IMG/VR virus record: IMGVR_UViG_2556921669_000003
Coordinates: 1-64,000 of that record
Reading direction: 5' to 3' (one strand)
Source: a virus
Taxonomy: Duplodnaviria; Heunggongvirae; Uroviricota; Caudoviricetes
DNA: 64,000 bases
Shown here: positions 1-64,000 of the stretch, in pieces
How positions within the stretch are numbered: position 1 is the stretch's first letter
Layout of the letters: each line of letters begins with the position of its first letter
The notes under the pieces: generated by a model
Seen by the model: the letters and a program-made list of their open reading frames with translations, nothing else
What the model was told of the DNA's origin: nothing
Databases searched by the model: none
Position numbers and translations under genes: made by a program

Positions 1-327
1 TCATGTGTCATGGTTGCCTCCTGGGTAGGCTCCGCCCGTGCTTGGGGTGGGTTCCTCGGCCCAATGATGCGTGGTGCCGAAATAGGTGGAGCCTTCCTTG
101 ATCGGAAAGGCTTCCATGACGCCCGGCACCTTCGATTGCGGGATTTCGACCATCAGCCGATTGTGGCCTTCGATCGAGAAGCGAGACTTCGCGATGCCGT
201 GCGCCATGAGAGCGTCGGCGTGATCCCGCGCGTCCTGGTTTTCGAGATAGCCGAGATCGACAATCACCGGCTTCGGTCCGTCGCCGTGGCTGGCATAGAC
301 CGTCTTGAGCATAAGGCTGCGGGTCAT
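1..327 (-). CDS. hypothetical protein (108 aa)
   Basis: Non-repetitive ORF; its ATG overlaps the stop of the upstream gene (ATGA coupling). Confidence 0.4.
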   Translation of the reverse strand: MTRSLMLKTVYASHGDGPKPVIVDLGYLENQDARDHADALMAHGIAKSRFSIEGHNRLMVEIPQSKVPGVMEAFPIKEGSTYFGTTHHWAEEPTPSTGGAYPGGNHDT

Positions 328-521
328 TCGTCACCGCCGATCGTGTTTCTGGTGGTGCGCCCAAGGATGCGACGGGCGATCCGGTCTTTTTCGTCGGCCA
401 GAACTTCCGCGATACCGGGGCCGCCCGGTTCGTCCCCCGACGCGAATTCTGCGTTGAGCACGTAGTTCGCGAAGTGTTCACGCAGCCATTGCCGCGCCTG
501 CCGTTTGGTCGTTTCAGCCAT
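324..521 (-). CDS. hypothetical protein (about 65 aa; start at internal ATG of the 324..641 ORF)
   Basis: Internal Met (MAETTKRQ...) preceded by a GGGGGCGATC SD-like sequence; the upstream part of the ORF is low-complexity. Confidence 0.3.
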   Translation of the reverse strand: MAETTKRQARQWLREHFANYVLNAEFASGDEPGGPGIAEVLADEKDRIARRILGRTTRNTIGGDE

Positions 522-891
522 GATCGCCCCCGGCGCCCTTTGATAATGTGGCGGAACCGCCCGCCTCTGCACTGTCTGCGATACGGGTGGTGGGAGGATG
601 GGCGTAGAGTGGGGTGATGGCTTCATATCCGCGCGGGACAACGCTTCCCGTAATTATCGTGTTCGGTCCACGCCCATTGCTTGGTGTAATCTCGCGAACG
701 ATCCACGCCACCGGCTCCGTCTGTTCGATAGAGAGAGCTGCGATCTGATTTTTTAGCGTTGATATCGTGTTGATCGCCCTCAACATGGTCACATTGTTCG
801 TGCCCTTCATGTCGAATGCCAGACGAACGGCGGTAAGTTTCCGGACAACCCCGTCCAGTTTCTCCGACAGTGTTTGCTCATCCCTGCGCAT
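514..891 (-). CDS. hypothetical protein (about 125 aa; real part of the 514..1284 ORF)
   Basis: The N-terminal 130 aa of the long ORF are Arg/Ser/Pro low-complexity; the sequence from MRRDEQTL onward is protein-like and preceded by GGAGG. Confidence 0.35.
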   Translation of the reverse strand: MRRDEQTLSEKLDGVVRKLTAVRLAFDMKGTNNVTMLRAINTISTLKNQIAALSIEQTEPVAWIVREITPSNGRGPNTIITGSVVPRGYEAITPLYAHPPTTRIADSAEAGGSATLSKGAGGDHG

Positions 892-1402
892 CGGAGCCTC
901 CATTGAGGAGAGTGCGGGCGCGGGCAAAGAGAGCGTTGGGGACGTAGTCCGCATCGTGGTAATCACACAGCTTTGAGAGAAACGCCTCCAGTTCGGCAAT
1001 GCGGGCCTCTGCCGCCTCGCGGCGCTTCTGTTCATAAAGGCAATCGCTTGCCATGTCTGTGGCAAGTTGCGTTTCCCGTTTCCTATCCAGCCCCATCGCC
1101 TCCGCCTTACGGGCCTCTGCGAGGATGGCGGACATGGCGACGGGGTTGCAGGCCGCGAGGTAGGCAGCATCAGCCGAATGCTTGAAGGTGGCGATCCGTC
1201 CGAACTTCTTGCCGTCCTTGATGGCGCTGAGGTCGTGAGATGTGTCCCACGTCGAAAATGGCGTGCCGACAGCCTCGGGTGCATAGCTCGGGTGGAATTG
1301 CCCCCAGCGGCCCGGCGTCACGCCTTCCAGCGCTTTCTCGATGAGCTCTATGGCCGCGCGCGCCGAGTCCCCCCGGCGCGCTTCGTTCACCTCAACCATC
1401 AC
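878..1402 (-). CDS. hypothetical phage protein (possibly Ead/Ea22-like)
   Basis: 174-aa non-repetitive ORF in an operon-like chain of overlapping stop/start codons. Confidence 0.45.
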   Translation of the reverse strand: MMVEVNEARRGDSARAAIELIEKALEGVTPGRWGQFHPSYAPEAVGTPFSTWDTSHDLSAIKDGKKFGRIATFKHSADAAYLAACNPVAMSAILAEARKAEAMGLDRKRETQLATDMASDCLYEQKRREAAEARIAELEAFLSKLCDYHDADYVPNALFARARTLLNGGSDAQG

Positions 1403-1635
1403 GCGGCCCTCCGCCCGTGATTGTCATTGCTTGCGGCCAGTTGCCGGGCAACACGCCGCAGGGCGCCGGCGATGACCTTGTTGCGGTGCGGCCAGCGGTC
1501 TTCGTGCCAATCGGCAACCAGCCCGAGCACTTCGGCGTTGTTCGTCGATGGCGACAGGTTCGCGATGACCTCGAGGCCGTCGCCGGTGTAGGTGCTGGCT
1601 TGGGGCTGGCGGATGGTGGCTTTGGGTTTTCTCAT
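1399..1635 (-). CDS. hypothetical protein (78 aa) ending ...ASNDNHGRRAA
   Basis: Start ATG preceded by CCACCCACCACATGAGGAGAAAACG, the window-wide CACCAC-SD module; C-terminal SNDN..AA motif. Confidence 0.5.
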   Translation of the reverse strand: MRKPKATIRQPQASTYTGDGLEVIANLSPSTNNAEVLGLVADWHEDRWPHRNKVIAGALRRVARQLAASNDNHGRRAA

Positions 1636-1674
1636 CGTTTTCTCCTCATGTGGTGGGTGGTACAAAAGTGCCGA

Positions 1675-1827
1675 TCAGTAGACGGGCTCGTCGCCATTTC
1701 GGGCTCGGAACACGAACTTCGCCCGAATGAACGGCCTTGGTTCGAAGGGCGGGACAACCAGTGGTCCGGGCTTGGACATGATCTTGTCGATCGTGTCGAA
1801 CAGGGCCTCTATGATGGGTGGCATCAT
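1675..1827 (-). CDS. small hypothetical protein (50 aa)
   Basis: ATGA overlap with the stop of the SPFH gene; MMPPIIEALFDTIDK... Confidence 0.3.
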   Translation of the reverse strand: MMPPIIEALFDTIDKIMSKPGPLVVPPFEPRPFIRAKFVFRARNGDEPVY

Positions 1828-2735
1828 TTCAGACCGCCCAGATTCAGCATCGGCACTGAACCGTTCGGAAGCATGGTGTTCGGCAATTTGCCGTCCCATC
1901 GTTCGGCCTGCGTGAGATCGACGAGATTCGGGTTCTCTCGCAGGGCATCTCCCCGCGCCTTGATCGCCTTGGCGGCAGCTTGCCCCTTGATTTCGATCGC
2001 CTGCGCCTCTGCTTGCGCAGCGCGTTCGGTGGCGTAACCCTGGGCGTCCGCGATCGCCCGCTGGCTGTCAGCCTGAGCCTTCGCTTGCGTTACGGTGATT
2101 TCCGCCTGAACCTTTTCCCGCTCAGCATTTTGACGGAGCTTCTGAACCTCGACCTCGGCCTGCATCCGCTGCTCGATTGACTTCTCATAGGCGTCGGAGA
2201 AATCGATGTTCTCGACCTGCACCGAGGCGACCACTACCGGTCCCGCGACTGCACGCTTTATGGCGCTCGATACTTCTGCCGACAGTCGCGCCCGGTCCTG
2301 CACCGCCGTGATGGCATTGAACTTGCCGAAGACAATCTCGACCTGCTCATTGACCTGACGATCAACAACACGGGTCTGCAGCGCGTCCAGCGAGCCGTAT
2401 TCCGAGTACACTCGTGAAACCAAGTCGGCGGGAACGCTGTAGGTCAGCGAGAGCCGCAACGTAGCGGTCTGCTGGTCCTTTGAATAGGCCTGCACACCGT
2501 CGTAGCTAATCGTGTGTTGCTGCACGGAGATCCGGCGAACGGCTTCGAGCCAGGGCAGTTTGAAGCCAAGTCCCGGTTGTGCGACGCCGATAACCGCGCC
2601 GTTGCGGAGCAGTACGCCGCGTTCGCCTTGATCGATGGTGTACCAGCTACCAAAAGCAACCGGCAAGCCGATGAAAGCGACGGCTACTCCGGTCAGCGCG
2701 AGTTTCAGAATTCTGGAATTGATGGGGTTCATCAT
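1824..2735 (-). CDS. SPFH/band-7 (prohibitin/HflC-HflK-like) membrane protein
   Basis: N-terminal TM segment, then the conserved band-7 core and a long Ala/Glu/Gln-rich coiled coil; start preceded by TAACCACCACCACACTGAGGAGACA. Confidence 0.75.
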   Translation of the reverse strand: MMNPINSRILKLALTGVAVAFIGLPVAFGSWYTIDQGERGVLLRNGAVIGVAQPGLGFKLPWLEAVRRISVQQHTISYDGVQAYSKDQQTATLRLSLTYSVPADLVSRVYSEYGSLDALQTRVVDRQVNEQVEIVFGKFNAITAVQDRARLSAEVSSAIKRAVAGPVVVASVQVENIDFSDAYEKSIEQRMQAEVEVQKLRQNAEREKVQAEITVTQAKAQADSQRAIADAQGYATERAAQAEAQAIEIKGQAAAKAIKARGDALRENPNLVDLTQAERWDGKLPNTMLPNGSVPMLNLGGLK

Positions 2736-2757
2736 TGTCTCCTCAGTGTGGTGGTGG

Positions 2758-2865
2758 TTAGCGCGGCAGGCTGGCGAGCGTGTCAGCCCAGACCGTCACG
2801 GCGACGATGAAGGCGCAGCCGGAGAGGCCGGCGCAGATGTCTTGGATGGCGTCGCGGAGCTTCAT
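2758..2865 (-). CDS. small hydrophobic peptide (35 aa, MKLRDAIQDICAGLSGCAFIVAVTVWADTLASLPR)
   Basis: GGAGGG SD; TGATG overlap with the upstream gene stop; sits between the SPFH gene and the 2865 gene. Confidence 0.3.
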   Translation of the reverse strand: MKLRDAIQDICAGLSGCAFIVAVTVWADTLASLPR

Positions 2866-3188
2866 CACACAACCCTCCGACCAGCCGCGCCAATCCGGGC
2901 ATAGACTTCGAAATCCCCGCCGACCTCGACGGAAAGCCGTGCCGCCTCAGCAAGCACAGAACCATCGTCGGGATGTTCGAACGGCATGCCGTTCGGCGTC
3001 ACGCGACCGTGTTCGCCACGACGAAACACGAAAAAGCCTCCGCCCAGCGTCTCGCCGCGGCGTGGCTTCTTGATTCCGCGGCCCGGCTTCGGCCGCCCAT
3101 GCTTTTTTGCCTTGTGGTCGGGACGCAACATCGGCTCGTCGCTGTGGACGCCGGCGCATACGAAATCGTCTTCAGAAAGTCTGAACAT
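2865..3188 (-). CDS. hypothetical protein (107 aa)
   Basis: Start preceded by a hairpin with a CCACCACC loop followed by CACCACATCGAGGAGACAACCA. Confidence 0.45.
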   Translation of the reverse strand: MFRLSEDDFVCAGVHSDEPMLRPDHKAKKHGRPKPGRGIKKPRRGETLGGGFFVFRRGEHGRVTPNGMPFEHPDDGSVLAEAARLSVEVGGDFEVYARIGAAGRRVV

Positions 3189-3247
3189 TGGTTGTCTCCT
3201 CGATGTGGTGGGGATTGCTGCCGGCCACCACCGGCAGCAATGGAGCG

Positions 3248-3481
3248 TCAGGCGGCGATCTTGGAAAGCGCGCTGGCAGCCTTTTTCGCGGGGGAAAGAT
3301 CTTCCGTGCTTACGATGGCGTAAAGCGCGCCGCCTGTTGCCTTGTTGATCTTGCCGAGCGCCGCCTTGGCGCTGTCGCCAAACATGGTGAGACCAACGAC
3401 CTGCTTGGGGTTCGTCTGGCCGGCGAGCTTGCCGTGGGTGTAGGTGCCGTACACGTCGACTGTAACTTTGTGAGTCATCAT
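3248..3481 (-). CDS. hypothetical protein (77 aa), ends ...KIAA
   Basis: GAGGAGAGAATGATG initiation region; first gene of the leftward operon. Confidence 0.5.
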   Translation of the reverse strand: MMTHKVTVDVYGTYTHGKLAGQTNPKQVVGLTMFGDSAKAALGKINKATGGALYAIVSTEDLSPAKKAASALSKIAA

Positions 3482-3537
3482 TCTCTCCTCTTGCCGCTAT
3501 GGGCGTGGTGTCGCACCTGGTGCAGTGCGTGAGGAGA

Positions 3538-3566
3538 GATATAGACCTTCAGATTTGTGGAGTCAA
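3538..3566 (-). promoter_or_regulatory. sigma70-like promoter of the leftward operon (-35 TTGACT, 17-nt spacer, -10 TATATC)
   Basis: Read on the minus strand just downstream of the repressor terminator; the spacer contains an ACAAAT half-site. Confidence 0.35.
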
Positions 3567-3589
3567 CAAAAAGTTTGTTTGTTAAACGA

Positions 3590-3605
3590 GGCCCGCAGCC
3601 GGGCC
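3590..3605 (-). terminator. hairpin GGCCCG-CAGC-CGGGCC after the repressor gene
   Basis: 6-bp GC stem immediately 3' of the 3612 stop on the minus strand, followed by a U-rich stretch. Confidence 0.3.
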
Positions 3606-3611
3606 GACGAA

Positions 3612-4289
3612 TCAATAAGCGCCGGCCTGCACGATCAGATGGACGCTCACGACGTCGTCCTTGTCGAATTCAATGGGGATCGGCGGATTGTACTGCTCGA
3701 GCGTCAGGCGCGCGCCTTTCCAGCCTGTGAACTTCTTCACGAACCCGCGCGGTGGTTCGTCTTCACTCCGTGCGCGAATCTGCACAACGACGTGGTCGCC
3801 GTGCCTGACCGGCTTCGTTGGGTGGACGTATGCGATCTCGCGAGGGTAGTAGCGCGGCACCATCGATTCGCCGTCCAGAAAAACGGCATACGCGCCCGGA
3901 ACGTTGATAAGTGAGGGGATGCAGGGCACCCAATCCAGGATCTGGCCGTTGAAAATGTACTCGCCGTCCGCGCCGCCAACGGCTTCACCAAGTACCGGCA
4001 TCATCTTCGGAAGAGCGTTTGTCGGCACCTGGTTCAATGGCACGATGGTGGCGTTCGGGGCGGGGGAGGGGCGCCTGCCTTTTCGCTCGTCGATGAGTCG
4101 CTTCATTTCATCTTCCGGTATCTGCAGGGCGGCCGCCACCTCTCGCCAGATATGCGACCCTTTCACCTTGCCGGTCATGAAATTGTTGATGTTTTGCTGA
4201 TCCGTGCCGACGGCGCGCGCCAGCTCTGACTCGTTGCCGCCAAACGCGGCGTTGAGGCGTTCCCGGAGTCGCTCTTCGAGGCTGTCCAC
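3612..4289 (-). CDS. CI/LexA-like repressor: N-terminal XRE HTH plus C-terminal S24 peptidase domain with intact Ser (GESM) and Lys
   Basis: HTH in the first 60 aa; C-terminal ...FLDGESMVP...VKKFTGW... matches the LexA/CI autoproteolysis module. Confidence 0.8.
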   Translation of the reverse strand: MDSLEERLRERLNAAFGGNESELARAVGTDQQNINNFMTGKVKGSHIWREVAAALQIPEDEMKRLIDERKGRRPSPAPNATIVPLNQVPTNALPKMMPVLGEAVGGADGEYIFNGQILDWVPCIPSLINVPGAYAVFLDGESMVPRYYPREIAYVHPTKPVRHGDHVVVQIRARSEDEPPRGFVKKFTGWKGARLTLEQYNPPIPIEFDKDDVVSVHLIVQAGAY

Positions 4290-4352
4290 TTTTTATCTCC
4301 GTATTTTTTCAAGCGTTTACCACTCAGGGCAACAAAAAACAAACAAAGAAAT

Positions 4353-4380
4353 TGACAAAGAATTTGTGAATCGGTAGGGT
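4353..4380 (+). promoter_or_regulatory. variant operator-promoter (TTGACAAAGAATTTGTGAATCGG TAGGGT)
   Basis: TTGACA -35 plus a degenerate copy of the ACAAATTTGT palindrome; faces into the ORF-poor region. Confidence 0.3.
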
Positions 4381-4830
4381 TCAGTCACAAGAAACGAGGA
4401 CCTAGCATCGAGACGGTGGAACAAACGCCAGATCAATGCGGGACACAAGAAGACCGGAATAGCAGCAAGACGTGAAATGCGAAAGGAGCGCGGCCATCCG
4501 GCCGTAGCAAAAAGCCCACTAGAGGCAACTGCCCACCAAGAGGCAAAGAAGGAGACGGCAACATGCGGCAAACCTCCCAGGACGATCGCAGAAGAAGACT
4601 GACGGAAAAGCGAGGAGGCAGAAGAAGATACGTAGGGCGGGCGAGGGGCCCGCCGTAAGGGCCGCCATGATGACGGCCCATTTCCTGAGCGCCCTTTGGG
4701 GAGTTGAGGAAATGTGAGACGGGCGTAGTGCCCGCAACCCCGACCGACCGCTGTGGCTGCAACTTGGCGGTCGGTCGGGGGAGGAGGATGGGCCGTCCGG
4801 GCAACGCCGGGCGGCTTTGCTATTTATAGG
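4381..4830 (+). ncRNA. candidate non-coding RNA (purine-rich, T-poor transcript) in the immunity region
   Basis: About 260 nt with roughly 8% T on the plus strand; no credible ORF; ends at the perfect 14-bp inverted repeat CCCCGACCGACCGC..GCGGTCGGTCGGGG (4738..4780) followed by a T-rich tract. Confidence 0.25.
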
Positions 4831-5212
4831 AGCCGCGACCATGGCCCTATCACCACGGAAGAGGAGAGGTCATGGGTATTCAGCAAAGACAGATGGCTTA
4901 TCTTCAAACAAAGAAGATTACGGTCGAGGCGCTGTTCGCGATGCGGGCAGTGTCTACGGCCGGTTTTCGTTTTTCCAGCGGCCACCAACCGCGCAAGGCT
5001 GCGGCCACCACCTAGCTCGAAAGAGAGACGCAGCCGGCCTGGCTGACCGCCAGGCGAAATTCAACCCCCTTCAAAAGTTGACCCTAAGGCCGGCACCACC
5101 CGCTTAGCAACCAGTGAAGGGGTCCCTACTAGGACGAGGAGGAGGCGTGATGAGCGCCAGAACTCAGTCCGTTCGATACCGCCACCACAGCGGCAAGGAG
5201 TTGTTACTATAA

Positions 5213-5229
5213 CGGTACAAATTTGTCAA
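5213..5229 (-). promoter_or_regulatory. operator-promoter copy on the minus strand (TTGACAAATTTGTACCG)
   Basis: 14/17 identity to the PR operator; lies immediately 3' of the repressor-2 stop and points leftward into the ORF-poor region. Confidence 0.35.
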
Positions 5230-5247
5230 GCGTCACGCTACGGCAGC

Positions 5248-5874
5248 CTATGTGGCCACAGCGGTGAGTCGCTCCGCAAGGACGATGACGTGGATCGCCT
5301 CGATCGGCACGTCGAACTCGACAGCCCGTCCGTATTGCGCCAGCCGCGCCTTGTCGCCGTCGATGGAGACGAGGCGGCCAATCCACGCCACGCCCTTGCC
5401 GCTATGCACGAAGACCTCGTTTCCGGGCTTGGGGAAGGGGCGGCTGTCCACCCAGACCCTACAGCCGTAGAGGAGGGCGGGCTCCATGACGTTCGTGTCG
5501 ACGCGGACCACGTAGCGCCCATACGGCACGTAATTCGGACCGTAGCCCGACATGGCCGGTTCGAACTTGAACTTGCCTTCCTTGCGGTCAGCGATCTTTC
5601 CCTTCTCCTGCACCGTATCAAGCGTCGACATGTCGAGGGCGGTTCCGGCGCGAGCTTTCGCTTCCTCAGCCAGGCCATCCACTTCGGCACGCGGCACGCC
5701 CAGAAAGTCAGCCAGCCCATCTCGAACATCGTCGCGTGGTATCGTCCCGCGCTTCCAGCTATTGTAGGTCTGCTGCATCCATCCGTACTTCTCGCCGACG
5801 GCTCTATCCGTGAGCTTCAGCGCCTTCTGTCGGTCGGAAAGCATGAGGGCGAGGCGTGTTTTCTTCTTCACCAT
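5248..5874 (-). CDS. second CI-like repressor: XRE HTH plus S24-like domain lacking the nucleophile Ser (NVMEP in place of xSMxP)
   Basis: HTH MLSDRQKALKLTDRAVGEKYGWMQQTYNSWKRG; C-terminal LexA-fold alignment places Val at the catalytic Ser position. Start taken at MVKKK; the annotated TTG start lies inside the operator. Confidence 0.75.
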   Translation of the reverse strand: MVKKKTRLALMLSDRQKALKLTDRAVGEKYGWMQQTYNSWKRGTIPRDDVRDGLADFLGVPRAEVDGLAEEAKARAGTALDMSTLDTVQEKGKIADRKEGKFKFEPAMSGYGPNYVPYGRYVVRVDTNVMEPALLYGCRVWVDSRPFPKPGNEVFVHSGKGVAWIGRLVSIDGDKARLAQYGRAVEFDVPIEAIHVIVLAERLTAVAT

Positions 5875-5894
5875 GGAGGACTCGCAGAAAAAGC

Positions 5895-5923
5895 TTGACA
5901 AATTTGTAAAATGGTACTATAAA
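5895..5923 (+). promoter_or_regulatory. PR-like early promoter with operator: TTGACAAATTTGTAAAA, -10 TATAAA
   Basis: Consensus -35, 17-nt spacer and -10; the perfect palindrome ACAAATTTGT overlaps the -35; divergent from the repressor gene. Confidence 0.5.
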
Positions 5924-5992
5924 ATTCGACTGTCGGCAAGTCCACCAGACTCCGACCTGCGCGCAAGCGCACCACCACGCAGAGGAGAAACG

Positions 5993-6280
5993 ATGACGAT
6001 CATCACCAGCGATACGCTGGCGGATATGCGTGCTTGCCTGAATCGAGGCGAGACCATCGCAACCATCGCCAGACGATACGGCCTGAAAGACATGGCTGTC
6101 TACCAGCGTTTGCGCCGCGATCTCGGTGGGCCGCCCATTCCCGGCCCCGCAAACGACAACAACCCAGGCCGCGTGACCCGGATGACGCCGCACAACGGCG
6201 GCTGCTCGACGACGAGCGGCAAGATGCCCGTGACCCTGGTTCGCGTCCCGTCGGTTGATGGGGTGGCGGTGGCGGCATGA
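5993..6280 (+). CDS. small HTH DNA-binding protein (Cro-like early regulator), contains PANDN, ends ...VAVAA
   Basis: First gene after PR; GAGGAGAAACG SD; RGETIATIARRYGLKDMAVYQRLRR resembles an HTH. Confidence 0.55.
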   Translation: MTIITSDTLADMRACLNRGETIATIARRYGLKDMAVYQRLRRDLGGPPIPGPANDNNPGRVTRMTPHNGGCSTTSGKMPVTLVRVPSVDGVAVAA

Positions 6281-6579
6281 GCGACACCAGCAACACGACG
6301 CAGTGCGACTGCGACTACTTCGAGTTCGGCGACTGGGTTCGCTCTCGCCAAAATCCCAATCTCACCGGGCAGGTGATCGGCGAGCGAGGCTGGGGTGAGG
6401 AGTACGAAGTGCGCCTCGCCGACGGCCTCACCAAGACCTGGTGGAAAACCATTGAAATCGAGCACGACCCGGACGGCTCTCCGCCGGCCATGGAAGATGA
6501 CGACACGAACGTCGTCCGTGTGGATTTCACCAAACGGCGCGAACTGCGCGAGGATACGACAACGGGAGGGGCTGCGTGA
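6277..6579 (+). CDS. hypothetical protein (100 aa)
   Basis: ATGA overlap with the previous stop; acidic non-repetitive sequence. Confidence 0.5.
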   Translation: MSDTSNTTQCDCDYFEFGDWVRSRQNPNLTGQVIGERGWGEEYEVRLADGLTKTWWKTIEIEHDPDGSPPAMEDDDTNVVRVDFTKRRELREDTTTGGAA

Positions 6580-7940
6580 TGTACCAGAAGGGTCAGAATG
6601 TCAGAATGACGCGCGACTGCGATTGCGGCGGCTTCAAGAAAGGCGACGTGTTTATGCTGTCGAGAAGCCACAAGAGCGTCGCTTTCTTCGTTGACGCCGA
6701 CGGCGATGACCGTTGCCTCGAGCACAGCTTCGAACTCATCCCCGCCCTCATCATCGAACCAGGCAAGCACTACCGCACCCGCTCGGGCAAGCCGACGGGG
6801 CGTGTAACGGTTGGTGACACCGGCTTCGAAGCGGTCGTTGACGGGCGCGTGCGGATCTTCGACAAGGCCGGCGGCGCAGTTCATGGCGACGACGACATCG
6901 TCGAGGCGTGGGTGCCGAAGGTTGGGGAGCGGGTCGTAGAGGCCGAACCGAAGCAATACAACTTCCTCCGACACTGGTTCGACTACTGGCGGAGCGTCGA
7001 GGGCGTCCTGACGGACAACTCCTTCGTCGTCACAAAGGTGTGTGGTGCGACCGTTCATTACAGCAACCGTGTTGATGGGAACGGCCCCATAGCCGACATC
7101 GCTGACCTCGAACCGCTGCCCGTTGCCACGCAACCGGCAGCCCCGACCCTGAAAATCGAGGCGGGCCGCTACTACAAGACCCGCGATGGGCGGAAGGTTG
7201 GGCCAATGGTGCGAGCCGAAAACTGGCTGGCAGGATTCTATGATTCGGCGCGCCTAATCACTGGTCAGCGATGGGAAGGGGACGGATCCTTTATCGAGGG
7301 CCAAATCTCGAACCTCGACCTCGTCGCCGAATGGCAGGAAACCACCAACGTCGGCGCCCAGGTCGACACGCTGGCCGAGGAATACGGCTCGCCGCATCCC
7401 AGCAATGACAACGCGGCCAAGCCGAAGTTTAAGAAGGGCGATCGGATCAAGCTGGCGGCAGTCCACGAAATGGCGGGATATGGCCGCTTGGATGGCGAAA
7501 CAGGCACAGTGCTGGAAGATTCTTCTGTGCCCTACGTGAAGTGGGACAGGGATGGCGCGAAGCTCGCCATCTTGGAGAAGGAGGCGGACCTCATCGCCAC
7601 CACCCCGACCGTCACCACCTCCGCCATCGTCGCCCTCATCGAAAACGGCCAGCCCAAGCCTGCAGCCGTCCCGCACGTCCACGCTTCGGAAGCTGCCGCC
7701 ACCACGGAGGCGAACCGACTTGCCGGCGTTCACAAGGGCAAGCGGTTCGGCGTGTTCGTGCTGACCACGACAGCGGAAGAGGCGGCTCCGACCTACCGGC
7801 ACGAATGGCAGCGGCTGGCCGTTGCCGGCAAGAAAATCGACGCCATCCGAGAGCTTCGCGGCTTGACCGGGATGCAGTTGAAGCCGGCCAAGGATGTCGT
7901 CGAGCACTTCGTTGCCTACCCGTACGGGCAGGCCGCCTAA
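6576..7940 (+). CDS. hypothetical protein with a C-terminal ribosomal L7/L12-CTD-like domain
   Basis: C-terminal AGKKIDAIRELRGLTGMQLKPAKDVVE closely parallels the L7/L12 CTD core ([24 protein letters not shown]); internal repeated GxYYKTRxGxxVG motifs; contains SNDN. Confidence 0.6.
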   Translation: MMYQKGQNVRMTRDCDCGGFKKGDVFMLSRSHKSVAFFVDADGDDRCLEHSFELIPALIIEPGKHYRTRSGKPTGRVTVGDTGFEAVVDGRVRIFDKAGGAVHGDDDIVEAWVPKVGERVVEAEPKQYNFLRHWFDYWRSVEGVLTDNSFVVTKVCGATVHYSNRVDGNGPIADIADLEPLPVATQPAAPTLKIEAGRYYKTRDGRKVGPMVRAENWLAGFYDSARLITGQRWEGDGSFIEGQISNLDLVAEWQETTNVGAQVDTLAEEYGSPHPSNDNAAKPKFKKGDRIKLAAVHEMAGYGRLDGETGTVLEDSSVPYVKWDRDGAKLAILEKEADLIATTPTVTTSAIVALIENGQPKPAAVPHVHASEAAATTEANRLAGVHKGKRFGVFVLTTTAEEAAPTYRHEWQRLAVAGKKIDAIRELRGLTGMQLKPAKDVVEHFVAYPYGQAA

Positions 7941-8005
7941 CTCAACACCACCTCACCACCACAACAACCTGCTGCTGGTCCGCCAGCAGCAGGCGAGGAG
8001 ACGAT

Positions 8006-8260
8006 ATGTCGAAATCACCGGAAGTCGTCATCATCCATGAGACCGTCGCCAAGTCATGGCTGCGCGATCTCTCCACCTTCACACTGTTCGCTGCGCTCAT
8101 CGGGCTTGGCGTCCTGCTGGATAGCGGCGCGATGCAATGGATGGGCGCCATCATCGCATTCATCACTATCGTTGCGCGGGCGTCAGGTACGCACGGGCGG
8201 AGCCGGAAGACTATCGCGCAAGCTCGCCAGTTCCTTGACGATCTGGAGACAGCCGCTTGA
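8006..8260 (+). CDS. small membrane protein (84 aa, 2 TM)
   Basis: Start after a perfect 11-bp hairpin and GAGGAGACGAT; hydrophobic helices; ends ...ETAA. Confidence 0.45.
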   Translation: MSKSPEVVIIHETVAKSWLRDLSTFTLFAALIGLGVLLDSGAMQWMGAIIAFITIVARASGTHGRSRKTIAQARQFLDDLETAA

Positions 8261-8523
8261 CCCACCACCACAAGGACCCACCCGCTACCGAGACGCCGCG
8301 CGACTGGTGCGGCACCAAACACGGCTCGCTCTACAAGCCCCGCCGCACGCTCAAGCGGGCTGCAACTGCCTTCGTAGCGGCTGGCCTCACCGGCTTCACC
8401 TACGCCTTGCTGCCCGTGGCGTTCGCTGTTGGCGGGGCGGGCATCGGGCTCTGGTATGTCGGCGCCAAGTTCTACCAATGGCTCGACGCCGACCGCTCTG
8501 ACGAGGAGCCTCTGCGGTCGTGA
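8257..8523 (+). CDS. small membrane protein (88 aa, TTG start)
   Basis: TTGA overlap with the upstream stop; TM helices AATAFVAAGLTGFTYALLPVAFAVGGAGIGLWYVGA. Confidence 0.35.
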   Translation: MTHHHKDPPATETPRDWCGTKHGSLYKPRRTLKRAATAFVAAGLTGFTYALLPVAFAVGGAGIGLWYVGAKFYQWLDADRSDEEPLRS

Positions 8524-8613
8524 AGACCGTCCCGCTTAGGCTCGTTGTCGCCTTCGCAATCCTGCTGGTCCTTCTGGATCTGCTGACGTGACCACCCACC
8601 ACATGAGGAGAAA

Positions 8614-9435
8614 TTGATGTCAGTCTTTGACAGACTTGAACAAAAGCGAAAGCCGAAAGCTCCGGTCCTTGCCGTCTACGGTACGCCGGGCGTCGGCAAG
8701 ACCAGCCTTGCCTCTGAATTTCCAGACCCGCTTTACCTCTATGTCAACGGCGAGGAGCCGCCGGATGGCGTCGACATGCCGTCGGATGAAATCACGTCGT
8801 TCAACGGCCTGCTCGATACCTTCGGCGACCTCCTGACGGAAAAGCACCCTTTCCGCACCGTCATCATCGACAGCCTGGACAAGGTCGAGCCGATGGTCTG
8901 GGAGGAAACGTGCGCCCGGAACGGCTGGGACAACATCGACAGCAATGACAAGGGGGCTCCCACGGCGTTCGGCAAGGGCTTCCTCGGGGCCGACGTCGAA
9001 TGGCGAGAATACCACAACGCCGTCAGCGCACTTTCGCGCGCCGGAATCTACGTGATCCAGATCCTGCACAGCCAGACTAAGGCGTTCAAGGACCCCCTCG
9101 TGGATGACTACGACCGATATCGTCCCAAACTTCAGACCCGAGCTCTCGATCTCGTCATCGAGAACTGCAAGGCGCTGCTGTTCCTGAACCGCCGCACGTC
9201 CGTCAAGCAGGTGGACAAGGGCTTCGGCAAGAAGGAAGCAAAGCCGGAAGGCATGTCGGGATCCGAGCGCATCATCCACACCGACGAGCGCGCCGGGTTC
9301 CTCGCGAAGAATCGGCTGAACGGCGCACCGGCGACGATCCCGTACAAGCCGGGGCAGGGGTTCGCCGAGTTGTCGAAGTACTTCGCGGCCAACGACAACG
9401 TGGCTGACGAGCATGAAGAGCGGGAGGCGGCGTGA
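8614..9435 (+). CDS. Sak4-like / AAA_24 family ssDNA-annealing ATPase
   Basis: Walker A GTPGVGKTS near the N-terminus; size and position (next to an SSB-like gene) typical of Sak4; C-terminus ...FAANDNVADEHEEREAA. Confidence 0.7.
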   Translation: MMSVFDRLEQKRKPKAPVLAVYGTPGVGKTSLASEFPDPLYLYVNGEEPPDGVDMPSDEITSFNGLLDTFGDLLTEKHPFRTVIIDSLDKVEPMVWEETCARNGWDNIDSNDKGAPTAFGKGFLGADVEWREYHNAVSALSRAGIYVIQILHSQTKAFKDPLVDDYDRYRPKLQTRALDLVIENCKALLFLNRRTSVKQVDKGFGKKEAKPEGMSGSERIIHTDERAGFLAKNRLNGAPATIPYKPGQGFAELSKYFAANDNVADEHEEREAA

Positions 9436-9677
9436 TGTTTGTGCTGCCCGTCATCGCCGCCGCAGCGGCAAGCACCGCAATGGCTAGCAGAGCCTCAATA
9501 ATGAGCACCCACATCGCAATGGCTGGCCGGAGGGACTGCCGACGTCCGGGCGGAGGTGGCGGCGTCCGCATCCACCAAGACAGCGGACACGCAGTCTCCG
9601 TCCCGGTCTCAGCCCCAACCTCCGAGCCTCAACGTGATCCGATCGAATTCGACTCGTCGGCTTGGACGGGGCGCTAG
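9432..9677 (+). CDS. questionable small ORF (81 aa)
   Basis: GTGATG overlap with the upstream gene; hydrophobic N-terminus then Arg/Gly-rich; moderate GC3. Confidence 0.2.
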   Translation: MMFVLPVIAAAAASTAMASRASIMSTHIAMAGRRDCRRPGGGGGVRIHQDSGHAVSVPVSAPTSEPQRDPIEFDSSAWTGR

Positions 9678-9680
9678 CCC

Positions 9681-9830
9681 ATGTTCGAACGCGACACATG
9701 GTTCGCCTGGTTCCCGGTCCCGGCCCGGACCGCCTACGGAACGCGCCTCGCATGGCTGGAAACAGTCTTCCGCGAGCGCTTTGTGACAGCCAGTACCGCC
9801 AGCAAGTGGCGTTACTACATCACCGCCTAA
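9681..9830 (+). CDS. small hypothetical protein (49 aa, Trp-rich; not on the ORF track)
   Basis: Protein-like sequence MFERDTWFAWFPVPARTAYGTRLAWLETVFRERF...; its stop TAA is followed by the CCACCACAGCAGGAGAAG module of the next gene. Confidence 0.3.
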   Translation: MFERDTWFAWFPVPARTAYGTRLAWLETVFRERFVTASTASKWRYYITA

Positions 9831-9852
9831 CCACCACAGCAGGAGAAGTAAG

Positions 9853-10425
9853 ATGGCAAATCTCGGCCAGCGATTTAACGCTCAGGACCACGATACCGAG
9901 CAGAGAGACTATGCCGAACTTCCGAACGGCATCTACCAGATGGAAATCGAGGCGTCCGACGTCGGCCCGACCAAGGCGGGCAGCGGCATGATTCTCAAGA
10001 CGACGAACGTCGTCATCGCACCGGACGCGTACAAGGGTCGCAAGCTCTTCAACAACTATAACCTCGAGAACCCGAATCCGCAGGCCCAGGAAATCGGCCA
10101 GCGCCAATTCGCCAGCCTTTGCCGCGCCATCGGCGTGGACAGCGTGGAAGACAGCGAGGACTTGCACTTCAAGTCCTTCACCGTGAAGGTCAGCCTCGGC
10201 AAGGCGCAGAACGGGTATCCGGCCCGCGCCGAAATCAAGTCCTACTACTTCCCCGACCAGGGCAACGTGCCGGAACCGGCGATTGATGCCGTCCAGCCGG
10301 CCGCACAGCCCACCGCCGCCAACGACAACCGGCGCCCCGCTGCCAACGACAACCACCAGCAACAATCGGCCGCCCGTCCGGCTGCGGCAGCAACCGGCGC
10401 GCGTCCGTGGGGGCAGAAGAAGTAA
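9853..10425 (+). CDS. putative phage ssDNA-binding protein; low-complexity C-terminal tail with two AANDN copies
   Basis: Position after the Sak4-like gene; acidic/aromatic core, then ...TAANDNRRPAANDNHQQQ... Confidence 0.4.
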   Translation: MANLGQRFNAQDHDTEQRDYAELPNGIYQMEIEASDVGPTKAGSGMILKTTNVVIAPDAYKGRKLFNNYNLENPNPQAQEIGQRQFASLCRAIGVDSVEDSEDLHFKSFTVKVSLGKAQNGYPARAEIKSYYFPDQGNVPEPAIDAVQPAAQPTAANDNRRPAANDNHQQQSAARPAAAATGARPWGQKK

Positions 10426-10610
10426 TGTTCGGTCTGATCGAAAAAGCGGTCCGAGTTACCGCCAACGTCGTCACGCTTCCCGTCTCGCTGGCGGCTGACG
10501 CTGTCACGTTGGGCGGCGAACTCAACGACCGGCGCCAGAGCTACACCGGCTCGAAGCTGAAGCGCATTGGCCGGGACGCTTCCGACATCGTCGAGGACGT
10601 TGCGGGCTAA
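10425..10610 (+). CDS. hypothetical protein (61 aa)
   Basis: TAATG overlap with the upstream stop. Confidence 0.35.
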   Translation: MFGLIEKAVRVTANVVTLPVSLAADAVTLGGELNDRRQSYTGSKLKRIGRDASDIVEDVAG

Positions 10611-10671
10611 CCACACCACGGCGGCTGGTTGCACCACAACCGGCCGCCACTTCACCACGAAAGAGGAGAGA

Positions 10672-11106
10672 ATGATGAAACGACTTATCCTGGCCGCCAT
10701 GCTTGCGGCCGTCACGGTCCTCGCCGGCTGCACCGACGACGACGCCAAGATCGCGTCTGCGAACATCACCAAGGCGGCCGACAACTTCGAGATCAATCGC
10801 CGCGTCGTGTTCTACAACGGCATCACCAACAGCTACATCCTGTCGGTCGAAGGACTTTGCTCCATGGACCTGAACAGCGCCGGCACGGCGTTCAACGTGA
10901 TCTGCAAAGTTGGTCCCAGCCAGTACAAGCGCCATACGCTCGTGCTTTCCGACAACACCAGCGCGTTCGTCGAGCAGTTGGAGCCGGCCAAGGCTAGCGC
11001 CTACCACTACCGCGTGACCTTCAAGCCGCAGGCCATCCTGCCCGACATCGACTTCCGGGGCGATGCTGGTGAGCTGACCACCAACAGCAGCGAGGCGAAC
11101 CAGTGA
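10672..11106 (+). CDS. lipoprotein (signal peptide plus lipobox LAGC), possible superinfection-exclusion moron
   Basis: MMKRLILAAMLAAVTVLAGCTDD...; start preceded by a hairpin with a CACCAC loop and AGAGGAGAGA. Confidence 0.6.
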   Translation: MMKRLILAAMLAAVTVLAGCTDDDAKIASANITKAADNFEINRRVVFYNGITNSYILSVEGLCSMDLNSAGTAFNVICKVGPSQYKRHTLVLSDNTSAFVEQLEPAKASAYHYRVTFKPQAILPDIDFRGDAGELTTNSSEANQ

Positions 11107-11930
11107 CCGACTACAAGGCAGAAGCCTCCAAAATAAAGCAAGCTTGCTACCCGATTCCCGGCGCGTTCGCTGCCGGTGGAGCGGTGACGAGCGTTTTCAC
11201 CGGCAAGCCCATCAACGACGTTGACGTCTATTTCAAGAGCCGGGAAGCCTTTGAGGCTGCGGTGGCCTCGGCGTACGACGAGGGCTGGTGGTGCGTCTCG
11301 TCATCGAAGCGCGCTGTCACCTTCAGCGACAATGGCGGCACGCCCGTCCAGTTCATGCATTTCGACTTCTTCCCGACGGCGCACGCAATCTTCGACGCGT
11401 TCGATTTCACAGCCGTCATGGGAGCGTTGGATTTCGACACGGGCGAATTCGTCTTCCATGACGACTTCCTGAAGCACAACTCGCAGCGGTTCCTGCGTTT
11501 CCACCCCGGCACCCGCTTCCCGCTGGCATCGGCAACGCGCGTCCTGAAATACCAAGGCCGTGGCTATACGATCGGCAAGGGCGACGTCCTCAAGATCGTT
11601 CTGGCGGGCCGCAAGGTGAAGCTGGAATCCTGGGACGACCTGAAGGACCAGATCGGCGGCGCATACGGCGAAAAGGTCGTGTTCGGGACCGAGGGCAAGG
11701 AGTTCACGCTCGACGCGGCCATCGACGCTCTTACCGTGGATGACGCTGGCAAGGAAATCTGGATCGCGAACGACAACGACGCCCAGCCAGGCAGCGCCAT
11801 CGAACTGCACCGCAGGCTTTCCGCGTTGAAGGACGAGCAGTTCGACGCCAGCCGGTTCGAGGATGGCGAAGATGGGGATGGCTGGCCCGTTGGCTACGAG
11901 CATCCCGCCCGCATTCGTTGGGCCGCCTAG
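11103..11930 (+). CDS. nucleotidyltransferase-fold protein (Pol-beta-type GGx12DVD motif)
   Basis: GGAVTSVFTGKPINDVDVYF matches hG[GS]x9-13Dh[DE]h; downstream acidic FDAFDF; contains IANDN; ends ...RIRWAA. Confidence 0.45.
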   Translation: MTDYKAEASKIKQACYPIPGAFAAGGAVTSVFTGKPINDVDVYFKSREAFEAAVASAYDEGWWCVSSSKRAVTFSDNGGTPVQFMHFDFFPTAHAIFDAFDFTAVMGALDFDTGEFVFHDDFLKHNSQRFLRFHPGTRFPLASATRVLKYQGRGYTIGKGDVLKIVLAGRKVKLESWDDLKDQIGGAYGEKVVFGTEGKEFTLDAAIDALTVDDAGKEIWIANDNDAQPGSAIELHRRLSALKDEQFDASRFEDGEDGDGWPVGYEHPARIRWAA

Positions 11931-12006
11931 ATCAACCTGCCGCATGGCCACCACCATGCGGCAATCACCACACCACGGTAGCTACCCGCTACGAGAGGAG
12001 ACACCC

Positions 12007-13059
12007 ATGCACCTTGTGATCCACAAGGAGGACCTGACGCGCGTCCTAGGCGCTGTCGCCAAGGTCGTCGAAAGCCGCAACACCATCCCAATCCTGTCCT
12101 GCGTCATGCTGACAGCAGCAGCAAGCGGCGGCGCTGGCGGCCTGTCCGTCATGGCCACCGACCTTGATATCCTCGCTACGGCCGGTGCGCCTGCGACCGT
12201 CAACGCAGCGGGCAGCACCTGCGTCGAAGCGAAGCTGCTCACCGATATCGCCCGCAAGGCGACCGGCGACATCACCATGATCCTGGACGGCGACAAGTTG
12301 GTCGTGAAGTCGGGCCGGTCTCGCTTCAGCTTGCAGACCTTGCCGTCGTCAGACTTCCCGGATCTTGGTACGCACAAGTACGACGCCGAATTCGAGACGG
12401 ACCTTGCCGCACTGTTCGCGCCGGTGGCGTTTGCGATCTCGACAGAGGAAACCCGTTTCTACTTGAACGGCATCTACCTCGAGCCGACCGCCGCCACGGC
12501 AACGGACGGGCACCGATTGGGTACCAATGCGGCCGACCTGCCGGAGTTCGCACCGGTCATCGTCCCGCGCAAGCTTGTCAGCCTCGTGCCGAAGGGCGCC
12601 GTGAAGGTCTCTGTCAGCCAGCAGAAAATCCGGTTGGAGACCGCGGCGCTCACGCTCACTTCGAAGCTGATCGACGGTACGTACCCGGACTATCGCCGCA
12701 TCATGCCGAAGCAGAACGACAAGCTCATCACTGTCGATCGTGACGCACTCATGAAGGCTGCGGACCGCGTTTCAACGGTGTCGTCCGAGCGTGGCCGCGC
12801 GGTGAAACTCAGCATCGCGCCCGGCTCGATATCCTTGGCCGTCAGCAGCGTGGATGCGGGTACGGCTGAAGACGAAATCGAGGCGGACTACAGCGGCGAA
12901 CCGCTAGATATCGGCTTCAATGCCGCTTACCTCAAGGAGCTTCTAGGCGCTCTTCCCGCTGGCGAAGTGACGATCGCACTGGCGGACAGCGGCTCGCCGA
13001 CGCTGATCAAGGGCGGAACAGAGGGGCTTTCGTTAGTTCTGATGCCCATGCGGGTGTAG
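12007..13059 (+). CDS. dnaN: DNA polymerase III beta subunit (sliding clamp), phage-encoded
   Basis: 351 aa with the three-domain DnaN architecture; start ATG after GAGAGGAGACACCC. Confidence 0.8.
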   Translation: MHLVIHKEDLTRVLGAVAKVVESRNTIPILSCVMLTAAASGGAGGLSVMATDLDILATAGAPATVNAAGSTCVEAKLLTDIARKATGDITMILDGDKLVVKSGRSRFSLQTLPSSDFPDLGTHKYDAEFETDLAALFAPVAFAISTEETRFYLNGIYLEPTAATATDGHRLGTNAADLPEFAPVIVPRKLVSLVPKGAVKVSVSQQKIRLETAALTLTSKLIDGTYPDYRRIMPKQNDKLITVDRDALMKAADRVSTVSSERGRAVKLSIAPGSISLAVSSVDAGTAEDEIEADYSGEPLDIGFNAAYLKELLGALPAGEVTIALADSGSPTLIKGGTEGLSLVLMPMRV

Positions 13060-13061
13060 GG

Positions 13062-13340
13062 ATGGCTAGGTTTCACGTCGATTACACCTTCCATGGCCGC
13101 GCCAGCCGGACAATCGAGGCCTCTTCGAAAGAGGAGGCCGAGGAGCGGATTGAGGCGGAAGTCAACTCTGATGACTTCGAAATCGATGCCGATGACATCG
13201 ACGATGTAAAATTCACTGTCGCAGAGATGCATCCCGTTACTCGCGATGGTCGCGAGTTGTGGACGACTTACGTCCGGGCTGGAGATGTGCGTGGACACCA
13301 GTCTGCGCTGGCATCGTCACCATTGTTCGGTGGCTCGTGA
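13062..13340 (+). CDS. hypothetical protein (92 aa)
   Basis: Acidic non-repetitive ORF. Confidence 0.45.
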   Translation: MARFHVDYTFHGRASRTIEASSKEEAEERIEAEVNSDDFEIDADDIDDVKFTVAEMHPVTRDGRELWTTYVRAGDVRGHQSALASSPLFGGS

Positions 13341-13642
13341 TGGCCGTCGCAGAGCCAAAGATGACGATGGTCACCGCATACTCAAACGATGATCCAGCTT
13401 GCCCCCATTGCGGGGCAAGCATGTGGGAGGCGACTACGACCCTGGGCCACCTATTGGTCGGATGGCCGCACGGCGGATTCATCCACACGCGGGCCGACGG
13501 CTACGCTCACGCAGGAGACTATCTCGAAATGGATTGCGTCGAATGCCACAAGCCATCCGCCGTTCGGTTTGGTGAGCAAGGTGGAGTGACCCTACTCGCG
13601 GCGAGAACGCATGCTGACGAGCTACTGGCGGGGACGGTGTGA
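13340..13642 (+). CDS. Cys/His-rich (zinc-ribbon-like) hypothetical protein
   Basis: CPHCG...CVEC spacing; GTGATG overlap with the upstream stop. Confidence 0.4.
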   Translation: MAVAEPKMTMVTAYSNDDPACPHCGASMWEATTTLGHLLVGWPHGGFIHTRADGYAHAGDYLEMDCVECHKPSAVRFGEQGGVTLLAARTHADELLAGTV

Positions 13643-13914
13643 TGGCGTGGCCCCCAGCAGACGGCAGCCCCTTCCGCCCCGCCAACGGCACGGAAGGCTG
13701 CATCTTCGAAAGCCGGTATTGCGAGCATTGCTCTCGCGATGCCGCCTTCCGGCAGGACATGGAGAACAATGACGGCTGCGAAATTCTCGCGGCCGCTCAT
13801 GCCGGCGAGCAACCGACGCAGTGGGTCTATCGCGGCGGCATGGGTCACTGCACCAACTTCAGCGATGACCCGGCCAATCCGATCCGCTGCCTCACGACGA
13901 TGGAGATGTTTTGA
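13639..13914 (+). CDS. Cys-rich hypothetical protein (91 aa)
   Basis: Overlapping start/stop; CIFESRYCEHC... Confidence 0.4.
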   Translation: MMAWPPADGSPFRPANGTEGCIFESRYCEHCSRDAAFRQDMENNDGCEILAAAHAGEQPTQWVYRGGMGHCTNFSDDPANPIRCLTTMEMF

Positions 13915-14195
13915 TGCACGTCACGAACCACGGCGGAATGCGCGTCCGCGAGCGTCTCGGTATCCCAAAGAAGGCAGTCGAACGCATGGCGGCACTCGCG
14001 CTGTCCGAAGGAAAGCGACATGCCGACTTTGCGGGATCGATGAGGCGCTACCTCGATGGGGTCTTCCTAGAGCATCGGAGCGCGAACAACCTTCGCGTGT
14101 ATGCGCAACACGTCTTCGTATTTAGTGGGGAGGCCCTAATCACGGCATGGCAATTACCGGCCAAGTACCGCAACAGCAAGGCGGTTCTGTCGTAA
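13911..14195 (+). CDS. hypothetical protein (94 aa)
   Basis: Overlapping start/stop chain. Confidence 0.4.
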   Translation: MMHVTNHGGMRVRERLGIPKKAVERMAALALSEGKRHADFAGSMRRYLDGVFLEHRSANNLRVYAQHVFVFSGEALITAWQLPAKYRNSKAVLS

Positions 14196-15136
14196 TGGCC
14201 CCCATCCCGAAGCCAACGCCGTCAACGCTGCGCCTCATCCAGCAGAAACTGGAAGAGGACGGCGACCAATGGGAGTCCGTCGGCATTCCGGCGGGCGACC
14301 TCGGTGTGGAATGTGATCGCGCCGTCTGGCTTGCCTTTCGGCGCGCGTCCACGCCGGAAGGCATCGACTGGCGAAAGCGCCGGATATTCCAGCGAGGTGA
14401 GATCGAGGAAGAACGCCTCCTTGATTTGCTTCGCCTTGCCGGGGTTGAGGTCTGGGGGCAGCAAGACCGTGTTCGTGCCGCTGGCGGCCACCTGAGAGGG
14501 AAGATTGACGGTCGGGCGCTTGGCCTGCTCGAGGCTCCGGCCAAGGAGCACGTCGTAGAGTGCAAGTCCGCGAAGCAGGAAGTGTTTCGGAAAGTGGCAA
14601 AGGAGGGCGTCAAGCTCGGCAAGCCTGAGCACTACGCGACTTTCCAGTTCTACATGTACGGCCTCGGCATCGACCGGGTGCTGTACCTCATGTCGAACAA
14701 GAACGATGAGGATATTCATTACGAGCGCGTCCCGTATGACGCCGAGTTCGCGATGCGCTTGGTCGCTCGCGCTGAACGGTTAATCAGCATGCCGACGCCA
14801 CCGGGCCGGTTATGCACGAAACGGGACGACTTTCGCGGGCAATTCTGCCGCCAGGCCGCGGTCTGTTGGGGCGAGGAGCGCCCGCGCGTTCATTGCCGCT
14901 CGTGCATCCACTCCACGCCGCTCATGCACGGCAACGCCGGGTGGGATTGTGCGCGATGGTCAAAGCCCCTGAGCCTGGACGAGCAGGATGAAGGGTGCGC
15001 CGCCCATTTGTTCGTCCCGGAAATGCTTGTCGGCTACGAACAAGTTGATGCGGACGAGGCGGCGGAGACCATCACATACAGAACACCGAGCGGCGACCTA
15101 TGGACCGACGGCGCGCCGCAGCAGGAAGCAGCATGA
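14195..15136 (+). CDS. PD-(D/E)xK nuclease with C-terminal Cys cluster (Cas4/RecB-like exonuclease)
   Basis: EHVVECKSAK (E-x-K) core motif plus CxxC...C...C near the C-terminus; ends ...QQEAA. Confidence 0.6.
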   Translation: MAPIPKPTPSTLRLIQQKLEEDGDQWESVGIPAGDLGVECDRAVWLAFRRASTPEGIDWRKRRIFQRGEIEEERLLDLLRLAGVEVWGQQDRVRAAGGHLRGKIDGRALGLLEAPAKEHVVECKSAKQEVFRKVAKEGVKLGKPEHYATFQFYMYGLGIDRVLYLMSNKNDEDIHYERVPYDAEFAMRLVARAERLISMPTPPGRLCTKRDDFRGQFCRQAAVCWGEERPRVHCRSCIHSTPLMHGNAGWDCARWSKPLSLDEQDEGCAAHLFVPEMLVGYEQVDADEAAETITYRTPSGDLWTDGAPQQEAA

Positions 15137-15462
15137 GCCGCAAGCCCCGCCCAATATGCCCGGTATGTGGACAGCGCGCCGTTCGCTCTGAGACGAAGTA
15201 CGGACTTCGGCACGACTGCTGTGGCCTCTGGTCGTGGGGCAACAAGCCGCTAGCCGACGCGGATACTCATAAGGCACGCAGCGAGGCGCACCGGGTCTTC
15301 GACGTGCTGTGGAGATCCGGCCACCTGTCCCGCGGCGAGGCCTACCAAGCCTTGTCATGGGCGACCGGCTGGCCGGAGGCGGACTGCCACATGATGCATA
15401 TGCCGAAAGAACGCGCCGCCCTCGTTCCTGCCGCCGTGCGCAGGATTTGGGCAGCGCTCTAA
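15133..15462 (+). CDS. zinc-finger hypothetical protein
   Basis: CPVCG...CC motif; ATGA overlap. Confidence 0.4.
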   Translation: MSRKPRPICPVCGQRAVRSETKYGLRHDCCGLWSWGNKPLADADTHKARSEAHRVFDVLWRSGHLSRGEAYQALSWATGWPEADCHMMHMPKERAALVPAAVRRIWAAL

Positions 15463-15516
15463 CCATCACCGCCCGGCACCACCAACGCCGGCCGACACCA
15501 CATAGAGGAGAAACCA

Positions 15517-16020
15517 ATGAACAAAACCAAGACAACTACCACTGCTACAGCCCGCCCCGCCGACTTCGATGCTCGCGTCATGACGTACATGCCCGGCCTT
15601 CGACGCTTGGCCGCGAAGCACGTCCCGCGTCCGTATCGTGAAGACCTCGTGAATGACACCGTCATGTACGCGCTGGAGAACTGGCGGAACTATCGCGAAA
15701 CCGGCGCCATGTGGTCGTGGCTGGAGTGGACGATGCGCGGCATCGTCACCAACGCCGCAAAGAAGGCAGCCACGCGCGACAAGCACGTCCGTTTCGTGCC
15801 GCTCACCCATCAGGATTCTGCTGTAGCGCCCGCACAGGAAGGCTATGTCCGGCTTTCCGAGACCCTGCGCGGCTTGGCGGCCCACCGCCACGGGACTGTG
15901 CTTATGCGGCGCGCTATGGGCGACACGCTGAGAGAAATAGCGGCCGACCGCGGCGCGACCAAGGAGTGGGTGCGCCAGATGGAAGTGGCCGCCCGCCGCG
16001 AACTGAGGGCAGCAGCATGA
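15517..16020 (+). CDS. ECF-type sigma-70 family sigma factor
   Basis: Region 2-like DLVNDTVMYALENWRNY and region 4 HTH LREIAADRGATKEWVRQMEVAARRELR; ends ...LRAAA. Confidence 0.6.
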   Translation: MNKTKTTTTATARPADFDARVMTYMPGLRRLAAKHVPRPYREDLVNDTVMYALENWRNYRETGAMWSWLEWTMRGIVTNAAKKAATRDKHVRFVPLTHQDSAVAPAQEGYVRLSETLRGLAAHRHGTVLMRRAMGDTLREIAADRGATKEWVRQMEVAARRELRAAA

Positions 16021-16181
16021 CCCGCCCAGTCGATGTTATCGGAGCCGACGCTGTTGCGGCGCTGCGCGCGGCCGGTTGGATCGTTGTCCGCGAGGACGCC
16101 ATCCGACTCGCGCAGGCGCACGCCCGGAGTGAGCTTAAAGATAGCCGCCAGCATTGTGAAGATCGGCCGGGGCAGGTGTGA
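16017..16181 (+). CDS. small hypothetical protein (54 aa)
   Basis: ATGA overlap with the sigma gene stop. Confidence 0.3.
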   Translation: MTRPVDVIGADAVAALRAAGWIVVREDAIRLAQAHARSELKDSRQHCEDRPGQV

Positions 16182-16558
16182 TGCGCATCATCTCAGAATC
16201 CGAATTCGCGGCCCGCATCCGTGCGTTGCTCGCCGACACCCGACCCAACGTTGGTAGCGTCACCGGTCCGGGGCGCTCCGGCGCTATCGCTGCTGTCTAT
16301 GCCAGCCATATCCTGGGCGTGCCGTTCATTCCCTATGGGAGCAAGGTGCCCACGCACCTCGGCAGCCTCCTGATTATCGACACGGCCATGGAGAGCGGGG
16401 CGACCCTGCGCAAGGCGGAGCGCCGCTACGCTGAGGCGAGTCCGGTCGTGCTGGCCTGCTATGAGGAGCCGCCGCGCGTGGCGTTCTGGTATGAGGCGCG
16501 CAAGCCGCAGCGGTATAGGCACGAGAATGATAATGGGCCGATGTGGGAGGTGGCGTGA
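16178..16558 (+). CDS. type I phosphoribosyltransferase-fold protein
   Basis: PRPP-binding signature LLIIDTAMESGATL; C-terminus ...RHENDNGPMWEVA. Confidence 0.55.
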   Translation: MMRIISESEFAARIRALLADTRPNVGSVTGPGRSGAIAAVYASHILGVPFIPYGSKVPTHLGSLLIIDTAMESGATLRKAERRYAEASPVVLACYEEPPRVAFWYEARKPQRYRHENDNGPMWEVA

Positions 16559-16956
16559 TGCGGCTAGTTGTTACTGGCGGGCGCGACTACCGCGACACGG
16601 AGCGCGCGTTCGCGGCGCTGGATGACCTTCACGCGCGCCGCCCCGTGACAGTGGTCATCGAGGGGGAGGCAGATGGCTTGGACAAGCGCGCCAAGGCATG
16701 GGCCAGGCGGCGCGGCATCGCGGTCGAGCCGTATCCCGCAACGTGGGATGACGTGGACCATCCGGCGGCTGTGGTGCGCTACCGCCGCGACGGCAAGCCG
16801 TACGACGCAAACGCAGGCCCGCGTCGAAACCAGCAGATGATTGACGATGGCCGCCCGGACTACGGGATGGTGTTTCCGGGAGGGGCTGGCACGGCAGACA
16901 TGCGCTGCCGGCTCGTTGCGGCTGGCGTGCCGTTTGAGGAGGTTGATCGTGCTTGA
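16558..16956 (+). CDS. LOG/SLOG-family (DUF2493/YspA-like) Rossmann-fold protein
   Basis: VVTGGRDY...D and PGGAGTADM resemble LOG-family motifs GGGxxG and PGGxGTxxE. Confidence 0.5.
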   Translation: MRLVVTGGRDYRDTERAFAALDDLHARRPVTVVIEGEADGLDKRAKAWARRRGIAVEPYPATWDDVDHPAAVVRYRRDGKPYDANAGPRRNQQMIDDGRPDYGMVFPGGAGTADMRCRLVAAGVPFEEVDRA

Positions 16957-18727
16957 ACTCCGCTATTATCAACGCGCCAGTTTGGACGCATTGTATTCCT
17001 ACTGGCGCAATGGCGGCGGTAACGGCCTCATCGTGCTGCCAACCGGTGCTGGTAAGGCATTAGTTATTGCTAAATTAATTGAGGAACTGCTGGCCGACTA
17101 TCCGGACATGCGGATTCTCAACGTCACGCATTCCGCCAGTCTGGTAGGCCAAAACTTCGAGGAGTTCATTAAGCTCAGCCCGTTCGCGCCCGCTGGCATC
17201 TACTCGGCCGGCCTGAACCGCAGGGATGCGCACGCTCAGATTCTATTCTGCGGCATCCAGTCCATCTGGAACAAGGTCGACCAGCTTGGCCCGATTGATC
17301 TCGTCATTGTCGATGAGGCGCACGCCATCTCGCGGAACGCGAACACGCAGTATGGACAGTTCTTCAAGGCGGTTCGTGTCGCCAATCCGGACAGCCGAAC
17401 CTGTGGTACGACGGCCACCGACTACCGCATGGATTCTGGCCGTCTGACGGACGATCTGGAAGACGACGAGCCGCTTGCTGGTCTCGCCACCTTGCCGGAG
17501 TTCTACGATCCAGAAGTCGACTTGGTGAAGCCCGCCAAGTTCAAACTCTTCGACGACGTCGTGTATGAAATCGGCATCGGTGAACTGATCGAGCAGGGCT
17601 ATCTCACTCGCCTCACGAGTGCACGCACCGCATCGAAGATCGACCTAAAGGGCGTTGGCACACGCGGTGGCGAATACATCCCAGGCCAGATTTCTGCCGC
17701 TGCGGAACGCATCATCGAGGAGGCCGTGGCTGAGGACATGGTTCTGTCAGAAGGACGGCGAGCCGGTCTGTTCTTCAGCACGAGCAAGGACAACGCCAAC
17801 CACGTCGCGGAAGCAATCCGCCGGCACGGCCGGACCTGCGCCGTCCTGACAAGCGACAACGCGCACCAGACCAAGGAGATTTTTGAAGGCTTCCGGTCCG
17901 GTAAATACTGGGCGATCAGTTCAGTTTCAATGATCACAACGGGCACCAATTTCCCCTTCGTGGATTTCATCAGCTTGATTCTGTCGACGAAAAGCGCTGG
18001 AAAGTTGGTCCAGATATTGGGCCGCGGCACGCGCAACTCACCGGGGAAGACGGAATGCCTCATCGCGGACCATGGGAAGAATTTGGCCTACCATGGGCCG
18101 ATCGACCAGATTCGACCAAAGCCGCCCGGCAGCGGCGACGGAGAGGCGCCCCGCAAGACTTGTCCGTCTGAAGAGACGCCAGGTGCGGTGCGTGACGAGA
18201 ACGGCAACTTTGGCTGCGGGGAAAACATCCACGCTTCCGCCAAGACGTGCCACTGCTGCGGCTATGTCTTCCCGCCGAGCGAGGACGTGAAGATCACCGC
18301 GCAGGCCGCGGATGCGCCGGTGCTGTCCAATGCCCCGGCGGAATCCCGCATCGTCCGGAAGCGGACCTTCTGGCACCACGAAGGGAAGGGGGGCAAGCCG
18401 GACAGCGTCAAGGTGGTATACACCATAGGCATGAGCCTGGTTTCCGAATGGCTTTGCCCTGAGCATGAAGGCTATCCGCGCAGCAAGTCACAGCGATTCT
18501 GGAAGAAACATGGCGGAAGCACACCGTACCCTAAGACCGTCATGGAGTGGCTATCGCGCCAAAACGAACTGGCCGAGACGGCAGAGGTGTTGGTTGCCCC
18601 CCGCGATAAATACTGGGACGTGAAAGAATGGATCGTTAGTGTGGCGGCCAACGACAACGTGCCGGCTGCGGCAAATGAAAACCACTCAAAGCTTGAATGG
18701 GCGATGGACGACTCCATACCTTTCTAG
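16949..18727 (+). CDS. SF2 (DEAH) DNA helicase with internal Cys4 zinc ribbon; C-terminus ...AANDN...AMDDSIPF
   Basis: Walker A LPTGAGKAL, DEAH box VIVDEAHAI, motif VI QILGRGTR; GTG start after GAGGAGG; last six residues resemble the SSB C-terminal tip DDDIPF. Confidence 0.75.
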   Translation: MLELRYYQRASLDALYSYWRNGGGNGLIVLPTGAGKALVIAKLIEELLADYPDMRILNVTHSASLVGQNFEEFIKLSPFAPAGIYSAGLNRRDAHAQILFCGIQSIWNKVDQLGPIDLVIVDEAHAISRNANTQYGQFFKAVRVANPDSRTCGTTATDYRMDSGRLTDDLEDDEPLAGLATLPEFYDPEVDLVKPAKFKLFDDVVYEIGIGELIEQGYLTRLTSARTASKIDLKGVGTRGGEYIPGQISAAAERIIEEAVAEDMVLSEGRRAGLFFSTSKDNANHVAEAIRRHGRTCAVLTSDNAHQTKEIFEGFRSGKYWAISSVSMITTGTNFPFVDFISLILSTKSAGKLVQILGRGTRNSPGKTECLIADHGKNLAYHGPIDQIRPKPPGSGDGEAPRKTCPSEETPGAVRDENGNFGCGENIHASAKTCHCCGYVFPPSEDVKITAQAADAPVLSNAPAESRIVRKRTFWHHEGKGGKPDSVKVVYTIGMSLVSEWLCPEHEGYPRSKSQRFWKKHGGSTPYPKTVMEWLSRQNELAETAEVLVAPRDKYWDVKEWIVSVAANDNVPAAANENHSKLEWAMDDSIPF

Positions 18728-18729
18728 TC

Positions 18730-18758
18730 TTGACAAATTTGTAAAACAGTACTAAGTT
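18730..18758 (+). promoter_or_regulatory. operator-promoter copy TTGACAAATTTGTAAAA
   Basis: Exact 17-mer copy 3 nt after the helicase stop, followed by the CACCACATAGAGGAGAGA module of the next gene. Confidence 0.45.
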
Positions 18759-18806
18759 TCGGTTTCGCGCCTACCAAGCGCACGACTGCACCACATAGAG
18801 GAGAGA

Positions 18807-19244
18807 ATGATGAATCGTGAGAGAAGATGCCGGCTTGAACAATCAGGCGCACGCATTGAAAGCCTGATCTGGATTCCCGGCGCGACGGCAAGCGACGTGT
18901 TGCCGGGCGGCCTTAAAGATGCGATTTCCGAGGACCTCTACGAGAACAATGAGCAGGTCCTCTCAAAGGTGCCCGGCCTCGCTCACATTCTGACGAGCAA
19001 TGAGAGTCCGGATTTCGAGGAAGTTGCGGAAATCCTGTGCGATGTCGATGGCTTTCTGGCGCAGATCGCAGCGCCAATCCCAACGAAATTCTACGAAGGC
19101 GGCGGGTTCTCGTATAGCTGGGGCTACTACCAGACCAAGTGGGTTCACGCCGACAACCTTGATGAGTTGACCGCCTTGGCTGAAGAGTTCGGTAAGGATG
19201 TGGTCGAGCGAGCCCGCGCGAATGAACTGGCGGATGCAGCATGA
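18807..19244 (+). CDS. hypothetical protein (145 aa) under operator-promoter control
   Basis: Acidic protein; ends ...ELADAA. Confidence 0.5.
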   Translation: MMNRERRCRLEQSGARIESLIWIPGATASDVLPGGLKDAISEDLYENNEQVLSKVPGLAHILTSNESPDFEEVAEILCDVDGFLAQIAAPIPTKFYEGGGFSYSWGYYQTKWVHADNLDELTALAEEFGKDVVERARANELADAA

Positions 19245-19741
19245 CCGCCCGCAACATCTGGTTCATCAGCGACACCCATTTCGGCCACAACAACATCCTC
19301 GGCTATTGCCGCCCGCAGTTCGCCAACCTGGAAGAGATGGAGCAAACCATCATCGCCCGGTGGAATGCTGCGGTGAAGCCGCAGGATCTGGTCTATCACC
19401 TCGGCGATTTCGCATGGAAGACGGCGGACGCGAAGCGCGTTCGTCCGCTCTTGAACGGCTCGATCCGCCTCGTGGTCGGCAATCACGACGACATTCCATC
19501 ACTCGCTGCGGCCGGGCTTTTCCAGCGCATCTACCTCTGGAAGCAGTTTCGCGAGATCGGCTTCACCGCCTCGCATATCCCGATGCGGCTGGACCAGTTG
19601 CGGCACGGCGCGAAGAACCTCCACGGTCATGTCCACGGCGACTTGACCGGCCTTGAACCGTTCCACCGAGATGTCTCCGTCGAGAGCACGGGCTTTTGGC
19701 CGGTGCACTGGGATGATGTCGTCGCTTGGGCGGCAGCCTAA
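19241..19741 (+). CDS. calcineurin-like metallophosphoesterase (lambda-PPase/NinI-like Ser/Thr phosphatase)
   Basis: Motifs DTHFGH, GDF, GNHD, HGHVH; ends ...VVAWAAA. Confidence 0.75.
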   Translation: MTARNIWFISDTHFGHNNILGYCRPQFANLEEMEQTIIARWNAAVKPQDLVYHLGDFAWKTADAKRVRPLLNGSIRLVVGNHDDIPSLAAAGLFQRIYLWKQFREIGFTASHIPMRLDQLRHGAKNLHGHVHGDLTGLEPFHRDVSVESTGFWPVHWDDVVAWAAA

Positions 19742-19761
19742 CCACCACCACCGAGGAGACA

Positions 19762-20568
19762 ATGATGACAAGAACCCAAGGCGCCCCCGCTCTTGCTGCC
19801 ACCGCGCCCAACTTCAATCCCATGGCCGTCGCCAACACCGGCCCAGGTCACAACAACCCACCCGCCGAGCCGACGCCCTTCGATCTTCTCAAGCAGGAGA
19901 TCGAAGACCTCTACTCGACGGCCAAAGACTTCTGCGACGGCGAGCCGATCGATTCCGAGGCTATGGCCACCGTCATCACGGAACTGCATGACCGCATCCA
20001 CGAGTGCGGCAAGCGGGCCGAGGCGCTGCGCGTCGATGAGAAGAAGCCGCTCGACGACCAGATCGCGGAGATCCAGACCAAGTTCCACCCGCTGATCGGC
20101 AACACGAAGTCCGGCAAGGGCAAGGTCATCCTGGCGAAGGACGCCTGCCAGACGCTGCTGACTCCATGGCGCCAGAAGGTGGCGGCTGAAAAAGCGGCTG
20201 CCGCGGCAAAGGCTGCCGCAGAAGCAGAGGCCGCCCGCCGTACCGCTCAGGAAGCTATGCAGGCCAGCGCCGGCAATCTTGCCGAACGGGAAGCCGCAGA
20301 AGAGCTGCTGGCGGACGCCAATCGGCTGGAGAAGGGCGCGCGCCGGGCGGACAAGGCGGCGACTACCGGGCTGGGGCTGCGGACCGTTTGGGTGGCTGTG
20401 CTTGAAAATGAGGAAGTTGCGATGGACTGGCTGTGGGCGCGCGCCAAGGACGAAGTGCTGGCCGTTGCTCAGCGGAATGCCGATGAGGCTGTGCGCGCTG
20501 GCCTGCGGAAGGTGCCGGGGTTCCGGGTGGTTGAGGAGAAAGTGGCTGCTGCGGGACGGGCAGCATGA
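19762..20568 (+). CDS. hypothetical protein (268 aa, Ala-rich coiled coil)
   Basis: Start after TAACCACCACCACCGAGGAGACA; ends ...AAAGRAA. Confidence 0.45.
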   Translation: MMTRTQGAPALAATAPNFNPMAVANTGPGHNNPPAEPTPFDLLKQEIEDLYSTAKDFCDGEPIDSEAMATVITELHDRIHECGKRAEALRVDEKKPLDDQIAEIQTKFHPLIGNTKSGKGKVILAKDACQTLLTPWRQKVAAEKAAAAAKAAAEAEAARRTAQEAMQASAGNLAEREAAEELLADANRLEKGARRADKAATTGLGLRTVWVAVLENEEVAMDWLWARAKDEVLAVAQRNADEAVRAGLRKVPGFRVVEEKVAAAGRAA

Positions 20569-20786
20569 TGACGCACGAAGAAGCCATGGACATCATCAAG
20601 AGTGCAACGGCGTCCGACCGCGAGGCGGTTCGTGCCACTGCGCAACTTGTGCTCGCCGCCGTCAAGGCTGCGGGTGCCCTCAGTCTAATGCCCGCGCCTC
20701 ACCTTCCCAAATCCGGCCTCCTGCTGATGGTGCACCCCGAGGTTTATGAGCAGGTGCGACCGCTGACGAAAGAGGATGCAGCATGA
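20565..20786 (+). CDS. hypothetical protein (73 aa)
   Basis: ATGA overlap; ends ...KEDAA. Confidence 0.4.
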   Translation: MMTHEEAMDIIKSATASDREAVRATAQLVLAAVKAAGALSLMPAPHLPKSGLLLMVHPEVYEQVRPLTKEDAA

Positions 20787-21433
20787 CCGACACCTACAAA
20801 CCCGACCAAGACACCTTCCTGCGCGACGTGGCCGACCACAAGATGACCGGCCACGTCATTGACGGCGTCTACCGCCACATCACCTTCGGCCGTCCGGGGT
20901 CTTCGACCTATCGGTTCCACATCACGACGTGGCCCGGATATCTCTGCATCAGCGGCGACATGGGCTGCTTCGTCTTTTCGCGGCTCACCGACATGTTCGA
21001 GTTCTTCCGCGATAAGTGGATCAACCCTTGCTACTGGGCGGAGAAAATCCAGGCGACCAACAAGCACGGCGGACATCGCAAATTCAGTGACGACCTTTTG
21101 AAGCAGGCCGTGGCAAACGATTTCGAGCGGTGGGTCTTCGAGTCCGACGAGCAAAAGGCCGAGGCGTGGAAGGAGATCGACGACGAGTGGGGCGGCCTTT
21201 TCTACAGTGCCTGCGGTAGCGACCACCACCACGCCATTCGTGAGGTCATGGACTGGAAGTGCCCGATCACCGGTCAGCGGTTCGAAGACTTCTATGAGCA
21301 CGATCTGGAGGACTACACCTATCACTACATCTGGTGCTGCCGGGCGATCCTCTGGGGCATCGAGCAATTCGATGCCGGACGGGCGGCTATCGAGGCTGCG
21401 AATGACAATGAGGAAGCGAGGGTGGCGGCGTGA
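20783..21433 (+). CDS. hypothetical protein (216 aa), C-terminus ...EAANDNEEARVAA
   Basis: Trp/Cys-rich globular protein; the C-terminus is the closest match in the window to the alphaproteobacterial SsrA tag ANDNYAEARLAA. Confidence 0.5.
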   Translation: MTDTYKPDQDTFLRDVADHKMTGHVIDGVYRHITFGRPGSSTYRFHITTWPGYLCISGDMGCFVFSRLTDMFEFFRDKWINPCYWAEKIQATNKHGGHRKFSDDLLKQAVANDFERWVFESDEQKAEAWKEIDDEWGGLFYSACGSDHHHAIREVMDWKCPITGQRFEDFYEHDLEDYTYHYIWCCRAILWGIEQFDAGRAAIEAANDNEEARVAA

Positions 21434-21639
21434 GCGACCTGAAGCACAAGACGCCGGCCGAGCTCCGTGCCGAAATCACCAGCATCTCGAGATGGCGGGC
21501 CGGCAAGGAGAGGGAAGCCACCGAGAAGGAGGCGCTGGCCGCATCTCTGCTTGTTGAGGCCAGTCAATTGCGACAACGGGCGCACAACATGGGGCAGTGC
21601 GAGGCGTGGGCGCGAATCTATTTGGCGGAGAAGACATGA
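21430..21639 (+). CDS. hypothetical protein (69 aa, GTG start)
   Basis: GTGA overlap. Confidence 0.35.
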   Translation: MSDLKHKTPAELRAEITSISRWRAGKEREATEKEALAASLLVEASQLRQRAHNMGQCEAWARIYLAEKT

Positions 21640-21878
21640 CCAAAACCATCATGATCGATAATGGCCGTACCGGCATGCAGCTTGCCCGCCTTGCTGCTAC
21701 CAGAAGAACACCCCCGCCCACCCGCGCCGAGACGCCGGCCGTGCAGCTCGAAATCGCAGCCATGTGGCTGCACGAGGCGGCGATGCGACTGACCGAGCTG
21801 AAGCACGTGGACTTGTCGATGAACCTGACGCGCGTCGGGCATGATTGTGAAGCGATGGCGAGGAGGGCAAGTCAGTGA
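21636..21878 (+). CDS. hypothetical protein (80 aa)
   Basis: ATGA overlap. Confidence 0.35.
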   Translation: MTKTIMIDNGRTGMQLARLAATRRTPPPTRAETPAVQLEIAAMWLHEAAMRLTELKHVDLSMNLTRVGHDCEAMARRASQ

Positions 21879-22213
21879 ACACGGTGACGGAAAAAGTGAA
21901 AACGTACGGCTATGACGGTGATGCAGACCTGCCGCGCTCTCTAGTCGACGCCGTTCAGACGCTCAGCGAGGACTTGCTTTCGATTCCCGCCGAGTACCGA
22001 GAGGACGCTGAAATCGATTTCGAGCCGGGCTTTGAGTATGGCGAGTCCTATGCCCGAGTCCGCATCACCTATGAGCGACCGGAGACCCCGGAAGAGACGG
22101 CTGAGAGGCTTGCCGGTGAGCGCGGGCATTGGGAGGGGCAATTGAACCAGGCGCGGTCTCGCGTCGATTACTGCCTGGCGCAGATTGATGGGCTGGGTGA
22201 GGGGAGGGCATGA
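21875..22213 (+). CDS. hypothetical protein (112 aa)
   Basis: Acidic, non-repetitive. Confidence 0.4.
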   Translation: MNTVTEKVKTYGYDGDADLPRSLVDAVQTLSEDLLSIPAEYREDAEIDFEPGFEYGESYARVRITYERPETPEETAERLAGERGHWEGQLNQARSRVDYCLAQIDGLGEGRA

Positions 22214-22587
22214 CCCTCTACCTCTACGATCCCGGCTTCTGCGAATACACACCACAGCCATCGTTGGACGCCGCCATGACCGCCGCAACCACCCTCATCA
22301 GCGCCTACCGTGATCAGTGCGGCCCGGAGTGGCCGGAATATGTCGAGGGCATCATGATCTGCGATTCCACCTACCCGGAAGAGGCGGAGGTTTTGGCGCG
22401 CTCAGTCGAGCACAATCGGATTGAGCGGCCCGACGACGTAGACGAAGACGGTTATTCGCCCTCCTGCGACCTGTGGTTCAATCAGGTCGATTTCTATGTC
22501 GACTATAGGATGGAAATCGTCTGCATCACCGTAACGAACCAAGAGGTGCCGCTGATCGCTCCGATGTTTTCGCACTTGGCCCGATAA
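22210..22587 (+). CDS. hypothetical protein (125 aa)
   Basis: ATGA overlap. Confidence 0.4.
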   Translation: MTLYLYDPGFCEYTPQPSLDAAMTAATTLISAYRDQCGPEWPEYVEGIMICDSTYPEEAEVLARSVEHNRIERPDDVDEDGYSPSCDLWFNQVDFYVDYRMEIVCITVTNQEVPLIAPMFSHLAR

Positions 22588-22699
22588 CCCGGCATTATCG
22601 TTCATAAGGCTTGTCGAAACGACCAGTGCGCTTATAGCGCCAAAAACCACCGATTTCCGCACGCTACCAATGTGCGGGACACCACACTGAGGAGAAGAG

Positions 22700-24004
22700 A
22701 TGACGAGCATTACGATGCACGACGGCAGAGTCGTGCTGCACCAGGCTGACTGCCGCGAAGTCCTGCGCGGGCTAGCCGACAACTCGATTGATAGCGTCGT
22801 GACGGACCCCCCGTATGCGCTGGTCTCCATCCAGAAGCGTTTCGCAAACAGCCCCCGCAGCGAGACGACTGAGAACCCGGTGAATCCGTATGGACGCACC
22901 GGGCGCGGCTTTATGGGCAAAACTTGGGATAACGGCGAGACCGCATTCAGCGAGGCGTTCTGGGCCGAAGTGCTGCGTGTTCTCAAGCCTGGCGGCCACG
23001 TCGTCGCATTCTCAGGCACGCGGACATATCACCGCATGGCCGTTGCGATCGAGGATGCCGGGTTCGAAATCCGCGATCAGTTGGGCTGGGTTTATGGGTC
23101 TGGGTTTCCGAAGTCGCACAACCAGCATGGAGATTGGGAAGGTTGGGGCACGGCCCTGAAACCGGCATGGGAACCGATCTGCTTGGCGCGCAAGCCGCTG
23201 GCCGGGACGGTTGCGGCCAACCTCGACGAGTGGGGCGTGGGGGCAATCAATGTCGATGGATGCCGGATCGGCGATGAGGAACGTTTCAACCCTTCCGCCA
23301 GCCACAACGAGACCTACGGCCAGTTCAAGGGTGCAGAGGATGGCGGCCCGTCCGCCATCGGCCGCTGGCCAGCCAACATCGTCCACGACGGCAGCGATGA
23401 GGTGTTGGCGGCGTTTCCGGACACGAAGAGTGGTCTGATGAAGGCCGGGACTCTGCGAGCGGCGCAGGACGCGCCGGGTTCCGTCGTGTATGGCGTCTAT
23501 GGCGGTGATGCTGCCAAGGCAGACACTTATGGCGACTCCGGATCCGCCGCCCGCTTCTTCTACTGCGCCAAGGCTAGCCGTGCTGACCGGGATGCTGGGT
23601 TGGAGCACCTGCCGAAAAAAGCAGGCGGCATGGTTTCCGAGACCAGCGGTCAGCATATTACTCGCCGGGAGGCCGACTACAAGCCAGAGCCTCGCGCCAA
23701 CACCCACCCGACCGTCAAGCCCACCAGCCTCATGCAGTGGCTCTGCCGCCTCGTCACACCGCCCGGCGGCGTCATTCTGGACCCGTTCATGGGCTCGGGC
23801 AGCACGGGCAAGGCTGCCGTGCTCGAAGGATTCCAGTTCGTCGGCTGCGAGCGCGAAGATGAATACATGCCGATCGCCACGGCTCGCATCGCGTGGGCAA
23901 TCGGGGCGGCCAGCAAAGAGGAGCGCCCCGCAGAGCGGCCAGCAGTTGCCCCGCAACAGCCCGCCGCGAATGACAATGACCTGTTTTCGGCGGCGGCAGC
24001 ATGA
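22700..24004 (+). CDS. beta-class N6-adenine/N4-cytosine DNA methyltransferase (CcrM-like, orphan)
   Basis: Motif IV VVTDPPY near the N-terminus and motif I FMGSGSTGKAA near the C-terminus (circularly permuted beta class); C-terminal tail ...QQPAANDNDLFSAAAA. Confidence 0.8.
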   Translation: MTSITMHDGRVVLHQADCREVLRGLADNSIDSVVTDPPYALVSIQKRFANSPRSETTENPVNPYGRTGRGFMGKTWDNGETAFSEAFWAEVLRVLKPGGHVVAFSGTRTYHRMAVAIEDAGFEIRDQLGWVYGSGFPKSHNQHGDWEGWGTALKPAWEPICLARKPLAGTVAANLDEWGVGAINVDGCRIGDEERFNPSASHNETYGQFKGAEDGGPSAIGRWPANIVHDGSDEVLAAFPDTKSGLMKAGTLRAAQDAPGSVVYGVYGGDAAKADTYGDSGSAARFFYCAKASRADRDAGLEHLPKKAGGMVSETSGQHITRREADYKPEPRANTHPTVKPTSLMQWLCRLVTPPGGVILDPFMGSGSTGKAAVLEGFQFVGCEREDEYMPIATARIAWAIGAASKEERPAERPAVAPQQPAANDNDLFSAAAA

Positions 24005-24384
24005 CAAGGCTCCCCGGCAAGCCAATCCTCCCGATCGCGCCGACCGAAGACGAGCACGGCAACCCGACCGTCTGTCGCGTCTGCTCCATGCGGGCGTTCG
24101 GCGTAGGGGTCGGATACCAGCATCGCGGCGACAAGGATCCAGGCTACCTCTGCCTCGAATGTGCCGCCCTCATCGAAACCGTCCGCGACATGCGGCGGTT
24201 CGATCTTTACGAACTCAAGGCGCTCGACGGATGCCTGGAAGAGCTTGGCGCAATCATCGATGAGCGTGGCATTTCCGATCTGAACCACTTCGATGAGCTT
24301 GATGCCAAGATGATGTGCAAGCGCATCGTGATGGCGTTCGGGGACACGTTGCGGCGGTTGTTGCGGAGCGAGGCGCCTTTCTAA
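24001..24384 (+). CDS. hypothetical protein (127 aa)
   Basis: ATGA overlap with the methyltransferase stop. Confidence 0.4.
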   Translation: MTRLPGKPILPIAPTEDEHGNPTVCRVCSMRAFGVGVGYQHRGDKDPGYLCLECAALIETVRDMRRFDLYELKALDGCLEELGAIIDERGISDLNHFDELDAKMMCKRIVMAFGDTLRRLLRSEAPF

Positions 24385-24445
24385 ATCGCGACTCCGCGGC
24401 ACGGCCCACCAACCCGTACCGCTTCACCACATGAGGAGTAGATGA

Positions 24446-24640
24446 TCACCAATCCAACCCTGCCGCCCTCAGGCGCTCCCATGCGTGAAGCAGCACAGGG
24501 ACCCACGGCGGTATTTCGCGGTCACCGGCCTTCCATCGTCGAACTGTTCGCGCGTCCACACCGCTGTGGCGTGCGAAAGCCGTTTGCCAGTTTGGGCCAA
24601 AGAGGGCGGCACAACGTGTTTCCAGATCGGCAGGGGTCAC
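24446..24640 (-). CDS. HTH DNA-binding protein (64 aa), second gene of the opposite-strand cassette
   Basis: ARHSGVDARTVRRWKAG helix-turn-helix; ATGA-type overlap with the upstream gene. Confidence 0.45.
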   Translation of the reverse strand: MTPADLETRCAALFGPNWQTAFARHSGVDARTVRRWKAGDREIPPWVPVLLHAWERLRAAGLDW

Positions 24641-24864
24641 AGCGCGGCCACGTAGACTTCAATGACGCGAACCTCGGCGTTTGTCTCGCGGCTCTTCAGG
24701 ACCTTGCCGACTTTGCGCTTCTCGCCAATGGCGTAGTTCTCAGCCTGACCGCGCGTCTCTGTCTCGAACTTTCGGCTGGTGCCGTCAGCGAAGAGCGTGA
24801 CGACTTCGAACTGCTTCGGAGCGGCAAGGCGGCGGGCAAGCAGTGCGGCGATTTCGGGGCTCAC
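24637..24864 (-). CDS. hypothetical protein (75 aa), first gene of an opposite-strand cassette
   Basis: High GC3; GTG start after TTCACCACCACCACAGAGGAGACCGAC on the minus strand. Confidence 0.4.
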   Translation of the reverse strand: MSPEIAALLARRLAAPKQFEVVTLFADGTSRKFETETRGQAENYAIGEKRKVGKVLKSRETNAEVRVIEVYVAAL

Positions 24865-24894
24865 GTCGGTCTCCTCTGTGGTGGTGGTGAATTA

Positions 24895-24923
24895 CATATA
24901 GGACCATTGGTCCTAATTAGCAA
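24895..24923 (-). promoter_or_regulatory. minus-strand promoter (-35 TTGCTA, -10 TATATG) whose 17-nt spacer is the palindrome TAGGACCATTGGTCCTA
   Basis: A perfect 8+1+8 palindrome exactly fills the spacer, upstream of the 24864 cassette. Confidence 0.4.
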
Positions 24924-24994
24924 GAACTATTTTTGGAGTGCAGCATGACCCCACTCAAAACAGCCATGTCCTACGTCGCGGCGGGGGGAACGCC

Positions 24995-25480
24995 ATGACC
25001 TACACAATCAAAGCTATCCCAACGACCTACGCTGGCGTCAATTTCCGCTCCCGCCTCGAAGCGCGATGGGCAGCTTTCTTCGATCTGTGCGGATGGAAGT
25101 GGGACTATGAGCCATTAGACTTGGAAGGATGGGCGCCGGATTTCTTGCTCAGGACGGTCCTCGGCCCAGTGCTGGTAGAGGTGAAGCCCTATGACGTTGT
25201 GGCCAAACTGGACGAGGAATTGGCGCGCGGCCCGTCGGTCGGTCGAATTTCGGAATACGATAAGGCGGCCAATCACGGAAAGCATCACCAGGTTCTTTAT
25301 CTGGGATTGTCTCCACTTTCCGACGGATATCCTGTCGGCTTCCCCGCAATCCCGCCTCTAAACGCACCATATCCCTATGCCGTGATGCTAGACGCCATAA
25401 CAGTCAACCGGCCTGAACACCTTTGGGCGGAGGCGGGAAATATCGTGCAATGGCATCCATCAAGGAGGGCCGCAGCCTAA
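24995..25480 (+). CDS. PD-(D/E)xK restriction-endonuclease-fold nuclease (phage-associated)
   Basis: APDFLL ... LVEVK (D...ExK) arrangement; ends ...SRRAAA. Confidence 0.45.
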   Translation: MTYTIKAIPTTYAGVNFRSRLEARWAAFFDLCGWKWDYEPLDLEGWAPDFLLRTVLGPVLVEVKPYDVVAKLDEELARGPSVGRISEYDKAANHGKHHQVLYLGLSPLSDGYPVGFPAIPPLNAPYPYAVMLDAITVNRPEHLWAEAGNIVQWHPSRRAAA

Positions 25481-27603
25481 TGGCAAAGCTGAACTTCAAG
25501 ATTCCCGCGTGGGAAAAGTCCGCAGTCGAAGTCGCCCGCTCATACATTGCAGCGGGCATAGCCGTTTTTCCGTGCCGAGAGCAGGACGGCGAGGGGATTG
25601 ACCACTCGACGGGCGAGATCGTCGACTTTCCTGAAAAGTCGCCGTTGACGGCGCACGGGCTCAAGGACGCGACAACGTCCCGCCGCATCATCGATATCTG
25701 GTTTGGCGAGAGACACCCTACGGCCGCCATCGGCGTTCCTACCGGCGAAAAACTCGGCGGGTGGGTCCTCGATATCGATAGACATGGCGATAGGGACGGC
25801 CATGCGTGGCTGGCCGAGATGGAGACAAGGCACGGCCGGCTGCCTGCCACCGCTCGCGCCACAACGGCGAACGGCGGCACGCACATATTCTTCGCCCATC
25901 ATCCTGGCGTCCGTAACCGTGCCGCGCTAGCTCCCGGCGTAGACACTCGAGGAGATGGCGGATATGTCCTGGCGCCCGGTAGCGTCATGGCTGACGGACG
26001 CCGATACGCTTGGATCGATCATGACGGGTCCGATATGCCCGCGTTCGAGCCCGCGCCGGAATGGCTGCTTGAACTCGTCCTGCCGAAGGCTCCCGAGCCG
26101 GCCGCCACAACCAAGCGCGAATACACCTATCAGCCGGAGCCCAACACCGGTGCTGAGCGGTATGCGTCTCGCGCGTTCGAAATGGAACTGGACCGGCTTG
26201 CATCCGCCCCCAAGGGGCAGCGCGGGCAACAACTGTTCTCCAGCGCTTGCTCTATCGGGGAGTTGGTGGCAGCCAACCTAGTGTCCCGGTCGGAAGCCGA
26301 AGCGGGCCTCTATGATGCCGCGGCGTCAAACGGTCTGGTTGCTACCGATGGTGAGCGGCAATGCCGGGACAAGATCCGACGTGGCTTGGACAAAACAGCC
26401 AATTCACCGCGGCAGATACCGGAGCGGCAGCACGACAATGACAACACGACGCCCATACCGTCGGACACCATTGATGCGCTGGTTGCGAAGGCGAGGGCAA
26501 AAGTGGCGGGAGGAGTGCCAGATGATGAGCCGGACGAACCCGTCGCCCAACCCAAGAAGCGCGGGCGCTTCGAACTAACGTGGTTCGACGAAATCGAGGA
26601 AGGCAAGCCGAAGGAGACAATCCTCAAGGGGTGGTTGGGCGTAGGGGAGTTCACGACCATTTCCGGTCTGCCCGGCACCGGCAAGAGCGTCGTGACGACG
26701 GACCTTGCTTGCCATATAGCTGCCGGTATGGATTGGCACGGGCTGCCAGTGCGGCAGGGCCTGGTCGTCTACGTGGCCGCTGAGCGCAAGAAGCTCACGG
26801 AGCGGCGCATGATGGCGTTCCGCTCTTATCATGGCGTCAAGGACGTGCCGCTGCTCGTGGTTGGCGGTATGCTGGACTTCACCCGTGATGAGAAGGACGC
26901 CGAAGCAATCATCGGTGTCATCCGGGAGGCGGAAACCATCACCGGCCACAAGTGCGTCTGGGTGATCATCGACACGCTTACTCGCGTGTTTGGTGCCGGC
27001 GACCAAAACGCCAGCAAAGACATGGTGAAGTTCGTGCGGTCATGCGACCTCATTCTCACCGAAACCGGGTCGCACGTTACAGCCATCCACCACAGCGCCT
27101 GGAGCGGTGAGCGAGGCAAGGGCGCGATCGATCTCGACGGTGCGGTGGATGCGAGCTTCATGGTCAAAAAGGATGGCAACCGACACAAGCTGGTCTGCGA
27201 CGGAACGAACGACGGGGAGGAGGGTGATGTACTGTCCTTCACCATGAAGTCGGTCGAAGTAGGTCGCGGTGAAGACGGCGAGCCGACAACGGCGCCCGTC
27301 GTGGTGAAGGCTGGAGAAGAGCAGACACTGACCAGCGGCTCACTCAAGGGGTACAAGGGTGACGTATTGGCTGCTCTGCGTGTGGCTATCACGGCCGATG
27401 GTGTGGAGCCTGACGGCCATGCCTTCCCCGATGATATTCTCGTTGTCGATGAGCCTACGTGGAAAAAGCACTTCTTCGCCGGGCGGGATATGGACATCGC
27501 CACGGTAGCGGCCACGGCGAAGAAGCAGTTCCAACGGGCACCGGCAGACCTCGTGAAGGCCGGCCATGTCAATCAAATCGGCCAATGGTATTGGCCTGCT
27601 TAG
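25480..27603 (+). CDS. replication protein: bifunctional primase-polymerase (PrimPol) N-terminal domain fused to an AAA_25/RepA-like ATPase
   Basis: N-terminus IAVFPC...LTAHGLKDAT...WVLDIDRHGD (prim-pol); Walker A GLPGTGKSV in the C-terminal half; followed by iterons. Confidence 0.8.
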   Translation: MAKLNFKIPAWEKSAVEVARSYIAAGIAVFPCREQDGEGIDHSTGEIVDFPEKSPLTAHGLKDATTSRRIIDIWFGERHPTAAIGVPTGEKLGGWVLDIDRHGDRDGHAWLAEMETRHGRLPATARATTANGGTHIFFAHHPGVRNRAALAPGVDTRGDGGYVLAPGSVMADGRRYAWIDHDGSDMPAFEPAPEWLLELVLPKAPEPAATTKREYTYQPEPNTGAERYASRAFEMELDRLASAPKGQRGQQLFSSACSIGELVAANLVSRSEAEAGLYDAAASNGLVATDGERQCRDKIRRGLDKTANSPRQIPERQHDNDNTTPIPSDTIDALVAKARAKVAGGVPDDEPDEPVAQPKKRGRFELTWFDEIEEGKPKETILKGWLGVGEFTTISGLPGTGKSVVTTDLACHIAAGMDWHGLPVRQGLVVYVAAERKKLTERRMMAFRSYHGVKDVPLLVVGGMLDFTRDEKDAEAIIGVIREAETITGHKCVWVIIDTLTRVFGAGDQNASKDMVKFVRSCDLILTETGSHVTAIHHSAWSGERGKGAIDLDGAVDASFMVKKDGNRHKLVCDGTNDGEEGDVLSFTMKSVEVGRGEDGEPTTAPVVVKAGEEQTLTSGSLKGYKGDVLAALRVAITADGVEPDGHAFPDDILVVDEPTWKKHFFAGRDMDIATVAATAKKQFQRAPADLVKAGHVNQIGQWYWPA

Positions 27604-27651
27604 ATGCTGCATTAATGCATTGCTTCGCTCTGTCGCCATGCATTTCTTGCA

Positions 27652-27894
27652 GGGACAAGCGGGACAAGAAAAAACGGCCTTGTCCCGCTGTTTGTCCCGC
27701 TAATATACGAGTTTCGGGACAAGGCCGGGACAAAGATCGAAAAATCGGCGTAAGTAAAATCAACCACTTACGAGTAGTTTTGTCCCGTTTGTCCCTTTTG
27801 TCCCGGACATTTGTCCCCGGAAGCACCTCTAGGGACAAAACTCCACACCCCTTTAGGGGTGGGGTTTGTCCCGAGCTTGTCCCGGCCGATTGAA
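27652..27894. repeat. replication origin iterons: about 13 copies of GGGACAA/TTGTCCC in both orientations plus the palindrome CACCCCTTTAGGGGTG
   Basis: Dense 7-mer repeats read directly, immediately 3' of the PrimPol gene; no ORF. Confidence 0.6.
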
Positions 27895-27954
27895 GAAACG
27901 AAAAATAAGCCACCCCGGCCTCACCAGCCAACCACCACCACAGAGGAGATCACG

Positions 27955-28461
27955 ATGGCCCGCTCCACCACCAAGCAAACCCAAACCACCCGCATCAACG
28001 GCAAGCGTGTCCGTATCGTCACGACGGACGGCAAGGTCGCCATCCAGGCAGCCCCGCCGCTCGAAAGCGATCTACAGGCTGCACAAGTCGTCGCGCTGCG
28101 CCGCATGCCGGAACACCGTGATCGGTTCGTCATAGCCGGCGACATGAACGCGGAACGCCGTGGGCCGAAGGCGCGAGCGATTGCCCTCGCGACCGGTATG
28201 GCTTCCGGCGAGCCGGACCTGCGCGTCTATGCGGAACGCGGCAGGCTGTTGCTGATTGAGAACAAGGTCGGCAATCCGGCGACTGGGGGTGGCGGCAAGC
28301 TCAGCCCGGCGCAGAAGCTGCGGCACGACGATCTGGGGCGGCTCGGCTACCGTGTCGAGGTGGTTCGGTCCATGACACCCGAAGACGCCGCACAGCGGGC
28401 CGTGAGCCTGGTGCGCGAATGGCTGGCGGCCAATGACAACCACCGCGAGGAAAAACCTTGA
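27955..28461 (+). CDS. VRR-NUC domain nuclease
   Basis: ...LLLIENKVGNPATGGGGKLSPAQK... fits the VRR-NUC core; C-terminus ...WLAANDNHREEKP. Confidence 0.55.
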   Translation: MARSTTKQTQTTRINGKRVRIVTTDGKVAIQAAPPLESDLQAAQVVALRRMPEHRDRFVIAGDMNAERRGPKARAIALATGMASGEPDLRVYAERGRLLLIENKVGNPATGGGGKLSPAQKLRHDDLGRLGYRVEVVRSMTPEDAAQRAVSLVREWLAANDNHREEKP

Positions 28462-28486
28462 CAAATTTGTAAAAACGATCTATATA
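28458..28486 (+). promoter_or_regulatory. operator-promoter copy TTGACAAATTTGTAAAA, -10 TATATA
   Basis: Exact 17-mer overlapping the upstream stop codon. Confidence 0.45.
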
Positions 28487-28529
28487 TCATCGGCGGCTAC
28501 CAACCGCAAGCACCACGATAGAGGAGAGA

Positions 28530-29150
28530 TTGATGACGAGACGGGATTTGTATTTCGCCGTTGAGGGCGGCAGGACGCTGGAAATTGCCAGGAAGCATGT
28601 GGCGGAGCGTGCTGCGGTGGAGGAAGTCAATCGCGCGCTGGCCAAAGAGCTCGGGGCCGAGCGGTACGCGGTCGATTTCTTAACGGGCGTACTGTGCGGC
28701 GTCATTTTCCCCGGCAAGCCGCACGCCGATTTCAAGAAGCCAAACAAGAATGGAGTTTCCAGTCCTCGCGCGAGAACCGCGTGGGATGCGCGTCTCGCCT
28801 CGATGAAGGGATATGACAGGCGCGGCTTTTCGCTTGCAAAGGCCCTAGGCGTGCCGACGGACATCTCATACCGCAAGGGTGACGCAGTGCGCGGCGGCTC
28901 GGCCATTGCTGGCGGCTTCTCGTCCGGTGTTGGCTTCCTCTACCTCTCCGAAGACGGCCCGTTTGCACTCTACGTCCCGGATGTAGCGTATGTTGTCGCT
29001 GACTATGAGGATCGGGGCTACACCGTCTGCGACGAGTGCAAGAACTTCAAGCCTGAGTTCGACGGTGCGCGCCCAATCCTGAAGGAAGAGTGGGAGTTGG
29101 TCGTCGCTCGTCACAAGTTGGCTGAGGCTGAGAAGAAGGTGGCGGCATAA
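28530..29150 (+). CDS. hypothetical protein (206 aa), ends ...EKKVAA
   Basis: CACCACGATAGAGGAGAGA initiation module. Confidence 0.5.
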   Translation: MMTRRDLYFAVEGGRTLEIARKHVAERAAVEEVNRALAKELGAERYAVDFLTGVLCGVIFPGKPHADFKKPNKNGVSSPRARTAWDARLASMKGYDRRGFSLAKALGVPTDISYRKGDAVRGGSAIAGGFSSGVGFLYLSEDGPFALYVPDVAYVVADYEDRGYTVCDECKNFKPEFDGARPILKEEWELVVARHKLAEAEKKVAA

Positions 29151-30049
29151 TGGTACGTCATTCTTCCCTCGCAGATCAGCTCACTGCGCTTCGCTCTTAC
29201 GTCACCGAGCCGGACCATGAGCCGGAGCCCGTTCAAACCAACTGGACCACGGTGCCGGGCAACGACAACGACCCTGAAGACGTTGAGGACCTACACGTCG
29301 AGCGCCGCTGGCGCATGAAGCCTTCCGTCGAAGAGATCATGCGGCAAGTCGCGACGGGCGATATTGAGTGTAACGACGCGGGGCAGGTGGTGCGCATAGG
29401 CAAACTCCACTTCAGCGACGGCACGCAGACCGAGGCGGGCTTTAAACTGGTCATGGGCGAGCCAGTGGCTGCACGCATCAGGATGCCGGTCGGCGCGATG
29501 CTCGGAACGAAGGACGCAGAAGAGGGCCAACTTGGCGGCGAGGTGGATCCCCAACACATCACGGCCAGCAACGAGTACTTCGCCGCGGCGTTCGATGTTA
29601 AGCCCCGCGCCTACAAGTCGGGTGGTCGGAGAAAGCGGGGACGGAATATCAGCCACGCTGAGGCGAAGGCGATGCTTGCCGAGGCTTATGCCAACACGGA
29701 CATGTCCAAGGTTACGTTCACGCGATACCCCGACGGCCTGCCGGCCGGCTCGCCGAAAGTGTCTGAGAATTTCCTCGGGCTGCAGAAGACCACATGCGGC
29801 GATAGGGGCTCGACCATGTGGCAGGACATTGTGTCGGCGAAGGCGGACAGGAAGGAATGGTTCGACGCCGTCGACGCCTTGAAGGCAAAAGACCGCGAAG
29901 TGCTGGAAGCGGCGAAGACGGCGAGGACCATGAGGGCAGTTGGCGTTTCCATGGGGTACACAGGCAAGACGGCCGAGCGGCGAGGGAAGCGCGCATTGAT
30001 CGCCGCGAATGACAACCTCATGGCGGCAATTGACGCATACGCGGCCTGA
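29150..30049 (+). CDS. hypothetical protein (299 aa) with N-terminal PGNDN and C-terminal ...IAANDNLMAAIDAYAA
   Basis: TAATG overlap; strongly SsrA-like C-terminal tail. Confidence 0.5.
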   Translation: MVRHSSLADQLTALRSYVTEPDHEPEPVQTNWTTVPGNDNDPEDVEDLHVERRWRMKPSVEEIMRQVATGDIECNDAGQVVRIGKLHFSDGTQTEAGFKLVMGEPVAARIRMPVGAMLGTKDAEEGQLGGEVDPQHITASNEYFAAAFDVKPRAYKSGGRRKRGRNISHAEAKAMLAEAYANTDMSKVTFTRYPDGLPAGSPKVSENFLGLQKTTCGDRGSTMWQDIVSAKADRKEWFDAVDALKAKDREVLEAAKTARTMRAVGVSMGYTGKTAERRGKRALIAANDNLMAAIDAYAA

Positions 30050-30775
30050 CTGTCCCTTTCCGCAATCTCGGCGGGTGTATAGGTGAAGGGGTGTCGCAAC
30101 TACGTTGCGCGCCCCACACCTATCCGGGCGCACAGATTGTTTTGCGACGGACGCTCGGCCAGCGATGAGCCGGGCGTAACTATCCCACCTGCCGACGCGA
30201 GCCGCATGGCCGCGTTTGCAGGGGCGGAAGCCCCAAGGGGTTTTCGCGAAATCTAGAGGAGATGACGATGAAAACGACGACCTTTTCGCTGCGAGGCATC
30301 GAGACGGTGGTGATGCGTGGTGATGGCGGGACGATTTTCCATCGCGGCGTCGATATCGGCGCAATTCGGCGCGGTCCTGGCCCTATCAAGATCTAATCAG
30401 CGGAGCCGGGTTCACCCACACGGCTCTCGCCCACGAAGATGCTGCGGACCGGTGACGGTTGCCGCCATAGGGCTATCAGCCGCAGTGCAAGCGCGGACGC
30501 CGACTAACGATGCACGTTGACTTGCGCGTGCATCCATCTTCGTGCCTCTTCCCCATCCCCTGGCGCCTCCTCTCTCCTCGGCGACAGGTGATCGTGCGGC
30601 TGCTCCTCCGTTCTGCGGAGTTGAGCGGCCGCTTTTGTGTTCATGTCACGGCCACCGCCTCTGCGCCATGCGCATGTGTTCGGAGCTTGCCGATGGTGCA
30701 GTCATGCTGCATCGTGGCCTTCTTCTTCGCGCTATATGCGCTCTCCCGGCACCGGGCGTTCGTGGTGCACTCTTT

Positions 30776-30851
30776 TGCGGGCTAGAGAAACGGTATCTCG
30801 TCGGGCTCATATCCCGAAGACACCCGGTTCGACTCCGGGGCTCCGCAACCA
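30776..30851 (+). tRNA. tRNA-like element, anticodon CAU (Met; initiator-like GGG/CCC anticodon stem), acceptor stem with one bulged U, encoded CCA
   Basis: Hand-folded. D arm GAGA-aacggta-TCTC, anticodon arm TCGGG-ctCATat-CCCGA, variable loop 5 nt, T arm CCCGG-TTCGACT-CCGGG, acceptor UGCGGGC/GC(U)CCGCA, then A-CCA. Coordinates ±1. Confidence 0.4.
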
Positions 30852-30868
30852 CTTTCAGGACCGCGCCC

Positions 30869-31486
30869 ATGTCGGCAATCCAGATCAGTTGGCACGGCAA
30901 CGGCCTGAAGCTTCTTGAGCGTGCCACCGAAGCACTCGGCTCGGAAGCCAAAGGCAAGCGCGCGTTTGCCATGGCGCTCAACAAGACCATCCGCACGGTC
31001 AACACCGATGTGAAGCGCGCTCTGGCTGCGCAGATGGGGATGACCCAACGGCTCGTTGTCAAGCACGGCGGCATGGTGATCAAGCCGGCGTCTGCCGGCA
31101 ACCTCAATGCGCTGATAGATGTACGAGGCGGCTACATGCCGCTTAAGGACTTCAACCCGTCGCAGGGTCGCAAAGGTGTTCGTGCAGGCGCATGGGGAGT
31201 GCGTCGCCTGTATGACGGTACATGGATCAACCGAGGCAAGCGTGCTGCGTCTGGCATAGGGCCGGCGGCCAAAGCTAGCGCGGGCGGACACGTCTTCAAG
31301 AACACTGGCAAGTTTAACAAGGTCTCCAAGCGCAAGAACGGTATTGAGGCTCTATGGGGTCCGGCTGTTCCCGTCGAAGTCGTGAAGGACGAGAGCGCCA
31401 AGACGTTCTATCGGATCGCCGACACGCGCATGCCTCTCGAGATAGAGCGCGCGATCAAGGCGCTGACCAAGGGTGTTATCAGTTAA
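30869..31486 (+). CDS. lambda gpZ-like tail completion protein
   Basis: AFAMALNKTIRTVNTDVKRALAAQMG...VIKP parallels lambda Z (AAMAINRVASSAISQSASQVARETKVRRKLV...). Confidence 0.5.
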   Translation: MSAIQISWHGNGLKLLERATEALGSEAKGKRAFAMALNKTIRTVNTDVKRALAAQMGMTQRLVVKHGGMVIKPASAGNLNALIDVRGGYMPLKDFNPSQGRKGVRAGAWGVRRLYDGTWINRGKRAASGIGPAAKASAGGHVFKNTGKFNKVSKRKNGIEALWGPAVPVEVVKDESAKTFYRIADTRMPLEIERAIKALTKGVIS

Positions 31487-31538
31487 AGCATTAAATGAAG
31501 AAATTTTCGTAATATTGCGATTTTCTTCAAAAAAGGCG

Positions 31539-31567
31539 TTGACATGGGTTCGGATATGGGGTATGAT
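31539..31567 (+). promoter_or_regulatory. consensus-like sigma70 promoter ahead of the packaging/head operon (TTGACA, 17 nt, TATGAT)
   Basis: Located in an AT-rich patch between the gpZ-like gene and terS. Confidence 0.35.
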
Positions 31568-31687
31568 GTGATGGGGCACTGCATGCCGGACGCCCCCACC
31601 TTAGGGACCGTACCCCGTTTCTGACCCCCTGCGGGTACGCAGCCGCCGATTGTCTGCGATTATAGATTTTGAAAAGGGGGTAACACC

Positions 31688-32311
31688 TTGTTACCTGTTG
31701 CGATGAATCAGGCCGGCTTTGCGGCCCATCGGCGCGTGAGCCGAAAGACCGTCACCGGCTGGAAACAGAGGGGGTTGCTCGTTCTCCTCCCTGATGGCCA
31801 GGTGGATGTTGCCGCTTCGGATCGCGCACTCGAGCGTCACGGCATTTCGTTACCCAAGGTAACAGCCCTAGAACCGGACGACGACCAGGTAACGCCCGAA
31901 GCCTCCCTTGAGGAGGAAGCCCGTCTCCTGGTGTCCGCAGACGGCGAAGAGCTACTTTCGAAGGCGGAAGCCGAGCGTCTAAAAGAGAACTACGCGGCTC
32001 GCTTGAAGCAGCTCGAATATGACCGTGAGGTCGGGCTCGTCGCGGAGATCGACGATGTCGTCGCCGCGGTCGCGAGCGAATACGCAATTGTCCGTAACAG
32101 ACTGCTGGGCATCGGCTCCAAGGTGGCGCCGTCCGTCGCCGTGCTGAATTCGGCGGAGGAGATCAAGGCCCTTATCGACAAAGAGGTGGCGCGCGCTCTG
32201 GGGGCTTTGACGGTGGATGTCCATGGAGAACAGGACTTCGGCAAGGTCCGAGAGTCGATACAGAAGCGGTTCGGACCAGCTTCTGAAGAGGCTGCGCCTA
32301 GCCCGCAGTGA
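31688..32311 (+). CDS. terS: terminase small subunit (N-terminal HTH DNA-binding domain plus oligomerisation domain)
   Basis: Immediately upstream of and overlapping terL; N-terminus NQAGFAAHRRVSRKTVTGWKQRGLL; preceded by the inverted repeat GGTAACACCTTGTTACC. Confidence 0.6.
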   Translation: MLPVAMNQAGFAAHRRVSRKTVTGWKQRGLLVLLPDGQVDVAASDRALERHGISLPKVTALEPDDDQVTPEASLEEEARLLVSADGEELLSKAEAERLKENYAARLKQLEYDREVGLVAEIDDVVAAVASEYAIVRNRLLGIGSKVAPSVAVLNSAEEIKALIDKEVARALGALTVDVHGEQDFGKVRESIQKRFGPASEEAAPSPQ

Positions 32312-34190
32312 GGCTCTCAAAGCCCCGCCGATACTGACTCTCAGCCAGTGGGCGAATGAATACGCCTATCTTTCGCGCGAGAACAGCGCTGATACGGGCA
32401 AATACGAGTCGTTCGGCTACCAGAATGGCATGATGGATGCGGTCACGGACCCGTCTGTCTCGCGGATTACGGTCATGAAGAGTGCCCGCGTCGGGTACAC
32501 GAAAATGATTGACCACATGGTTGGATATCACATCCACCAGGATCCGGCGCCCATGATCATCGTTCAGCCCACCGAGGCTGACGCGCTCGACTACAGCGAC
32601 CGTGAAATCGCGCCGATGCTGCGTGATACGCCGGTTCTGGCCGAGACAGCGGGGGATCTGAGCAAGCGATCGTCAAAGCAGACGCTGGCCGTTCGCTCAT
32701 TTCGCAACGGCGCGTCGATCAAGTTCATCGGTGCGAACAGCCCGAACGGCTTCCGCCGCGTCACGGCCCGCATCGTCGCGTTCGACGAGGTGGACGGCTA
32801 CCCGGAACAGGGCGCCGGCGATGACGGCGACCAGATCTCGCTCGGCGAAAAGCGCACCGAGACGTTTTGGAACAGCAAGATCATTCTTGGGTCGACGCCT
32901 CTCGTTAAGGGGGTTAGTCGCATCGAAAAATCGTGGGAAGCAAGCGACCAGCGCCGCTACCATGTCCCGTGTCCCCATTGTGGTGTCAAACAGACGCTGA
33001 AGTGGGAGAACTTCAAGTGGGACAAGGCCGAGAACGGCAAGCACCTTCCGGAAACGGCTCACTTCCGCTGTGAGGCGGAGGGGTGCGGCAAGCGGATCGA
33101 GGAACACGATAAGAAGTTCATGATCGACAATGGCGAGTGGGTGGCTGAGAAGTCATTCAACGGTCATGCCGGTTTTCACATCTGGACGGCTTACAGCCTC
33201 TTCCCGAAGGCCGCCTGGCGGTTCCTCGCGGCGGAATGGCTCGAAGTCTATAAGGACGAGAACCGGAAGAAGTCGTTCATCAACCTGACGCTGGGGCTTC
33301 CGCATCAGGAAGTCGTCAACGTAGCCGATCCGGACGTTCTGAAGCAGCGCTGTGAGCCTTATAACTGGGAAACGCTACCTTCCGACGTGCAGTTCATCAC
33401 AGCCGGAGCGGACACACACCCTGGGCGTCTCGAAGTGACGCTTGTTGGGTGGGGTAAGGACGAAGAGGCGTGGGTAGCGCGGCACGAGGTGCTGGACGGC
33501 GATGCCTCGAACCTGCAGGTGTGGCGAGAACTGGACGAGCTGCTGGCGACACCGTGCGAAACTGACGATGGCCGGAAGCTGTTGGTGCAGGCTGTCTGCA
33601 TAGACAGCGGCGGCCACAACTCCGAAATGGTCCACAAATACGCTCGTGAGCGCAAACGGCGCCGGATTTATTCTATTATCGGCCGCGGCAACCCGAATCC
33701 AAAGGCTCCGCGCATGATCTGGCCCAAAACGGCCAGCCGAACGAAGAATTCCGGCGACAAGCCCTATGTGATCGGTGTCGATACGGCAAAGGACGAGCTT
33801 TCGTCCCGTTTGGCGATCGTCCCGCATGAAGAGCATCCGACGCCTCGCTCCATCCACTTTCCGGACATGCAGTACAGCCTGAGCGCCGATTACTTCGACC
33901 AATTGACGGCAGAACACGCTGTTACGCGGAAGAAGGGCAGTCTTACGACCCGAAAATGGGAAAAGAAGACTGTCGGCGCGCGAAACGAGGCCTGGGACTG
34001 TCTGGTTTACGCACTGGCGGCTCGCATGTCTCTTCCGAAGAAGCTCAGCAAGGCTCCGAAGGCGCCGCGTGCTGGGGGCGCGCCCCGTCCAGAGCCGGCA
34101 AACGACAATCGCGAGCCGGAAGCGCGCACAGAGAAACCGGTTGAACCCGCTAAAAAGCGAGAACGCAGGCGGTTTGGAGCCTATAAATGA
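32217..34190 (+). CDS. terL: terminase large subunit (lambda gpA family)
   Basis: Long collinear similarity to lambda A (e.g. VMKSARVGYTKMI vs VVKSARVGYSKML); C-terminal tail contains EPANDN. Confidence 0.9.
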   Translation: MSMENRTSARSESRYRSGSDQLLKRLRLARSEALKAPPILTLSQWANEYAYLSRENSADTGKYESFGYQNGMMDAVTDPSVSRITVMKSARVGYTKMIDHMVGYHIHQDPAPMIIVQPTEADALDYSDREIAPMLRDTPVLAETAGDLSKRSSKQTLAVRSFRNGASIKFIGANSPNGFRRVTARIVAFDEVDGYPEQGAGDDGDQISLGEKRTETFWNSKIILGSTPLVKGVSRIEKSWEASDQRRYHVPCPHCGVKQTLKWENFKWDKAENGKHLPETAHFRCEAEGCGKRIEEHDKKFMIDNGEWVAEKSFNGHAGFHIWTAYSLFPKAAWRFLAAEWLEVYKDENRKKSFINLTLGLPHQEVVNVADPDVLKQRCEPYNWETLPSDVQFITAGADTHPGRLEVTLVGWGKDEEAWVARHEVLDGDASNLQVWRELDELLATPCETDDGRKLLVQAVCIDSGGHNSEMVHKYARERKRRRIYSIIGRGNPNPKAPRMIWPKTASRTKNSGDKPYVIGVDTAKDELSSRLAIVPHEEHPTPRSIHFPDMQYSLSADYFDQLTAEHAVTRKKGSLTTRKWEKKTVGARNEAWDCLVYALAARMSLPKKLSKAPKAPRAGGAPRPEPANDNREPEARTEKPVEPAKKRERRRFGAYK

Positions 34191-35857
34191 ATTTCATAGA
34201 TAGGCTTTTTGGCCGTTCCGCCGCTCCGAAACGGGCGCGGGCGCAGTATCTGCGCGACAATAGCTCAGGAATCCTGACCATGAGGCGCGCCGTCACCCGT
34301 GATGGCGCGTCTGCAGTGCGTGAAAGCGCCGAGCGTGCCTCGGCCCTGGCATGGGACTTCATCCGAAATTCCGGCTGGATCGCCGGCGCCGTTGACCAGA
34401 TCATCACCGATACTATCGGCGACGAACTGAAGCTGAGTGCGCGGCCGAAGTTGGCGCGGCTGGGCTGGTCGGCTGAGGAAATCACGGTATGGTGCCGTCT
34501 AGTTGAGGAGGAGTGGTATCTCCACGTATGGAGTGCGCGGGAGTACAGCCTTGACGGCTCGTCAACGCTTGCGGAGCACCTCGACGGCGTGATGCGCTTC
34601 TACATGGCGAGTGGCGAGGCTTTCGGCGCGGTCGACTTCATGCCGATCAGCATGCGCAAGCGTCACGGCGTGACAAGCGGCACGAAGGTTTCCTTGATTG
34701 CGCCTCACCGCGTGAAGCGGGAGACGGACGAGTACAATAACCTCGACCAGGGTGTCTTTCTTGATCCCGAATTGAGGCGGCCCGTCCAGTATCGGACAGT
34801 GGCGCGCAAGGATGGGCAGGATTTCGACCTCGATATCCCGGCATGGAACGGCCCGCTCAGGCGCGTCATCCACGTCATGGACCGGGGGGAAAATCCGGAC
34901 AGCGTCCGCGGCATTTCGCTGCTGGCACCAGTCGCGAAAGTGATCGCGCAGTTTGACCAGCTTGCTGATGCCACCTTGACGACGGCGCTGATTCAGACGG
35001 CTTTTGCGGCGACGATTAAGTCGCCAGAGCCGTCAGTCGATGCGTTTCAGGCGATTTCCGAGCTTGAAGACGACGACGCCGACCTTGCCGGCGACCTTCG
35101 CGATATCTGGGCGGCTCGCATCGAGGCGCTTTCCGAAAAGGGCATCTCCATGGGCGACCATGGCAAGATTAATCATCTTGGCCCCGGCGAAGAGTTCCAC
35201 ATCCACACGGCGGCGACGCCGGGCAACAACTACCTCCCGTTCTCGCAGAACCTCCAGCGTGAAATCGCACGGCGGCTAGGCATCACGTTTGAATCGTTCG
35301 CAATGAACCATTCCAACGCGAACTATTCGTCGGTGCGGATGGCCATGTCGTCGATCTGGCCGATCGTGAAGCGGCGCCGCGAGCGCATTGCTGCTCCGTT
35401 CTGTCAGGCGGTCTACGAAAACTGGCTGGACGAGATGATCGGCTCCGGCCGCATTCCATTCAAGGGTGGCTACGCTGCCTTCGCCGCGAACCGGGCACTT
35501 GTCTGTGACGCGGAGTGGCCCGGTCCGGCTCAGCCGGTGGCCGACGACTATAAGGCCGTCATGGCGGCTGCCAAGCGCGTCGAACTCGGTCTTTCCTCGA
35601 TGGAAGACGAAGCGGCGCTCATGGGCAGGGATGCCAGCGTGACGCGCGAGAAGATCGCAGCCGAAATCATCGACATGGAAGCCAAGCGGATCCCCATTCC
35701 GTTTGGGCGCAGTGTCGGTGGTGGCGGTCCGAGCGGTGCGGCGATGCCTTCAGAGGGCAGGGCGGCCGGTGCACAGGCGAGAATGGAGGCCGAATTGCTG
35801 AAAGAGCTTGAGGACTCCTTGACCGCAGACGGCAAGACAAGGGCGGAGGCCGCATGA
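34187..35857 (+). CDS. portal protein (lambda gpB family)
   Basis: 556-aa protein directly after terL with the lambda-type portal order; ends ...TRAEAA. Confidence 0.85.
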   Translation: MNFIDRLFGRSAAPKRARAQYLRDNSSGILTMRRAVTRDGASAVRESAERASALAWDFIRNSGWIAGAVDQIITDTIGDELKLSARPKLARLGWSAEEITVWCRLVEEEWYLHVWSAREYSLDGSSTLAEHLDGVMRFYMASGEAFGAVDFMPISMRKRHGVTSGTKVSLIAPHRVKRETDEYNNLDQGVFLDPELRRPVQYRTVARKDGQDFDLDIPAWNGPLRRVIHVMDRGENPDSVRGISLLAPVAKVIAQFDQLADATLTTALIQTAFAATIKSPEPSVDAFQAISELEDDDADLAGDLRDIWAARIEALSEKGISMGDHGKINHLGPGEEFHIHTAATPGNNYLPFSQNLQREIARRLGITFESFAMNHSNANYSSVRMAMSSIWPIVKRRRERIAAPFCQAVYENWLDEMIGSGRIPFKGGYAAFAANRALVCDAEWPGPAQPVADDYKAVMAAAKRVELGLSSMEDEAALMGRDASVTREKIAAEIIDMEAKRIPIPFGRSVGGGGPSGAAMPSEGRAAGAQARMEAELLKELEDSLTADGKTRAEAA

Positions 35858-36072
35858 GCATAGACCACTGTGCCGAGGCGGTCCGCCTCCGCGCGCTGCT
35901 TGTCGCCATCGCGTCCGGTGACGGCGTCCAGCAAGCCCGCTTCGGCGAGGACGAAGTGCGGTACTTCGCGGCCGACAAAGCCGAGTTGAAGCAGCAAATC
36001 GCCTACCACGAGAGCATCTGCGCCGGAAAGCGCAGGAGGTTCGCGGTTCGTGGCCGTTTTCGCGCCTACTGA
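35854..36072 (+). CDS. gpW-like head-tail joining protein
   Basis: 72 aa, basic C-terminus, position between portal and protease. Confidence 0.4.
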   Translation: MSIDHCAEAVRLRALLVAIASGDGVQQARFGEDEVRYFAADKAELKQQIAYHESICAGKRRRFAVRGRFRAY

Positions 36073-36084
36073 CAGGAAAATAGT

Positions 36085-37149
36085 ATGACTGTTCAAGTCA
36101 ACGGCCAGGAGGTGACACTTTCTGGCACGGTCGGCGTCGATTGGTTTGACGACGGCTTCACGCATGCGGAGGTCGTGACCGCGCTTGCCGGGCTGGATGG
36201 CGACATCACGGTCCGGCTGAATAGCGGTGGCGGCATTGCAGCCGACGGCGCAGCTATTCATGCGGCGCTGGCGACTTACGACGGCAGCGTGCACATCGTG
36301 ATTGAGGGCATTGCGGCCAGCGCCGCCAGCCTGATTGCGATGGCGGGTGACCGGATCACCATGGCCGACGGCGCCGTGATGATGATCCACGACCCGCTCA
36401 ACGTCACGTACGGCAATTCTGCGGACCACGCGAAGACCATCGAGGAACTCGAGGCCTACGCCACCGCCTACGCCAAGGTCTACGCGCGCCGCAGCGGCAA
36501 GCCAGCCGCGGAATGCCGCGACATCATGAAGGCGGAGACCTGGTACGACGGCGATGAAGCCGTCGCGGCGGGCTTTGCCGATGACACGGGTGAGCAGAAG
36601 GCCAAGCCGATCGCCGCTTATGACTACCGCGCCTATGCAAACGCTCCGAAGCGTTTCGCCGCTCAGGCCAAGGCCAAAGGTTGGTCGATGGCGAAGGTTA
36701 ACACAGAGGCGGCCCCGTCCGCTGCCAATCAGAAGGATTCTGACATGAACGACAAAGAACGTGCGGACGCGCTTGCTGCCGAACTCGCCACGCTCAAGGC
36801 TGAAACGGCCACCGCCGAAGCCAAGGCGAAGGCCGATCTGGACGCCGCAACGGCCGCTACCGCTGACGCCGTAAAGGCTGACCGAGAACGCCGCGCCGCC
36901 ATCATGAAGCTTGATGAGGCCAAGGGCCGCGAGGCGCTTGCCGAACACCTGTTCGCGGCCGGCAACACCGTCGAGCAGGCCAAGGCTACGCTGGCAGTTG
37001 CTCCCGCGGCCAATGCTGAGACGCCTGAGAACTACGAAGCCACCCGCATGGCTGGCGCTGAACTCAATGGCGGTGGCGACAAGCAGACCGACACCAAGGC
37101 CTCGTGGTCCAAGGTCATCGCACGCGCTAACAAGCGCTTCAACAAGTAA
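36085..37149 (+). CDS. prohead protease (S49/ClpP-like) fused to an Ala-rich scaffold-like C-terminal domain (lambda C/Nu3-like)
   Basis: SGGG...IAASAASLIAMAG...MMIHDP protease core, then a long coiled-coil C-terminus. Confidence 0.8.
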   Translation: MTVQVNGQEVTLSGTVGVDWFDDGFTHAEVVTALAGLDGDITVRLNSGGGIAADGAAIHAALATYDGSVHIVIEGIAASAASLIAMAGDRITMADGAVMMIHDPLNVTYGNSADHAKTIEELEAYATAYAKVYARRSGKPAAECRDIMKAETWYDGDEAVAAGFADDTGEQKAKPIAAYDYRAYANAPKRFAAQAKAKGWSMAKVNTEAAPSAANQKDSDMNDKERADALAAELATLKAETATAEAKAKADLDAATAATADAVKADRERRAAIMKLDEAKGREALAEHLFAAGNTVEQAKATLAVAPAANAETPENYEATRMAGAELNGGGDKQTDTKASWSKVIARANKRFNK

Positions 37150-37166
37150 TCGGAAGGTGTGTCTAG

Positions 37167-37826
37167 ATGACCATTCTCACTGAGGGCCGCCACGCCGGCG
37201 AATTCATCCTGTCCGAGGGCGACGCGGGTTACAGCCGCGACAACCTCAAGATCGCGGCGGAGCAGACCGTCGAACCCGGCACGGTTCTCGCCGCCAAGGT
37301 TGTTCTGGCCGACGCCACTTCGGCAGCCTCCGCTGCAGCCGGCAACACGGCATCGTCTGGCACGATTGCCATGGACGCCACCCCGCTGACCTCCGCCGCA
37401 AAGAACGGCCGCTACGTTGGTGTCGCTTCCGCCGCCACCAAGGTCGACTGGACCGATCCAGACGGTGTGCAGATCGGCGTGTCGACGCACGGCTCGCTGT
37501 TCAATAAGGGCGGCATCCGCTTCACCATCACGGCTGGCGGCACACCGAACGTCGTTGGCGACACCTTCTACGTCGACGTCGGCGTCGAACCAGGCGACCT
37601 GCAGTACGTGGTCTACGACCAGGATGGTACGGACGGTTCGCAGGTGGCCAAGGCTATCGCGATCAGCGGCGTGACCACTGGCGTCGGTGCTACCGCAAAG
37701 GTCGCGGGCATCACGCGCATGGCGCAGGTCAAGGGCGCTGCTCTTGCTTGGCCGGCGGACATCACGGCGGCCGAAAAGGCGCTTGGTGTTAGCCAGCTTG
37801 CGGCCCAGGGCATCATCGTCCGCTAA
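37167..37826 (+). CDS. head decoration protein (gpD-like) candidate
   Basis: Position between protease and capsid gene; Ala/Gly/Thr-rich with a gpD-like C-terminus. Confidence 0.4.
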   Translation: MTILTEGRHAGEFILSEGDAGYSRDNLKIAAEQTVEPGTVLAAKVVLADATSAASAAAGNTASSGTIAMDATPLTSAAKNGRYVGVASAATKVDWTDPDGVQIGVSTHGSLFNKGGIRFTITAGGTPNVVGDTFYVDVGVEPGDLQYVVYDQDGTDGSQVAKAIAISGVTTGVGATAKVAGITRMAQVKGAALAWPADITAAEKALGVSQLAAQGIIVR

Positions 37827-37896
37827 CGGACGCTCCTCCCAGACAATCCCCATTACGGCCACCCATCGGGTGGCCTTTATTTTAGGAGCTTCCTAA

Positions 37897-38295
37897 ATGA
37901 CTATGCTCAATATCTTCAAGGATGACGCGTTCAGCCTCACTTCGCTGACCGACTCCATCAACGAGATCGAGTACCGCTCGAGCCGAATTCAGGAGTTGGG
38001 CCTTTTCGAGGAAAAGGCAGTTGCCACGACCACGATTGCGATCGAGCGCATCGGCGACAAGATCCAGCTCGTTCCCCCGGCACCTCGTGGCGGTAAGGGT
38101 GACGTGAAGGAAAAGCAGAAGGCAACTGCCAAGCCCTTCGCGATTCCCCACTTTCCTCGCGAATGGTCCGTGTTGGCCGATGAAGTTCAGAACGTCCGCG
38201 CATTCGGCTCCGAGTCTGAAGTCGAAACGGTCATGTCCGTTGTCCTTGACAAGATCATGGACAACATGGCCGACATCGATGTGACGCATGAGTAT
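37897..38295 (+). pseudogene. major capsid protein (lambda gpE family), 5' portion (aa 1-133), interrupted by the insertion
   Basis: N-terminal similarity to lambda E stops at ...DIDVTHEY; the ORF then reads through AT-rich foreign sequence (..SGVSLKYRKKPRIYNN..). Confidence 0.75.
38284..38295. repeat. attL core: ACGCATGAGTAT (direct repeat, in frame T-H-E-Y)
   Basis: Identical 12-mer at 51772..51783, each at the break point of the capsid reading frame. Confidence 0.6.
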
Positions 38296-38465
38296 TCTGG
38301 GGTTAGCCTCAAATATAGAAAAAAACCACGAATATACAACAACTTAGCTCGGCGCAAGTCGGGCTATTTTGTTGCCCGACGGGCAACAACCTCCCCGAAC
38401 AAAAACAATGACTTACGGAAAGTCCGGGCAAACCCGCGCGACTTTCTTGCGACAAGGATTGCAGC

Positions 38466-38666
38466 ATGAGCACCAACGAAAAGGCTGACCTCCTTTATGG
38501 GGTGGCCAGCATCGCCAAGCACTTGGGCATTACCGAACGTCGAGCGCTCTACCTGAAGGAAAAGGGAAGCATTCCCACCTTCCAGATCGATCGTACCGTC
38601 TGTGCCCGAAAGACCAGCCTCAACGCTTGGCTTGCCGAGCAGGAAGCGAAGGGGAGGGGCGAATGA
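38466..38666 (+). CDS. xis: AlpA-family excisionase / DNA-binding regulator
   Basis: 66 aa; LLYGVASIAKHLGITERRALYLKEKGSIPTF is a typical AlpA/Xis winged HTH; sits about 170 nt inside the left junction after arm-like repeats (TTGTTGCCCG-A-CGGGCAACAA). Confidence 0.7.
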   Translation: MSTNEKADLLYGVASIAKHLGITERRALYLKEKGSIPTFQIDRTVCARKTSLNAWLAEQEAKGRGE

Positions 38667-38950
38667 CGAGGGGCCGCACCAAGGAAGCGCAGGACGCCTT
38701 CATTCAGAAGTTGCTTCACCCCGAAGCCGCCCCGGTGGAAGCCGACATTCCGCAACCGGATCCCGCGCCGCAAGAGGACGAGGAAGGCACGGATTATGAC
38801 CTGACCTTTGAGCAGATGAGCGTTGACCAGCTAAACGCGGTCCTCGCATGGAACGAAGGTGACGCCCAGATGACCTTGGACTTCCTTGCTGAGTTTCGCC
38901 CGTATGTGGAGGCCCGTCGCCGCGGCGAGCCCGTGAGGTGGCAGGAATGA
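38663..38950 (+). CDS. hypothetical protein (95 aa)
   Basis: ATGA overlap with the xis stop; acidic. Confidence 0.4.
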   Translation: MTRGRTKEAQDAFIQKLLHPEAAPVEADIPQPDPAPQEDEEGTDYDLTFEQMSVDQLNAVLAWNEGDAQMTLDFLAEFRPYVEARRRGEPVRWQE

Positions 38951-39153
38951 ATGCCATGGAGCGCATCTTGGCCGCCATGGCGGAAGGCCGGAGGAACGAC
39001 CCACCACATGAAGAGCTAAGTCTGCTGGACGCGCTTCGCTGCATGCTCCCGGCGGCGGAAGCGGATGCGGCGGAATCGCAAGGCCAACTTGATTTCTTGC
39101 GCGCGGAAATCGCCAAACTTGAGGCGGCGAAAGAGGAATCGGAGATGACGTGA
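38947..39153 (+). CDS. hypothetical protein (68 aa)
   Basis: ATGA overlap. Confidence 0.4.
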   Translation: MNAMERILAAMAEGRRNDPPHEELSLLDALRCMLPAAEADAAESQGQLDFLRAEIAKLEAAKEESEMT

Positions 39154-40394
39154 CATACCAAGAAGGTTCACGGGAGGAGTATGAGGCACACCTCGCTTCA
39201 ATTAGCGATGCGGAATGGAAGCGCCGCACTCAGGACGCCGTATGGTTTTCCAAAGACCCGCCCCGCCTTGGACCGGACCCGCCGCTGACCTTCCACAAGA
39301 ACTTCACGGCAATCCAGCCCAAACGGTATGTGGTGGGCGACTTCCTCGCGGAAGGCGAGGTGTCATGTTTCTTCGGTGAGCCCGGCGCGACTAAGGGCAC
39401 CATTGCGGTGGACATTGCCTGCCACGTCGCGGCCGGTCTGCCTTGGATGGGCCGCACGGCAGGGGGGCACCTTGACCCTTGGGAGAGGAAGGCGCTGGGC
39501 AAGGAGAGTATGCCGGCGGGCGTGCTCTATATCGCGCTCGAGCGCTCTACCCAGGTACAGCGCCGCGTTGAAGCGTTCACGGATGAGCACGGAATTCAGG
39601 AACCACTTGACCTTGCTATATGGTCCGGTCCGCTCGATCTAGTTGGTAGCGAAAGAGACGACATCCTCTCCGCCGTCTACGCGCATGAGCGAGCGCAGGA
39701 GGAGGACGAGGAAGGCGAGGGTAGCTACCGCGAAGTGCGACTCGTGGTGATTGACACCCTTGCCCGCGCCTTCGGCTCCGGTTCGGATAGCGGCGGCGAA
39801 GAGACGGCGGCGGTGGCGAGAAAGTTTGAGCGCGTTCTCCGGTTCCGTCCTGACCTGCATATCTTGGTGGTGCACCATACCCCGATAGGTGATGACTCCC
39901 GCCTTCGCGGCCACGGCAACCTGCTTGCCGCCTTTGACCAGACGGTGCGGGTACGCAAGCACAAGGTAGGTTCCACCGCCACGGTGATGAAGGACAACGA
40001 CACGGCGGAAGAGGGCAAAGCCCGGTTCGCCTATGCGCTCAAGAGTCGCGTCATCCACGTTGCCAAGGACGGCAAGGAAACCACCGCGCCTGTTGTGGTG
40101 CCGCTCCCGGCCGAGGCCGTCAAGCACGCCATGCCGAAGGTCAGCGTGAAGGCGGCGGGACCGAAGGCCAGCAAGAGCGAGCAACCGCTCCTAGATGCTC
40201 TTGAGGGGTTGGGTGGCTCTGCCACCGAAGCGGACTGGCGAGTGGCGTTTGATGCCGCAAGGCAGGATGGCCTATCACCAAGCGCTCACCGAAAGCGCTG
40301 GTCCGTCGGCCGGCCCGCCCTAGAGGCGAAGGGGCTGGTCCAAAAGGATTCCGAAGGGCGTTACCGCGTTACCGTTACCAACGTTACGGAATAA
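39150..40394 (+). CDS. RepA-like / AAA_25 replication initiator-helicase loader of the inserted element
   Basis: GEVSCFFGEPGATKGTIAVDIACHVAAGLPWMG parallels the helper PrimPol C-domain GEFTTISGLPGTGKSVVTTDLACHIAAGMDWHG; C-terminal wHTH-like region; GTGA overlap. Confidence 0.7.
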   Translation: MTYQEGSREEYEAHLASISDAEWKRRTQDAVWFSKDPPRLGPDPPLTFHKNFTAIQPKRYVVGDFLAEGEVSCFFGEPGATKGTIAVDIACHVAAGLPWMGRTAGGHLDPWERKALGKESMPAGVLYIALERSTQVQRRVEAFTDEHGIQEPLDLAIWSGPLDLVGSERDDILSAVYAHERAQEEDEEGEGSYREVRLVVIDTLARAFGSGSDSGGEETAAVARKFERVLRFRPDLHILVVHHTPIGDDSRLRGHGNLLAAFDQTVRVRKHKVGSTATVMKDNDTAEEGKARFAYALKSRVIHVAKDGKETTAPVVVPLPAEAVKHAMPKVSVKAAGPKASKSEQPLLDALEGLGGSATEADWRVAFDAARQDGLSPSAHRKRWSVGRPALEAKGLVQKDSEGRYRVTVTNVTE

Positions 40395-40510
40395 GAATGG
40401 TAACGCTTTTGGTAACGTAACGTTTTCAGACGGGGTTAGGGCGCACAGCGTTACCAACGTTACCGTTACTACCCCCCTCTTTAGAGGGGGAGTAAGTAAC
40501 GTAACGCTTG
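40360..40510. repeat. satellite origin: about 10 GGTAACG/CGTTACC iterons plus the palindrome CCCCCCTCTTTAGAGGGGG
   Basis: Iterons begin within the last codons of repA (..RVTVTNVTE) and continue for about 120 nt with no ORF. Confidence 0.5.
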
Positions 40511-40550
40511 GTGCGCTTCGCCCCGTGAAAAATCCGTAAGGGTGAAGATC

Positions 40551-40862
40551 ATGGAAATTGATGATGTAGAGCTCGCTGTCTCTCGGGCTTTGCGGGATGG
40601 CGCAGGAAACAAACCCGCGCAAGAATTCGGATTTGCTATCCAGCCCTTCCGGGGCACGCGCCTATGTGGCGGCGAGTTTGAGGACGCCGTGGCCGTTGTC
40701 GGCGTGCACTTCAACGGCAAGGGTGACTACAGCTTCATTTGTGTCGCGTCGGACGGCGTGGGCGAGACCTACGTCACTCAGGAGGAGAACCTTCTGGGCG
40801 TGGATCTTCCTTACGGCTTTCCACCGGCTCCGGCGCAGGACGCCAACCCGTCTGATCCATAG
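40551..40862 (+). CDS. hypothetical protein (103 aa)
   Basis: Follows the ori; AGGGTG SD. Confidence 0.4.
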   Translation: MEIDDVELAVSRALRDGAGNKPAQEFGFAIQPFRGTRLCGGEFEDAVAVVGVHFNGKGDYSFICVASDGVGETYVTQEENLLGVDLPYGFPPAPAQDANPSDP

Positions 40863-41016
40863 CCGCCATGAGCAAGGCGAGGAGGCGAGGAACGTCTCGC
40901 GTCCCGCTCTCAAACTCCGAAATGCGGACCTTGCTTCCGTACCCCAGAAGCGCCGCAAGCGCCTCCTGCTTATAGCCGAGGCGCTTGCGGATTGCTTTGA
41001 ACTCTTCGCTGGTCAT
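40774..41016 (-). CDS. XRE-family HTH transcriptional regulator
   Basis: LGYKQEALAALLGYGSKVRISEFESGTRDVP helix-turn-helix. Confidence 0.6.
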   Translation of the reverse strand: MTSEEFKAIRKRLGYKQEALAALLGYGSKVRISEFESGTRDVPRLLALLMAAMDQTGWRPAPEPVESRKEDPRPEGSPPE

Positions 41017-41231
41017 CGTGCGGCCCGCAGGTAATCCATGCCATAAACGTCAATGGTCCAATCGCCGTCTTCGGCGACTTCCATGGCCTGCATTACCAGC
41101 TTCCAAGCCTTTTCGCGAGAGACTTCGCGGTACACGTCACCGTCGACCTTCACGTCAAATGCATAGACCTTGCACTGGCCGTCGAAGCGGCGGGTGATGT
41201 TGACCTTGATGTCTGCGGTGCCGGTGTTCAT
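41013..41231 (-). CDS. small hypothetical protein (72 aa) co-transcribed with the XRE regulator
   Basis: GGGAGAG SD; ATGA overlap with the XRE gene; its promoter carries the GTAACGCATTTGCGTAAC palindrome. Confidence 0.45.
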   Translation of the reverse strand: MNTGTADIKVNITRRFDGQCKVYAFDVKVDGDVYREVSREKAWKLVMQAMEVAEDGDWTIDVYGMDYLRAAR

Positions 41232-41259
41232 TTCGCTCTCCCTTGCCGTTGGATTATTA

Positions 41260-41277
41260 GTAACGCATTTGCGTAAC
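41260..41277. promoter_or_regulatory. 18-bp palindromic operator GTAACGCATTTGCGTAAC in the spacer of the regulator-operon promoter (-35 TTGCTA)
   Basis: Reverse-complement copy (20/21 identity) of the site in the integrase promoter at 50358..50375. Confidence 0.45.
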
Positions 41278-41395
41278 TTTAGCAAGGGCGAATTTCAAGA
41301 ATTCGGTGCCGCATTCGTCTCCTGCGGACGGTGCCGGGCCGGGGAGTCGCGTCTCCTCTTTCTCCTCGGCCACCCCTTCAACAATAGGAAATCAC

Positions 41396-42337
41396 ATGAA
41401 CCACGTTGACCAAGAAAGGCTTGAGGCGCACGCCAAGGGCCTCCCTCTCCAAACCCGGCGCAAGCTGCCCGCGCTCATTGACGCCTCCGTTGACGCCATG
41501 ACGGCGTTCGGGGGTGCCAATGACACTGCCCGCGAAGCTCATACGGCTTACATTGATTCGCGGCTCCGCTTTATCAACCGCTGGAACGTCGAAGAGGCAC
41601 AAGCTCCTACCGGCGAACCAATCTTCACCTACGTGCCTGCCCGAAGGAACGAAGTGCCTGAGTTTCGCTTTGAAAGCGAACGTGAAGGCGTCATCGAGAA
41701 ATGGCAGGTCTGGCAGCGCCGAAAGCGTGCGCGGGACAAGGCAGACGTTGTTCGCGCGGGCAACGAATATCTTCAGGATATCCTGGGCTGGCTCCGCGAC
41801 AATCCCGGCCCCTTCAAGTCGGCCGCCATGCCGCCGGCGAAACTCGGTAAAGGCCAGACGCACCACCAGGCAGTGGAAGATATCCGCGAACGTCTGATCC
41901 GCATTGACGAGAAAGTCGCGGCCACAGAGTACGCTCCGACGCCGGCCGAAGACCTGATAGCCCGCGCCCATGCTGCCGTTGATGACTTAGCCCACCGGGG
42001 CAAGGTCCATATCTATACCAACAACCGGGACGGCTCGCCGGTGAACCTTTCGGGGAGCGGCAGGCTGACAGGCGTGACGGGCATTCTGCCAGAAACTCTG
42101 GTCTGGCTCCTGGCCGATGAAATCAAGGCCAGCGTTTCCGCCAAGATCCGCGAAGTCGCGTCCAAGGACGCAATCAGCGACTTTGACCGCGCTGCCGAAC
42201 TGTCCGCCCTAGCCGCTGACAAGCTTGCTTTGGAGCGGCTGGAAGAAGCCCACATTCTCGCGGCCGCCGAAATCGGCCAAATCATCCACCGACGCCGTGA
42301 AGCCAATCCGCGCGCAATTCTGGAACTTGAAGCATGA
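41396..42337 (+). CDS. hypothetical protein (313 aa) upstream of the satellite protease
   Basis: Start ATG after AGGAAATCAC; ATGA overlap with the downstream protease gene. Confidence 0.45.
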   Translation: MNHVDQERLEAHAKGLPLQTRRKLPALIDASVDAMTAFGGANDTAREAHTAYIDSRLRFINRWNVEEAQAPTGEPIFTYVPARRNEVPEFRFESEREGVIEKWQVWQRRKRARDKADVVRAGNEYLQDILGWLRDNPGPFKSAAMPPAKLGKGQTHHQAVEDIRERLIRIDEKVAATEYAPTPAEDLIARAHAAVDDLAHRGKVHIYTNNRDGSPVNLSGSGRLTGVTGILPETLVWLLADEIKASVSAKIREVASKDAISDFDRAAELSALAADKLALERLEEAHILAAAEIGQIIHRRREANPRAILELEA

Positions 42338-42957
42338 TCCAACTCGACATGATGGGCACGGTGGGCGAAGATTTCGACGCTGCAACCGTCAAGTTTGCCC
42401 TTGCGCAAGGTGGTGACGTGCATGTCACCCTCAATAGCGGGGGCGGGTTCGCGGCAGAGGGCGCCGCTATCTATGCCTTGTTGGACGCGCACCCCGGCCG
42501 GGTTCGCGTGGATATTGTTGGCATTGCGGCCAGTGCTGCAAGTCTCATTGCCATGGCGGGCGACAGCATCGTCATGTTTGATGGCGCGGTCATGATGATT
42601 CATGATCCGCTCAATATCACCATTGGCAACTCGGCGGCCCACGCCAAGACCATCGAGGAACTGGAAAGCTATGCGAAGGCATATGCGGCGATCTATGCCA
42701 AGAGAGCGAAGATCAGTCCTGCTGCGGCGCGAGCAATCATGCAGGCAGAAACTTGGTATGACGGCGAAGCCGCCGTGAAAGCCGGGTTCGCAACTGCCAA
42801 GTCTTCGAACGCTTCTGCCGCTTGGGCGAAGTTTGACTATGACAAATACCAAAAGGGTGCGGCGGCTGTAGCCGGTGCGAGCAGCACGCGTGCATCATGG
42901 AAACAGACAATCATGCGCCGCAAGGCATATGAAGACGCATTCGTAATCAGGGGATAA
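42334..42957 (+). CDS. S49/ClpP-like prohead-protease paralog (no scaffold domain)
   Basis: LNSGGGFAAEGAAIYALLDAHPGRVRVDIVGIAASAASLIAMAGDSIVMFDGAVMMIHDPLNITIGNSAAHAKTIEELESYAKAYAAIYAKRA is about 60% identical to helper protease 36085 residues 40-150. Confidence 0.7.
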   Translation: MIQLDMMGTVGEDFDAATVKFALAQGGDVHVTLNSGGGFAAEGAAIYALLDAHPGRVRVDIVGIAASAASLIAMAGDSIVMFDGAVMMIHDPLNITIGNSAAHAKTIEELESYAKAYAAIYAKRAKISPAAARAIMQAETWYDGEAAVKAGFATAKSSNASAAWAKFDYDKYQKGAAAVAGASSTRASWKQTIMRRKAYEDAFVIRG

Positions 42958-42962
42958 ATCAC

Positions 42963-43250
42963 ATGGCTACCACTCGACTATTCAATCTGCCCGCTGATGC
43001 ATGGACGCTTGTTGCGTCCGGTGCGGCCAGCATAACCATCAAGCCTATCACCAACGTGGCTATCCGTGCCTATGTCGGTCGTACCCTGCTGGAGGATACC
43101 AATGAGGCGCTTACCCTTGGCGGCCTGGGGGCTGTGCTAACGCTGGATAACCCGTCCGACGCTGACCATGTGTACCTCAAGCCAGCAGAGCGCACAGAGG
43201 TAGAGGTAGGCGTGGGCATGGCTTATCGCGCCTTGCTGCCGGGGGCCTGA
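42963..43250 (+). CDS. hypothetical protein (95 aa), possibly capsid-associated
   Basis: Directly after the protease paralog. Confidence 0.4.
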   Translation: MATTRLFNLPADAWTLVASGAASITIKPITNVAIRAYVGRTLLEDTNEALTLGGLGAVLTLDNPSDADHVYLKPAERTEVEVGVGMAYRALLPGA

Positions 43251-43383
43251 CCCGCCCCTGGCATAGGGACCGTTTGGCCTGTCCAAACCGATAGCGGGCG
43301 CGACACCCTCGCCGGTCGGACTTTATCTAGTTCAAAAACAGGGTAACAGAATGCGGACACCCCCGAAAATGGAGGCGAAACCC

Positions 43384-43578
43384 ATGGTTGCATACTTCGT
43401 CAACCAAGCGGCCTACGCCGAACACCAGAAGGTTTCAAGAAAGACTGTAACCATCTGGAAACAAAAGGGATACCTTGTTTTGAATTCGGCAGGACGAGTC
43501 AATGTCGCCGCATCAGATAAGCGTCTTTTGGACGCCTTCGGCGAACGTCGCCGCGTGTTACCCCCTGTCCGCAGGTAA
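43384..43578 (+). CDS. TerS N-terminal (HTH DNA-binding) domain paralog, stand-alone 64 aa
   Basis: VNQAAYAEHQKVSRKTVTIWKQKGYLVLNSAGRVNVAASDKRL vs helper TerS MNQAGFAAHRRVSRKTVTGWKQRGLLVLLPDGQVDVAASDRAL; GGAGG SD. Confidence 0.5.
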   Translation: MVAYFVNQAAYAEHQKVSRKTVTIWKQKGYLVLNSAGRVNVAASDKRLLDAFGERRRVLPPVRR

Positions 43579-43618
43579 CACCAACTGCGGACACCCCCAT
43601 CACCTTCACCATCCACGA

Positions 43619-43640
43619 CCCGCCGAAGCGCGGGTTTTTT
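43619..43640 (+). terminator. rho-independent terminator CCCGC-cgaagc-GCGGG plus TTTTTTGTTG
   Basis: GC stem followed by a T6 run, after the TerS-domain paralog. Confidence 0.5.
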
Positions 43641-43661
43641 GTTGTCCAGAAAGGACCACCC

Positions 43662-43928
43662 ATGACCGTAACCTACACCCTCCGCACTCCCGTTGAACAT
43701 GCTGGCACGACCTACCAGGAACTGACATTCCGCGAGGCCACGACGGGCGACATGATTGTTGCTGACAAGTTCGACGGCCCGAACGGCAAGCTCATCGCCA
43801 CCTTCGCCGCCATGTCTGACGTGCCGCTGCCCGCCTTCAAGAAGGTGAGCATGCGCGACTTCAACAAGATCGTCCTGGCGGTGGCTGACCTCATGGGGGA
43901 GGACGAAGCGGCGGATGGCGCGGCCTAG
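43662..43928 (+). CDS. tail assembly chaperone (lambda gpG-like)
   Basis: 88-aa acidic protein immediately upstream of the tape measure gene. Confidence 0.55.
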   Translation: MTVTYTLRTPVEHAGTTYQELTFREATTGDMIVADKFDGPNGKLIATFAAMSDVPLPAFKKVSMRDFNKIVLAVADLMGEDEAADGAA

Positions 43929-44121
43929 TCGCGGTCATCGCCTCAGAGCTCAATACCCCGATTCACGTCATTGAGCAGTGGCCGCCTGACAAGACCCTCG
44001 ACTGGTATCAGGCGGCCATTGAACTCATTGCGCTGAAGAACGGGCAGCATCCCCCCGAGCCATCTGAGGCTCACACGGCCATGAGCGCCACCATAAAAGC
44101 GAAAAAGGAAGCGCGGCATGA
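43928..44121 (+). CDS. gpT-like extension, probably expressed as a G-T fusion by -1 frameshift
   Basis: The -1 frame after the G stop is open and encodes ...VIEQWPPDKTLDWYQAAIELIALKNGQ..., typical of tail assembly protein T; slippery site not confidently identified. Confidence 0.35.
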
Positions 44122-46559
44122 GTAAAAGGTCCGCAGAACTCGTCCTGTCTCTCACCGATAAGGTGAGCGGCAGGGCGAAAGGCGTCCATGCCGCCCTTGC
44201 CAAACTCCAGATGATGGCGGCCCGTAATGCAGCCGCCATGGACGCCATGCAGAGCCGCATGGTGACTGCTGTCGCTATGGGCTACACCCTGGCCCAGAGC
44301 CTGAGCGCGCCTATCAAGTCGGCCGTGGCGTTCGAATCAAAGCTGGAGGATATCGGCCAGAAGGCGGACATTCCCCAGAAGCGCCTTGCGGAATTGGGGA
44401 AGCAGCTTCGGATTGTCGGGCGGGAGACGAACCAGGCCGGATCCGAAATGGCGAAAGGGATGGATACCCTTCTCGGTCTTGGTGCCTCTGAGGGTGACGC
44501 GCTGAAGCTCTTGCCCAATATCGGCAAGGCGGCTTTTGCCTACAAGGCCAGCATTGAGGACCTGAGCGCCGCCGGCTATTCCACCCTGAGCAATCTGAAG
44601 GTTCCGGCAGATCAATTCGGCAAGTCCCTAGACGCCATGGCTACGGCCGGAAAAATGGGCGCCTTCGAACTCAAGGACATGGCCCAGTATTTTCCTGCCC
44701 TTGGCGCGGGATATCAAGCACTTGGTCAGACCGGCGTGCCGGCCGTTGCCGACCTTTCGGCAGCCCTGCAGGTGGTTCGCGGGGCGACAGGTGATTCCGC
44801 CTCGGCCGCGACAAACCTCGGCAACGTCCTGCAGAAGATCAACTCGCCCCAGACAGTCAAAGCCTTCAAGAAACTGGGCGTGAACCTCGAGCGCGAGCTG
44901 AAGAAGCGTGCCGAAGCTGGCATGAGTCCAATCGAGGCCATCGCGGACATCACCAACAAGACCCTGAAGGGTGACCTCAGCAAGCTTGGCAATCTTTTCG
45001 AGGATTCACAGGTCCAGCAGGGCCTTCGTCCGCTCATCCAGAACATGGAGGAATACCGTCGTATCCGGGCGGCGGCCATGGCAGCGTCTGGCACGGTTGA
45101 GTCCGACTTCCAGCGCCGTATGAAGACATCGGAAGGAGCGCTTCTGCGGATGCAGGCCGCCCTGGAGAACGTATCTGCCTCCATCGGTGCAGCCCTGTTG
45201 CCCGCCCTCAATCAGGTGATCGACAAGGTTGCGCCCGTTGTCACCGGGATTGCTGACCTTGCGGAACGGTATCCCGAAGCCACCTCCGCAATCGTCGCCG
45301 CAACGGCTGCTGTGGTGGGCTTCAACGTTGCAATGACGGCCACCCGGTTCGCCTTCCTGTGGACGAAGGGCGGTATCCTGTCCATGGTGATTCCGGTGGC
45401 GCGGTTGGCCACCCACTTCGGCACGGCGGCGACGGAAGCCGTTGCGCTTCAGCGGTCCCTCAAGGCGCTCTCCACGTCGAAAAACGCCGGCATGGCCGCC
45501 ATGCTTGACGGGGGTCTCAACGGCGCGGGCCTAACCAAGCTTGAAACGGTTCGTACCGCTCTTGGTGGCATGGCCGCCGCCGTGCCGGGCGTTACCGCAA
45601 TCGGCGGGGCTCTCAGTACCGTTGGTGCTGCACTGGCCACCATCTCCGCGCCGGCATGGTTCGCCATTGGCGCGGGTGTTGCTCTTGTTGCCGGTGCTGG
45701 CCTTGCGCTCTGGCAAAACTGGGATCGTATCAGCAGCATAGTGACAGGCGTTGCTCGCGCGATCGGCGAGGAACTTCAGCCTGCCATCGACTTTCTATGG
45801 CCGGTGCTCGATCCCTTCGCGCAGTCGTTCTCCGCATTGGGGGATGCTGCAAAATGGGCGTGGGAGCAGTTCAAAGAGGCGGCTAGCTGGCTCGGCTCGT
45901 TGTTCCAGTCGAATGACCTGACGCGCCAGCACCAAATGGTCATCGAGGACAACGCCTATGCCGTAACCCGCAAGCTTATCGACGGCTTTAAAGCGCTGAA
46001 TTCTGCGATGTTCCAGGCCGGCGTGGACATGATTCAGGGCATCATTGATGGCGTCGTGGCCAAGGCGGGCGAACTTCTGGCTTGGTTTACCTCCCTGCCG
46101 GACAAAATCAGGGCGGCGATCGGCAGGATCGATCTCAGTAACATCATCTCGTGGCCAAAAATGCCGACATGGCTTGGAGGCGGCGAAGAAGCTCCTGCAC
46201 AAAAGCCAGCCGTCGACGGAGCTCGCGCCAAGGGCGGCCCAGTCCGGAGCGGTGGGCTCTATGTCGTTGGCGAGCGCGGGCCGGAGTTGTTCAGTCCCGG
46301 CAGCGGCGGGATGATCAGCCCGAACGACGCCTACCGGGCAGCAGCAGCCGGTGCGTCCAGTGGTGGCGGTTCCCGTTCTGGCGGCGGCGGAAACACTTTC
46401 AACATCCAGCCAGTAATTCACATCCCCGTAAATGCACCAGTTGGCGGCGATCCCGACGCATTCGCGCGAAACGTTTCCGACAAGGTGGGCGACTACGTCA
46501 TACGGCAGCTTGAGGGCTCCTTTGGATTTGAGCTGGCAGACAACATGACCTACAGGTGA
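44118..46559 (+). CDS. tail tape measure protein (813 aa)
   Basis: Long Ala/Gly/Leu-rich alpha-helical protein with TMP core motifs, after the G/GT chaperones. Confidence 0.85.
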   Translation: MSKRSAELVLSLTDKVSGRAKGVHAALAKLQMMAARNAAAMDAMQSRMVTAVAMGYTLAQSLSAPIKSAVAFESKLEDIGQKADIPQKRLAELGKQLRIVGRETNQAGSEMAKGMDTLLGLGASEGDALKLLPNIGKAAFAYKASIEDLSAAGYSTLSNLKVPADQFGKSLDAMATAGKMGAFELKDMAQYFPALGAGYQALGQTGVPAVADLSAALQVVRGATGDSASAATNLGNVLQKINSPQTVKAFKKLGVNLERELKKRAEAGMSPIEAIADITNKTLKGDLSKLGNLFEDSQVQQGLRPLIQNMEEYRRIRAAAMAASGTVESDFQRRMKTSEGALLRMQAALENVSASIGAALLPALNQVIDKVAPVVTGIADLAERYPEATSAIVAATAAVVGFNVAMTATRFAFLWTKGGILSMVIPVARLATHFGTAATEAVALQRSLKALSTSKNAGMAAMLDGGLNGAGLTKLETVRTALGGMAAAVPGVTAIGGALSTVGAALATISAPAWFAIGAGVALVAGAGLALWQNWDRISSIVTGVARAIGEELQPAIDFLWPVLDPFAQSFSALGDAAKWAWEQFKEAASWLGSLFQSNDLTRQHQMVIEDNAYAVTRKLIDGFKALNSAMFQAGVDMIQGIIDGVVAKAGELLAWFTSLPDKIRAAIGRIDLSNIISWPKMPTWLGGGEEAPAQKPAVDGARAKGGPVRSGGLYVVGERGPELFSPGSGGMISPNDAYRAAAAGASSGGGSRSGGGGNTFNIQPVIHIPVNAPVGGDPDAFARNVSDKVGDYVIRQLEGSFGFELADNMTYR

Positions 46560-47104
46560 GGATCAACATGGCAGGAACACTAGATGGGCTTCTCCGAAGC
46601 ATGGGGGAACGCATTCAGGATCTGGAGCGGCGGAACAATAATCGCCGCCGCACCGGCACCATTGCGGAAGGCCCTGATGAAAAGGGCCGGTATCGCGTCA
46701 ACATCTCAAAACAGGCCAGGGCGGATCAGCCGTATCTGACGCCATGGATACGCCCTAAGACCGTCGGGGCCGGCGCGGTCAAGATGGACGTGGTTTACGC
46801 CATTGGAGAGCAGGTCGATATTGTCTCAGAGAACGGGGATCTTACAGATGCCCGTATCGATTTCGGGATGTATTCCGACGACAACCCGCGCGAGAATGGC
46901 GAGAACGTGCCGCTCCGGCTGAAGGTAGGCGACTCCATCATCGAGGTGAGCGGGGGGGGCATCACCCTGAAGGCCACCAAGATCGTCCTAGACGGCACCG
47001 TGCACCTTGGAGGCGAAGGTGGGCAACTCCTCCACCGTAAGGGGGACGCAGATAGCGACGGCGATACGGCAGTCGGTTCGGCCAGCCGAGTCTACGCGGT
47101 GTAA
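46556..47104 (+). CDS. gpV-like baseplate spike/hub protein paralog
   Basis: N-terminal OB-fold region similar to helper gpV (53889); C-terminal 35 aa [41 protein letters not shown] is nearly identical to the helper copy. Confidence 0.65.
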   Translation: MRINMAGTLDGLLRSMGERIQDLERRNNNRRRTGTIAEGPDEKGRYRVNISKQARADQPYLTPWIRPKTVGAGAVKMDVVYAIGEQVDIVSENGDLTDARIDFGMYSDDNPRENGENVPLRLKVGDSIIEVSGGGITLKATKIVLDGTVHLGGEGGQLLHRKGDADSDGDTAVGSASRVYAV

Positions 47105-47106
47105 TC

Positions 47107-47754
47107 ATGCTCAAAATCGACATCAAGGGCGACGGTCTCGCCCTCTTCACCAAGGCGACGGCGGCCCTCAAGTCGCCCCGCAAGGCCGGCCAAGTCTTCA
47201 GCCGCGCCATCAATGAAACCGGACGGGTTGGGGGCACGGCTGCCGCCCGCGCTCTTGCCGTACAAACCGGACTGCCCCGCAAGACCACACTGAAGGCCGT
47301 GCGCCGCAACGTGTCGAAGTCGACTCCCGCCACCCTCTCCTATGTGATCCACGGACAGGGTGGCGACGTGAGCCTGAAATACTTCAAGCCGCGCGAAACC
47401 AGGGCCGGTGTAAGCGCCGCCCCGCGCGGCGTGCGGCAGGTATTTCCCGGTTTGTTTCAGAGGGCTGGCTGGTGGCCGAAACGTGTCGACAAGCCTGCCT
47501 GGAACAGGCAGATCTTCGTCCGCATTGGCGATGGCCACAGTTACAATCTCGCCAAGTCAAACCCGTTTGTGAAGTCCGGTCAGCAGAAGCGTGAGCGCGT
47601 CGGCACCAAGTTCGCCAAGCAAAAATCAGGCGTATTTATCCCAGTCGAGATGCTTCGCGGGGAGACGGCCAAGGTTTGGGATCAGACGTCCGCGCGCCTC
47701 GAGCCTCGGGTGATCCACCATATCAACCGGATGACGGGCGGGTTGTTCACATGA
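47107..47754 (+). CDS. gpZ-like tail completion protein paralog
   Basis: Collinear weak similarity to helper 30869 and lambda Z. Confidence 0.45.
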   Translation: MLKIDIKGDGLALFTKATAALKSPRKAGQVFSRAINETGRVGGTAAARALAVQTGLPRKTTLKAVRRNVSKSTPATLSYVIHGQGGDVSLKYFKPRETRAGVSAAPRGVRQVFPGLFQRAGWWPKRVDKPAWNRQIFVRIGDGHSYNLAKSNPFVKSGQQKRERVGTKFAKQKSGVFIPVEMLRGETAKVWDQTSARLEPRVIHHINRMTGGLFT

Positions 47755-47886
47755 TCACGGCAACCTCGGCAACACGGGCAACGGCGTTGCCGAGGTTGCC
47801 GGGCCTGTGCCTAGACCGACGCCGGGGCGTCCGACCCGCATTGGCCCCGTTGGGGCTGGAACAGTCTCTAACCCACCGGGGGTCTC

Positions 47887-48123
47887 ATGATCCGCATAAG
47901 CCACATGAACCCGGCGCGCGGCAGGATCGCCGCAACATTCACGGCAACGGTTGGGGAGCTAGTGCTCCCCGGCTGCGCCTTGATCAGGCGGGACGGCGGC
48001 TTCGGCTTGTCGGTGCCGCGCCTGACTGGCGAAGGCGGGACGCGGCGAGCCCCGCTATCCGATGCAATGGAAGCAGAACTTCTCAGGGTGGCAATAGCCA
48101 CGCACACAACCTCGGAGCAATGA
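47887..48123 (+). CDS. hypothetical protein (78 aa)
   Basis: Follows a perfect 16-bp inverted repeat (about 47757..47800). Confidence 0.35.
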   Translation: MIRISHMNPARGRIAATFTATVGELVLPGCALIRRDGGFGLSVPRLTGEGGTRRAPLSDAMEAELLRVAIATHTTSEQ

Positions 48124-48503
48124 TGACCAAATTCACCATTTCTAATATGAAGCCCTCACATCATGCCGGCAGCACGCTTGCCACCTTTAATGTGCACCTG
48201 CGCGAATTAGGGATTAGCCTGCGCGGGATCACCCTGTCCCGTCCTTCGCACGTCCCCGTGCCTGAGACGCGGCTATACTTCCCTGACCAAAGGAAGGTAA
48301 GCGACACCGCATACTACATCGGTCCCTGTGAACTTCGAACCAGGATCGGCGCCGCTGCTTGTGCCGCTTACACGGCAATGACGGGGGAGCCCGCATCATT
48401 CATTCCGAAAGAGGCAATCGACGACAGCACCGAAGATGAGGCTGCCGGCATGATGCGCTTCATTGGCGCGGAAAACGAAACGCTGCGCAAGGCGGGGATC
48501 TAG
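48120..48503 (+). CDS. hypothetical protein (128 aa)
   Basis: ATGATG start overlapping the upstream stop. Confidence 0.4.
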   Translation: MMTKFTISNMKPSHHAGSTLATFNVHLRELGISLRGITLSRPSHVPVPETRLYFPDQRKVSDTAYYIGPCELRTRIGAAACAAYTAMTGEPASFIPKEAIDDSTEDEAAGMMRFIGAENETLRKAGI

Positions 48504-48512
48504 GAGAACACC

Positions 48513-48848
48513 ATGAACGCAATCGAACGTTGGTCAGCTATCATGGCGCTGCCCGAATACAACGAACAGCTTCATGCTATGGCTGCGCTGCTCTTCAAGG
48601 ATGAGCAGTTGTCGGTAGAGCAGGTGCAAGCAACGCTTGCTGTGGCGAAGCGAAGCGCGCCGGCTGCCAGCAAGGTGGAGACGCCTGAGAGCTATGACGC
48701 CTATAGGGCACGGATGGCGCAGGCCGCTGGCGACGAGCTAGAAATTGCGGGCGCACGACTTAGTGACGGTCGCTCAGCCAAGGACATCTCCACGAAGGCA
48801 CTCTGGGCCAAGGCCATTGCCGAGGTCAATGCGCGCCGCCAACCTTGA
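48513..48848 (+). CDS. hypothetical protein (111 aa)
   Basis: Non-repetitive; its stop lies inside the next operator-promoter copy. Confidence 0.45.
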   Translation: MNAIERWSAIMALPEYNEQLHAMAALLFKDEQLSVEQVQATLAVAKRSAPAASKVETPESYDAYRARMAQAAGDELEIAGARLSDGRSAKDISTKALWAKAIAEVNARRQP

Positions 48849-48873
48849 CAAATTTGTAAAAGGATACTATGCC
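48845..48873 (+). promoter_or_regulatory. operator-promoter copy TTGACAAATTTGTAAAA inside the satellite
   Basis: Exact 17-mer identical to the helper PR operator; followed by the CACCACAAGAGGAGACT module. Confidence 0.45.
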
Positions 48874-48919
48874 TCTTGATGCCGGTGCACCAACCCGGCA
48901 ATCACCACAAGAGGAGACT

Positions 48920-49075
48920 ATGATGACCGACGAACGCAGAATGTCTGCCCTTAAGCTTGTCATTGAGGCGCGGCGGCTTTGGGGCAACACGGTTGCTCAA
49001 GAGCTATGGCGGCACTTAGGACTGCCAGCGGTTCCAGCCATGCTGTTGCCACCATGTGCGGTGGAGAAGGACTAA
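48920..49075 (+). CDS. small hypothetical protein (51 aa) under the helper-type operator
   Basis: MMTDERRMSALKLVIEARRLWGNTVAQELWRHLGL... Confidence 0.4.
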   Translation: MMTDERRMSALKLVIEARRLWGNTVAQELWRHLGLPAVPAMLLPPCAVEKD

Positions 49076-49083
49076 CGGGAGAA

Positions 49084-49106
49084 CCCGGCTTCGGCCGGGT
49101 TTTTTA
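49084..49106. terminator. bidirectional rho-independent terminator CCCGGC-ttcg-GCCGGG plus TTTTTT
   Basis: Located between convergent genes 48920 (+) and 49104..49409 (-). Confidence 0.45.
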
Positions 49107-49409
49107 TTGTTTGGTCTTGTATTCCGGACGGGCCTTCGCCGGCGGCTTGAAGGAAGCGCAAGCCTCGTCTACGGATGGCGCGCGGGCGTACTGCTCCCTG
49201 ATATAGGTCCGGTCCTTCGCCACCAACTGGGGGTCTGATCCGTTGATGGTCATGCTCGCCACCATGACCCCCAGGGAATGCTCCTGGCTGAAGTCGCAAT
49301 GAGCGACCATCCATTCAAGGGCAAGCGCGCCTTGCAGGTGCGTGAACTCCTCCGCATGCGCGGGGGCGGCGAGGGCAAGGGCGGCTGCTAGCGGAAGAGC
49401 GATTCTCAT
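49104..49409 (-). CDS. secreted small protein (signal peptide MRIALPLAAALALAAPAHA)
   Basis: GGGAGGA SD; Sec-type signal peptide plus an 80-aa mature domain with 2 Cys; opposite strand to its neighbours. Confidence 0.5.
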   Translation of the reverse strand: MRIALPLAAALALAAPAHAEEFTHLQGALALEWMVAHCDFSQEHSLGVMVASMTINGSDPQLVAKDRTYIREQYARAPSVDEACASFKPPAKARPEYKTKQ

Positions 49410-49901
49410 ATTTGTATCCTCCCTAAAATTAGTGACGCGCGAACCGCCCGTCCTTGCCGGGACGGGTGTTGCGTTTGTGAACGAATAGGGTGAATATGTT
49501 CGCGGAGCTTCAGAACTCCCGCATCGGTCCCTTGCCGGGGATTGCGATGCTAACCGCGATAGGCGTGCGCTGCGGCTTGCCGGCCGAGGTACGCTGAAAA
49601 CTTGACGAGACAACGCCGTTGTCCCGACCGGCTCACTATTGCCGGGAAGGCCACGGTCGTCAAGAGGTAACTCTTGGCCTTGCATAAGCCCGAAAGGGTG
49701 AAGGTCGTGGCGCATGTCTTCGCGGGCATGTTCTGAACTTCCCGGCGCCAGCCTGCTGCTGGCTTGCCCTTCACGTTCGCCTTCAGAAGCGCCGTGACGG
49801 AAGTAACCGCGAGCAAAATCTCTATGCACAAGAGCCTATATTTTGAAAGCCCACCTCCCGCATTCCAGCGTGAGGAGGAAGAGCCTTCCGACGTTCCAAG
49901 A

Positions 49902-50261
49902 ATGGCGGAGCTATCCAGCCGGTTGCGCACCTCCATGAGGGACTACGCGCCAATGCCCGACGCTGCCATGAACGACATGAACCGCGCCCACACCGCCGTG
50001 ATCCATGCGCTCATAGCCGCGCCTATTTCCAAATCCCGTGACGTGGCATGCAAGCTTCGCGTCCTAGCTGATCTTGTTGAGGGGGACGAAGGCGGCGTGC
50101 TGGTCCATGAGGAGGACATGCTTGTGGCGTGCCTCCATGACCTTGGGGCCTTGCGTATCCGTGACGCGCTTACGCTCGGCTTTGGCTGGGTTGAGAGCAT
50201 CTATGGTGATCTCCTTCAACTTCGTGGCGGCGGGTTTAGCGAACTCGACGTAGCGGGATAG
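49902..50261 (+). CDS. hypothetical protein (about 120 aa)
   Basis: Internal Met of ORF 49764; the upstream part lacks coding character. Confidence 0.4.
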   Translation: MAELSSRLRTSMRDYAPMPDAAMNDMNRAHTAVIHALIAAPISKSRDVACKLRVLADLVEGDEGGVLVHEEDMLVACLHDLGALRIRDALTLGFGWVESIYGDLLQLRGGGFSELDVAG

Positions 50262-50357
50262 CTCCGCCGGTGCCGGTGCTCGCGTAGTGCCGGCCAAGAG
50301 AGGGCCGTCCGCTTCATATGGAGGCGGGCGGTCTCTTTCGTTTTAGGGGTTGCAAAA

Positions 50358-50375
50358 GTTACGCAAATGCGTAAC
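50358..50375. promoter_or_regulatory. 18-bp palindromic operator GTTACGCAAATGCGTAAC in the integrase promoter spacer (-35 TTGCAA)
   Basis: Same architecture and sequence as the site at 41260..41277 in inverted orientation. Confidence 0.45.
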
Positions 50376-50401
50376 ATGGCGTTATCAGATTTCGATAGGA
50401 G

Positions 50402-51751
50402 ATGATCATGGCTAGTGTAAGAAAGCGGTTCCCGGATGACCCGAAGTCGCCTTGGGTTTGCGACTATGTAGATCAGTCGGGCACGCGCCGACTAAAGACG
50501 TTCAAGATGAAGAAGCTCGCCGACGCTTTTCGGATGAAAATGGAAGCGGAGATATCTGAGGGCATTCACACGTCAGACAGAGAAAGCGTGACGGTCGCAC
50601 AGGCCGCCGACGCCTTTATCAGGGACTGCGAACGGCGACACCACATAGGTGACGAGATGTCCGGTTCGTCCCTGGCCGCTTACCGTGGCGCCGTAAAGGT
50701 CGTGAAGCTTCGGTTCGGCAGCATGCTGGTGAAAAACCTGACAACCATTGCCGTGCAGGCGTGGGTGGACGAGTTGTCGGTGCAAAGGAAGCGCAACACC
50801 CTCCACAGTAGGTATCGCGCGCTTCGCATGATATTGACGTTTTCGGTGCGCAAGGGATGGATCAAGCGAAGCGTGCTCAAGGACGAACCGGCCCGTCTGC
50901 CGGCACTCGGCAATGAGCGGGTCCGAATTCCAACGAAGGCTGATATCGTCAAGGTCATCGACGCTACGCGAAAGGAAAAAAAGCCCGGCCGACATTACAA
51001 CACCGTCCTAGTCAACCGCGCGATTGTGCTGCTTGGCTTTCACTGCGGAATGCGTATCGGTGAGATAGCAGGACTCCAGTGGGAGAACGTCGATTTTACC
51101 AATGACACCGTTGCCGTGCGTCACAGTCATTCGCGCGAAGACGGGTTGAAGGCGCCGAAGTCATCTGCGGGGAATCGAGATATTCCCATGTCTCCCGATG
51201 TGCGGGCGGCACTCATGGACTTGTGGCAATACTGGACATTGAGGGCGCGTGTCGTGAAACTTGACGCGGGCGGCTACTCCAAGGGCAAGTGCACGCCGAA
51301 GGCGACATTCACCCGTCGCCGCAATCAGTTGGAACGGGCGCTTGCGCAGCCGTTCTCGGCGCACGAAGTTGATGAACCTCTTGAAGGTTTCGTCATGCGT
51401 TCAATTGCCGCCAACGGCCGGCACGGCTTTGAGCATTATGACCCGGCCGGGGTGGCAAACCTGCAAGCGTCCAACTGGCACACAATCATGTCGGACGCCG
51501 GCCTTCTAGACGACGACGGAAAACCTCTGTTCTCTTCGCACAAGATGCGACATGCGGCAGTCAGCCTCATGATTGAAAGCGGGCTTCCCGCACTCAACCT
51601 AAAGACGGTTATCGGTCACAAGAATATCAACACCACGATGTCCGTTTACGCGCATCTATTCCCTGATGATCAGCGCTCCAAGATCGCCATAGAAGGGATT
51701 GCGGCGGCCTTGGACGCGACAAGGGTGCGACAAAATAACGTAAGTATCTGA
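50402..51751 (+). CDS. int: tyrosine site-specific integrase
   Basis: C-terminal catalytic region with the R...HxxR...Y pattern (..HKMRHAAVSLM...MSVYAHL); 20 nt inside the right junction. Confidence 0.85.
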   Translation: MIMASVRKRFPDDPKSPWVCDYVDQSGTRRLKTFKMKKLADAFRMKMEAEISEGIHTSDRESVTVAQAADAFIRDCERRHHIGDEMSGSSLAAYRGAVKVVKLRFGSMLVKNLTTIAVQAWVDELSVQRKRNTLHSRYRALRMILTFSVRKGWIKRSVLKDEPARLPALGNERVRIPTKADIVKVIDATRKEKKPGRHYNTVLVNRAIVLLGFHCGMRIGEIAGLQWENVDFTNDTVAVRHSHSREDGLKAPKSSAGNRDIPMSPDVRAALMDLWQYWTLRARVVKLDAGGYSKGKCTPKATFTRRRNQLERALAQPFSAHEVDEPLEGFVMRSIAANGRHGFEHYDPAGVANLQASNWHTIMSDAGLLDDDGKPLFSSHKMRHAAVSLMIESGLPALNLKTVIGHKNINTTMSVYAHLFPDDQRSKIAIEGIAAALDATRVRQNNVSI

Positions 51752-51771
51752 ATTACTTAGCTGTCAGAATA

Positions 51772-51783
51772 ACGCATGAGTAT
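51772..51783. repeat. attR core: ACGCATGAGTAT
   Basis: Second copy of the 12-mer; in frame with the downstream capsid C-terminal reading frame. Confidence 0.6.
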
Positions 51784-52422
51784 CACCGTCTCGGCGCCAT
51801 TCAGGGCCTCGTGACCTACGCTGACGGGACGACGCTTGATCTTTTCAGCGAATTCGCTGTCTCGCAGGCCGCAGAACTCGACTTCGATCTCGACAACGCC
51901 AACCCAGCGGAAGGCGTACTTCGCAAGGCTTGCTCCAATGTCGTCCTCAGCACGCGCAACGCGATGGGCGGCTCGCCGTTTGCTCGCGTTCACGCATTTG
52001 TGGGTGACACGTTCTTTGACCAGTTGATTTCCCATAAGGAAGTCCGCGAGACCTACAAGGGGTGGTCGGAAGCCGCCATCCTTCGTGATAGCTACGTCAG
52101 TCCTGATCGAGGCGGCAACGACATCTTCTCCTTCGGTGGCATCGCGTTTGAGCGGTACGGCGCAGCCACCTCTGTAGGCGACGGCGCCAAGATCGGCATA
52201 GAGGCTACCAAGGCGAAGTTCTTCCCGGTCGGCGCCCGTGGCATGTTCAAGACGTATTACGCGCCGGCTCCGTACATGGAGACGGTGAACACGCTGGGTC
52301 GTCCGTTCTACGCCAAGCAGGCTCTGCTTGACCTGGACAAGGGCGTCTACGGCGAAACGCAGATGAACGCTCTGGACATCTGCACACGTCCGAAGGCGCT
52401 GATGCGCGCCAAGAACACCTAA
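51784..52422 (+). pseudogene. major capsid protein (lambda gpE family), 3' portion (about 212 aa)
   Basis: Collinear with the C-terminal half of lambda E; reading frame continuous through the 12-mer; fusion with 37897..38295 gives a 345-aa protein (lambda E is 341 aa). Confidence 0.75.
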
Positions 52423-52453
52423 CGAATGAAACGGGCGGCAGGAGGCCGAAATA

Positions 52454-52837
52454 ATGCCAGTTGCTGCCCGTTTTCACGACCTGCGCGACAAAGTGCTGGC
52501 CGGTGTGGACCATGTCTTCGCCGAGCCAGTGCGCTTGTCGTTCTTCAAGAGTGGGGTGCTGGACCCATCAAGACCAGCGATTGAGATCGAAGCCGTCTTC
52601 CGGGTCGGCGAGGGGAAGACGACCAGCGTAGACGGCGGCCGGGCGCAAAGCTGGCGCAGCCGGATCGTCGCCGACAAGGCGCAACTGCACATCGATCGGG
52701 CCGCTTATAGCGGGCCGCAGCCTAATACTGGCGACAAGGTCCGCGCCCTAGCGAGGCACGGCCAGCCGTGGTTTGAAGTCGCCGACGTCGATGACCGCAG
52801 CCACACACGGCTGGTTTTGAATTTGAATGAGGCGTAG
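52454..52837 (+). CDS. putative head completion / head-tail adaptor protein
   Basis: Position directly after the capsid gene; 127 aa. Confidence 0.4.
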   Translation: MPVAARFHDLRDKVLAGVDHVFAEPVRLSFFKSGVLDPSRPAIEIEAVFRVGEGKTTSVDGGRAQSWRSRIVADKAQLHIDRAAYSGPQPNTGDKVRALARHGQPWFEVADVDDRSHTRLVLNLNEA

Positions 52838-52841
52838 GTCG

Positions 52842-53033
52842 ATGGCAGCCACTCCGAAGGATTGGATGAAGCCGTTCCTGCTTCTGGCGAACTCCGATGG
52901 CGTCCGTGCGTTCTACCGCGAGATGCCAAGCGAACAACTCGTTTGGCTGCGCAGCCAGCTTCCGAACGCCTCGGTTGATGAGTTTGAGCAACCCGACAGG
53001 CAACGCGTCGTAGAGTTCCGCACTTATAGCTAG
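52842..53033 (+). CDS. small hypothetical virion-module protein
   Basis: Internal ATG of ORF 52827. Confidence 0.3.
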   Translation: MAATPKDWMKPFLLLANSDGVRAFYREMPSEQLVWLRSQLPNASVDEFEQPDRQRVVEFRTYS

Positions 53034-53040
53034 GTGATCA

Positions 53041-53892
53041 ATGTCCCTGAATCGCATCGCAGCCCGCATCGCCGCGGTGCGGGCCCTGCGTGGGCGCACG
53101 CTGGTGGGCGACAACGTGCTGGACAGCCAGATTGGCGCGCTCGATGTCGCTGCCGACGGCTCGCTCCGGACCGATGAGGACCGCCCGTTTATCTCAGTCT
53201 ACGCCGACGCGGCGAAGTCTGACGACAACGTGTTGCGGTCTTGGGTCGACAACGGCCCTACCGAGTTTCTGTTCGAGATGGGCATCACGGCCGCCCATAC
53301 TGAAATGGACGAGGCCACTGGCGAGACGACACTACTGGGTGTCGGGATTCCGGCGACTGACGCCAACTTTGAGTTCACGTTGGACGTGGTTGCGCGCCAG
53401 GTAGGCGACACACTGACCGACCCGAAAAACGAATGGGCGGAGATATTCCGCAAGTTCCTGCGCGGCATCGATCGCATCGAGCGTGCCAGAACCAGCGGCG
53501 ACGGTTCCGGCATTCGCTTGGCCGCGCAGCAGCTAAAAGTCACTGGCGACCTAATTGCCGACCCCGTTCGCGGCGTGGAGCTGAAGCCGGCTCACCCGCT
53601 GGCCATGTTCTTCGCGAAGGCGGCTACGGTGACGGTGCCTAATCCTGCACACGATCCTGACGACGAGAACAGTCCCGCCACCATTCCAGATCCGGTTGTG
53701 GCCGCCCAGGTCACACTCATGCAAGCGCAGCTCTTCGCCAACGAATTCCAGTGGCAGACGGACATGCGCCGCTACGGCATGACGCGCACCGAGGCCGACA
53801 ATCTGCTTCTCATTCCGCCAACGGGCGCCGAGGCCGACATCACCGTCGTGAACGTCGATGCTTCGCCAGCCACGCCGGTAGGTGCACCGTGA
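53041..53892 (+). CDS. hypothetical virion-module protein (283 aa)
   Basis: Between head and baseplate genes; GTGA overlap with gpV. Confidence 0.4.
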
Positions 53893-54422
53893 TCCCGAAC
53901 ACGATTGAAGGTCAAATTGCTGACCTTTACCACCGGCACGCAGAGAGTGAGCGGCGCGCCCGCAATCGCAAGCGCACCGGCACGGTGGTCGAAGGGCCGG
54001 ACGACAAGGGCCGGTATCGGGTGAAAATCTCCGAGCAGGGCGGCACGCCGTACCTGTCTCCATGGGTAAAGCCTAAGACCTACGCCGCCGGCGGGGTCAA
54101 GATGGACGTGGTCTACACCGTAGGCGAGCAGGTCGATCTGGTTTCCGAAAGCGGCGACCTGACCGATGCCGTTATCGAGATGTCGACCTATTCCGAGGCG
54201 AACGCCCGCGAAAACACCGGCAACGTCCCGCTGCATATCAAGATCGGCTCGACGGTGATTCAGGCGGGCGGTGATGGCGTGACGATTACCGCCGGCAAGA
54301 TCGTGCTGGATGGCGAGGTTCATCTGGGCGGTGAGGGCGGTCAACTGCTCCACCGCAAGGGCGACGCCGACAGCGATGGCGACACGGCCGTGGGCTCTGC
54401 GACGCGGGTCTACGCGGTCTAG
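53889..54422 (+). CDS. gpV-like baseplate spike/hub protein (helper copy, GTG start)
   Basis: P2-like order V-W-J-I follows; OB-fold N-terminal domain plus conserved C-terminal tip. Confidence 0.7.
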
Positions 54423-54453
54423 TTTCTGGCTTCGGCCAAAAAGGACACCCCAC

Positions 54454-54828
54454 ATGGCCGATTCAACCGGCGTGAACGCGGCCACTGGCGCTGCGCTCAC
54501 GGGCTGGGCGCATGTCCAGCAGTCAATCAGCAAGATCCTGCGGACGCCGATCGGCTCCCGTGTCATGAGGCGCGATTTCGGTTCGGACCTGCCGGACCTG
54601 GTCGACGCGAAGATGACGCAGCGCAACGTGCTGGCGGTCTATTCCGCCGCGGCCACGGCAATTGCCCGCTGGGAGCCTCGCTTCCGCATGCGCGGCGGGG
54701 CGGTCCAGCGCGCCGAGGCGACCGGGCTCCTGGCTCTCGCGATTTACGGAACCTATTACCCGCGCGGCCATCTCGGCGACTACACGGTCGCAGAGGACGC
54801 CACGGCGCGGGTTGTTTTTGAGAGGTAG
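54454..54828 (+). CDS. gpW / gp25-like baseplate wedge protein
   Basis: 124-aa protein with GPW_gp25 lysozyme-like fold features (..RMRRDFGSDLPDLVD..). Confidence 0.7.
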   Translation: MADSTGVNAATGAALTGWAHVQQSISKILRTPIGSRVMRRDFGSDLPDLVDAKMTQRNVLAVYSAAATAIARWEPRFRMRGGAVQRAEATGLLALAIYGTYYPRGHLGDYTVAEDATARVVFER

Positions 54829-54830
54829 GC

Positions 54831-55721
54831 ATGGCTGACGCGGCGAGTTCGCTGGACCTATCGTCTTTGTCTGCGCCAATCATAATCGAGCAAATCGATT
54901 ACGAGGTGATCTTTCAGCGATATGTCGCCAAATTCAAGGAAATCTGGGCAGTATTGCGGGCGGCCAATCCAGACCTCCCGGACTATGATGTCCAGATGCT
55001 GGAGACTGATCCGGCCATTGTAATCAAGCAGGCTGCGGCGTACGTCGAGGCACTCCTCCGCGCAGATGGCAATGACAAGGCCAAGGGTCTGCTACTGGCT
55101 TACGCCACCGGCTCGGCGCTCGACCACATCCTGGCAACGTATCACAGAACGCCCCGACTGCCGAACGAAAGTGACGACGCCTATCGCGCGCGCGGTCAGT
55201 TGGCGCCCGAGGCCATGGCAGATCTCGGAGTGACCCATGGGGGTTACATATTTCGCGTTCGCACGGCGTTCTCAAACGAGATCAAAGACGTTCGGCCGAT
55301 CCGACGAGGCGCGGGGCGCATCGAACTCCGGGTCCTTGGGAAGAGCGAAACGGGCATCGTTCCAAGCGCGACACTTGCGGCAATCATTCGCTCGTTCGAG
55401 CCGGAGCACGCGACACAGTCGACCGACATCCTCACGGTCATGCAGGCCGATATCGATGAGCGGCACGTCACGATTAACCTGAAAATACCCCGTGGGCCCG
55501 ACCCGGCGTCCGTTAAGGCCGCATCGCGCAAGAAGCTCGATGCGTATGCAGCGGCGGTCCACCAAATCGGTTCAGGCCTCTATGTCGACGCTCTTTATGC
55601 GGCGGCGCATGTCTCTCCCGTTATTACCGTCGCCATCACTGGCCTTTCGGCAGATGTGCTGCCGCGTCCGGAAGCCGCAATCAAGCTGGTCATAGACGAC
55701 GTCCTGACAGAGGTACTGTGA
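54831..55721 (+). CDS. baseplate protein J (P2 gpJ-like)
   Basis: 296 aa after gpW; conserved gpJ N-terminal region. Confidence 0.75.
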   Translation: MADAASSLDLSSLSAPIIIEQIDYEVIFQRYVAKFKEIWAVLRAANPDLPDYDVQMLETDPAIVIKQAAAYVEALLRADGNDKAKGLLLAYATGSALDHILATYHRTPRLPNESDDAYRARGQLAPEAMADLGVTHGGYIFRVRTAFSNEIKDVRPIRRGAGRIELRVLGKSETGIVPSATLAAIIRSFEPEHATQSTDILTVMQADIDERHVTINLKIPRGPDPASVKAASRKKLDAYAAAVHQIGSGLYVDALYAAAHVSPVITVAITGLSADVLPRPEAAIKLVIDDVLTEVL

Positions 55722-56932
55722 TGACCAGCCCTGCCACGTTGCTTCCTTCCAACTCCGGTCTTTACGAAAAGGCAGTTGCCGAGAGCATCGAGATCGATCC
55801 CGCCGTTCTTGCGCCGATCGGTACGATGGCCGACCCGTTGAGGATACCGGCGTCAGCCCTGCCGCATCTCGCGTGGGGCTGGTCTACGGATTACTGGCGG
55901 GACGGGTGGCCGGAGCATCGCAAGCGTCAGGTGGTTCTGGAGCAGCCGGCGTTTCACCGCCTGAAAGGTACGATCGCCGCAGACCGGATGGCGTGCGACT
56001 ACGCAGATGCCGAACTGATCAACTATCACCTGCCGCGCGACGGTTTCATGATCGGTCGGTCTCCCACGCCGGAGGCCTACGAAGCATGGCTGCGCGCGCT
56101 CCCCGAGATCCGCATCTATCCGCTTCCGCCACGCGCAACGAAGTCTCCGCCTCTGGGTGGAGCGGTCGGACGTCATCCTGTGTTTCGTGGCTCTCCGGTC
56201 CCGCAGGCGCGCCGGGCGGAACTGCGCAAAGGCGACCAGGTGGTGGCGCTTGTCGTCTCCGGGGAGACGTTCGATCCGGACGGCCAAGCGCTTGCCGAGA
56301 TCGAGCGCGTCTCGGTTCCAGCGCCACCAGAGATAACCCTTGCGGCAGGGCGGGGAAAATTTAGTAGGCCGATCGGCAAGCCGGCATCCACGCGACGCGT
56401 GTTTGATTTCGACTGGCGGCCCACCTCGCGCGATCCGTTCGACCTGAAGCCGGGCGTTCCGTCGCTGGTGCCCGCCGAAGCGCACCCCCGCATCGTGCCG
56501 ATTTCGCGACCAAGCCGTGGTTGGCGCGTTGCCGTGGGCCGCACGTCGATGGGTGGAGCTGTTTCCCCGGCTCCGGCACGGGCGGACTTCTATCTAGCGC
56601 TCCGAGTGGCTGACGGAACCGGCCCTTCCGGCTCGCGGCCTCGCACAGGTTCGGTCGGTCGATCCAGGATGCCTCGTGCGCCATTCACTAAGGAACTGGC
56701 GGTGCTGGTCGCAAGACCGAGCAAGCGAGGATTTCCGTTCTCTGGGCGCCGCATCGCGCCGGACCCGGCGGCAAAAACCAAAGACGTATTGTCCGCAATC
56801 GCGAGCGCACAGAGCGCGCGCGATGTCGTGACCGTCAACTTCAACGTTGTTCGCGAACTCACCGTGGCGGACCTCAATGACATCGATGAGACCACCCGCA
56901 TCGGCGCGGTGAAACTCATGAGCAGGAGATAG
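55718..56932 (+). CDS. tail protein I (P2 gpI-like)
   Basis: Position after J; N-terminal conserved region; ATGA overlap. Confidence 0.6.
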   Translation: MMTSPATLLPSNSGLYEKAVAESIEIDPAVLAPIGTMADPLRIPASALPHLAWGWSTDYWRDGWPEHRKRQVVLEQPAFHRLKGTIAADRMACDYADAELINYHLPRDGFMIGRSPTPEAYEAWLRALPEIRIYPLPPRATKSPPLGGAVGRHPVFRGSPVPQARRAELRKGDQVVALVVSGETFDPDGQALAEIERVSVPAPPEITLAAGRGKFSRPIGKPASTRRVFDFDWRPTSRDPFDLKPGVPSLVPAEAHPRIVPISRPSRGWRVAVGRTSMGGAVSPAPARADFYLALRVADGTGPSGSRPRTGSVGRSRMPRAPFTKELAVLVARPSKRGFPFSGRRIAPDPAAKTKDVLSAIASAQSARDVVTVNFNVVRELTVADLNDIDETTRIGAVKLMSRR

Positions 56933-56936
56933 GCTT

Positions 56937-59285
56937 ATGTATCAGCGCGTCACCATTGGTGAAGGCGAGCACTTCCGCGAGCAGGATGTGTCGAATCTCG
57001 GCACGTTCCCGCAGGTTGGGGACGAGATGCTCACTGAAGACTGGCTGGGCACGGCTCGCTATCGCGGCTTTGCGACGGTTAAGGATGGGCAGAATGCCGC
57101 CGTGGTTTCGACCGGCGCGGCCTACGTGAACTTCCGGCAATACGCCCTGGAGGCAGCTGTAACGATCAGCCTTGTCGCGGAAAAGCCGCTGATCGCCGGG
57201 CAGAAACGCGTTGTCATCCTCGCCGCACAAGGCGTTGATGATCGTCCGGCACCCGCCACTTCGCGCGATAAGACGGTGGAGGTGCCGGATGGTGCCGGCG
57301 GCACGACCACGCAGGACATCGTCGTAACGACATCGCCATATGTGCGCAACGTCGTCGAGGTGGCTAAGCTCGCGAGCGGCCTTTCGACGCAGGAACTCGA
57401 CCCCGTCGTTCCGGCCAACGTCGTCCCGTTCTGCCGTATCGTGCTGGACGTCAACGGCATCGTGGGCGATCCGGAAATGCTCGACGACCACCGCATCAAG
57501 TCGGTCAACGATCTCGACGCGATCATCTCGCAGCAGGGTGCCGTTTTGGACGTCGTGCGCGGTGAGGTTCAGGCACTGCGGAACGATCTGGTTGGCATTT
57601 CCGGTTTCCTGAAGTCGACCGTCAGCTATGCCACGCTTGACCAGATTATCTACGACGTCGCCACGCTGAAGGATGTCAATGATATCGGCGACACCGGCGC
57701 GCCCTATGCACTCGATCGCCTTGCCAACGACAGCGAGGTCAACACCGCGCATCCGGACTTCAAGGGTCGTGTCGACGAGGGCTTGCAGGCGCCCTATGCG
57801 GCGGAGGACCGCGTTCCGCTCTCGCTGTTCAACGCCAATGACATCCGCCTGATGCACCAGGACAAGGGCGTCCTGTTCCCTGCCTACGATCCGGAGATCG
57901 GGCATATCGTTCATTCGACGGGCCAGACCGCGCCGCTCGGCGGAACGGTGACGCAGACCATGCAGCTCGTGCGCATGCACATGACCCGTGTTCGTATCCG
58001 CTATGGCGGCTACTACCACTACATGAACCCGCTGCTCTGGCACCCTCTGCGCTACCAGACGGACATCGTTTACCGCGTGTGGGCGCAGCAGGCCGAGGCG
58101 TTTGCATACCCCTACGGCTACTACATCAACCGCTACCCGTACTGGAACCGCTACTGGCGCTATGGCGTCATCGTGGACCGGTACGTCTACAGCTACGACG
58201 TCTGGCGCAAGACGAACCTGACGATCCAGGGCGTCATCAAGGGCCAGACCTGGCTTCAGTCGCAGGAACGCTATATTCCGGCGATCCGTCTCGGCCTTAT
58301 CAACTGGGAGAACGGCGCGGAGATAACTGTCGCGCTCTGCAAGCTGCGCGCCGATGGTTCACCGGACCCGGAGAAGGTGCTTCAGACGGTCACGCTTACC
58401 TCGTCCAGCTTCGTGCGTTACGTGCGCGGCAAGGACGCCACTATGACGCGCTTTGCCTTCCCGGTTCCGGCCCATGTCGGCCGTGAAGGCGTCGGCTACC
58501 TGACTTCTGTCACGGGTAACGTCACCGTGGCCATGGCGACGGGCGACCAGTTCCTTGGCGGAAACTACTTCGAAAGCACGGACGGCAACTTCTTTGTCGG
58601 ATCGATCACGCAGGACATGGCCCATGCCGTGGAGTACTGCAAGTTCCGCGCGACGACGCTCGACGTTCGCCTCAACAATCTGTCCCTTTCCGGCGGCGTC
58701 CAGAACGTCGACATCAACTGCCCGGCCATCGTTCCGGACAATACCGGCGTTGCCTGGCAGGCCAACTCGGGCGGCGCATGGAAGACGATGGCGAACCTGC
58801 CCGCAGACGAAACCGCACCCGATCCGGACCCTACCGAAGTGTTCGGCGTGGGGACCACGGCGACCTATGACTTCCGGGCCTTCCTGACGGGTAATGAGTG
58901 GGTGATGCCGGTACTTGAGCTTTCGGGTTCGGAACGCACCGCGTTCCGGTCGGATGACGACGTCCATTACATCAGCATTCCGCGCTCGGTCCCCTCTGGC
59001 ACCACGTGGGCGAAGGTTGTCGTTACAGCGACGATCCCGAAGTACGATGCGGTACGTCACACGCTTAGCGCCAAGATCCACCATGGCACGGCGCTGACGA
59101 CGGTCGTCAATCCCGATGGTGCGCCGGTCATCAAGCCTGTTCCGGAGAACAACGCCGTCGAGGTGACGTGGGAATTCACGGTTGATCCCGCAAACGACGT
59201 CTATGAGACGCACGTGCTGGCTGCAACCAACAACATCGCTTTCCCGATTGCGGTCTCTAAGGTGTTTAGCAAGGTAATCGAATAA
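56937..59285 (+). CDS. tail fiber / host-specificity protein (782 aa)
   Basis: Large beta-rich protein after the baseplate genes; aromatic-rich central region. Confidence 0.5.
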   Translation: MYQRVTIGEGEHFREQDVSNLGTFPQVGDEMLTEDWLGTARYRGFATVKDGQNAAVVSTGAAYVNFRQYALEAAVTISLVAEKPLIAGQKRVVILAAQGVDDRPAPATSRDKTVEVPDGAGGTTTQDIVVTTSPYVRNVVEVAKLASGLSTQELDPVVPANVVPFCRIVLDVNGIVGDPEMLDDHRIKSVNDLDAIISQQGAVLDVVRGEVQALRNDLVGISGFLKSTVSYATLDQIIYDVATLKDVNDIGDTGAPYALDRLANDSEVNTAHPDFKGRVDEGLQAPYAAEDRVPLSLFNANDIRLMHQDKGVLFPAYDPEIGHIVHSTGQTAPLGGTVTQTMQLVRMHMTRVRIRYGGYYHYMNPLLWHPLRYQTDIVYRVWAQQAEAFAYPYGYYINRYPYWNRYWRYGVIVDRYVYSYDVWRKTNLTIQGVIKGQTWLQSQERYIPAIRLGLINWENGAEITVALCKLRADGSPDPEKVLQTVTLTSSSFVRYVRGKDATMTRFAFPVPAHVGREGVGYLTSVTGNVTVAMATGDQFLGGNYFESTDGNFFVGSITQDMAHAVEYCKFRATTLDVRLNNLSLSGGVQNVDINCPAIVPDNTGVAWQANSGGAWKTMANLPADETAPDPDPTEVFGVGTTATYDFRAFLTGNEWVMPVLELSGSERTAFRSDDDVHYISIPRSVPSGTTWAKVVVTATIPKYDAVRHTLSAKIHHGTALTTVVNPDGAPVIKPVPENNAVEVTWEFTVDPANDVYETHVLAATNNIAFPIAVSKVFSKVIE

Positions 59286-60436
59286 TGGCTAACAACCCCG
59301 CTTCACTGCTCGAAGTCCGCGACAGTTTGCTGCTCGACGCGGTGAAGCGGGCGCTCAGCCAGCTTCACGAGCGGACGGAAGCTGTAGAGGCCTCGACTGC
59401 CGCACTCAAAGTTGGGCAGGTGCAGGCCGTCGATGATCTCGTGGCGCAAATCACGACGAACTTTTCTGACTTGTTCACAGATGCATCCGTCGTGGTAAGT
59501 GCCCTTCAGGAGGGCCACTACACCTCGGCCGATATCGACGGTCCGGTGATTTTCGATGTGCAGAACGGGCTTTCCCTCTCGCTCGACGTCTCCGGCCCGA
59601 TCGGTTTTTCGCCGGCTCCGATCGTCATGATCGGCCGCAAGGCCAATCGGGACGATCTGGCCGTCTGCCGTGTCGTGAGCTGGAGCAAGGAGACAAACAC
59701 CCTTGTCGTCGACGTCCTTGCTGTCGCGGGCGACGACGGGCCGCATGTCGATTGCTACGTCGAGGTCGGGCTTCTGTCCGCTCTGGGCGAAGCTGCGATG
59801 CTGGAACAGGTGCAGGCGCTCCTGGTCGAGACGCAAGGCGTGCGCGATGTTGCGGCAGGACATGCCGGCGCGGCGTCCAGTTCCGCTGATGTCGCAGCCG
59901 GGCATGTCGTCGCAGCTGGTGAGGAGCGCGAGGCGGCCGAGACCGCGCGTGACGCGGCCGAAGGTTCCGCTGACGCCGCGCTTGGCTTCCGCGACGAAGC
60001 CGCCGGTCACGCTGAAGCCGCCGAGGATGCGGCGGCGCTGGCTGCGACTTTCGTCCCCTCGAATTTCTACAACAAAGGCGAGGTCGATGACGCGCTGTCT
60101 GCGCGCGACGACAATATATCGGAGGTCGCTACTGCTATCGCCGATGCAAGAGCAGATGCCGCCACTGTCATTGCCGAGGACGTCACTGCCGTCGCCGGCG
60201 ACAAGCTCATTGTCAATTCGGCAGGCGGTGCGATCGTTGTCACCCTCCCGTCCGCGCCTGCCGCCGGCACGCCCGTCCGCGTGTTTCGAGATGGCGCCAG
60301 CAACGTCACGATCGCGCGCAATGGCTCGACGATCGAGGGCGCGTCTGAAGACCTCGTCCTCGACGAGGACAAACGCGGCGTTCGGATGACGTACCTGTTT
60401 GGGACGTGGAAAGCTTTTCCAGAGGTGCTTGCATGA
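59285..60436 (+). CDS. tail fiber protein with Ala-rich AAGHA fibre repeats
   Basis: Repeated A-A-G-H-A..S/A..A motif typical of P2 gpH-like fibre repeats; TAATG overlap. Confidence 0.5.
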   Translation: MANNPASLLEVRDSLLLDAVKRALSQLHERTEAVEASTAALKVGQVQAVDDLVAQITTNFSDLFTDASVVVSALQEGHYTSADIDGPVIFDVQNGLSLSLDVSGPIGFSPAPIVMIGRKANRDDLAVCRVVSWSKETNTLVVDVLAVAGDDGPHVDCYVEVGLLSALGEAAMLEQVQALLVETQGVRDVAAGHAGAASSSADVAAGHVVAAGEEREAAETARDAAEGSADAALGFRDEAAGHAEAAEDAAALAATFVPSNFYNKGEVDDALSARDDNISEVATAIADARADAATVIAEDVTAVAGDKLIVNSAGGAIVVTLPSAPAAGTPVRVFRDGASNVTIARNGSTIEGASEDLVLDEDKRGVRMTYLFGTWKAFPEVLA

Positions 60437-61461
60437 ATTACTCCACTCTTTTCGGTTCTACGGCGGCGGGCGGCGTCGAGTATCAGTTTGTCCTGTCGGC
60501 CAGGACGTGGACAGCCCCGCGCGATTGCACGGTAAAGATTTCCGCGTTCGGCGCGTCCGGCAGTGGCGGCGTGTTGCGCCGCGCCGGTGGCAATGCGACG
60601 GGCGGCGGTGCTGGTGCGCGTTGCACCAAAACGGTGAAGCTCAAGGCTGGCGATGTGTTGACCTTGACGCCCGGTGCGGGCGGCGCGGCCGTCACAACGA
60701 CAAATGGCGTCGTTCAGGGCAACTCCGGCGGAAACACCACCGTGACCGGTCCGGATGGATTGAACCTGTCTGCCGGCGGCGGCGAAGGCGGCAAGGCGAA
60801 TGCCGATGGAACCGTGGCTCTTACGGGCGGTGCGGGTGGGCTGGCAACGGGTGGCGACGAGAACGTTGCGGGCGGGCGCGGTGGAAACATTTCCGCTGCC
60901 TCGCAGGCGTCTTATCTAAGAGCGAGCGGCGGCGGAGCGCTTCCACTCTTTGATGTCGGACATCGCGGTGGTGACATCGCTAGCAATAGTAACATGATGT
61001 CCACCGGCGGCGCTGGCGTCGGGGGTAATGGCGGAGATACCAGCGGTTCTCTTGGAGCAGTGACCGGCGGCGGAAGCGCCCATGGCAGTGCGCCCTCTAC
61101 CAATAACTCCACTCCCGGCGAAGGTGCCGGCGTATTCTCTTCGTTTGCGGTCCTCGTAGAGTGGATACGAGGTATCGGCGCAGGGTCGGCTGGCGTGAGC
61201 GGAGCAGGCGTAGCAGCGTCACCTGGCGGCATCGGCGCGGGGGGTGGCGGCTCGACCGCTTCCGGCACCTCCACGACATCCGGCGGTCCCGGCCTCTTCG
61301 GCGGCGGCGGCGGTGCGTCCAGTTCAAGCTCGGCCACCGCGCTCGCGAAAGGTGGAGCCGACGCGGTCTGCGGCGGTACGGGCGGTGCTGCCTCATCGAC
61401 CGGCTCTTCCGCGACCTCGGAAAAGGGCGGCGACGGCTTCATCCTCTTGGAGGTCTATTGA
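60433..61461 (+). CDS. glycine-rich tail fiber / collar-like protein
   Basis: GGAGG/GGxG repeats throughout; ATGA overlap. Confidence 0.4.
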   Translation: MNYSTLFGSTAAGGVEYQFVLSARTWTAPRDCTVKISAFGASGSGGVLRRAGGNATGGGAGARCTKTVKLKAGDVLTLTPGAGGAAVTTTNGVVQGNSGGNTTVTGPDGLNLSAGGGEGGKANADGTVALTGGAGGLATGGDENVAGGRGGNISAASQASYLRASGGGALPLFDVGHRGGDIASNSNMMSTGGAGVGGNGGDTSGSLGAVTGGGSAHGSAPSTNNSTPGEGAGVFSSFAVLVEWIRGIGAGSAGVSGAGVAASPGGIGAGGGGSTASGTSTTSGGPGLFGGGGGASSSSSATALAKGGADAVCGGTGGAASSTGSSATSEKGGDGFILLEVY

Positions 61462-61844
61462 TGCGGTACAAAATCTTCGACAGCGAAGGAAACCACGTCA
61501 ACTCGATCGTCGCTGATGAGGCTTTCGTAGAGGAGCATTTTCCCGGTCGATACGAGCTTTTGCCAGAGCCGCCTGTTCCCCCTCCGCCTGTGCCTGGCCC
61601 CCTTTCGCCGATCTCGCCGCGCCAGATGCTGATCGGTCTCCTGTCGATCGGCATCACCGAGGCGATGGTGCTCGCTGAGCTGGAAGCCATTGCGGACCCG
61701 CAGGAGAGGGCTATCGCCTTAATCGAATGGCAGCGTGCCGGGACCATTGATCGCGGCCACCCACTCGTTGACGAGCTTGCCGCGACCTTCGAACTTCCGC
61801 CCGAACAGGTCGATGATTTGTGGCGGTGGGCGGCAGGGCTTTAA
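61461..61844 (+). CDS. tail fiber assembly chaperone
   Basis: MRYKIFDSEGNHV... N-terminus typical of tfa proteins; directly after the fibre genes. Confidence 0.5.
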   Translation: MRYKIFDSEGNHVNSIVADEAFVEEHFPGRYELLPEPPVPPPPVPGPLSPISPRQMLIGLLSIGITEAMVLAELEAIADPQERAIALIEWQRAGTIDRGHPLVDELAATFELPPEQVDDLWRWAAGL

Positions 61845-61866
61845 CCCCCATCCAAAGGACACTCTC

Positions 61867-61998
61867 ATGACCCGCATCCTCGCGGCGGCTCTGTGCTGCC
61901 TGCTTTTGGCTTCCTGCGGTTCGCTCAGCGACCGCCAGCGCGACGCCGATTGGGGTCAGTCTGGCGGCGTCCTCAACTACACGGAGCGCACCCGATGA
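61867..61998 (+). CDS. small lipoprotein (43 aa, lipobox LASC)
   Basis: MTRILAAALCCLLLASCGS... Confidence 0.35.
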   Translation: MTRILAAALCCLLLASCGSLSDRQRDADWGQSGGVLNYTERTR

Positions 61999-62303
61999 TC
62001 GGTGAATTCAAAATCGACAAGTCGTTCTTCGGGCACATCCTCGAAAGCCAGCTTATCGCCATCATCATGGCGGCCATCCTCAGCCCATGGTTCGCCCTCT
62101 GGCCCGCCTACCTCATGGGCGGCGCGCTCGGCGTGGCCTTCTATGTTGGCCGTGAGAAGCGCGACACCGAGACCGGCCTCAAGCTTGACGCCGGCTCGCC
62201 CAAGGCGTGGCTGCTCATGTGGCGGCGCTGGTCGAACCTTACCGACGTCGCCGGCCCCATCCTGGCCTATGGCGCGGGCTGGGCAGTTTATCTGCTCCAA
62301 TAG
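61995..62303 (+). CDS. small membrane protein (3 TM), holin-like
   Basis: ATGA overlap with the lipoprotein gene; three hydrophobic helices. Confidence 0.35.
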   Translation: MIGEFKIDKSFFGHILESQLIAIIMAAILSPWFALWPAYLMGGALGVAFYVGREKRDTETGLKLDAGSPKAWLLMWRRWSNLTDVAGPILAYGAGWAVYLLQ

Positions 62304-62341
62304 CGTTCACGTCTAGCCCCATCCACACACCACCGCACTAA

Positions 62342-62366
62342 CCCGCCCCACCAAGGCGGGTTTTTT
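62342..62366 (+). terminator. rho-independent terminator CCCGCC-ccaccaa-GGCGGG plus TTTTTTGTTG
   Basis: GC stem, 7-nt loop, T6 run; followed by the CACCACACACTACGGAGGAGG module of the sheath gene. Confidence 0.5.
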
Positions 62367-62414
62367 GTTGCCCGCACAGCCGGGCTTTCACCACACACTA
62401 CGGAGGAGGCCCGC

Positions 62415-64000
62415 GTGGTCGATCTTTCCTATAAACACGGCGTGACGGTCGTCGAAAGCCCGGACACGCCGTCGCTTCTGCGCGCCGTGAATTTCGGCAT
62501 CACGTTCTTCAACGGCACTGCGCCGGATGCTGACGACGCGACCTATCCGCTCAATACCCCGACGCTCGTAACGTCGCTTTCCAAGGCCAGCCTCCTTGGC
62601 GACAGCTACCTCAAGTCGGCGCTGGAAACCTACTTCGGCGAGGGCGGTTCCTATGCGATCGTCAACCGCGTTGCGGTGGGCGCTGACGCGGACGAAACGC
62701 AGGCCAACCTTATTGGTGATGCCTCCGCCAAGACCGGCATCTATGCCGCTCTCCGCGCCAAGGCGCTTCTCAGCTACCAGCCGCGCGTCCTCGTTTCCGA
62801 AGGCGACACCGGCACCTACACCGAGGACGGTGTTGTGTCGGTCACGCTGACCAACAACGGCAACGACTACACGTCTGCGCCGAGCGTCAGCTTCTCCGGT
62901 AGCGGCGACGCCGCGGCAACCGCGACAGTCAACAAGCACCGCGTCTCGGCTATCACGATCGTCAACGCCGGCCAGGACTACGCGACCGCCCCGACGCTTA
63001 CCATTGCCGCTCCGCCGGCTGGCGGCGTGCAGGCCACCGCGACCTGCACCGTGGCCGATGGCGCGATCGACGCCATCACGATCACCAACAAGGGTTCCGG
63101 CTACCTGACCGCTCCGGCCATCACGGTCGAAGGTGGCGGCGGCAACTCGGCAAGCCTGACGGCTGTTCTCGGCGGCCCGCTCACCGGTATCACGGTCACG
63201 GCGGCTGGCGAGAACTACGTATCCACGCCGACGGTCACGATTTCCGGCGGCGGCGGGTCCGGTGCGACGGCCATCGCCAACCTCGGCGACGTGGCAAACG
63301 CCTTCGTCTCTGCCTTCAACACCGTAGCGCCGCAGCTTCGCGCCCGCGCTTATGTGGAAGGCCCGAACACGACTGACGCCGAAGCGGTCCGCTATCGCAA
63401 CACGATCAACGGCGGTCGCGTTCTCGTCATCGACCCGAAGACGTTGAAAAACGTCAACGGAACGCCAGTCATCAAGCCTGTCGCTCCGGTCTTCGCAGGT
63501 GTGCGCGCCCGCGTCGTGGCTTCGGCGGAAGGCGTGTCTGGCTCGGTCTCTAACAAGAGAATCAGGACCATCGACGGCGTCGCCCGCACGGTGCAGTACC
63601 CCGGCGATGCGAACTACCTCAACGAAAACTGCGTCAACACGATCATCAACGAGCGTGGCGGTTTCCGCACCTGGGGTTCGCGTCTCGCGACGGATGACGA
63701 GATCTGGCAGTTCGACTCGGTCCGCGCCACGGCCGACATGATCAACGAGGCGCTTGAAGACCTCTACTTCAAGTACGTGGACCGCAAGTTCACGAAATAC
63801 AACCTCAAGATGATGATCGAGGACGGCAACGCCGCGCTTCGTGTCTTCCAATTCAACGACGACATCCTCGGCGGCCGTGTTTGGCTGTCCGATCTGAACG
63901 AGCCCACGCTCAACGCGCAGGGCAAGGTCTTCCTTGATGTCGAGTTCGAGCCGGTCGGGCTGATGGAGCAGATCCACGTCACGACCTACCGGAACATCGC
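62415..64000 (+). CDS. contractile tail sheath protein (partial, GTG start, runs off the window); contains four tandem inserted repeats of about 30 aa
   Basis: Open plus-strand frame, not on the ORF track; N-terminus VVDLSYKHGVTVVESPDTPS...ITFFNG and C-terminal ...NTIINERGGFRTWGSR... are sheath-like. The track's 62388..63977 ORF is antisense. Confidence 0.7.
   Translation, partial: MVDLSYKHGVTVVESPDTPSLLRAVNFGITFFNGTAPDADDATYPLNTPTLVTSLSKASLLGDSYLKSALETYFGEGGSYAIVNRVAVGADADETQANLIGDASAKTGIYAALRAKALLSYQPRVLVSEGDTGTYTEDGVVSVTLTNNGNDYTSAPSVSFSGSGDAAATATVNKHRVSAITIVNAGQDYATAPTLTIAAPPAGGVQATATCTVADGAIDAITITNKGSGYLTAPAITVEGGGGNSASLTAVLGGPLTGITVTAAGENYVSTPTVTISGGGGSGATAIANLGDVANAFVSAFNTVAPQLRARAYVEGPNTTDAEAVRYRNTINGGRVLVIDPKTLKNVNGTPVIKPVAPVFAGVRARVVASAEGVSGSVSNKRIRTIDGVARTVQYPGDANYLNENCVNTIINERGGFRTWGSRLATDDEIWQFDSVRATADMINEALEDLYFKYVDRKFTKYNLKMMIEDGNAALRVFQFNDDILGGRVWLSDLNEPTLNAQGKVFLDVEFEPVGLMEQIHVTTYRNI

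Follow-up and report, generated by a model that had tools for sequence, protein, structure and literature searches.

An (A)ANDN peptide motif in early proteins of a Shinella prophage and its 16-3-like relatives, and its resemblance to the alphaproteobacterial ssrA tag

Classic ClpXP clients include phage proteins of replication and recombination, and some natural ClpX substrates have built-in terminal degrons, such as the C-terminus of MuA and the N-terminus of lambda O. A C-motif-1 class of ClpX substrates was reportedly described by Flynn and colleagues in 2003. Escherichia coli RseA(1-108) is a substrate in two parts: SspB binds an internal site, and VAA lies far from it at the C-terminus. 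NDN is the putative binding determinant of the adaptor SspB-alpha. Other short motifs serve replication hubs, among them QL[SD]LF for the beta-clamp, the PIP box for PCNA and DDDIPF at the C-terminal tip of SSB. The ssrA tag of Caulobacter is AANDNFAEEFAVAA; when it is genetically encoded, the protein bearing it becomes too unstable to complement, and deletion of sspB slows the decay of a protein bearing the tag (PMC9393093). The Agrobacterium tumefaciens tag is ANDNNAKEYALAA (PMC12493166), and ssrA-like degrons occur in anti-sigma factors of Mycobacterium tuberculosis (bioRxiv 10.1101/491043).

The window analyzed here, 64,000 nucleotides of an IMG/VR record (IMGVR_UViG_2556921669_000003), comes from the rhizobial bacterium Shinella sp. 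DD12, where it is a prophage related to Sinorhizobium phage 16-3. An earlier note had pointed to a recurrent (A)ANDN motif in its proteins. The observation is confirmed, and it is stronger than the note had it; no earlier report of the pattern was found in the searchable literature. Judged from sequence, the phage probably plugs its (A)ANDN proteins into the host's protein-destruction machinery. The 16-3-like set consisted of the window and four sequenced relatives, with ten related prophage loci counted separately. A 250 kb portion of S. meliloti pSymB was the host-like reference, and six other phages, three with the same replication module, formed the outgroup.

The motif and its carriers in the window

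A six-frame scan of the whole window found NDN 18 times. Two copies are in non-coding frames (22594 and 59016, both on the minus strand) and 16 coincide with a gene's reading frame: at 1420-1428 on the minus strand and, on the plus strand, starting at 6152, 7404, 9391, 10321, 10345, 11769, 16526, 18650, 21401, 23969, 26437, 28432, 29261, 30008 and 34101. The 16 copies in 14 proteins listed earlier are thus all in place and in coding frame; two labels needed amendment, since the spans given for PANDN at 6149..6160 and 34098..34109 cover ANDN alone, the Pro codon lying 3 nt upstream. Asn is encoded sometimes by AAC and sometimes by AAT, and this variation, with 16 of 18 copies in coding frame (p = 4e-11), bears out the proposal that selection was at the peptide rather than the DNA level. 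The background rate of one NDN per 20,000 residues was also correctly given (f(N) = 0.030, f(D) = 0.062). The early proteome contains 16 copies where 0.49 are expected, and an unbiased k-mer scan ranked NDN as its top 3-mer (p = 3.5e-19), ANDN as the top 4-mer (11 vs 0.056) and AANDN as the top 5-mer (8 vs 0.006), the next unrelated k-mers being at ~2e-6 (KHGG, among 4-mers) and ~1e-4.

It is very improbable, in our estimate, that the motif lacks a peptide function and is a by-product of DNA signals, of junction architecture (stop/start overlaps, GCAGCATGA), of captured ssrA DNA or of linker composition. The tails are rich in Ala and Pro, as a compositional origin would have it; within-protein shuffles (20,000) gave a mean of 0.54 NDN and never more than 5, against the 16 observed, and the bias to the coding frame and the variable Asn and Ala codons likewise speak against it.

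The consensus, [A/P]-A-N-D-N-x-P, occupies variable regions (tails, linkers and N-termini) outside Pfam domain envelopes, accessible positions that speak for tag mimicry. In a logo of 113 copies, position -2 is A or P in 81% and position -1 is A in 68%; the favored preceding Ala gives AANDN, as on a tagged protein. NDN is followed by R, V or T, and then often by Pro (40%). About 40% of copies lie more than 100 residues from the C-terminus, and several are N-terminal.

The closest look-alike of the real tag, (A)ANDNYAEARLAA, is the tail AANDNEEARVAA (21395..21430, plus strand) of the phrog_4657 protein 20783..21433, whose last 5 residues have pLDDT <50 in an AF2 model. On the same strand, the Sak4-like AAA_24 ATPase (8614..9435) ends in AANDNVADEHEEREAA (9385..9432), past its Pfam domain (17-235 of 273), and the N6/N4 DNA methylase (22700..24004; Pfam domain 30-393 of 434) in AANDNDLFSAAAA (23963..24001), a tail that also contains a clamp-motif-like DLF. 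The phrog_36072 protein (29150..30049, plus) has GNDN near its N-terminus (residue 37; 29258..29269) and the tail AANDNLMAAIDAYAA (30002..30046); the latter's context is conserved (G[KR]R.L[IVK]AANDN[LF]), so this copy may belong to a helix and not to a free tail. The minus-strand copy, ASNDN at 1420..1434, is in the tail ASNDNHGRRAA of a small gene (1399..1665), where NDN is followed by 4 residues and a terminal Ala-Ala. The four tails quoted in the earlier note (AANDNEEARVAA, AANDNLMAAIDAYAA, AANDNDLFSAAAA and AANDNVADEHEEREAA) are correct, and their closeness to the tag, which it pointed out, holds; several are complete tag look-alikes, AANDNEEARVAA closely matching ANDNYAEARLAA.

The other carriers are on the plus strand. 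PANDN (6146..6160) is in ORF 5810..6280, a small early protein with a conserved GGCSTTSG motif, whose relatives have NDN at the equivalent place and Ala-Ala ends. SNDN (7401..7412) is inside a 454-aa early protein (6576..7940) with an L7/L12 C-terminal-like domain and the end GQAA, at a position kept in relatives (~170-180 aa from the end). AANDN occurs twice, 8 residues apart (10315..10353), in the tail of a DUF669 SSB-like protein (9853..10425; Pfam domain 17-131 of 190), which ends in RPWGQKK, not in Ala-Ala; throughout the 16-3-like lineage this protein has one or two copies and never an Ala-Ala end. The internal ANDN (IANDND, 11766..11777) of a Gad2-like/nucleotidyltransferase-like protein (11103..11930) may be a chance occurrence. 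ENDN (16523..16534) lies 10 residues before the end of a small protein (16178..16558, HENDNGPMWEVA). HDNDN (26431..26445) is in the linker of a primase-polymerase (25423..27603) between Prim-Pol (38-214) and AAA_25 (382-562), and relatives have NDN at the matching relative position. A VRR-NUC nuclease (27811/27955..28461; Pfam domain 122-188 of 216) has the tail AANDNHREEKP (28426..28458).

The helicase (16949..18727) has the tail AANDNVPAAANENHSKLEWAMDDSIPF (18644..18724). In the last 40 residues of its homologues, at least one NDN is present in 111 of 120 and at least two in 96 of 120, while the remaining residues vary freely, which is hard to reconcile with a by-product; 115 of 120 end in [IV]P[FYW] and none in Ala-Ala. 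The helicase and DUF6511 tails end like the SSB tip, (D/E)x[IVA]PF, and canonical clamp motifs (QPSLF, QTDLF, QPVADLF) adjoin ANDN in the same tails. The lambda-type large terminase (32217..34190) has PANDN (34095..34109) 29 residues before its end, beyond the part alignable to other terminases (residues 1-602). No NDN was found in the structural (late) genes, 34.2-64 kb of the window. The earlier statement that tail proteins are unaffected therefore holds within the window but not in relatives, where the portal bears the motif (16-3, PPTANDNQEDEAEAA; RHph_TM3_3_14B, EPPANDNKSDDEAQAA).

Ala-Ala ends and the host tag

The earlier note had missed an excess of Ala-Ala C-termini. They occur in 23% of window proteins vs 3-5% in pSymB, and in 33% of the window's early genes; they range from 8 to 25% of proteins across the five 16-3-like genomes and from 0 to 10% in the six other phages. 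This 5-7-fold excess, in the same lineage and gene class as the motif, fits the ClpX half of the tag. Many of these ends coincide with overlapping starts (GCA GCA TGA, GCG GCG TGA), as expected of a by-product of gene junctions. Ends without an overlapping start are, however, also enriched (13.8%, compared with 4% for host-like genes), only 4.8% of the host-like genes that share the junction type have an Ala-Ala end, and every Ala codon is used. The DNA for AANDNEEARVAA differs from that of the real tag at nearly every synonymous site, with no DNA homology; these differences and the variable Ala and Asn codons argue for convergence rather than captured ssrA DNA. The by-product reading is largely refuted.

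A permuted alpha-tmRNA encoding ANDNYAEARLAA was confirmed in sequence. The resemblance to SsrA proposed earlier is upheld, the motif being the head of alphaproteobacterial tags (AANDNFAEEFAVAA, ANDNNAKEYALAA, ANDNYAEARLAA), although the tags compared may differ from that of Shinella sp. DD12. The spacer from NDN to the terminal Ala-Ala is mostly 5-6 residues (range 4-11), compared with 6-7 in native tags. In the phrog_4657 family the tail past the conserved core is unalignable, yet 55 of 120 members end in Ala-Ala, as do 10 of the 11 that have acquired NDN (p = 0.0025).

The best explanation, to which we give an even chance, is that (A/P)ANDN mimics the head of the host ssrA tag, including the extra Ala from charged tmRNA. 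Temperate 16-3-like rhizobiophages would have installed it repeatedly, by convergence at the peptide level, in variable regions (tails, linkers and N-termini) of their early proteins and of some packaging proteins. ANDN would dock on the host adaptor SspB-alpha, which would tether the cargo to ClpX. Where Ala-Ala-COOH (ClpX C-motif-1) follows within 4-11 residues, the result would be a complete genome-encoded ssrA-like degron and fast turnover by ClpXP; candidates in the window are the Sak4-like ATPase, the methylase, the phrog_4657 and phrog_36072 proteins and small gene 1399..1665, and in relatives the Cas4 exonuclease, a sigma factor and the portal. Copies without a nearby Ala-Ala end are found in sigma-factor N-termini, the PrimPol linker, helicase tails (DDxIPF) and DUF669 tails (RPWGxK). 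With so many copies far from such an end, a purely C-terminal degron is too narrow a picture; in the helicase, the DUF669 protein, PrimPol and terminase the motif may only recruit or occupy the adaptor. In a lysogen the likely net effect would be to erase leaky early expression. After induction a flood of tagged proteins would compete for limited SspB/ClpXP, and their levels would become coupled.

Such competition could itself be the function. Abundant early proteins with ANDN, Ala-Ala-COOH or both would saturate SspB-alpha and ClpXP and stabilize other substrates, whether proteins of the phage or clients of ClpXP in the host (the cell-cycle regulator CtrA, for example); host physiology would be taken over, and turnover of the phage proteins themselves would be beside the point. 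The 12-20 copies per genome, some on proteins expected to be abundant that have no ClpX end (DUF669 SSB-like), and the Ala-Ala end on a third of early proteins suit this decoy, as do the limiting capacity and queueing documented for ClpXP in E. coli (PMC12013620). It is entirely inferential, requires the same putative SspB/ClpX binding as tag mimicry and leaves conserved complete look-alikes on particular enzymes unexplained; we judge it unlikely.

Distribution among phages and a possible docking hub

Counts in related phages and host-like DNA show enrichment in the relatives of 16-3 and not in pSymB. In the four sequenced relatives NDN occurs 14-20 times vs ~1 expected per genome, and in the ten related prophage loci 80 times vs 3.7 expected, counts across homologous loci being non-independent. 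Across the 16-3-like family a dozen or more proteins per genome carry (A)ANDN. The 250 kb of pSymB has NDN 1-2 times and ANDN 0 times, and the six other phages, including the three that share the replication module, have ANDN 0-2 times each. Other phages that infect the same or related hosts (Sinorhizobium phiLM21, Brucella Tb, Paracoccus Pyei1, Roseobacter CRP-902) lack the motif, which suits a lineage-specific reader as well as a lineage-specific innovation.

This restriction to one lineage keeps a phage-encoded hub among the candidates. ANDN would then dock another partner, such as a lineage-encoded beta-clamp, a sigma factor, an uncharacterized early protein or a non-SspB host factor; the match to the ssrA head would be coincidental and the Ala-Ala ends a separate phenomenon. 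Helicase, SSB-like protein, annealase, nucleases, methylase, primase, sigma factor, terminase and portal would be gathered on one platform. We regard this as the main rival reading, possible but less likely than tag mimicry. The carriers are nearly all DNA-handling proteins, and the motif, like hub-binding motifs, is position-independent and often duplicated. A phage beta-clamp orthologue is present in every ANDN-positive genome or locus and a sigma factor in most, and the module-sharing phages that have neither also lack ANDN; this phyletic link is inseparable from shared ancestry. When early proteins of at least 150 aa are taken from the whole lineage, 35-43% end in Ala-Ala, and with gene class and length controlled the difference between NDN-bearing (43%) and other early proteins (35%) is not significant, as separate phenomena would predict. 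A search of ~50 early proteins turned up no adaptor domain, SspB-like or other, and polar ANDN is unlike known clamp-binding motifs, the canonical Qxx(D/S)LF occurring in these tails as a separate element. That 4-5 residues should match the sole alpha-specific host tag exactly is improbable by chance, as is chance co-enrichment of Ala-Ala-COOH in the same lineage and gene class. The three meanings offered earlier (degron, decoy and hub docking) cannot be told apart by sequence analysis.

Comparison with described systems

Hub motifs and viral mimics of host short linear motifs are likewise short, lie in disordered tails, are often C-terminal and, as with ANDN, are repeatedly gained and lost on many DNA-handling carriers. 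ANDN is polar and fits none of the clamp, PIP or SSB-tip consensus sequences; its sole match known to us is the ssrA head. The 16-3-like phages additionally bear clamp-type and SSB-tip-type motifs, and mimicry of host motifs appears to be a habit of theirs, which we count as support for tag mimicry.

RseA(1-108) is a precedent for an adaptor element and a ClpX degron widely separated on one protein, an arrangement that phage proteins with an N-terminal or linker ANDN and Ala-Ala-COOH (e.g., sigma factors) would need. The sequence of the RseA site bears no relation to the ssrA head, and the adaptor orthologue differs.

The closest system is the ssrA tag with SspB-alpha and ClpXP, in its Caulobacter (AANDNFAEEFAVAA) and Rhizobiales-type (ANDNYAEARLAA/ANDNNAKEYALAA) forms. 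The phage tails share its (A)ANDN head and Ala-Ala-COOH end and belong to the same host clade; complete ones are 11-16 residues long, with similar spacing from head to end. The ssrA tag is added by trans-translation, whereas the phage tails are gene-encoded. Their middle is variable and has no aromatic residue after NDN, where native tags have Y, F or N and then Ala, and the phage head, unlike the ssrA tag, also occurs by itself, at N-termini and within linkers, and as tandem copies. The built-in ClpX degrons of MuA, lambda O and the M. tuberculosis anti-sigma factors are likewise encoded in the genome and look like the end of ssrA that ClpX binds. They involve one protein each and that end alone, whereas in the 16-3-like phages the adaptor-binding half appears to have been copied too, on a dozen or more proteins per genome and throughout a whole lineage.

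The NDN motif and Ala-Ala C-termini in the window

A six-frame scan of the window found the peptide NDN 18 times, with 16 copies in the frame of a gene, distributed over 14 proteins, and two in non-coding frames (22594 and 59016, both minus). For these 16 copies the coordinates given in the earlier note agreed exactly with the scan. Selection at the peptide level had been proposed from the variation of the Asn codons, and this was borne out: both AAC and AAT are used, and the placement of 16 of 18 copies in the coding frame (p = 4e-11) excludes a frame-blind DNA signal. A protein-binding or methylation site of the form AAYGAYAAY is ruled out on this ground and by the variation at third codon positions. 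The excess over chance is as large as had been claimed. In the early proteome, 16 NDN were found where composition predicts 0.49 (p = 3.5e-19), together with 11 ANDN (0.056 expected) and 8 AANDN (0.006 expected), and the maximum in 20,000 within-protein shuffles was 5 NDN. When all k-mers were scanned without bias, NDN, ANDN and AANDN ranked first among the 3-, 4- and 5-mers, respectively; the next unrelated k-mers reached approximately 2e-6 (KHGG, among the 4-mers) and 1e-4. Genes were called with two crude home-made callers, one based on third-position GC and the other on longest ORFs, which differed in detail, e.g., 14 vs. 16 NDN, with no effect on the conclusions. An artefactual origin of the motif is essentially excluded.

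The exact sequence of the 216-aa carrier at 20783..21433, a member of the phrog_4657 family, is present on AYLZ02000109.1 (196.7 kb) of Shinella sp. DD12 (Rhizobiaceae; GCA_000496935.2). The window is a prophage in three parts: a leftward lysogeny region, a rightward early operon, and packaging and structural genes. The first encodes an S24/CI-like repressor (3612..4289) and an XRE regulator (5248..5901), and on the same side lies an SPFH/Band-7 family protein (1824..2735, minus strand) with no counterpart in the relatives compared. The early operon (~5.8–30 kb) includes a 454-aa protein (6576..7940) in which residues 417–444 resemble the L7/L12 C-terminal domain, with a Pfam score slightly under the gathering cut-off. 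Its homologue in phage RHph_X2_25 is annotated likewise; in all relatives a conserved member of the family opens the early operon, and Brucella phage Tb also has a match. Further products of the operon are a Sak4-like AAA_24 ATPase (8614..9435), a DUF669 SSB-like protein, a three-domain phage beta sliding clamp (11863..13059), a sigma-70-family factor (15517..16020), a Cas4-type exonuclease, a YAcAr protein, a DEAD/ResIII helicase (16949..18727), a metallophosphatase, an exonuclease, an N6/N4 methylase (22700..24004) with a small DUF6511 protein downstream of it, a Prim-Pol/AAA_25 primase and a VRR-NUC nuclease. The phage encodes its own beta-clamp without any DNA polymerase, and the clamp and the sigma-70-family factor are conserved throughout the lineage of temperate rhizobiophages around Sinorhizobium phage 16-3. 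Between a Phage_VG64-like gene and the clamp there is a Gad2-like (PF26128), nucleotidyltransferase-like gene (11103..11930), where the GC3-based caller favoured antisense ORFs. This gene has no homologue among the sequenced relatives compared and may be an insertion with an accessory or defence role. A tRNA-Met (CAT; 30776..30851) separates the replication module from the packaging genes, which begin at 32.2 kb with a lambda-type terminase (32217..34190) and portal, followed by the tail genes. In phage NV1.1.1 a tRNA-Met occupies the equivalent place, directly after the homologue of the phrog_36072 protein (29150..30049), and in phiLM21 a tRNA-Met precedes the terminase.

Eleven of the 16 NDN copies are within 35 residues of a C-terminus, and wherever Pfam domain envelopes could be drawn all copies fall outside them. 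The domain of the AAA_24 protein ends at residue 235 and its motif is at 258; the corresponding positions are 131 with motifs at 155 and 163 in the DUF669 protein, 393 and 422 in the methylase, and 188 and 206 in the VRR-NUC protein. The motif of the Prim-Pol/AAA_25 protein, at residue 339, is in the linker between 214 and 382, and that of the terminase, at 627, is past residues 1–602, which can be aligned to other terminases. The tails vary in length and sequence, and the motif of the phrog_36072 protein has a conserved, probably helical context. Complete tails, in which (A/S)NDN is followed by 4–9 residues and then by AA and the stop codon, are present on five of the 14 motif proteins (1399..1665, 8614..9435, 20783..21433, 22700..24004 and 29150..30049); they read ASNDNHGRRAA, AANDNEEARVAA, AANDNDLFSAAAA, AANDNLMAAIDAYAA and AANDNVADEHEEREAA. 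The helicase, DUF669, PrimPol, VRR-NUC and terminase proteins have the motif without an Ala-Ala end.

Ala-Ala C-termini are themselves in excess. They were found in 19 of the 83 called proteins, where composition predicts 1.6%, and every other terminal dipeptide was seen at most twice. The genes concerned end at 1399 and 3248 (both minus strand), 6579, 7940, 9435, 15136, 16020, 19244, 19741, 20568, 20786, 21433, 24004, 25480, 29150, 30049, 35857, 38469 and 43928. They account for 16 of the 49 genes as far as the terminase, this gene included (33%), vs. 3 of the 34 later genes (9%). Many of these ends overlap the next start codon (GCAGCATGA, GCGGCGTGA). Overlap of stop and start is ruled out as the sole cause, since Ala-Ala ends make up only 4.8% at junctions of the same type in pSymB, a host-like S. 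meliloti replicon (4.7% of all pSymB genes; 250 kb, same gene caller), and 13.8% in genes of the phage lineage that lack an overlapping start. Given also that all four Ala codons occur in every combination, the Ala-Ala ends are selected at the peptide level. They are in excess among the relatives as well, and occur in 23 of 150 AAA_24 representatives. The excess is worth separate study, as it may be a signature of ClpX C-degrons on early phage proteins. Ala-Ala ends are present on 45% of NDN carriers vs. 15% of other proteins, a raw association that mostly reflects gene class and size: among early proteins of 150 aa or more the values are 43% for carriers and 35% for non-carriers, which is not significant. 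Because the link disappears after control for early-operon membership and length, the raw figure is not used here as evidence.

Distribution among related phages

By gene order and protein similarity, the prophage groups with Sinorhizobium phage 16-3 and the Rhizobium/Sinorhizobium phages RHph_X2_25, RHph_TM3_3_14B and NV1.1.1. With a GC-independent ORF caller, the window has 16 NDN, 11 ANDN and 25% Ala-Ala ends; the corresponding values are 14, 11 and 19% in RHph_X2_25, 14, 12 and 8% in 16-3, 14, 12 and 22% in RHph_TM3_3_14B, and 20, 13 and 20% in NV1.1.1. The surroundings of the helicase were also retrieved from ten related prophages; the sources were Brucella pituitosa, A. tumefaciens, three Rhizobium species, Metarhizobium album, and assemblies assigned to Rhizobiaceae, Rhizobiales, Hyphomicrobiales and Alphaproteobacteria, three of them MAGs. 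Pooled, they contain 80 NDN vs. 3.7 expected, 54 ANDN and 23% Ala-Ala ends, counts that come from homologous loci and so do not represent independent events. The logo of 113 copies is [A/P] (81%), A (68%), N, D, N, x, P (40%); 50 of these copies are in the last tenth of the protein and 43 are more than 100 residues from its end.

Carriers seen in relatives include the Cas4 exonuclease, which ends in GAANDNEPGSTKA or SANDNTKQEQAA, HNH endonucleases, and the sigma factor, with the motif either C-terminal (SANDNCERRVAA) or N-terminal (MTPANDNRPAEFD). Tail proteins had been described as unaffected. This holds in the window, where the structural genes from 34.2 kb have no NDN, but does not extend to the relatives, where HK97-type portals (16-3 and TM3_3_14B) carry the motif at the C-terminus (PPTANDNQEDEAEAA). 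The presence of the motif on these portals and on the unrelated lambda-type terminase of the window shows that non-homologous packaging proteins have gained it convergently.

The 120 closest homologues of the helicase (66–92% identity) come from phage RHph_X2_25 and from prophages of Agrobacterium, Rhizobium, Sinorhizobium, Brucella/Ochrobactrum and Mesorhizobium. NDN is present in the last 40 residues of 111 of them, and 96 have two copies, typically as xANDNxPxxANDN, while the residues around NDN vary freely. Some homologues are ~930 aa long, with inserted intein or homing-endonuclease domains (PF05204, PF05203, PF14528), as in two loci (L006 8831..11641; L009 8834..11626) and in proteins P0065, P0090 and P0096. 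The phrog_4657 family was examined in the same number of homologues. They share a core up to W[AG]IxQYD, beyond which the tail, 6–30 residues long, cannot be aligned. Ala-Ala ends occur in 55 of the 120, and NDN in the tails of 11, in differing contexts such as AANDNEEVRVAA, STANDNTPVAANAA, TAANDNKPNESIEKAA and AAANDNGKTKQAAA; AA is the terminal dipeptide in ten of these 11 proteins (p = 0.0025). The unalignable tails, the varied contexts and the association with AA indicate repeated gain of a complete tag-like tail. In an AF2 model of 20783..21433 (pLDDT 93), the last helix runs through ANDN (~82), and values under 50 are confined to the final five residues; exposure of the tail is plausible as far as the prediction goes. 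The model had no significant Foldseek match in the PDB.

Outside the lineage the picture is different. In pSymB, from a genus related to Shinella, there are 1–2 NDN (2.3–2.6 expected), no ANDN and 3–5% Ala-Ala ends. The unrelated temperate phages Sinorhizobium phiLM21, Paracoccus Pyei1 and Acetobacter phiAP1 show no enrichment (ANDN 0–2, Ala-Ala ends 2–10%), nor do Brucella Tb, Roseobacter CRP-902 and Pseudomonas PaMx25 (ANDN 0, Ala-Ala ends 0–3%), which share the helicase/Sak4/DUF669 module and have other hosts or lifestyles. PaMx25 also has no excess of ANDD or ANDE, which would match a gammaproteobacterial tag, and no Ala-Ala ends, and thus lends no support to the idea that the motif follows the tag of each host. 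A general trait of alphaproteobacterial phages is ruled out by phiLM21, Pyei1, phiAP1, Tb and CRP-902. The motif and the Ala-Ala ends are therefore properties of the 16-3-like lineage, in which they travel together.

The tmRNA tag and other docking motifs

The ANDN part of the alphaproteobacterial tmRNA (ssrA) tag is reportedly bound by SspB-alpha, the host adaptor that hands cargo to ClpXP, and the Ala-Ala carboxyl end is ClpX C-motif-1. The likeness to this tag, proposed in the earlier note, stood up on comparison: the 11 ANDN of the window, eight of them AANDN, correspond to its head, and native tags start with ANDN. The Caulobacter tag is AANDNFAEEFAVAA (PMC9393093) and that of A. tumefaciens is given as ANDNNAKEYALAA (Table 1, PMC12493166). 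When the native tag was genetically encoded in Caulobacter, proteolysis was too fast for complementation unless sspB was deleted (PMC9393093). An IMG/VR search for DNA encoding ANDNYAEARLAA returned one contig, L029, with a permuted tmRNA at 10183..10522 (minus strand) whose tag, according to ARAGORN, is exactly this peptide (Rfam alpha_tmRNA, 297 bits); the arrangement is consistent with a prophage integrated beside ssrA. A protein tagged by this tmRNA would end in A-ANDNYAEARLAA, compared with AANDN-EEARVAA at the end of the 20783..21433 protein. The DNA of tag and tail differs at nearly every synonymous position (GCC AAC GAC AAC ... vs. GCG AAT GAC AAT ...), which rules out captured ssrA DNA and makes the likeness one of convergence at the peptide level. 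Real products of trans-translation are likewise ruled out, since every tail is read in frame from a phage gene to an ordinary stop codon. The spacers between NDN and AA are 4, 5, 6, 8 and 9 residues in the window, with a mode of 5–6 in the lineage and in the phrog_4657 family, compared to 6–7 in the native tag. The residue after NDN in the phage copies is unlike that in native tags.

Other short motifs are found at protein ends as well. The helicase ends in [IV]P[FYW] in 115 of 120 homologues (MDDSIPF at 18704..18724 in the window), which resembles the DDDIPF tip of bacterial SSB, and the DUF6511 protein ends in EAPF (24370..24381), with (D/E)x[AVI]PF in all relatives seen. Both ends look like mimics of the SSB C-terminal interaction tip. 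Apart from its ANDN copies, the DUF669 tail ends in ARPWGQKK (10399..10422), and a C-terminal (R/K/N)PW(G/S)xK tip, probably another docking motif, is present in every relative. In relatives, methylases and nucleases carry canonical C-terminal clamp-binding motifs (QxDLF, QPSLF), the tail of the window methylase contains NDNDLF, and clamp-type motifs are found beside ANDN in the same tails: QPSLFAYAA (MQPSLFAYAA), QTDLFGEAA, QPVADLFSAANDN, QPVADLFSAANDNHPAREAA and ANDNKPFQTDLFGEAA. It is unlikely that ANDN is itself a beta-clamp-binding motif (QL[SD]LF or QxxLxF), since it is polar, has no hydrophobic residue and is adjoined by the canonical motifs.

Proposed mimicry of the tag and its relation to known systems

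The best-supported reading, to which we give about an even chance on the strength of sequence comparison, is that the phage tails mimic the host ssrA tag. Complete tails, with ANDN and an Ala-Ala carboxyl end, would be genome-encoded degrons, and head-only copies, as in the helicase, the DUF669 protein, PrimPol, the terminase and the N-termini of sigma factors, would dock on or occupy the adaptor. One variant of this idea assigns the proteins a decoy or titration role. Mimicry is favoured by an exact match, down to the preceding Ala, with a host peptide specific to alphaproteobacteria, by the co-enrichment of both halves of the tag in one lineage and gene class, by the native-like spacing from head to end, and by the habit of these phages of copying short host motifs, seen in the SSB-tip-like (D/E)xPF ends of the helicase and DUF6511 proteins and the canonical clamp motifs of methylases and nucleases. 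Counted against it are the many copies far from any C-terminus, the non-native residue after NDN, and the similar frequencies of Ala-Ala ends, 43% vs. 35%, in early proteins of 150 aa or more with and without NDN. ANDN could instead be a docking code for another hub, which is the main rival explanation: a phage beta-clamp is encoded at every positive locus and a phage sigma factor at most, the carriers are almost all DNA-handling proteins, and the confinement of the motif to one lineage is just as consistent with a reader specific to that lineage. Such a code leaves the match to both halves of the host tag unexplained, and no candidate reader domain was found among the proteins scanned; Pfam and PHROG scans of ~50 proteins also revealed no SspB- or Clp-like reader of phage origin.

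An extension of tag mimicry, which we consider improbable, is that the lineage including 16-3 copied both halves of the tag onto a large fraction of its early proteins as a proteolytic-queue switch. Fully tagged proteins would be erased under leaky expression; after induction, the mass of ANDN- and AA-proteins would saturate SspB-alpha/ClpXP, stabilising the phage enzymes and freezing host processes that depend on ClpXP, among them CtrA turnover and the cell cycle. If true, this would add a layer of lysis-lysogeny control and a means of host takeover through mimicry of a short host peptide.

Binding of the tails to SspB-alpha/ClpXP would imply post-translational control of early gene products in the model phage 16-3 and in numerous prophages of Agrobacterium, Rhizobium, Sinorhizobium, Brucella/Ochrobactrum and Mesorhizobium, and prophage induction might then perturb ClpXP-dependent regulation in the host. 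The tails would also provide natural, graded SspB-dependent degrons for Rhizobiales, in complete, head-only, end-only and tandem-head forms. If the reader is a phage hub, the motif would be a new docking code organising a network of replisome, recombination and packaging proteins. Either reading is directly testable, with 16-3 and S. meliloti as a tractable system.

MuA, lambda O and mycobacterial anti-sigma factors are known examples of proteins with built-in ClpX degrons, and viral mimicry of short host motifs is an established principle. To our knowledge, the adaptor-binding part of the tmRNA tag has so far been regarded only as a signature of trans-translation, and the part of the literature covered yielded no phage protein with this head of the tag and no lineage-wide use of it. 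Should the tails bind SspB-alpha/ClpXP, these phages would be the first lineage known to us to mimic the adaptor-binding part of the tag systematically.

Follow-up and report, generated by a model that had tools for sequence, protein, structure and literature searches.

What does a temperate phage carry in the DNA between two repressor genes, and does that DNA take part in the choice between lysis and lysogeny? The window analyzed here (the whole 64,000-nt stretch) is a prophage carried by Shinella sp. DD12 and resembles phage 16-3. Phage 16-3 is a classical temperate phage of rhizobia whose immunity has been described via proteins (immC, immX, avirT). An initial annotation had seen between the two repressor genes only non-coding DNA under convergent transcription; by comparative sequence analysis this DNA is not empty but holds two small genes and a predicted structured small RNA (sRNA) gene. 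The best explanation of the whole, which we judge probable on balance, is that the region is the control center of a 16-3-like temperate phage, with two repressor modules and an RNA regulator. The gene anatomy established by computation is collected in Table 1.

Table 1. Features of the repressor region (window coordinates)
Feature	Position	Strand	Basis
PL-like leftward early promoter: -35 TTGACT 3566-3561, -10 TATATC 3543-3538	3538..3578	-	read from sequence
rep1, C-type (16-3 C / 434-like) repressor, HTH + S24 domain	3612..4289	-	Pfam S24, phrog_4, family alignment
PR-like rightward promoter, TTGACA-17-TAGGGT	4352..4380	+	sequence; matches OR/Pr position in 16-3
T-poor, purine-rich leader of PR transcript	4381..4562	+	composition, alignment
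Arginine-rich small ORF, 31 aa, MRQTSQDDRRRRLTEKRGGRRRYVGRARGPP	4563..4658	+	conservation
Two G+C-rich hairpins (GGCGGGC/GCCCGCC, GGGCCG/CGGCCC), at or just past the end of the small ORF	4635..4680	+	sequence
Perfect 14-bp inverted repeat (hairpin)	4738..4780	+	sequence; base conserved
Intrinsic-terminator-like site, 11-bp stem then TGCTATTTAT	4790..4827	+	sequence; also in a close relative (L093)
RBS tag CACCAC-GGAA-GAGGAG (4851-4866) and 47-aa ORF (4872-5015)	4851..5015	+	NCBI gene call
Structured sRNA gene (predicted), ~147 nt, directly 3' of rep2	5053..5199	-	covariance model
sRNA promoter, -35 CTTGAC 5230-5225, overlapping 10-bp palindrome ACAAATTTGT 5217-5226	5200..5230	-	sequence, conservation
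rep2, 16-3 p070 homologue, HTH + S24-like fold	5248..5874	-	hhalign, AlphaFold, phrog_4
Divergent overlapping promoters, ACAAATTTGT at 5898-5907	5894..5944	both	sequence
P(cro-like): CTTGAC 5894-5899, 17-nt spacer, CTATAA 5917-5922	5894-5922	+	
Candidate P(rep2): TGGACT 5944-5939, 17-nt spacer, TATAGT 5921-5916	5944-5916	-	
Leader of early rightward operon: hairpin 5932-5956, CACCACCAC 5970-5978, GAGGAGA 5982-5988	5932..5992	+	predicted sRNA target
cro-like first gene of rightward early operon, 95 aa, HTH	5993..6280	+	

Two repressors, one without the catalytic dyad

Both repressors are of the CI/LexA type, and profile comparison with hhalign bore out the earlier reading that one of them has the Ser-Lys dyad and the other does not. 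Rep1 scores 29.7 bits against Pfam PF00717 (Peptidase_S24; cut-off 23.3), matches phrog_4 (E 3.6e-19) and is 48% identical to the C repressor of 16-3. As annotated, its Ser and Lys are canonical, G140-E141-S142-M143 and K185 being invariant in 12 family members; in the family alignment the GG of the linker LGEAVGGADG is invariant, and the linker shows no evident Ala-Gly of the canonical cleavage-site kind.

Rep2 gives no match to Pfam S24 and no similarity to rep1 by BLASTP, and a sequence search of the PDB reached its HTH only, profile-profile and fold comparison being needed for the rest. By hhalign the rep2 and C families align over their full length (probability 99.5%, E 2.3e-22). Rep2 also matches phrog_4 (E 2.2e-10), is 41% identical to p070 of 16-3, and has an AlphaFold model (pLDDT 81.5) for which Foldseek returned lambda cI, LexA and 186 CI. 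The valine noticed at the position of the catalytic serine was confirmed: opposite Ser142 of rep1 lies Val129 of rep2 (TNVMEP), and opposite Lys185 lies Gly166, each invariant in 21 family members. Not only the Ser but also the Lys is gone, and rep2 is therefore a non-catalytic relative rather than a self-cleaving member. The 434-type QQ that opens the recognition helix is conserved in both families, which fits ACAA/TTGT half-sites; the 434 repressor itself is matched by the C-family profile (HTH, E 4e-10 to 9e-10) and weakly by the rep2 profile (E 0.048).

Two sets of operator-bearing promoters

The palindrome ACAAA-N3-TTTGT occurs at only two sites in the window, 3566 and 4355, on either side of rep1. 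The first, the 13-bp ACAAAAAGTTTGT (3566-3578), overlaps the PL-like promoter, whose position matches OL/PL of phage 16-3, and may on this evidence serve the C-type repressor as an operator. The second, ACAAAGAATTTGT at 4355-4367, lies in the PR-like promoter; the variant operator-promoter annotated at 4353 is real.

A different palindrome, ACAAATTTGT, is found five times in the window (0.83 expected at up to one mismatch), every copy within a CTTGAC-N17-CTAT promoter cassette, and seven times in phage 16-3. Four of the cassettes drive mRNAs (the cro-like operon and three more operons), and these promoters are followed by leader hairpins with ACCA-containing loops and by the tagged leaders described below. 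The copy at 5213..5229 does point leftward (CTTGAC + ACAAATTTGT), as had been reported, and from its placement is the predicted sRNA's own promoter. Nearly all related loci have a ACAAATTTGT-CTTGAC promoter upstream of the sRNA, the palindrome lying in the spacer in Agrobacterium-type loci, and nearly all have ACAAATTTGT between rep2 and the first rightward gene. With half-sites only 6 bp apart, this 10-bp palindrome has an unusual geometry for a 434-type dimer.

Small genes downstream of PR

The T-poor stretch that had drawn attention to this DNA exists (6–8% T over about 4410-4650), but its interpretation as a non-coding RNA fails, since it comprises an mRNA leader and a conserved arginine-rich ORF with its own RBS. 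The leader holds a tandem GCCCAC(C/T)A(A/G)GAGGCAA motif and a AAGGAGAC Shine-Dalgarno, and its block 4513-4562 is conserved in the alignment with Shinella and metagenome relatives. The 31-aa ORF corresponds by homology to the C-terminal part of 16-3 p069. Four sequence subfamilies have it downstream of PR, without exception in frame and ending in (R/T)GPP; its substitutions are largely synonymous, its indels (one of 18 nt) in frame, and its RRRR and RRR runs conserved. Together with the 47-aa ORF, which carries the phage RBS tag and is called in the NCBI record, it contradicts the statement that no credible ORF lies here. The 47-aa ORF is a small cargo gene, and what is inserted at this point varies: relatives have other plus-strand cargo genes there, including 3 kb of cargo between the repressor modules with the system retained.

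Both G+C-rich hairpins are kept in relatives, with some changes. The inverted repeat that had been annotated as perfect proved so (4738-4751 against 4767-4780, 14 nt, 100% complementary); its base CCCCGACCG...CGGTCGGGG is conserved in close relatives (L092-L094), and it may contribute to a terminator, or to another 3' structure, on the PR transcript.

Several candidates in this DNA were rejected. A rut site does not account for the T-poor stretch, because C on the plus strand is not above G. The long minus-strand ORFs across 4317-4842 are pyrimidine-rich antisense frames, and the small plus-strand ORFs over the sRNA (for example 5114-5212, and the "RHHP" ORFs of relatives) are antisense artefacts of its GUGGUG loops.

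A conserved structured RNA gene 3' of rep2

A covariance model built from 17 distant sequences, with the window sequence left out, found one match in the window, at 92.5 bits (E 2e-24). The RNA is present as a single copy directly 3' of a rep2 homologue in 73 of the 76 related prophage and phage sources searched, its carriers spanning Rhizobium, Sinorhizobium, Agrobacterium, Shinella and metagenomes. Paired cells amount to 91.2%, compared with 64.5% in shuffles and about 40% with the partners slid; compensatory double changes occur in 34 of 38 pairs, and four helices covary. This structure had to be drawn from a hand-curated seed and covariance model, as RNAalifold on a plain MAFFT alignment returned it only in part, and the fold of the single sequence (z = -0.72 against shuffles) is uninformative without comparative data.

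Hairpin H1 exposes the loop UGUGGUG (5183-5189), P2 bears CCUCCUCCUC (5136-5145), and the terminal stem P3 encloses a small hairpin with the loop GUGGUG (5094-5099) and a GGCC-UUAG-GGUC hairpin. The two loops and GUCUCCUC are the invariant parts of the family, the window having GCCUCCUC in place of the latter. No terminator separates rep2 from the RNA gene. A promoter, a terminal stem and a conserved structure with unpaired seeds are what generic base-pairing sRNAs have, and the predicted gene combines all of these.

Rfam at gathering thresholds returned one tRNA only from the whole window, and a permissive scan of 4200-5350 gave chance-level matches, none over 5053-5199 as an sRNA; a tRNA/tmRNA scan found none in the region. 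A gapped pattern search of viral contigs found nothing, while a 16-mer of the sRNA core recovered some known contigs and 17 new ones, the latter without a convincing covariance-model match (three weak, at 15.8–18.9 bits). We found no paper describing the 5053-5199 sRNA in the literature that we searched.

A ribosome-binding-site tag that co-varies with the sRNA

A regex search of the window for CACCAC-N(0-14)-GAGGAG gave 21 matches, which fall at 17 RBSs, against an expectation of 0.14 (about 100-fold enriched). All of them lie 3–7 nt upstream of a start codon; the RBSs of rep1 and rep2 are without the tag. Phage 16-3 has 13 distinct tag sites, all in the early and silent regions and none in late structural genes. 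In nearly all loci the tag precedes the first rightward gene regardless of the protein encoded. In the window this is the cro-like gene, homologues of which are so annotated in Rhizobium phage RHph_TM3_3_14B, and its GAGGAGA lies 4 nt ahead of the ATG.

The GUGGUG loops and CCUCCUC stretch of the sRNA are complementary to the CACCAC and GAGGAG halves of the tag, which suggests an RNA layer in lysis-lysogeny control. With GCCUCCUC in place of GUCUCCUC, the window sRNA can pair continuously with GAGGAG over no more than 6 bp, and with CACCAC over another 6 bp. Where the sRNA has changed in relatives, the tag has changed with it: in L022 and L088 the sRNA reads GUCUCUCC and the tags read GGAGAGAC in 6 of 6 cases, none having the standard form; L089 pairs AACCCC in the sRNA with tags GGGGUAA or AGGGUAA; and L081 has the sRNA loop CUGGUAA and tags UACCA. 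The tag is absent too from the three loci that lack the sRNA (L021, L090, L091). This co-variation represents about three independent lineages. Calculated sRNA-RBS duplex energies did not separate tagged sites from untagged controls or shuffles, in a method that allows huge interior loops. CACCAC might also enhance translation by itself, as a C/A-rich element.

The RNA layer proposed for this region is thus upheld as to the presence of a predicted RNA, but not as to its place, which is 5053-5199 on the minus strand instead of 4381-4830. Nor does the RNA look like simply an antisense product of convergent transcription; its complementarity makes it appear trans-acting on many phage RBSs.

Proposed mechanism and rival explanations

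Rep2 and the sRNA most likely form one module that represses the early genes at transcription and translation, with the C repressor upstream; so far as sequence can tell, it would work as follows. Module 1 would be rep1 between its leftward and rightward promoters, each with ACAAA-N3-TTTGT. From PR would be transcribed the T-poor leader, the 31-aa ORF, the hairpins, the terminator and the small cargo gene, heading toward module 2, which would comprise rep2 and then the structured sRNA with its own ACAAATTTGT promoter. Rep2, the presumed ACAAATTTGT-binding protein, would keep the scattered early promoters shut, and the sRNA, with two GUGGUG loops and CCUCCUC, would pair with the CACCAC...GAGGAG tag of about 17 independently translated genes and so block ribosome binding, repression being the presumed direction of regulation and lysogeny the presumed time of sRNA expression. 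Once rep1 is lost, for instance through RecA-stimulated self-cleavage, PR would fire, and its products would neutralize module 2. In this putative link between the modules those products would be the arginine-rich peptide and/or, since no plus-strand terminator follows ORF 4872-5015 ahead of the sRNA gene, read-through RNA antisense to the sRNA and rep2.

The convergent layout, with PR beside the C-type repressor facing a leftward rep2-sRNA unit, is kept in dozens of related phages. The suggested pairing of a cleavable sensor with a non-cleavable maintenance repressor is therefore still plausible, the dyad being kept in one repressor and lost in the other. Two points sit less easily with the mechanism. 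If rep2 binds the sRNA promoter, this promoter would be off in the lysogen, where read-through from rep2 would be the one source left for the sRNA; and to our knowledge the clear-plaque mutants of classical 16-3 genetics lie in c only, which is awkward for a rep2 essential to lysogeny. In its most general form, which is possible but which we advance tentatively, the model would state that every independently translated early gene of 16-3-like phages bears the bipartite tag (CACCAC + GAGGAGAC), that one sRNA reads both halves and is a genome-wide translational repressor, and that, together with rep2 on ACAAATTTGT at 5-8 early promoters, this sRNA makes up an immunity module of two layers (transcription and translation), controlled from above by an SOS-cleavable C via convergent PR transcription and/or the arginine-rich peptide.

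The same pairing might instead take place in lytic growth, the sRNA being co-induced with early promoters of the same operator and tempering or timing early translation (by incoherent feed-forward or as an early-to-late switch), or protecting or activating the tagged mRNAs, without being an immunity factor. Its promoter does share the CTTGAC/ACAAATTTGT cassette with four mRNA promoters but consistently differs from them in the -10 region, and the sRNA may be co-transcribed with rep2. The confinement of the 16-3 tags to early and silent-region genes fits early-gene shut-off; activation is disfavored in that base-pairing sRNAs that pair across a Shine-Dalgarno normally repress, and we consider a lytic role rather unlikely. 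Four covarying helices and invariant loops go far beyond what a terminator needs, and the element has its own conserved operator-bearing promoter; both facts weigh against another reading, namely, that it is no more than the cis-acting 3' end of the rep2 mRNA, with a role in termination or stability, or else a DNA-level site, and that it resembles the tag by accident, as a Shine-Dalgarno is matched by any CU-rich stretch. Such a reading would suit an element that adjoins the 3' end of rep2 with no terminator between and ends in a terminator-like stem, and it is in line with a single-sequence fold no more stable than shuffles and with the uninformative duplex energies. It would leave to chance, however, that both halves of so enriched a tag find a complement in the two loops and the CU stretch, that changes in the sRNA are matched at several RBSs of the same genome, and that loci without the element are without the tag, and we regard it as improbable.

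The initial annotation had proposed that about 950 bp are non-coding and that convergent antisense RNAs, started from 4353 and 5229 and overlapping in 4381-4830, set lysis or lysogeny. The convergent promoters exist in a conserved layout, and the open path from ORF 4872-5015 to the sRNA gene would allow overlap, but the T-poor stretch has an RBS and codes for a conserved peptide, the leftward transcript is predicted to end at the sRNA terminal stem near 5053, a plus-strand terminator-like site (4790-4827) lies ahead of the overlap zone, and relatives tolerate the 3 kb cargo insertions without losing the system. We consider this proposal very improbable. Should the module of rep2 and sRNA be real, both a conserved sRNA and a second repressor with operators of its own will have gone unnoticed in a model system, as well as in the 73 of 76 sources that carry the sRNA, and the matched changes would be an unusually clean natural case of seed-target co-evolution. 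Annotation of 16-3-like prophages can also use the tagged RBSs, the cassette promoters and the small ORFs as practical rules.

Comparison with known systems

The closest system is immC of Sinorhizobium meliloti phage 16-3, which has the same order (PL - c - Pr - small ORF p069 - p070 - p072), operators with ACAA/TTGT half-sites, and its own copy of the sRNA at about 36878-37026 on the complement strand. The half-sites are spaced by N5 here (ACAAA-N3-TTTGT) but by N4 and N6 in 16-3, and the inter-repressor gap is 958 bp compared with about 600 bp, because of the extra hairpin and terminator block and the cargo ORF. In the 16-3 record the sRNA, the ACAAATTTGT sites and any role for p070 are all unannotated.

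Rep2, with an HTH and a LexA-like fold but no dyad, resembles the repressors of systems that combine a non-cleavable CI with an antirepressor (coliphage 186 CI/Tum, Gifsy prophages, N15), and as there a separate SOS-responsive element could control it. Here, however, the putative SOS sensor would be rep1, not host LexA, and the arginine-rich peptide is a mere candidate for the antirepressor. That peptide also recalls the arginine-rich motif of lambda N, in that a very small RRRR...RRR protein is encoded first after an early promoter and conserved hairpins open the tagged leaders; the likeness is compositional only, with no homology detectable in Pfam or PHROG and no covariation linking ORF 4563-4658 to the leader hairpins.

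Among bacterial RNAs, the alphaproteobacterial anti-Shine-Dalgarno sRNAs with CCUCCUCCC motifs (alpha-r14/NfeR1 and the "cuckoo" CcsR family) have the same CU-rich anti-SD stretch in a multi-hairpin RNA and the same predicted occlusion of RBSs, by CCUCCUCCUC in the window. The ar14 model scores 13 bits elsewhere and nothing at 5053-5199; the window sRNA adds GUGGUG loops for a second box, is phage-borne and has predicted phage targets.

Among phage RNAs, those of P1/P7 (c4), P4 (CI RNA) and P22 (sar) are small RNAs beside a repressor gene, as is the one predicted here, and add an RNA layer to immunity, as it would. The exposed loops of the c4 antisense RNA (P1/P7 immI) pair with short complementary boxes, RBS included, on phage mRNA, as those of the window sRNA are predicted to do. 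The window sRNA matches no Rfam family in sequence or structure, C4 included, and whereas c4 targets a single transcript lying downstream of it, the window sRNA has 13–17 predicted sites genome-wide. Control by known phage immunity RNAs (c4, P4 CI RNA, sar) extends to one or a few sites; if the window sRNA does read the tag at 13–17 RBSs of its own genome, this would be RNA control on a different scale.

Prophage and locus layout

The window has the same sequence as contig AYLZ02000109.1 (assembly GCA_000496935.2), and the AYLZ02 accession series is that of Shinella sp. DD12 (PMC4748535). By blastn the prophage holding the region is a relative of Sinorhizobium phage 16-3, whose annotated record (NC_011103.1) has the matching gene order PL/OL - c - OR/Pr - p069 - p070 - p072. 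We fetched about 90 related loci from Rhizobium, Sinorhizobium, Agrobacterium, Shinella and metagenomes; their common order is a cro-like gene, a divergent second repressor (rep2, homologue of 16-3 p070), a gap, and a co-directional C-type repressor (rep1 in the window). This gap usually measures 600-680 bp; sometimes it reaches about 3 kb and carries cargo genes in the window's + orientation. An insertion hotspot is the interval from the PR terminator block to the terminator of the sRNA described below. Its cargo in close relatives (L093 949-3328, L094 1108-4108, L095 2618-3250 and L092 3631-3924) is unrelated, comprising HNH, DUF3102 and unknown-function proteins, all PR-directed and some with tagged ribosome-binding sites (RBSs).

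Elsewhere the prophage carries a tRNA-Met gene and, in its early region (~11103-11875 and beyond, +), a gene with a match to Pfam Gad2 (PF26128) that follows a Phage_VG64-family gene and may be anti-phage defence cargo. At its N-terminus the cro-like protein carries an HTH, and at its C-terminus a motif, ANDN-P-R...M-P-(H/Y)NGGCST, with which other first genes begin in related loci (e.g., L053 and L081); this suggests a modular element, possibly zinc- or DNA-binding. The 16-3 annotation looks improvable (e.g., at 36556-36723, 37115-37693 and 35703-35936), and two of its genes, p071 and p068, are ORFs on the antisense strand of p070 and c.

Features of the immunity region and of other sites in the window
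Feature	Position	Strand	Remarks
rep1	3612-4289	-	C-type repressor
PR-like promoter, TTGACA-17-TAGGGT	4352-4380	+	overlapped by palindrome ACAAAGAATTTGT
T-poor leader, T 6-8%		+	conserved tandem motif and AAGGAGAC Shine-Dalgarno
31-aa ORF, MRQTSQDDRRRRLTEKRGGRRRYVGRARGPP	4563-4658	+	
Two G+C-rich hairpins	after 31-aa ORF	+	
Perfect 14-bp inverted repeat	4738-4780	+	
Terminator-like site	4790-4827	+	
47-aa ORF	4872-5015	+	preceded by CACCACGGAAGAGGAG; called as gene in NCBI record
ACAAATTTGT at sRNA promoter	5217	-	
rep2	5248-5874	-	
ACAAATTTGT at cro-like/rep2 divergent promoters	5898		
cro-like gene	5993-6280		
Lipoprotein-like ORF	10672-11106	+	tagged RBS
ACAAATTTGT, further mRNA cassettes	18733-18742, 28461-28470, 48848-48857		
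tRNA-Met (CAT)	30776-30851	+	
Tag sites	1642, 2739, 3196, 3485, 24871	-	
Tag sites, rest	4851, 5970, 8597, 10653, 15496, 18789, 19743, 22680, 24425, 27933, 28511, 48903, 62389		

A predicted structured RNA gene 3' of the second repressor

When the gap was searched by blastn against all loci, its best-conserved part was 5062-5235, conserved even where rep2 identity falls to about 40%. The sequences downstream of rep2 align as promoter, hairpin, variable stem, invariant GUCUCCUCC, UAGUA(G/C)GA and a long terminal stem that encloses two small hairpins. A covariance model made from 17 Rhizobium-type sequences, with structure assigned by hand, has a single match in the window (5053-5199, -; 92.5 bits, E ~2e-24) and exactly one in 73 of 76 related sources, each time immediately downstream of the rep2 homologue. 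Standard pairs occupy 91.2% of alignment cells (inflated somewhat, the alignment having been fitted to the model), vs 64.5% for shuffles and 37-44% for slid partners, with changes on both sides in 34 of the 38 pairs. RNAalifold on an independent MAFFT alignment recovered helix H1, the inner hairpins and part of helix P3, with compensatory changes. No Rfam family matches this RNA, and the literature searched yielded no published description of it. We consider it very likely that the sRNA gene exists. In phage 16-3 it falls, unannotated, at ~36878-37026 (-).

One of these 34, an isolated pair within 5174-5177 and 5124-5131 (sRNA AUCGAA ... AGUAGGGA), is G-C in 50 sequences and C-G in 20, is never broken, and closes a GA-rich internal loop. 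Its setting in that loop hints at tandem sheared G-A pairs, a non-canonical motif, at the three-way junction, and this motif may be a protein-binding feature. Two loci (L020 and L009) have a shorter sRNA with a plain terminator and the H1 loop only. A weak full-length match in an unrelated viral contig (L120 2164-2297, -; 18.9 bits, E 0.001) could be a distant relative or chance.

A bipartite tag complementary to the sRNA

Three elements of the sRNA are invariant and unpaired: UGUGGUG in the H1 loop, GUGGUG in the P3a loop, and a CU-rich stretch (GUCUCCUC in most loci, GCCUCCUCCUC in the window). CACCAC is complementary to GUGGUG and GAGGAG(AC) to (GU)CUCCUC, and both recur in front of genes. 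The cro-like gene has a leader with the sequence ...GCGCACCACCACGCAGAGGAGAAACGATG. With few exceptions across the loci, CACCAC-N(1-10)-GAGGAGA(C)-N(3-6)-ATG stands in front of the first rightward gene, irrespective of whether its protein is cro-like, lipoprotein-like or another. The general form of this tag, CACCAC-N(0-14)-GAGGAG, has 21 regex matches at 17 RBSs in the window (0.14 expected), every one 3-7 nt upstream of a start codon, for ORFs of 47-528 aa; the RBSs of rep1 and rep2 are without it. Phage 16-3 has 13 distinct tag sites, mostly at genes after an intergenic gap and all within the early and "silent" regions (26.5-57.8 kb), and none at the late structural genes (1-18 kb).

The tag also varies with the sRNA. 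It is missing in all three loci that lack the sRNA (L021, L090 and L091). In L022/L088 the sRNA reads GUCUCUCC and each of the six tags within 8.5 kb has CACCAC...GGAGAGAC, none having the standard form; L089 has sRNA AACCCC and tags GGGGUAA or AGGGUAA; and L081 has H1 loop CUGGUAA and tags UACCA(A/C)C. As a weaker observation, tags continue with AC in 58-85% of cases in GUCUCCUC lineages vs 30% in the window's GCCUCCUC lineage. This co-variation is what direct pairing predicts, though the independent events are few and the counts ignore kinship. Judging from these sequence comparisons, the sRNA probably pairs with the tag. From general sRNA biology, pairing across a Shine-Dalgarno sequence would be expected to block initiation, and on that footing we lean towards a repressive effect. 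In this phage family the tag looks useful for fixing gene starts and validating small ORFs; a tagged RBS in 16-3 (35561-35586, -) suggests that the PL operon starts with a small gene missing from the annotation.

Small ORFs in the gap

The initial annotation had seen no credible ORF in the 958 bp between the repressors, a reading that does not stand, the ORF at 4563-4658 being conserved and that at 4872-5015 called in the NCBI record. The other elements it had described there are present: the T-poor stretch (about 8% T) as a matter of composition, the perfect 14-bp inverted repeat, the rightward operator-promoter near 4353, and a leftward copy at 5213..5229, which is the minus-strand sRNA promoter. 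ACAAAGAATTTGT has one counterpart in the window, ACAAAAAGTTTGT (3566), lying over a leftward promoter on the far side of rep1, and the two palindrome-bearing promoters occupy positions equivalent to OR/Pr and OL/PL of 16-3.

Four sequence subfamilies, 16-3 p069 being one, have an Arg-rich ORF behind the C-adjacent promoter; it ends in (R/T)GPP, to which RRR is sometimes added. Versions in Agrobacterium are separated by an in-frame 18-nt indel, and the window differs from its closest relatives mostly by synonymous changes (CGG/CGA, GAA/GAG, AAG/AAA, GGA/GGT/GGC, AGG/CGG). By comparative criteria the small ORF is thus real, and given that support the purine richness of the gap is largely accounted for by the leader plus Arg, Lys and Glu codons. 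Probably p069 has been annotated from a start too far upstream; the conserved peptide opens with MIKDVEG. In the PR leader (4513-4562), GCCCAC(T/C)A(G/A)GAGGCAA occurs twice in tandem and is conserved, the duplication being exact in Shinella sumterensis (L023). The repeat looks like a degenerate CACCA...GAGG tag and could be an extra sRNA-binding or sponge site, or a site for peptide binding.

Repressors and operators

Rep1 scores above the Pfam S24 threshold, is 48% identical to 16-3 C, and keeps the Ser (GESM, Ser142) and Lys (Lys185) that had been read from its sequence, both invariant across its family. Its HTH profile matches 434 repressor, consistent with the ACAA/TTGT specificity reportedly common to 16-3 C and 434. 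Since the dyad is kept but no canonical Ala-Gly cleavage site is evident in the linker (EAVGGADG), self-cleavage is plausible, not established. Rep2 has no Pfam S24 match and no BLASTP similarity to rep1. Nonetheless a profile-profile comparison matches its family (21 proteins in a large database) to the C family from end to end (probability 99.5%, E 2.3e-22), rep2 and rep1 match one and the same PHROG, and the AlphaFold model of rep2 (pLDDT 81.5) retrieves lambda cI, LexA and 186 CI. The earlier claim that the second repressor lacks the catalytic Ser is confirmed and extended by the alignment of the two families, where the dyad is wholly lost: Val129, within invariant TNVMEP, takes the place of Ser, and an invariant Gly166 that of Lys.

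The window has exactly five copies of ACAAATTTGT, vs 0.83 expected at <=1 mismatch. The four mRNA cassettes are near-identical, with CTTGACAAATTTGTAAAA-N-(A)CTAT, a leader hairpin and then a tagged RBS; in those at 18733, 28461 and 48848, probably scattered early promoters under one repressor, the hairpin loop contains ACCA(A/C). Phage 16-3 has seven copies, all unannotated, and its sRNA promoter bears CAAATTTG. The palindrome of Agrobacterium-type sRNA promoters lies within the spacer and not over the -35, which marks it as an independent element, i.e., an operator. Because ACAAATTTGT is invariant among loci with differing C repressors, and the rep2 HTH is highly conserved with the 434-type QQ, rep2 is the best candidate for the binding protein; we slightly favor its binding there, and the cro-like protein may compete at these sites.

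Proposed working and an alternative

In the arrangement we propose, rep2 acting on early promoters and the sRNA acting on tagged RBSs would keep early genes silent at two levels. No terminator was found between the rep2 stop codon (5248) and the sRNA, so the sRNA could have two sources, its own promoter and the tail of the rep2 transcript. Rep1/C would control PL and PR only, and PR, which is directed at the sRNA-rep2 unit, would make the Arg-rich peptide, such that loss of C would switch that unit off through the peptide (as antirepressor or RNA-binding ARM) and/or antisense read-through. In 16-3 genetics c is the top-level gene; the proposed scheme agrees with this and with the earlier idea of a cleavable sensor plus a non-cleavable repressor. 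As a serious alternative, the sRNA, whose promoter bears the same ACAAATTTGT as the mRNA cassettes, would be switched on together with the early promoters and would time or limit early translation in lytic growth. A role for the sRNA in lysogenic immunity rather than lytic timing is possible and somewhat doubtful.

Comparison with known systems

The protein part of the region, rep1 and rep2, is of known kinds, being like the 16-3 immC region and the non-cleavable CI-like repressors of 186 or Gifsy phages. Like the c4 RNA of P1/P7, the sRNA has loops predicted here to pair with short boxes that include an RBS, and alphaproteobacterial anti-SD sRNAs offer a further parallel. The sRNA is unlike both in that it is predicted to read a bipartite tag, present at 13-17 sites in the phage's own genome.

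Follow-up and report, generated by a model that had tools for sequence, protein, structure and literature searches.

A palindrome fused to host-type promoters as a candidate operator of a second CI-like protein in relatives of Rhizobium phage 16-3

Among the temperate phages of rhizobia, 16-3 is the classical one, and its known control elements are immC, immX and avirT; to our knowledge, the classical genetics that named these three placed no repressor at the position of p070. In phage 434, the repressor contacts ACAA half-sites. C1 of phage P1 and gp71 of mycobacteriophage L5, with its 'stoperators', each act as one repressor at many identical sites distributed across tens of kilobases, including several internal early or middle promoters; the P1 and L5 sites are asymmetric, and those of L5 act mostly inside transcribed regions. 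P22 (immC/immI), coliphage 186 (CI/Tum) and the Gifsy phages (LexA-controlled antirepressors) combine an SOS-sensitive part with a repressor that is not cleaved and keeps the lytic promoters shut. Among dependent elements, P4 has promoters that answer P2 Ogr and Cox, and in SaPIs the repression by Stl is relieved by helper proteins.

Here we analysed a 64-kb window (the whole stretch of 64,000 nucleotides) from a Shinella sp. DD12 prophage that is distantly related to Rhizobium phage 16-3 and has an early region syntenic with that of 16-3. The four predicted exact copies of the 17-mer TTGACAAATTTGTAAAA were all recovered, on the + strand at 5895–5911, 18730–18746, 28458–28474 and 48845–48861, and the predicted minus-strand variant at 5213–5229 (TTGACAAATTTGTACCG) proved to be a true one with three mismatches. 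A search of the window allowing up to three mismatches gave 9 matches against 0.08 expected from shuffles, with 0 of 100 shuffles reaching 9; these matches come from five sites, because the four exact sites score on both strands. The sites share an invariant palindrome core, ACAAATTTGT. ACAA-N2-TTGT occurs five times in the window (~0.22 expected), with AT as the central dinucleotide in 5/5 copies (ACAA-AT-TTGT). The 10-bp core is perfectly symmetric, and the 16-bp site (TTGACAAA followed by TTTGTaAA) is near-palindromic, with 7/8 pairs symmetric; a fully symmetric version, TTGACAAATTTGTCAA, was found in relatives. This dyad symmetry falls within the ~14–18 bp expected of a CI/434-type operator.

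The sigma-70 consensus of S. meliloti is CTTGAC-N17-CTATAT (PMC2873474). The −35 hexamer CTTGAC is matched at 6/6 positions in the four exact copies and in the minus-strand copy, and in all five a 17-nt spacer leads to a −10 element (CTATAA, CTAAGT, CTATAT, CTATGC and GTAACA) with TA at positions 2–3. The original prediction had placed TACTAT-type −10 elements 3–4 nt after the motif, which would leave a spacer of 14 nt; the register that fits all four exact copies is CTTGAC-N17-CTATAA/CTAAGT/CTATAT/CTATGC. Every copy is followed by a leader with CACCAC, a strong Shine–Dalgarno sequence and a gene. Judged by the rhizobial consensus, each copy is most likely a promoter for the host sigma-70 RNA polymerase. 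In the window copies, the palindrome overlaps core promoter elements, the −35 hexamer and the first half of the spacer sitting within the 16-bp near-palindrome, and this geometry together with the symmetry supports the predicted fusion of a consensus −35 with a palindrome in an operator-like arrangement. The spacer, AAATTTGTAAAA, is constant among the copies and the −10 element is variable, the opposite of the pattern of a plain promoter.

As had been proposed, the exact copies stand ahead of the early operon and of three further genes, with starts at 5993, 18807/18810, 28530/28533 and 48920/48923. Copy 1, the putative early operon promoter (5894–5922, + strand; −35 CTTGAC at 5894–5899, palindrome at 5898–5907, −10 CTATAA at 5917–5922), and the start codon of the p070-type gene, which is read divergently, are 21 bp apart; the first gene of the operon (5993–6280, + strand) encodes a small protein that is 45% identical to 16-3 p072 and has a counterpart in TM3_3_14B annotated 'cro-like'. 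Copy 2 (18729–18757, + strand; −10 CTAAGT) directly follows the helicase stop codon and would drive 18810–19244, and copy 3 (28457–28485, + strand; −10 CTATAT, a perfect consensus) overlaps the VRR-NUC stop codon and would drive 28533–29150. Copy 4 (48844–48872, + strand; −10 CTATGC) lies within an inserted element and overlaps the stop codon of 48513–48848. Copy 5, the variant, forms a putative leftward promoter (5202–5230, minus strand; −10 GTAACA) just 3′ of the end of the p070-type gene, from which a conserved structured RNA (5030–5196, minus strand), also located 3′ of that gene, is predicted to be transcribed.

The original prediction had named two CI-like proteins as binders, and the comparative evidence favours one of them, the p070-type protein (5248–5874, minus strand), over the C repressor homologue (3612–4289, minus strand; 48% identical to 16-3 C). 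Homology between the p070 and C families, which are paralogues, extends over the full length. C has an intact S24 'GESM' motif; the p070-type protein has a helix-turn-helix (HTH) and an S24-like domain without the catalytic Ser and Lys, and the G-x-S-M serine of C is aligned to Val (TNVMEPALL, against DGESMVPRY in the C family). In a domain scan, Pfam S24 was detected in C and not in the 5248–5874 protein. The p070 recognition helix, QQ[T/A][Y/F]xxW[K/L], is kept down to ~30% overall identity, with single-residue exceptions in L269 (KQAF) and L162 (QQNV), and aligns weakly (E = 0.27) with QQSIEQ of the 434 repressor.

In 16-3, X2_25, TM3_3_14B and NV1.1.1, the palindrome ACAAATTTGT recurs at syntenic places, flanking p070 on either side and following the helicase and VRR-NUC genes, with 5–7 exact copies per genome (16-3, NV1.1.1, RHph_X2_25 and RHph_TM3_3_14B); no copy was found in Y25, I3_18 or Rivra, rhizobiophages of related hosts with a C-type repressor and no p070 homologue. 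We then took 29 IMG/VR viral loci selected only by p070 homology (29–60% identity). The palindrome lies directly upstream of the p070-type gene in 29/29, exact in 26 and with one central base changed in 3, so that the site is most likely that of the p070-type protein and not of C. Several of these loci have two copies 37–48 bp apart, and most of them, like 16-3, X2_25 and TM3_3_14B, have a further copy just 3′ of the gene; the order p070 gene, motif, cro-like gene is kept in 22–23 IMG/VR loci. In the p070–p072 spacer of 16-3, X2_25 and TM3_3_14B, the palindrome is flipped (ATTACAAATTTGTCAA) and overlaps the −10 element of a TTTACA-N16-TACAAA promoter, and it is therefore kept independently of its −35 role. 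Finally, in three contigs (L127, L273 and L274) a 16-3-like HTH domain is joined to an unrelated C-terminal half; the early region is different, yet the gene still adjoins TTGACAAATTTGTAAAA, in one copy per contig. The site thus lies next to a repressor-type gene and is inherited with it, as judged by the 29/29 loci, the 5–7 versus 0 copies and the HTH swap. The search of related phages that had been suggested for the 17-mer in this way revealed a palindrome conserved across the 16-3 family. The idea that the motif is a peculiarity of the Shinella prophage was accordingly rejected.

The p070-positive complete genomes also share the cro-like gene, the sigma factor and other early genes. Co-occurrence alone therefore cannot single out p070, which is set apart from these candidates only by its adjacency, by the flanking copies and by the contigs with a chimeric repressor. 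What the analysis shows is the sequence itself, the geometry of the promoters, the synteny, the occurrence of the site together with the gene, and the domain swap. On this evidence we consider, with moderate confidence, that the palindrome is the operator of the p070-type protein, overlapping host-type promoters and repressing them; binding and repression are what we infer.

The strongest competitor for the site is C itself, for which the palindrome could be a third operator geometry, giving C direct control of all the promoters including the element copy. The C operators of 16-3, as annotated (NC_011103), are ACAA-N4-TTGT at OL and ACAA-N6-TTGT at OR; they use the same half-sites as the 17-mer sites, so C already tolerates two spacings, and its SOS-cleavable GESM motif would offer a simple induction route. 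The spacing is 2 bp in the five copies, however, and these lie at 5.2, 5.9, 18.7, 28.5 and 48.8 kb; the gene that copies flank is p070 and not c. The c gene has its own sites: the region 4353–4374, listed earlier as a variant of the 17-mer, was not recovered within three mismatches, and its sequence, TGACAAAGAATTTGTGA, is ACAA-N5-TTGT. This separate operator class is represented at 4355–4367, in the interval separating c from the rightward genes, the place of OR in 16-3 (the PR/OR position), and by a second c-flanking site at 3566–3578, where 16-3 has OL (the PL/OL position); these two alone flank c, both with a 5-bp spacer. Moreover, the three phages with a C homologue and no p070 have zero copies, the C recognition helix varies (DQQNINNF, SQQAINNL, SQPSISDL) among phages in which the palindrome is invariant, and in the chimeric-repressor contigs the site stands beside the p070-type HTH. 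Direct control by C is therefore improbable in our view. Much the same low standing is given to the proposal that no dedicated factor exists and that the 17-mer is a very strong promoter for host sigma-70, its spacer AT-rich, which travelled through these mosaic genomes as a promoter–leader cassette, the palindrome being a by-product of TTGACA and an AT-rich run. The fit to CTTGAC-N17-CTATAT is indeed perfect or nearly so, and the stereotyped leader of every copy (CACCAC and AGAGGAGA) makes the spread of a cassette plausible. Yet the spacer is invariant though the −10 element varies, the symmetry reaches 16 bp (7/8 pairs), the palindrome persists where its orientation or its position with respect to the promoter has changed, it forms tandem pairs 37–48 bp apart beside p070, and it is missing from other rhizobiophages of related hosts.

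Two further proteins of the phage could read the site. CI and Cro sharing operators is the classical case in lambda and 434, and the 5993–6280 protein, with its cro-like annotated counterpart, is encoded divergently across the palindrome from the p070-type gene in the window and in 22 IMG/VR loci; it could bind the palindrome in place of the p070-type protein or compete with it there, in the manner of a CI/Cro switch. We see only a slim chance of this, since the protein has no HTH family match and in the chimeric-repressor contigs the site persists although no cro-like homologue could be detected. Such binding is compatible with the p070 explanation. Least probable is that the motif is the promoter of a phage sigma factor (15517–16020) and marks middle genes. 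The gene, which encodes regions 2 and 4 of the sigma-70 family, is conserved among these phages and lies upstream of copies 2–4, but the hexamers match the housekeeping sigma of the host, and copy 1 must fire first because it drives the operon containing the sigma gene. Further, a dyad-symmetric spacer is not expected to be read by a small ECF-like sigma, and in contigs in which a search within 11 kb revealed no sigma homologue, the site still stands beside the HTH gene.

If the p070-type protein is the binder, this paralogue of C, having lost the Ser/Lys self-cleavage dyad, would occupy the palindrome as a dimeric helix-turn-helix protein, cover the −35 region and shut the promoter. One protein would thereby restrain five units, namely the early operon (5993), two early/middle units internal to the genome (18810 and 28533), the leftward structured RNA (promoter 5213–5229) and its own divergent promoter, while C, with its intact cleavage motif, would run a separate promoter pair through the ACAA-N5-TTGT sites at 3566 and 4355. 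The ACAA half-sites are separated by only 2 bp, an uncommonly tight spacing for a dimer of the 434 type, so recognition may rest on the outer TTGAC/GTCAA, or the protein may bind DNA in some unusual geometry. A role in lysogeny is likewise conjectural. The c-ts mutants of 16-3 undergo induction by themselves, and a second repressor acting in lysogeny would thus need a mechanism of relief; the p070-type protein might instead serve temporal control in lytic growth.

Copy 4 lies within an integrative element of ~13.5 kb (38284–51783, + strand) in the major capsid gene. A 12-bp direct repeat, ACGCATGAGTAT, bounds it at 38284–38295 and 51772–51783, a tyrosine integrase is encoded at 50408–51751, and joining the flanks in silico restores the capsid reading frame; the element thus combines an integrase with direct repeats at its target, as integrative elements do. 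Its genes include an AAA_25/primase-like gene, an HTH gene, a ClpP-like protease, a tail chaperone and a tape-measure gene, and the proteins scanned, which left out several small ORFs, gave no match to terminase, portal or capsid. The original prediction that gene 48920 and one motif copy lie inside an inserted element holds, the element being a real, integrase-bearing one without a cognate repressor gene: no p070 homologue was found in it, and the HTH gene and palindrome that it does have are its own. Copy 4 is predicted to drive a 50-aa ORFan (48923–49075, + strand), followed by a bidirectional intrinsic terminator (49083–49110), and would place it under p070-type control, silent while the second repressor of the helper is active and expressed once this is relieved. 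No homologues of the ORFan were found, and the motif and its cassette are absent from the related elements L278–L281. The cassette could be a passenger gained by recombination, with no signalling role. Alternatively, the element may have captured a helper-type operator–promoter, so that the ORFan would be expressed only on relief of the second repressor. Its product would in turn release the repressor encoded by the element itself, which guards the integrase and main operon through its palindrome GTTACGCAAATGCGTAAC, and excision would restore the capsid gene just at helper induction. We regard this chain as rather unlikely; on this reading, the element would hold the helper's capsid gene hostage and eavesdrop on the helper's repressor.

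If the p070 assignment is correct, a second CI-like protein with 5–7 conserved operator–promoters would add a whole regulon to the picture of 16-3 and provide a concrete candidate mechanism for keeping early and middle transcription silent. It would also offer a natural case of paralogous repressors with a common half-site, ACAA, differing only in spacing (2 versus 4–6 bp). Were the element copy functional, a dependent element would be wired to its host phage through that phage's own operator. The 17-mer is in addition a handy marker for 16-3-like prophages in Rhizobiaceae genomes.

Among the closest known systems is immC of 16-3 (C with OL1/OL2 and OR1/OR2), which belongs to the same phage family, uses ACAA/TTGT half-sites in operators that overlap promoters and flank the repressor gene, and has a homologous CI-like repressor with HTH and S24-fold. 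Here, by contrast, the half-sites are 2 bp apart rather than 4 or 6, at least five dispersed sites replace two clusters, the sites flank the p070-type gene and the proposed binder is devoid of self-cleavage residues; the 2-bp-spaced site of 16-3 is not annotated in GenBank record NC_011103, and no description of it was found in the literature searched. A relation of 16-3 C to 434 specificity was reported by Dallmann et al. 1987, as cited in PMC10460002. With 434 repressor and Cro (ACAA-N6-TTGT operators), our sites share the ACAA half-site, and the p070 helix begins with QQ, aligned to Q28/Q29; the helix similarity is weak and a lead only, and a dimer arranged like that of 434 cannot fit half-sites that stand 4 bp closer together. 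Like those of P1 C1 and L5 gp71, the sites are identical, scattered over the genome and in part located at internal early or middle promoters, but they are dyad-symmetric and, in the window, always fused to a consensus −35. As in the two-tier immunity of P22, 186 and Gifsy, a protein with a cleavage motif (C, with GESM) would be paired with one that does not have it, here judged from sequence; unlike in those systems, no antirepressor was identified. Finally, as in P4/P2 and the SaPIs, a gene of a dependent element would be tied to a helper-made regulator, but through the helper's repressor operator on the promoter rather than a response to a helper activator or antirepressor, and the element sits inside the capsid gene of its helper.

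A scan of the window located the 17-mer TTGACAAATTTGTAAAA, the repeated sequence proposed to combine an operator with a promoter, as exact plus-strand matches at 5895, 18730, 28458 and 48845 (copies 1–4), just where the original prediction had placed them. The minus-strand variant that it listed was also recovered, at 5213–5229, with three mismatches, all within the last four bases; at up-to-three-mismatch stringency, dinucleotide shuffles gave a chance expectation of 0.08 matches. The motif is built around the 10-bp palindrome ACAAATTTGT, and ACAA-N2-TTGT was seen five times in the window against ~0.22 expected, with AT at the centre in 5/5. Since the window has a G+C content of 61%, the copies form sharp AT-rich islands. 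The other proposed variant, at 4353–4374, does not belong to this set: it reads TGACAAAGAATTTGTGA, which is ACAA-N5-TTGT, and has a twin at 3566. This one misassignment aside, the observation is real. In a scan of the genome collection, 17-mer matches fell mostly by chance in AT-rich genomes, and the relevant ones were confined to a few Rhizobiales contigs. The literature searched on the palindrome, the operators and promoters of Rhizobium phage 16-3 and the RHph phages, which stopped short of key 16-3 papers, did not describe the site.

With the preceding C included, each copy consists of CTTGAC, 17 nt and then CTATAA, CTAAGT, CTATAT or CTATGC; the Sinorhizobium meliloti sigma-70 consensus is CTTGAC-N17-CTATAT (PMC2873474). 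The minus-strand copy has GTAACA as its −10 after CTTGAC and 17 nt. The TACTAT hexamers earlier taken as −10 elements are one register off, as they would leave a 14-nt spacer. Copies 2–4 begin at or within the stop codon of the gene before them, which makes them predicted promoters internal to a long array of rightward genes. Downstream of each copy, a leader of 40–65 nt runs from a small hairpin with an ACCA-rich loop through CACCAC and AGAGGAGA to the start codon. The stability of these hairpins is unexceptional (z from −1.2 to +0.3), so a structured leader is not claimed. CACCAC lies 0–6 nt 5′ of a strong Shine–Dalgarno sequence, (A)GAGGAGA, at ~13 intergenic starts in the early region and at a 50-amino-acid open reading frame (ORF) described below (4851, 5970, 8597, 9832, 10653, 15496, 18789, 19743, 22680, 24425, 27933, 28511 and 48903). 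This signature is nearly missing from the structural-gene half of the window and occurs also in 16-3 and in dozens of rhizobiophage contigs in IMG/VR.

The conservation of the palindrome extends beyond the −35 element. The spacer AAATTTGT does not change among copies in the window or in relatives, and the −10 is variable. Symmetry reaches 16 bp (TTGACAAA|TTTGTaAA), and a fully symmetric form, TTGACAAATTTGTCAA, is present in relatives. The search of related phages suggested with the original prediction found the palindrome to be syntenic in 16-3, NV1.1.1, RHph_X2_25 and RHph_TM3_3_14B, although protein identity to the window is only 40–70%; the shared positions are both flanks of the gene for p070, a helix-turn-helix (HTH) protein, and the 3′ sides of the helicase and VRR-NUC genes. 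Several relatives have paired copies 37–48 bp apart adjoining p070. In 16-3, X2_25, TM3_3_14B and many metagenomic relatives, a flipped copy (ATTACAAATTTGTCAA) lies between p070 and the early operon, where it overlaps the −10 of a TTTACA-N16-TACAAA promoter. Because this copy overlaps a −10 instead, the dyad is conserved independently of its −35 role. A reading of the 17-mer as a promoter for a phage sigma factor was ranked low.

Two CI-like proteins are candidates for reading the palindrome. The product of 3612–4289 (minus strand) shares 48% identity with the C repressor of 16-3, and that of 5248–5874 (minus strand) shares 41% identity with 16-3 p070, which is unstudied. From c through to the VRR-NUC nuclease gene (3.6–28.5 kb), the genes come in the order seen in 16-3, and identical proteins are recorded from Shinella sp. 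DD12 (assembly GCA_000496935.2). According to the 16-3 record annotation, C operators flank c, OL1 and OL2 being ACAA-N4-TTGT and OR1 and OR2 ACAA-N6-TTGT. The window holds an ACAA-N5-TTGT pair (3566–3578 and 4355–4367) on either side of 3612–4289, at the OL and OR positions of 16-3, and for this reason the 4353 site is best read as a putative C operator at PR, of a class distinct from the 17-mer. The N5 sites point to a C-family repressor with a third spacing, beside N4 and N6. Both CI-like proteins appear to use one half-site at different spacings, 2 bp versus 4–6 bp.

A C-operator reading of the 17-mer ranks low, and several lines of evidence taken together favour the 5248–5874 protein over C as the putative binder. 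Exact copies of ACAAATTTGT were counted in eight genomes: those with a p070 homologue carry seven (16-3) or five (the window, X2_25, TM3_3_14B and NV1.1.1), whereas RHph_Y25, RHph_I3_18 and Rivra, phages of Rhizobium or Agrobacterium that have no p070 homologue and a C-type repressor only, carry none. In an unbiased sample of 29 IMG/VR loci picked solely on p070 homology (29–60% identity), the palindrome lay directly 5′ of the p070 homologue in 29/29, exact in 26 and with one central base changed in three, and most of these loci had a further copy just beyond the 3′ end of the gene. The window-like order of p070 gene, motif and cro-like gene was found in 23 loci of a sample selected on the 17-mer. 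The p070 recognition helix, QQ[T/A][Y/F]xxW[K/L], is kept down to ~30% overall identity, with single-residue exceptions at two loci (KQAF in L269 and QQNV in L162), whereas the C-family helix is variable among the same phages. Last, a chimeric repressor gene combines an HTH that nearly matches the one in 16-3 p070 with a shorter C-terminal half of unrelated sequence; it occurs in phages with a different early region (loci L127, L273 and L274, on two contigs, IMGVR_UViG_2844154294_000001 and 2597490149_000001) and still adjoins TTGACAAATTTGTAAAA. The p070-type HTH aligns weakly with the 434 repressor, placing QQ opposite Q28/Q29, the residues with which 434 repressor reads an ACAA half-site; this similarity is a lead rather than a test. 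The palindrome may be bound as well by the small protein encoded first in the early operon.

Homology between the p070 and C families spans the full length of the proteins (hhalign probability 98%). The S24 catalytic motif of C, DGESM, corresponds to TNVME in the p070 family, which also lacks the lysine present in C; Pfam S24 was detected in C only, not in the p070-type protein. Because of this difference, the 16-3 family is predicted to have one cleavable and one non-cleavable CI-like protein.

A conserved structured RNA is encoded on the minus strand at 5030–5196, 3′ of the p070-type gene; a motif-type promoter of its own precedes it, and a terminator lies at 5045–5031. The PR transcript heads toward the 3′ end of the p070 gene, and the leftward RNA opposes it. 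Its features recur in 13 diverse relatives: a hairpin of 6 bp whose loop, GUGGU, is invariant, the single-stranded stretch GUCUCCUCC, and a 3′ domain with many compensatory changes in its outer stem; three invariant G·U pairs fix the strand. The RNA had no Rfam match at the gathering threshold or a permissive E-value, at which the window yielded one tRNA only. A tRNA-Met (CAT) lies at 30776–30851, between the early region and the terminase genes, and NV1.1.1 also has a tRNA-Met at the equivalent place. Crude trans-targeting duplex energies did not distinguish CACCAC-type starts (−33.5 kcal/mol) from other starts (−33.0 kcal/mol; P = 0.34), and a role of the RNA as a trans-acting anti-TIR is speculation.

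As originally proposed, copy 4 falls inside an inserted element, identified here as an integrative element of 13.5 kb (38284–51783). The element splits the major capsid gene (phrog_29, Phage_cap_E) into an N-terminal part (37897–38469) and a C-terminal part (51811–52422) and is bounded by a 12-bp direct repeat, ACGCATGAGTAT (38284–38295 and 51772–51783). Fusing the two flanks gives back an uninterrupted reading frame (...DIDVTHEY|HRLGAIQG...), and the prophage as it stands would need excision of the element in order to produce a complete capsid protein. The element encodes a tyrosine integrase adjoining the right repeat, an AlpA-like HTH protein, an AAA_25/primase-like protein, a small XRE-type HTH protein, a ClpP-like protease, a tail chaperone and a tape-measure protein; no terminase, portal or capsid match was obtained among the element proteins scanned, and no p070 homologue was found in it. 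An 18-bp palindrome, GTTACGCAAATGCGTAAC (~0.01 expected by chance), occurs at 41260–41277, before a divergent operon and adjoining the small XRE-type HTH gene (40774–41016, minus strand), and at 50358–50375, just 5′ of the integrase; it is probably the element's own operator. In the prophage 3′ of the restored capsid gene (52454–61500) are P2-type baseplate genes (gpV, gpW, gpJ and gpI) and fibre-like genes, with no tail chaperone or tape-measure gene seen there; Phage_TAC_7 and an 813-amino-acid tape-measure protein are encoded at 43662–47754, in the element.

The promoter predicted at copy 4 serves only the 50-amino-acid ORF (48923–49075), whose start site, CACCAC/AGAGGAGA, is of the helper type. 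A bidirectional terminator (49083–49110) closes this ORF, which has no homologue among 5.8 billion proteins. Converging on this terminator is a minus-strand gene (49104–49409) for a 101-amino-acid protein with a signal-peptide-like N terminus (MRIALPLAAALALAAPAHA…), which looks like a moron-type cargo gene. Relatives of the element found via a protein database (L278–L281) share its gene order, with integrase identities of 40–61%, and lack the motif; a viral-contig scan gave distant integrases only. Because related elements lack the motif, the copy 4 cassette would have come recently from a 16-3-type phage, either as a sensor of the state of the helper (the surrounding prophage), as the original prediction had it, or as a passenger. 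In L278, a Logan contig whose integrase is 61% identical, the AlpA-like and AAA_25 genes come immediately after the integrase. Relative to the window's element this order is circularly permuted, as it would be in an excised circle or a tandem. In L280, a Logan contig, a 41% identical integrase gene lies just 5′ of a Phage_capsid_4 gene, and ~9.5 kb upstream the locus ends in another Phage_capsid_4 gene, which is cut off; element relatives may also target capsid genes.

Comparative genomics lends good support to the operator-promoter part of the original reading, and the proposed binder is better placed with the 5248–5874 protein than with C. The system is of an ordinary kind, in which a repressor's operators are dispersed over consensus promoters. 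Its presence in the 16-3 family is apparently undescribed, and an intriguing copy lies in a capsid-nested element.
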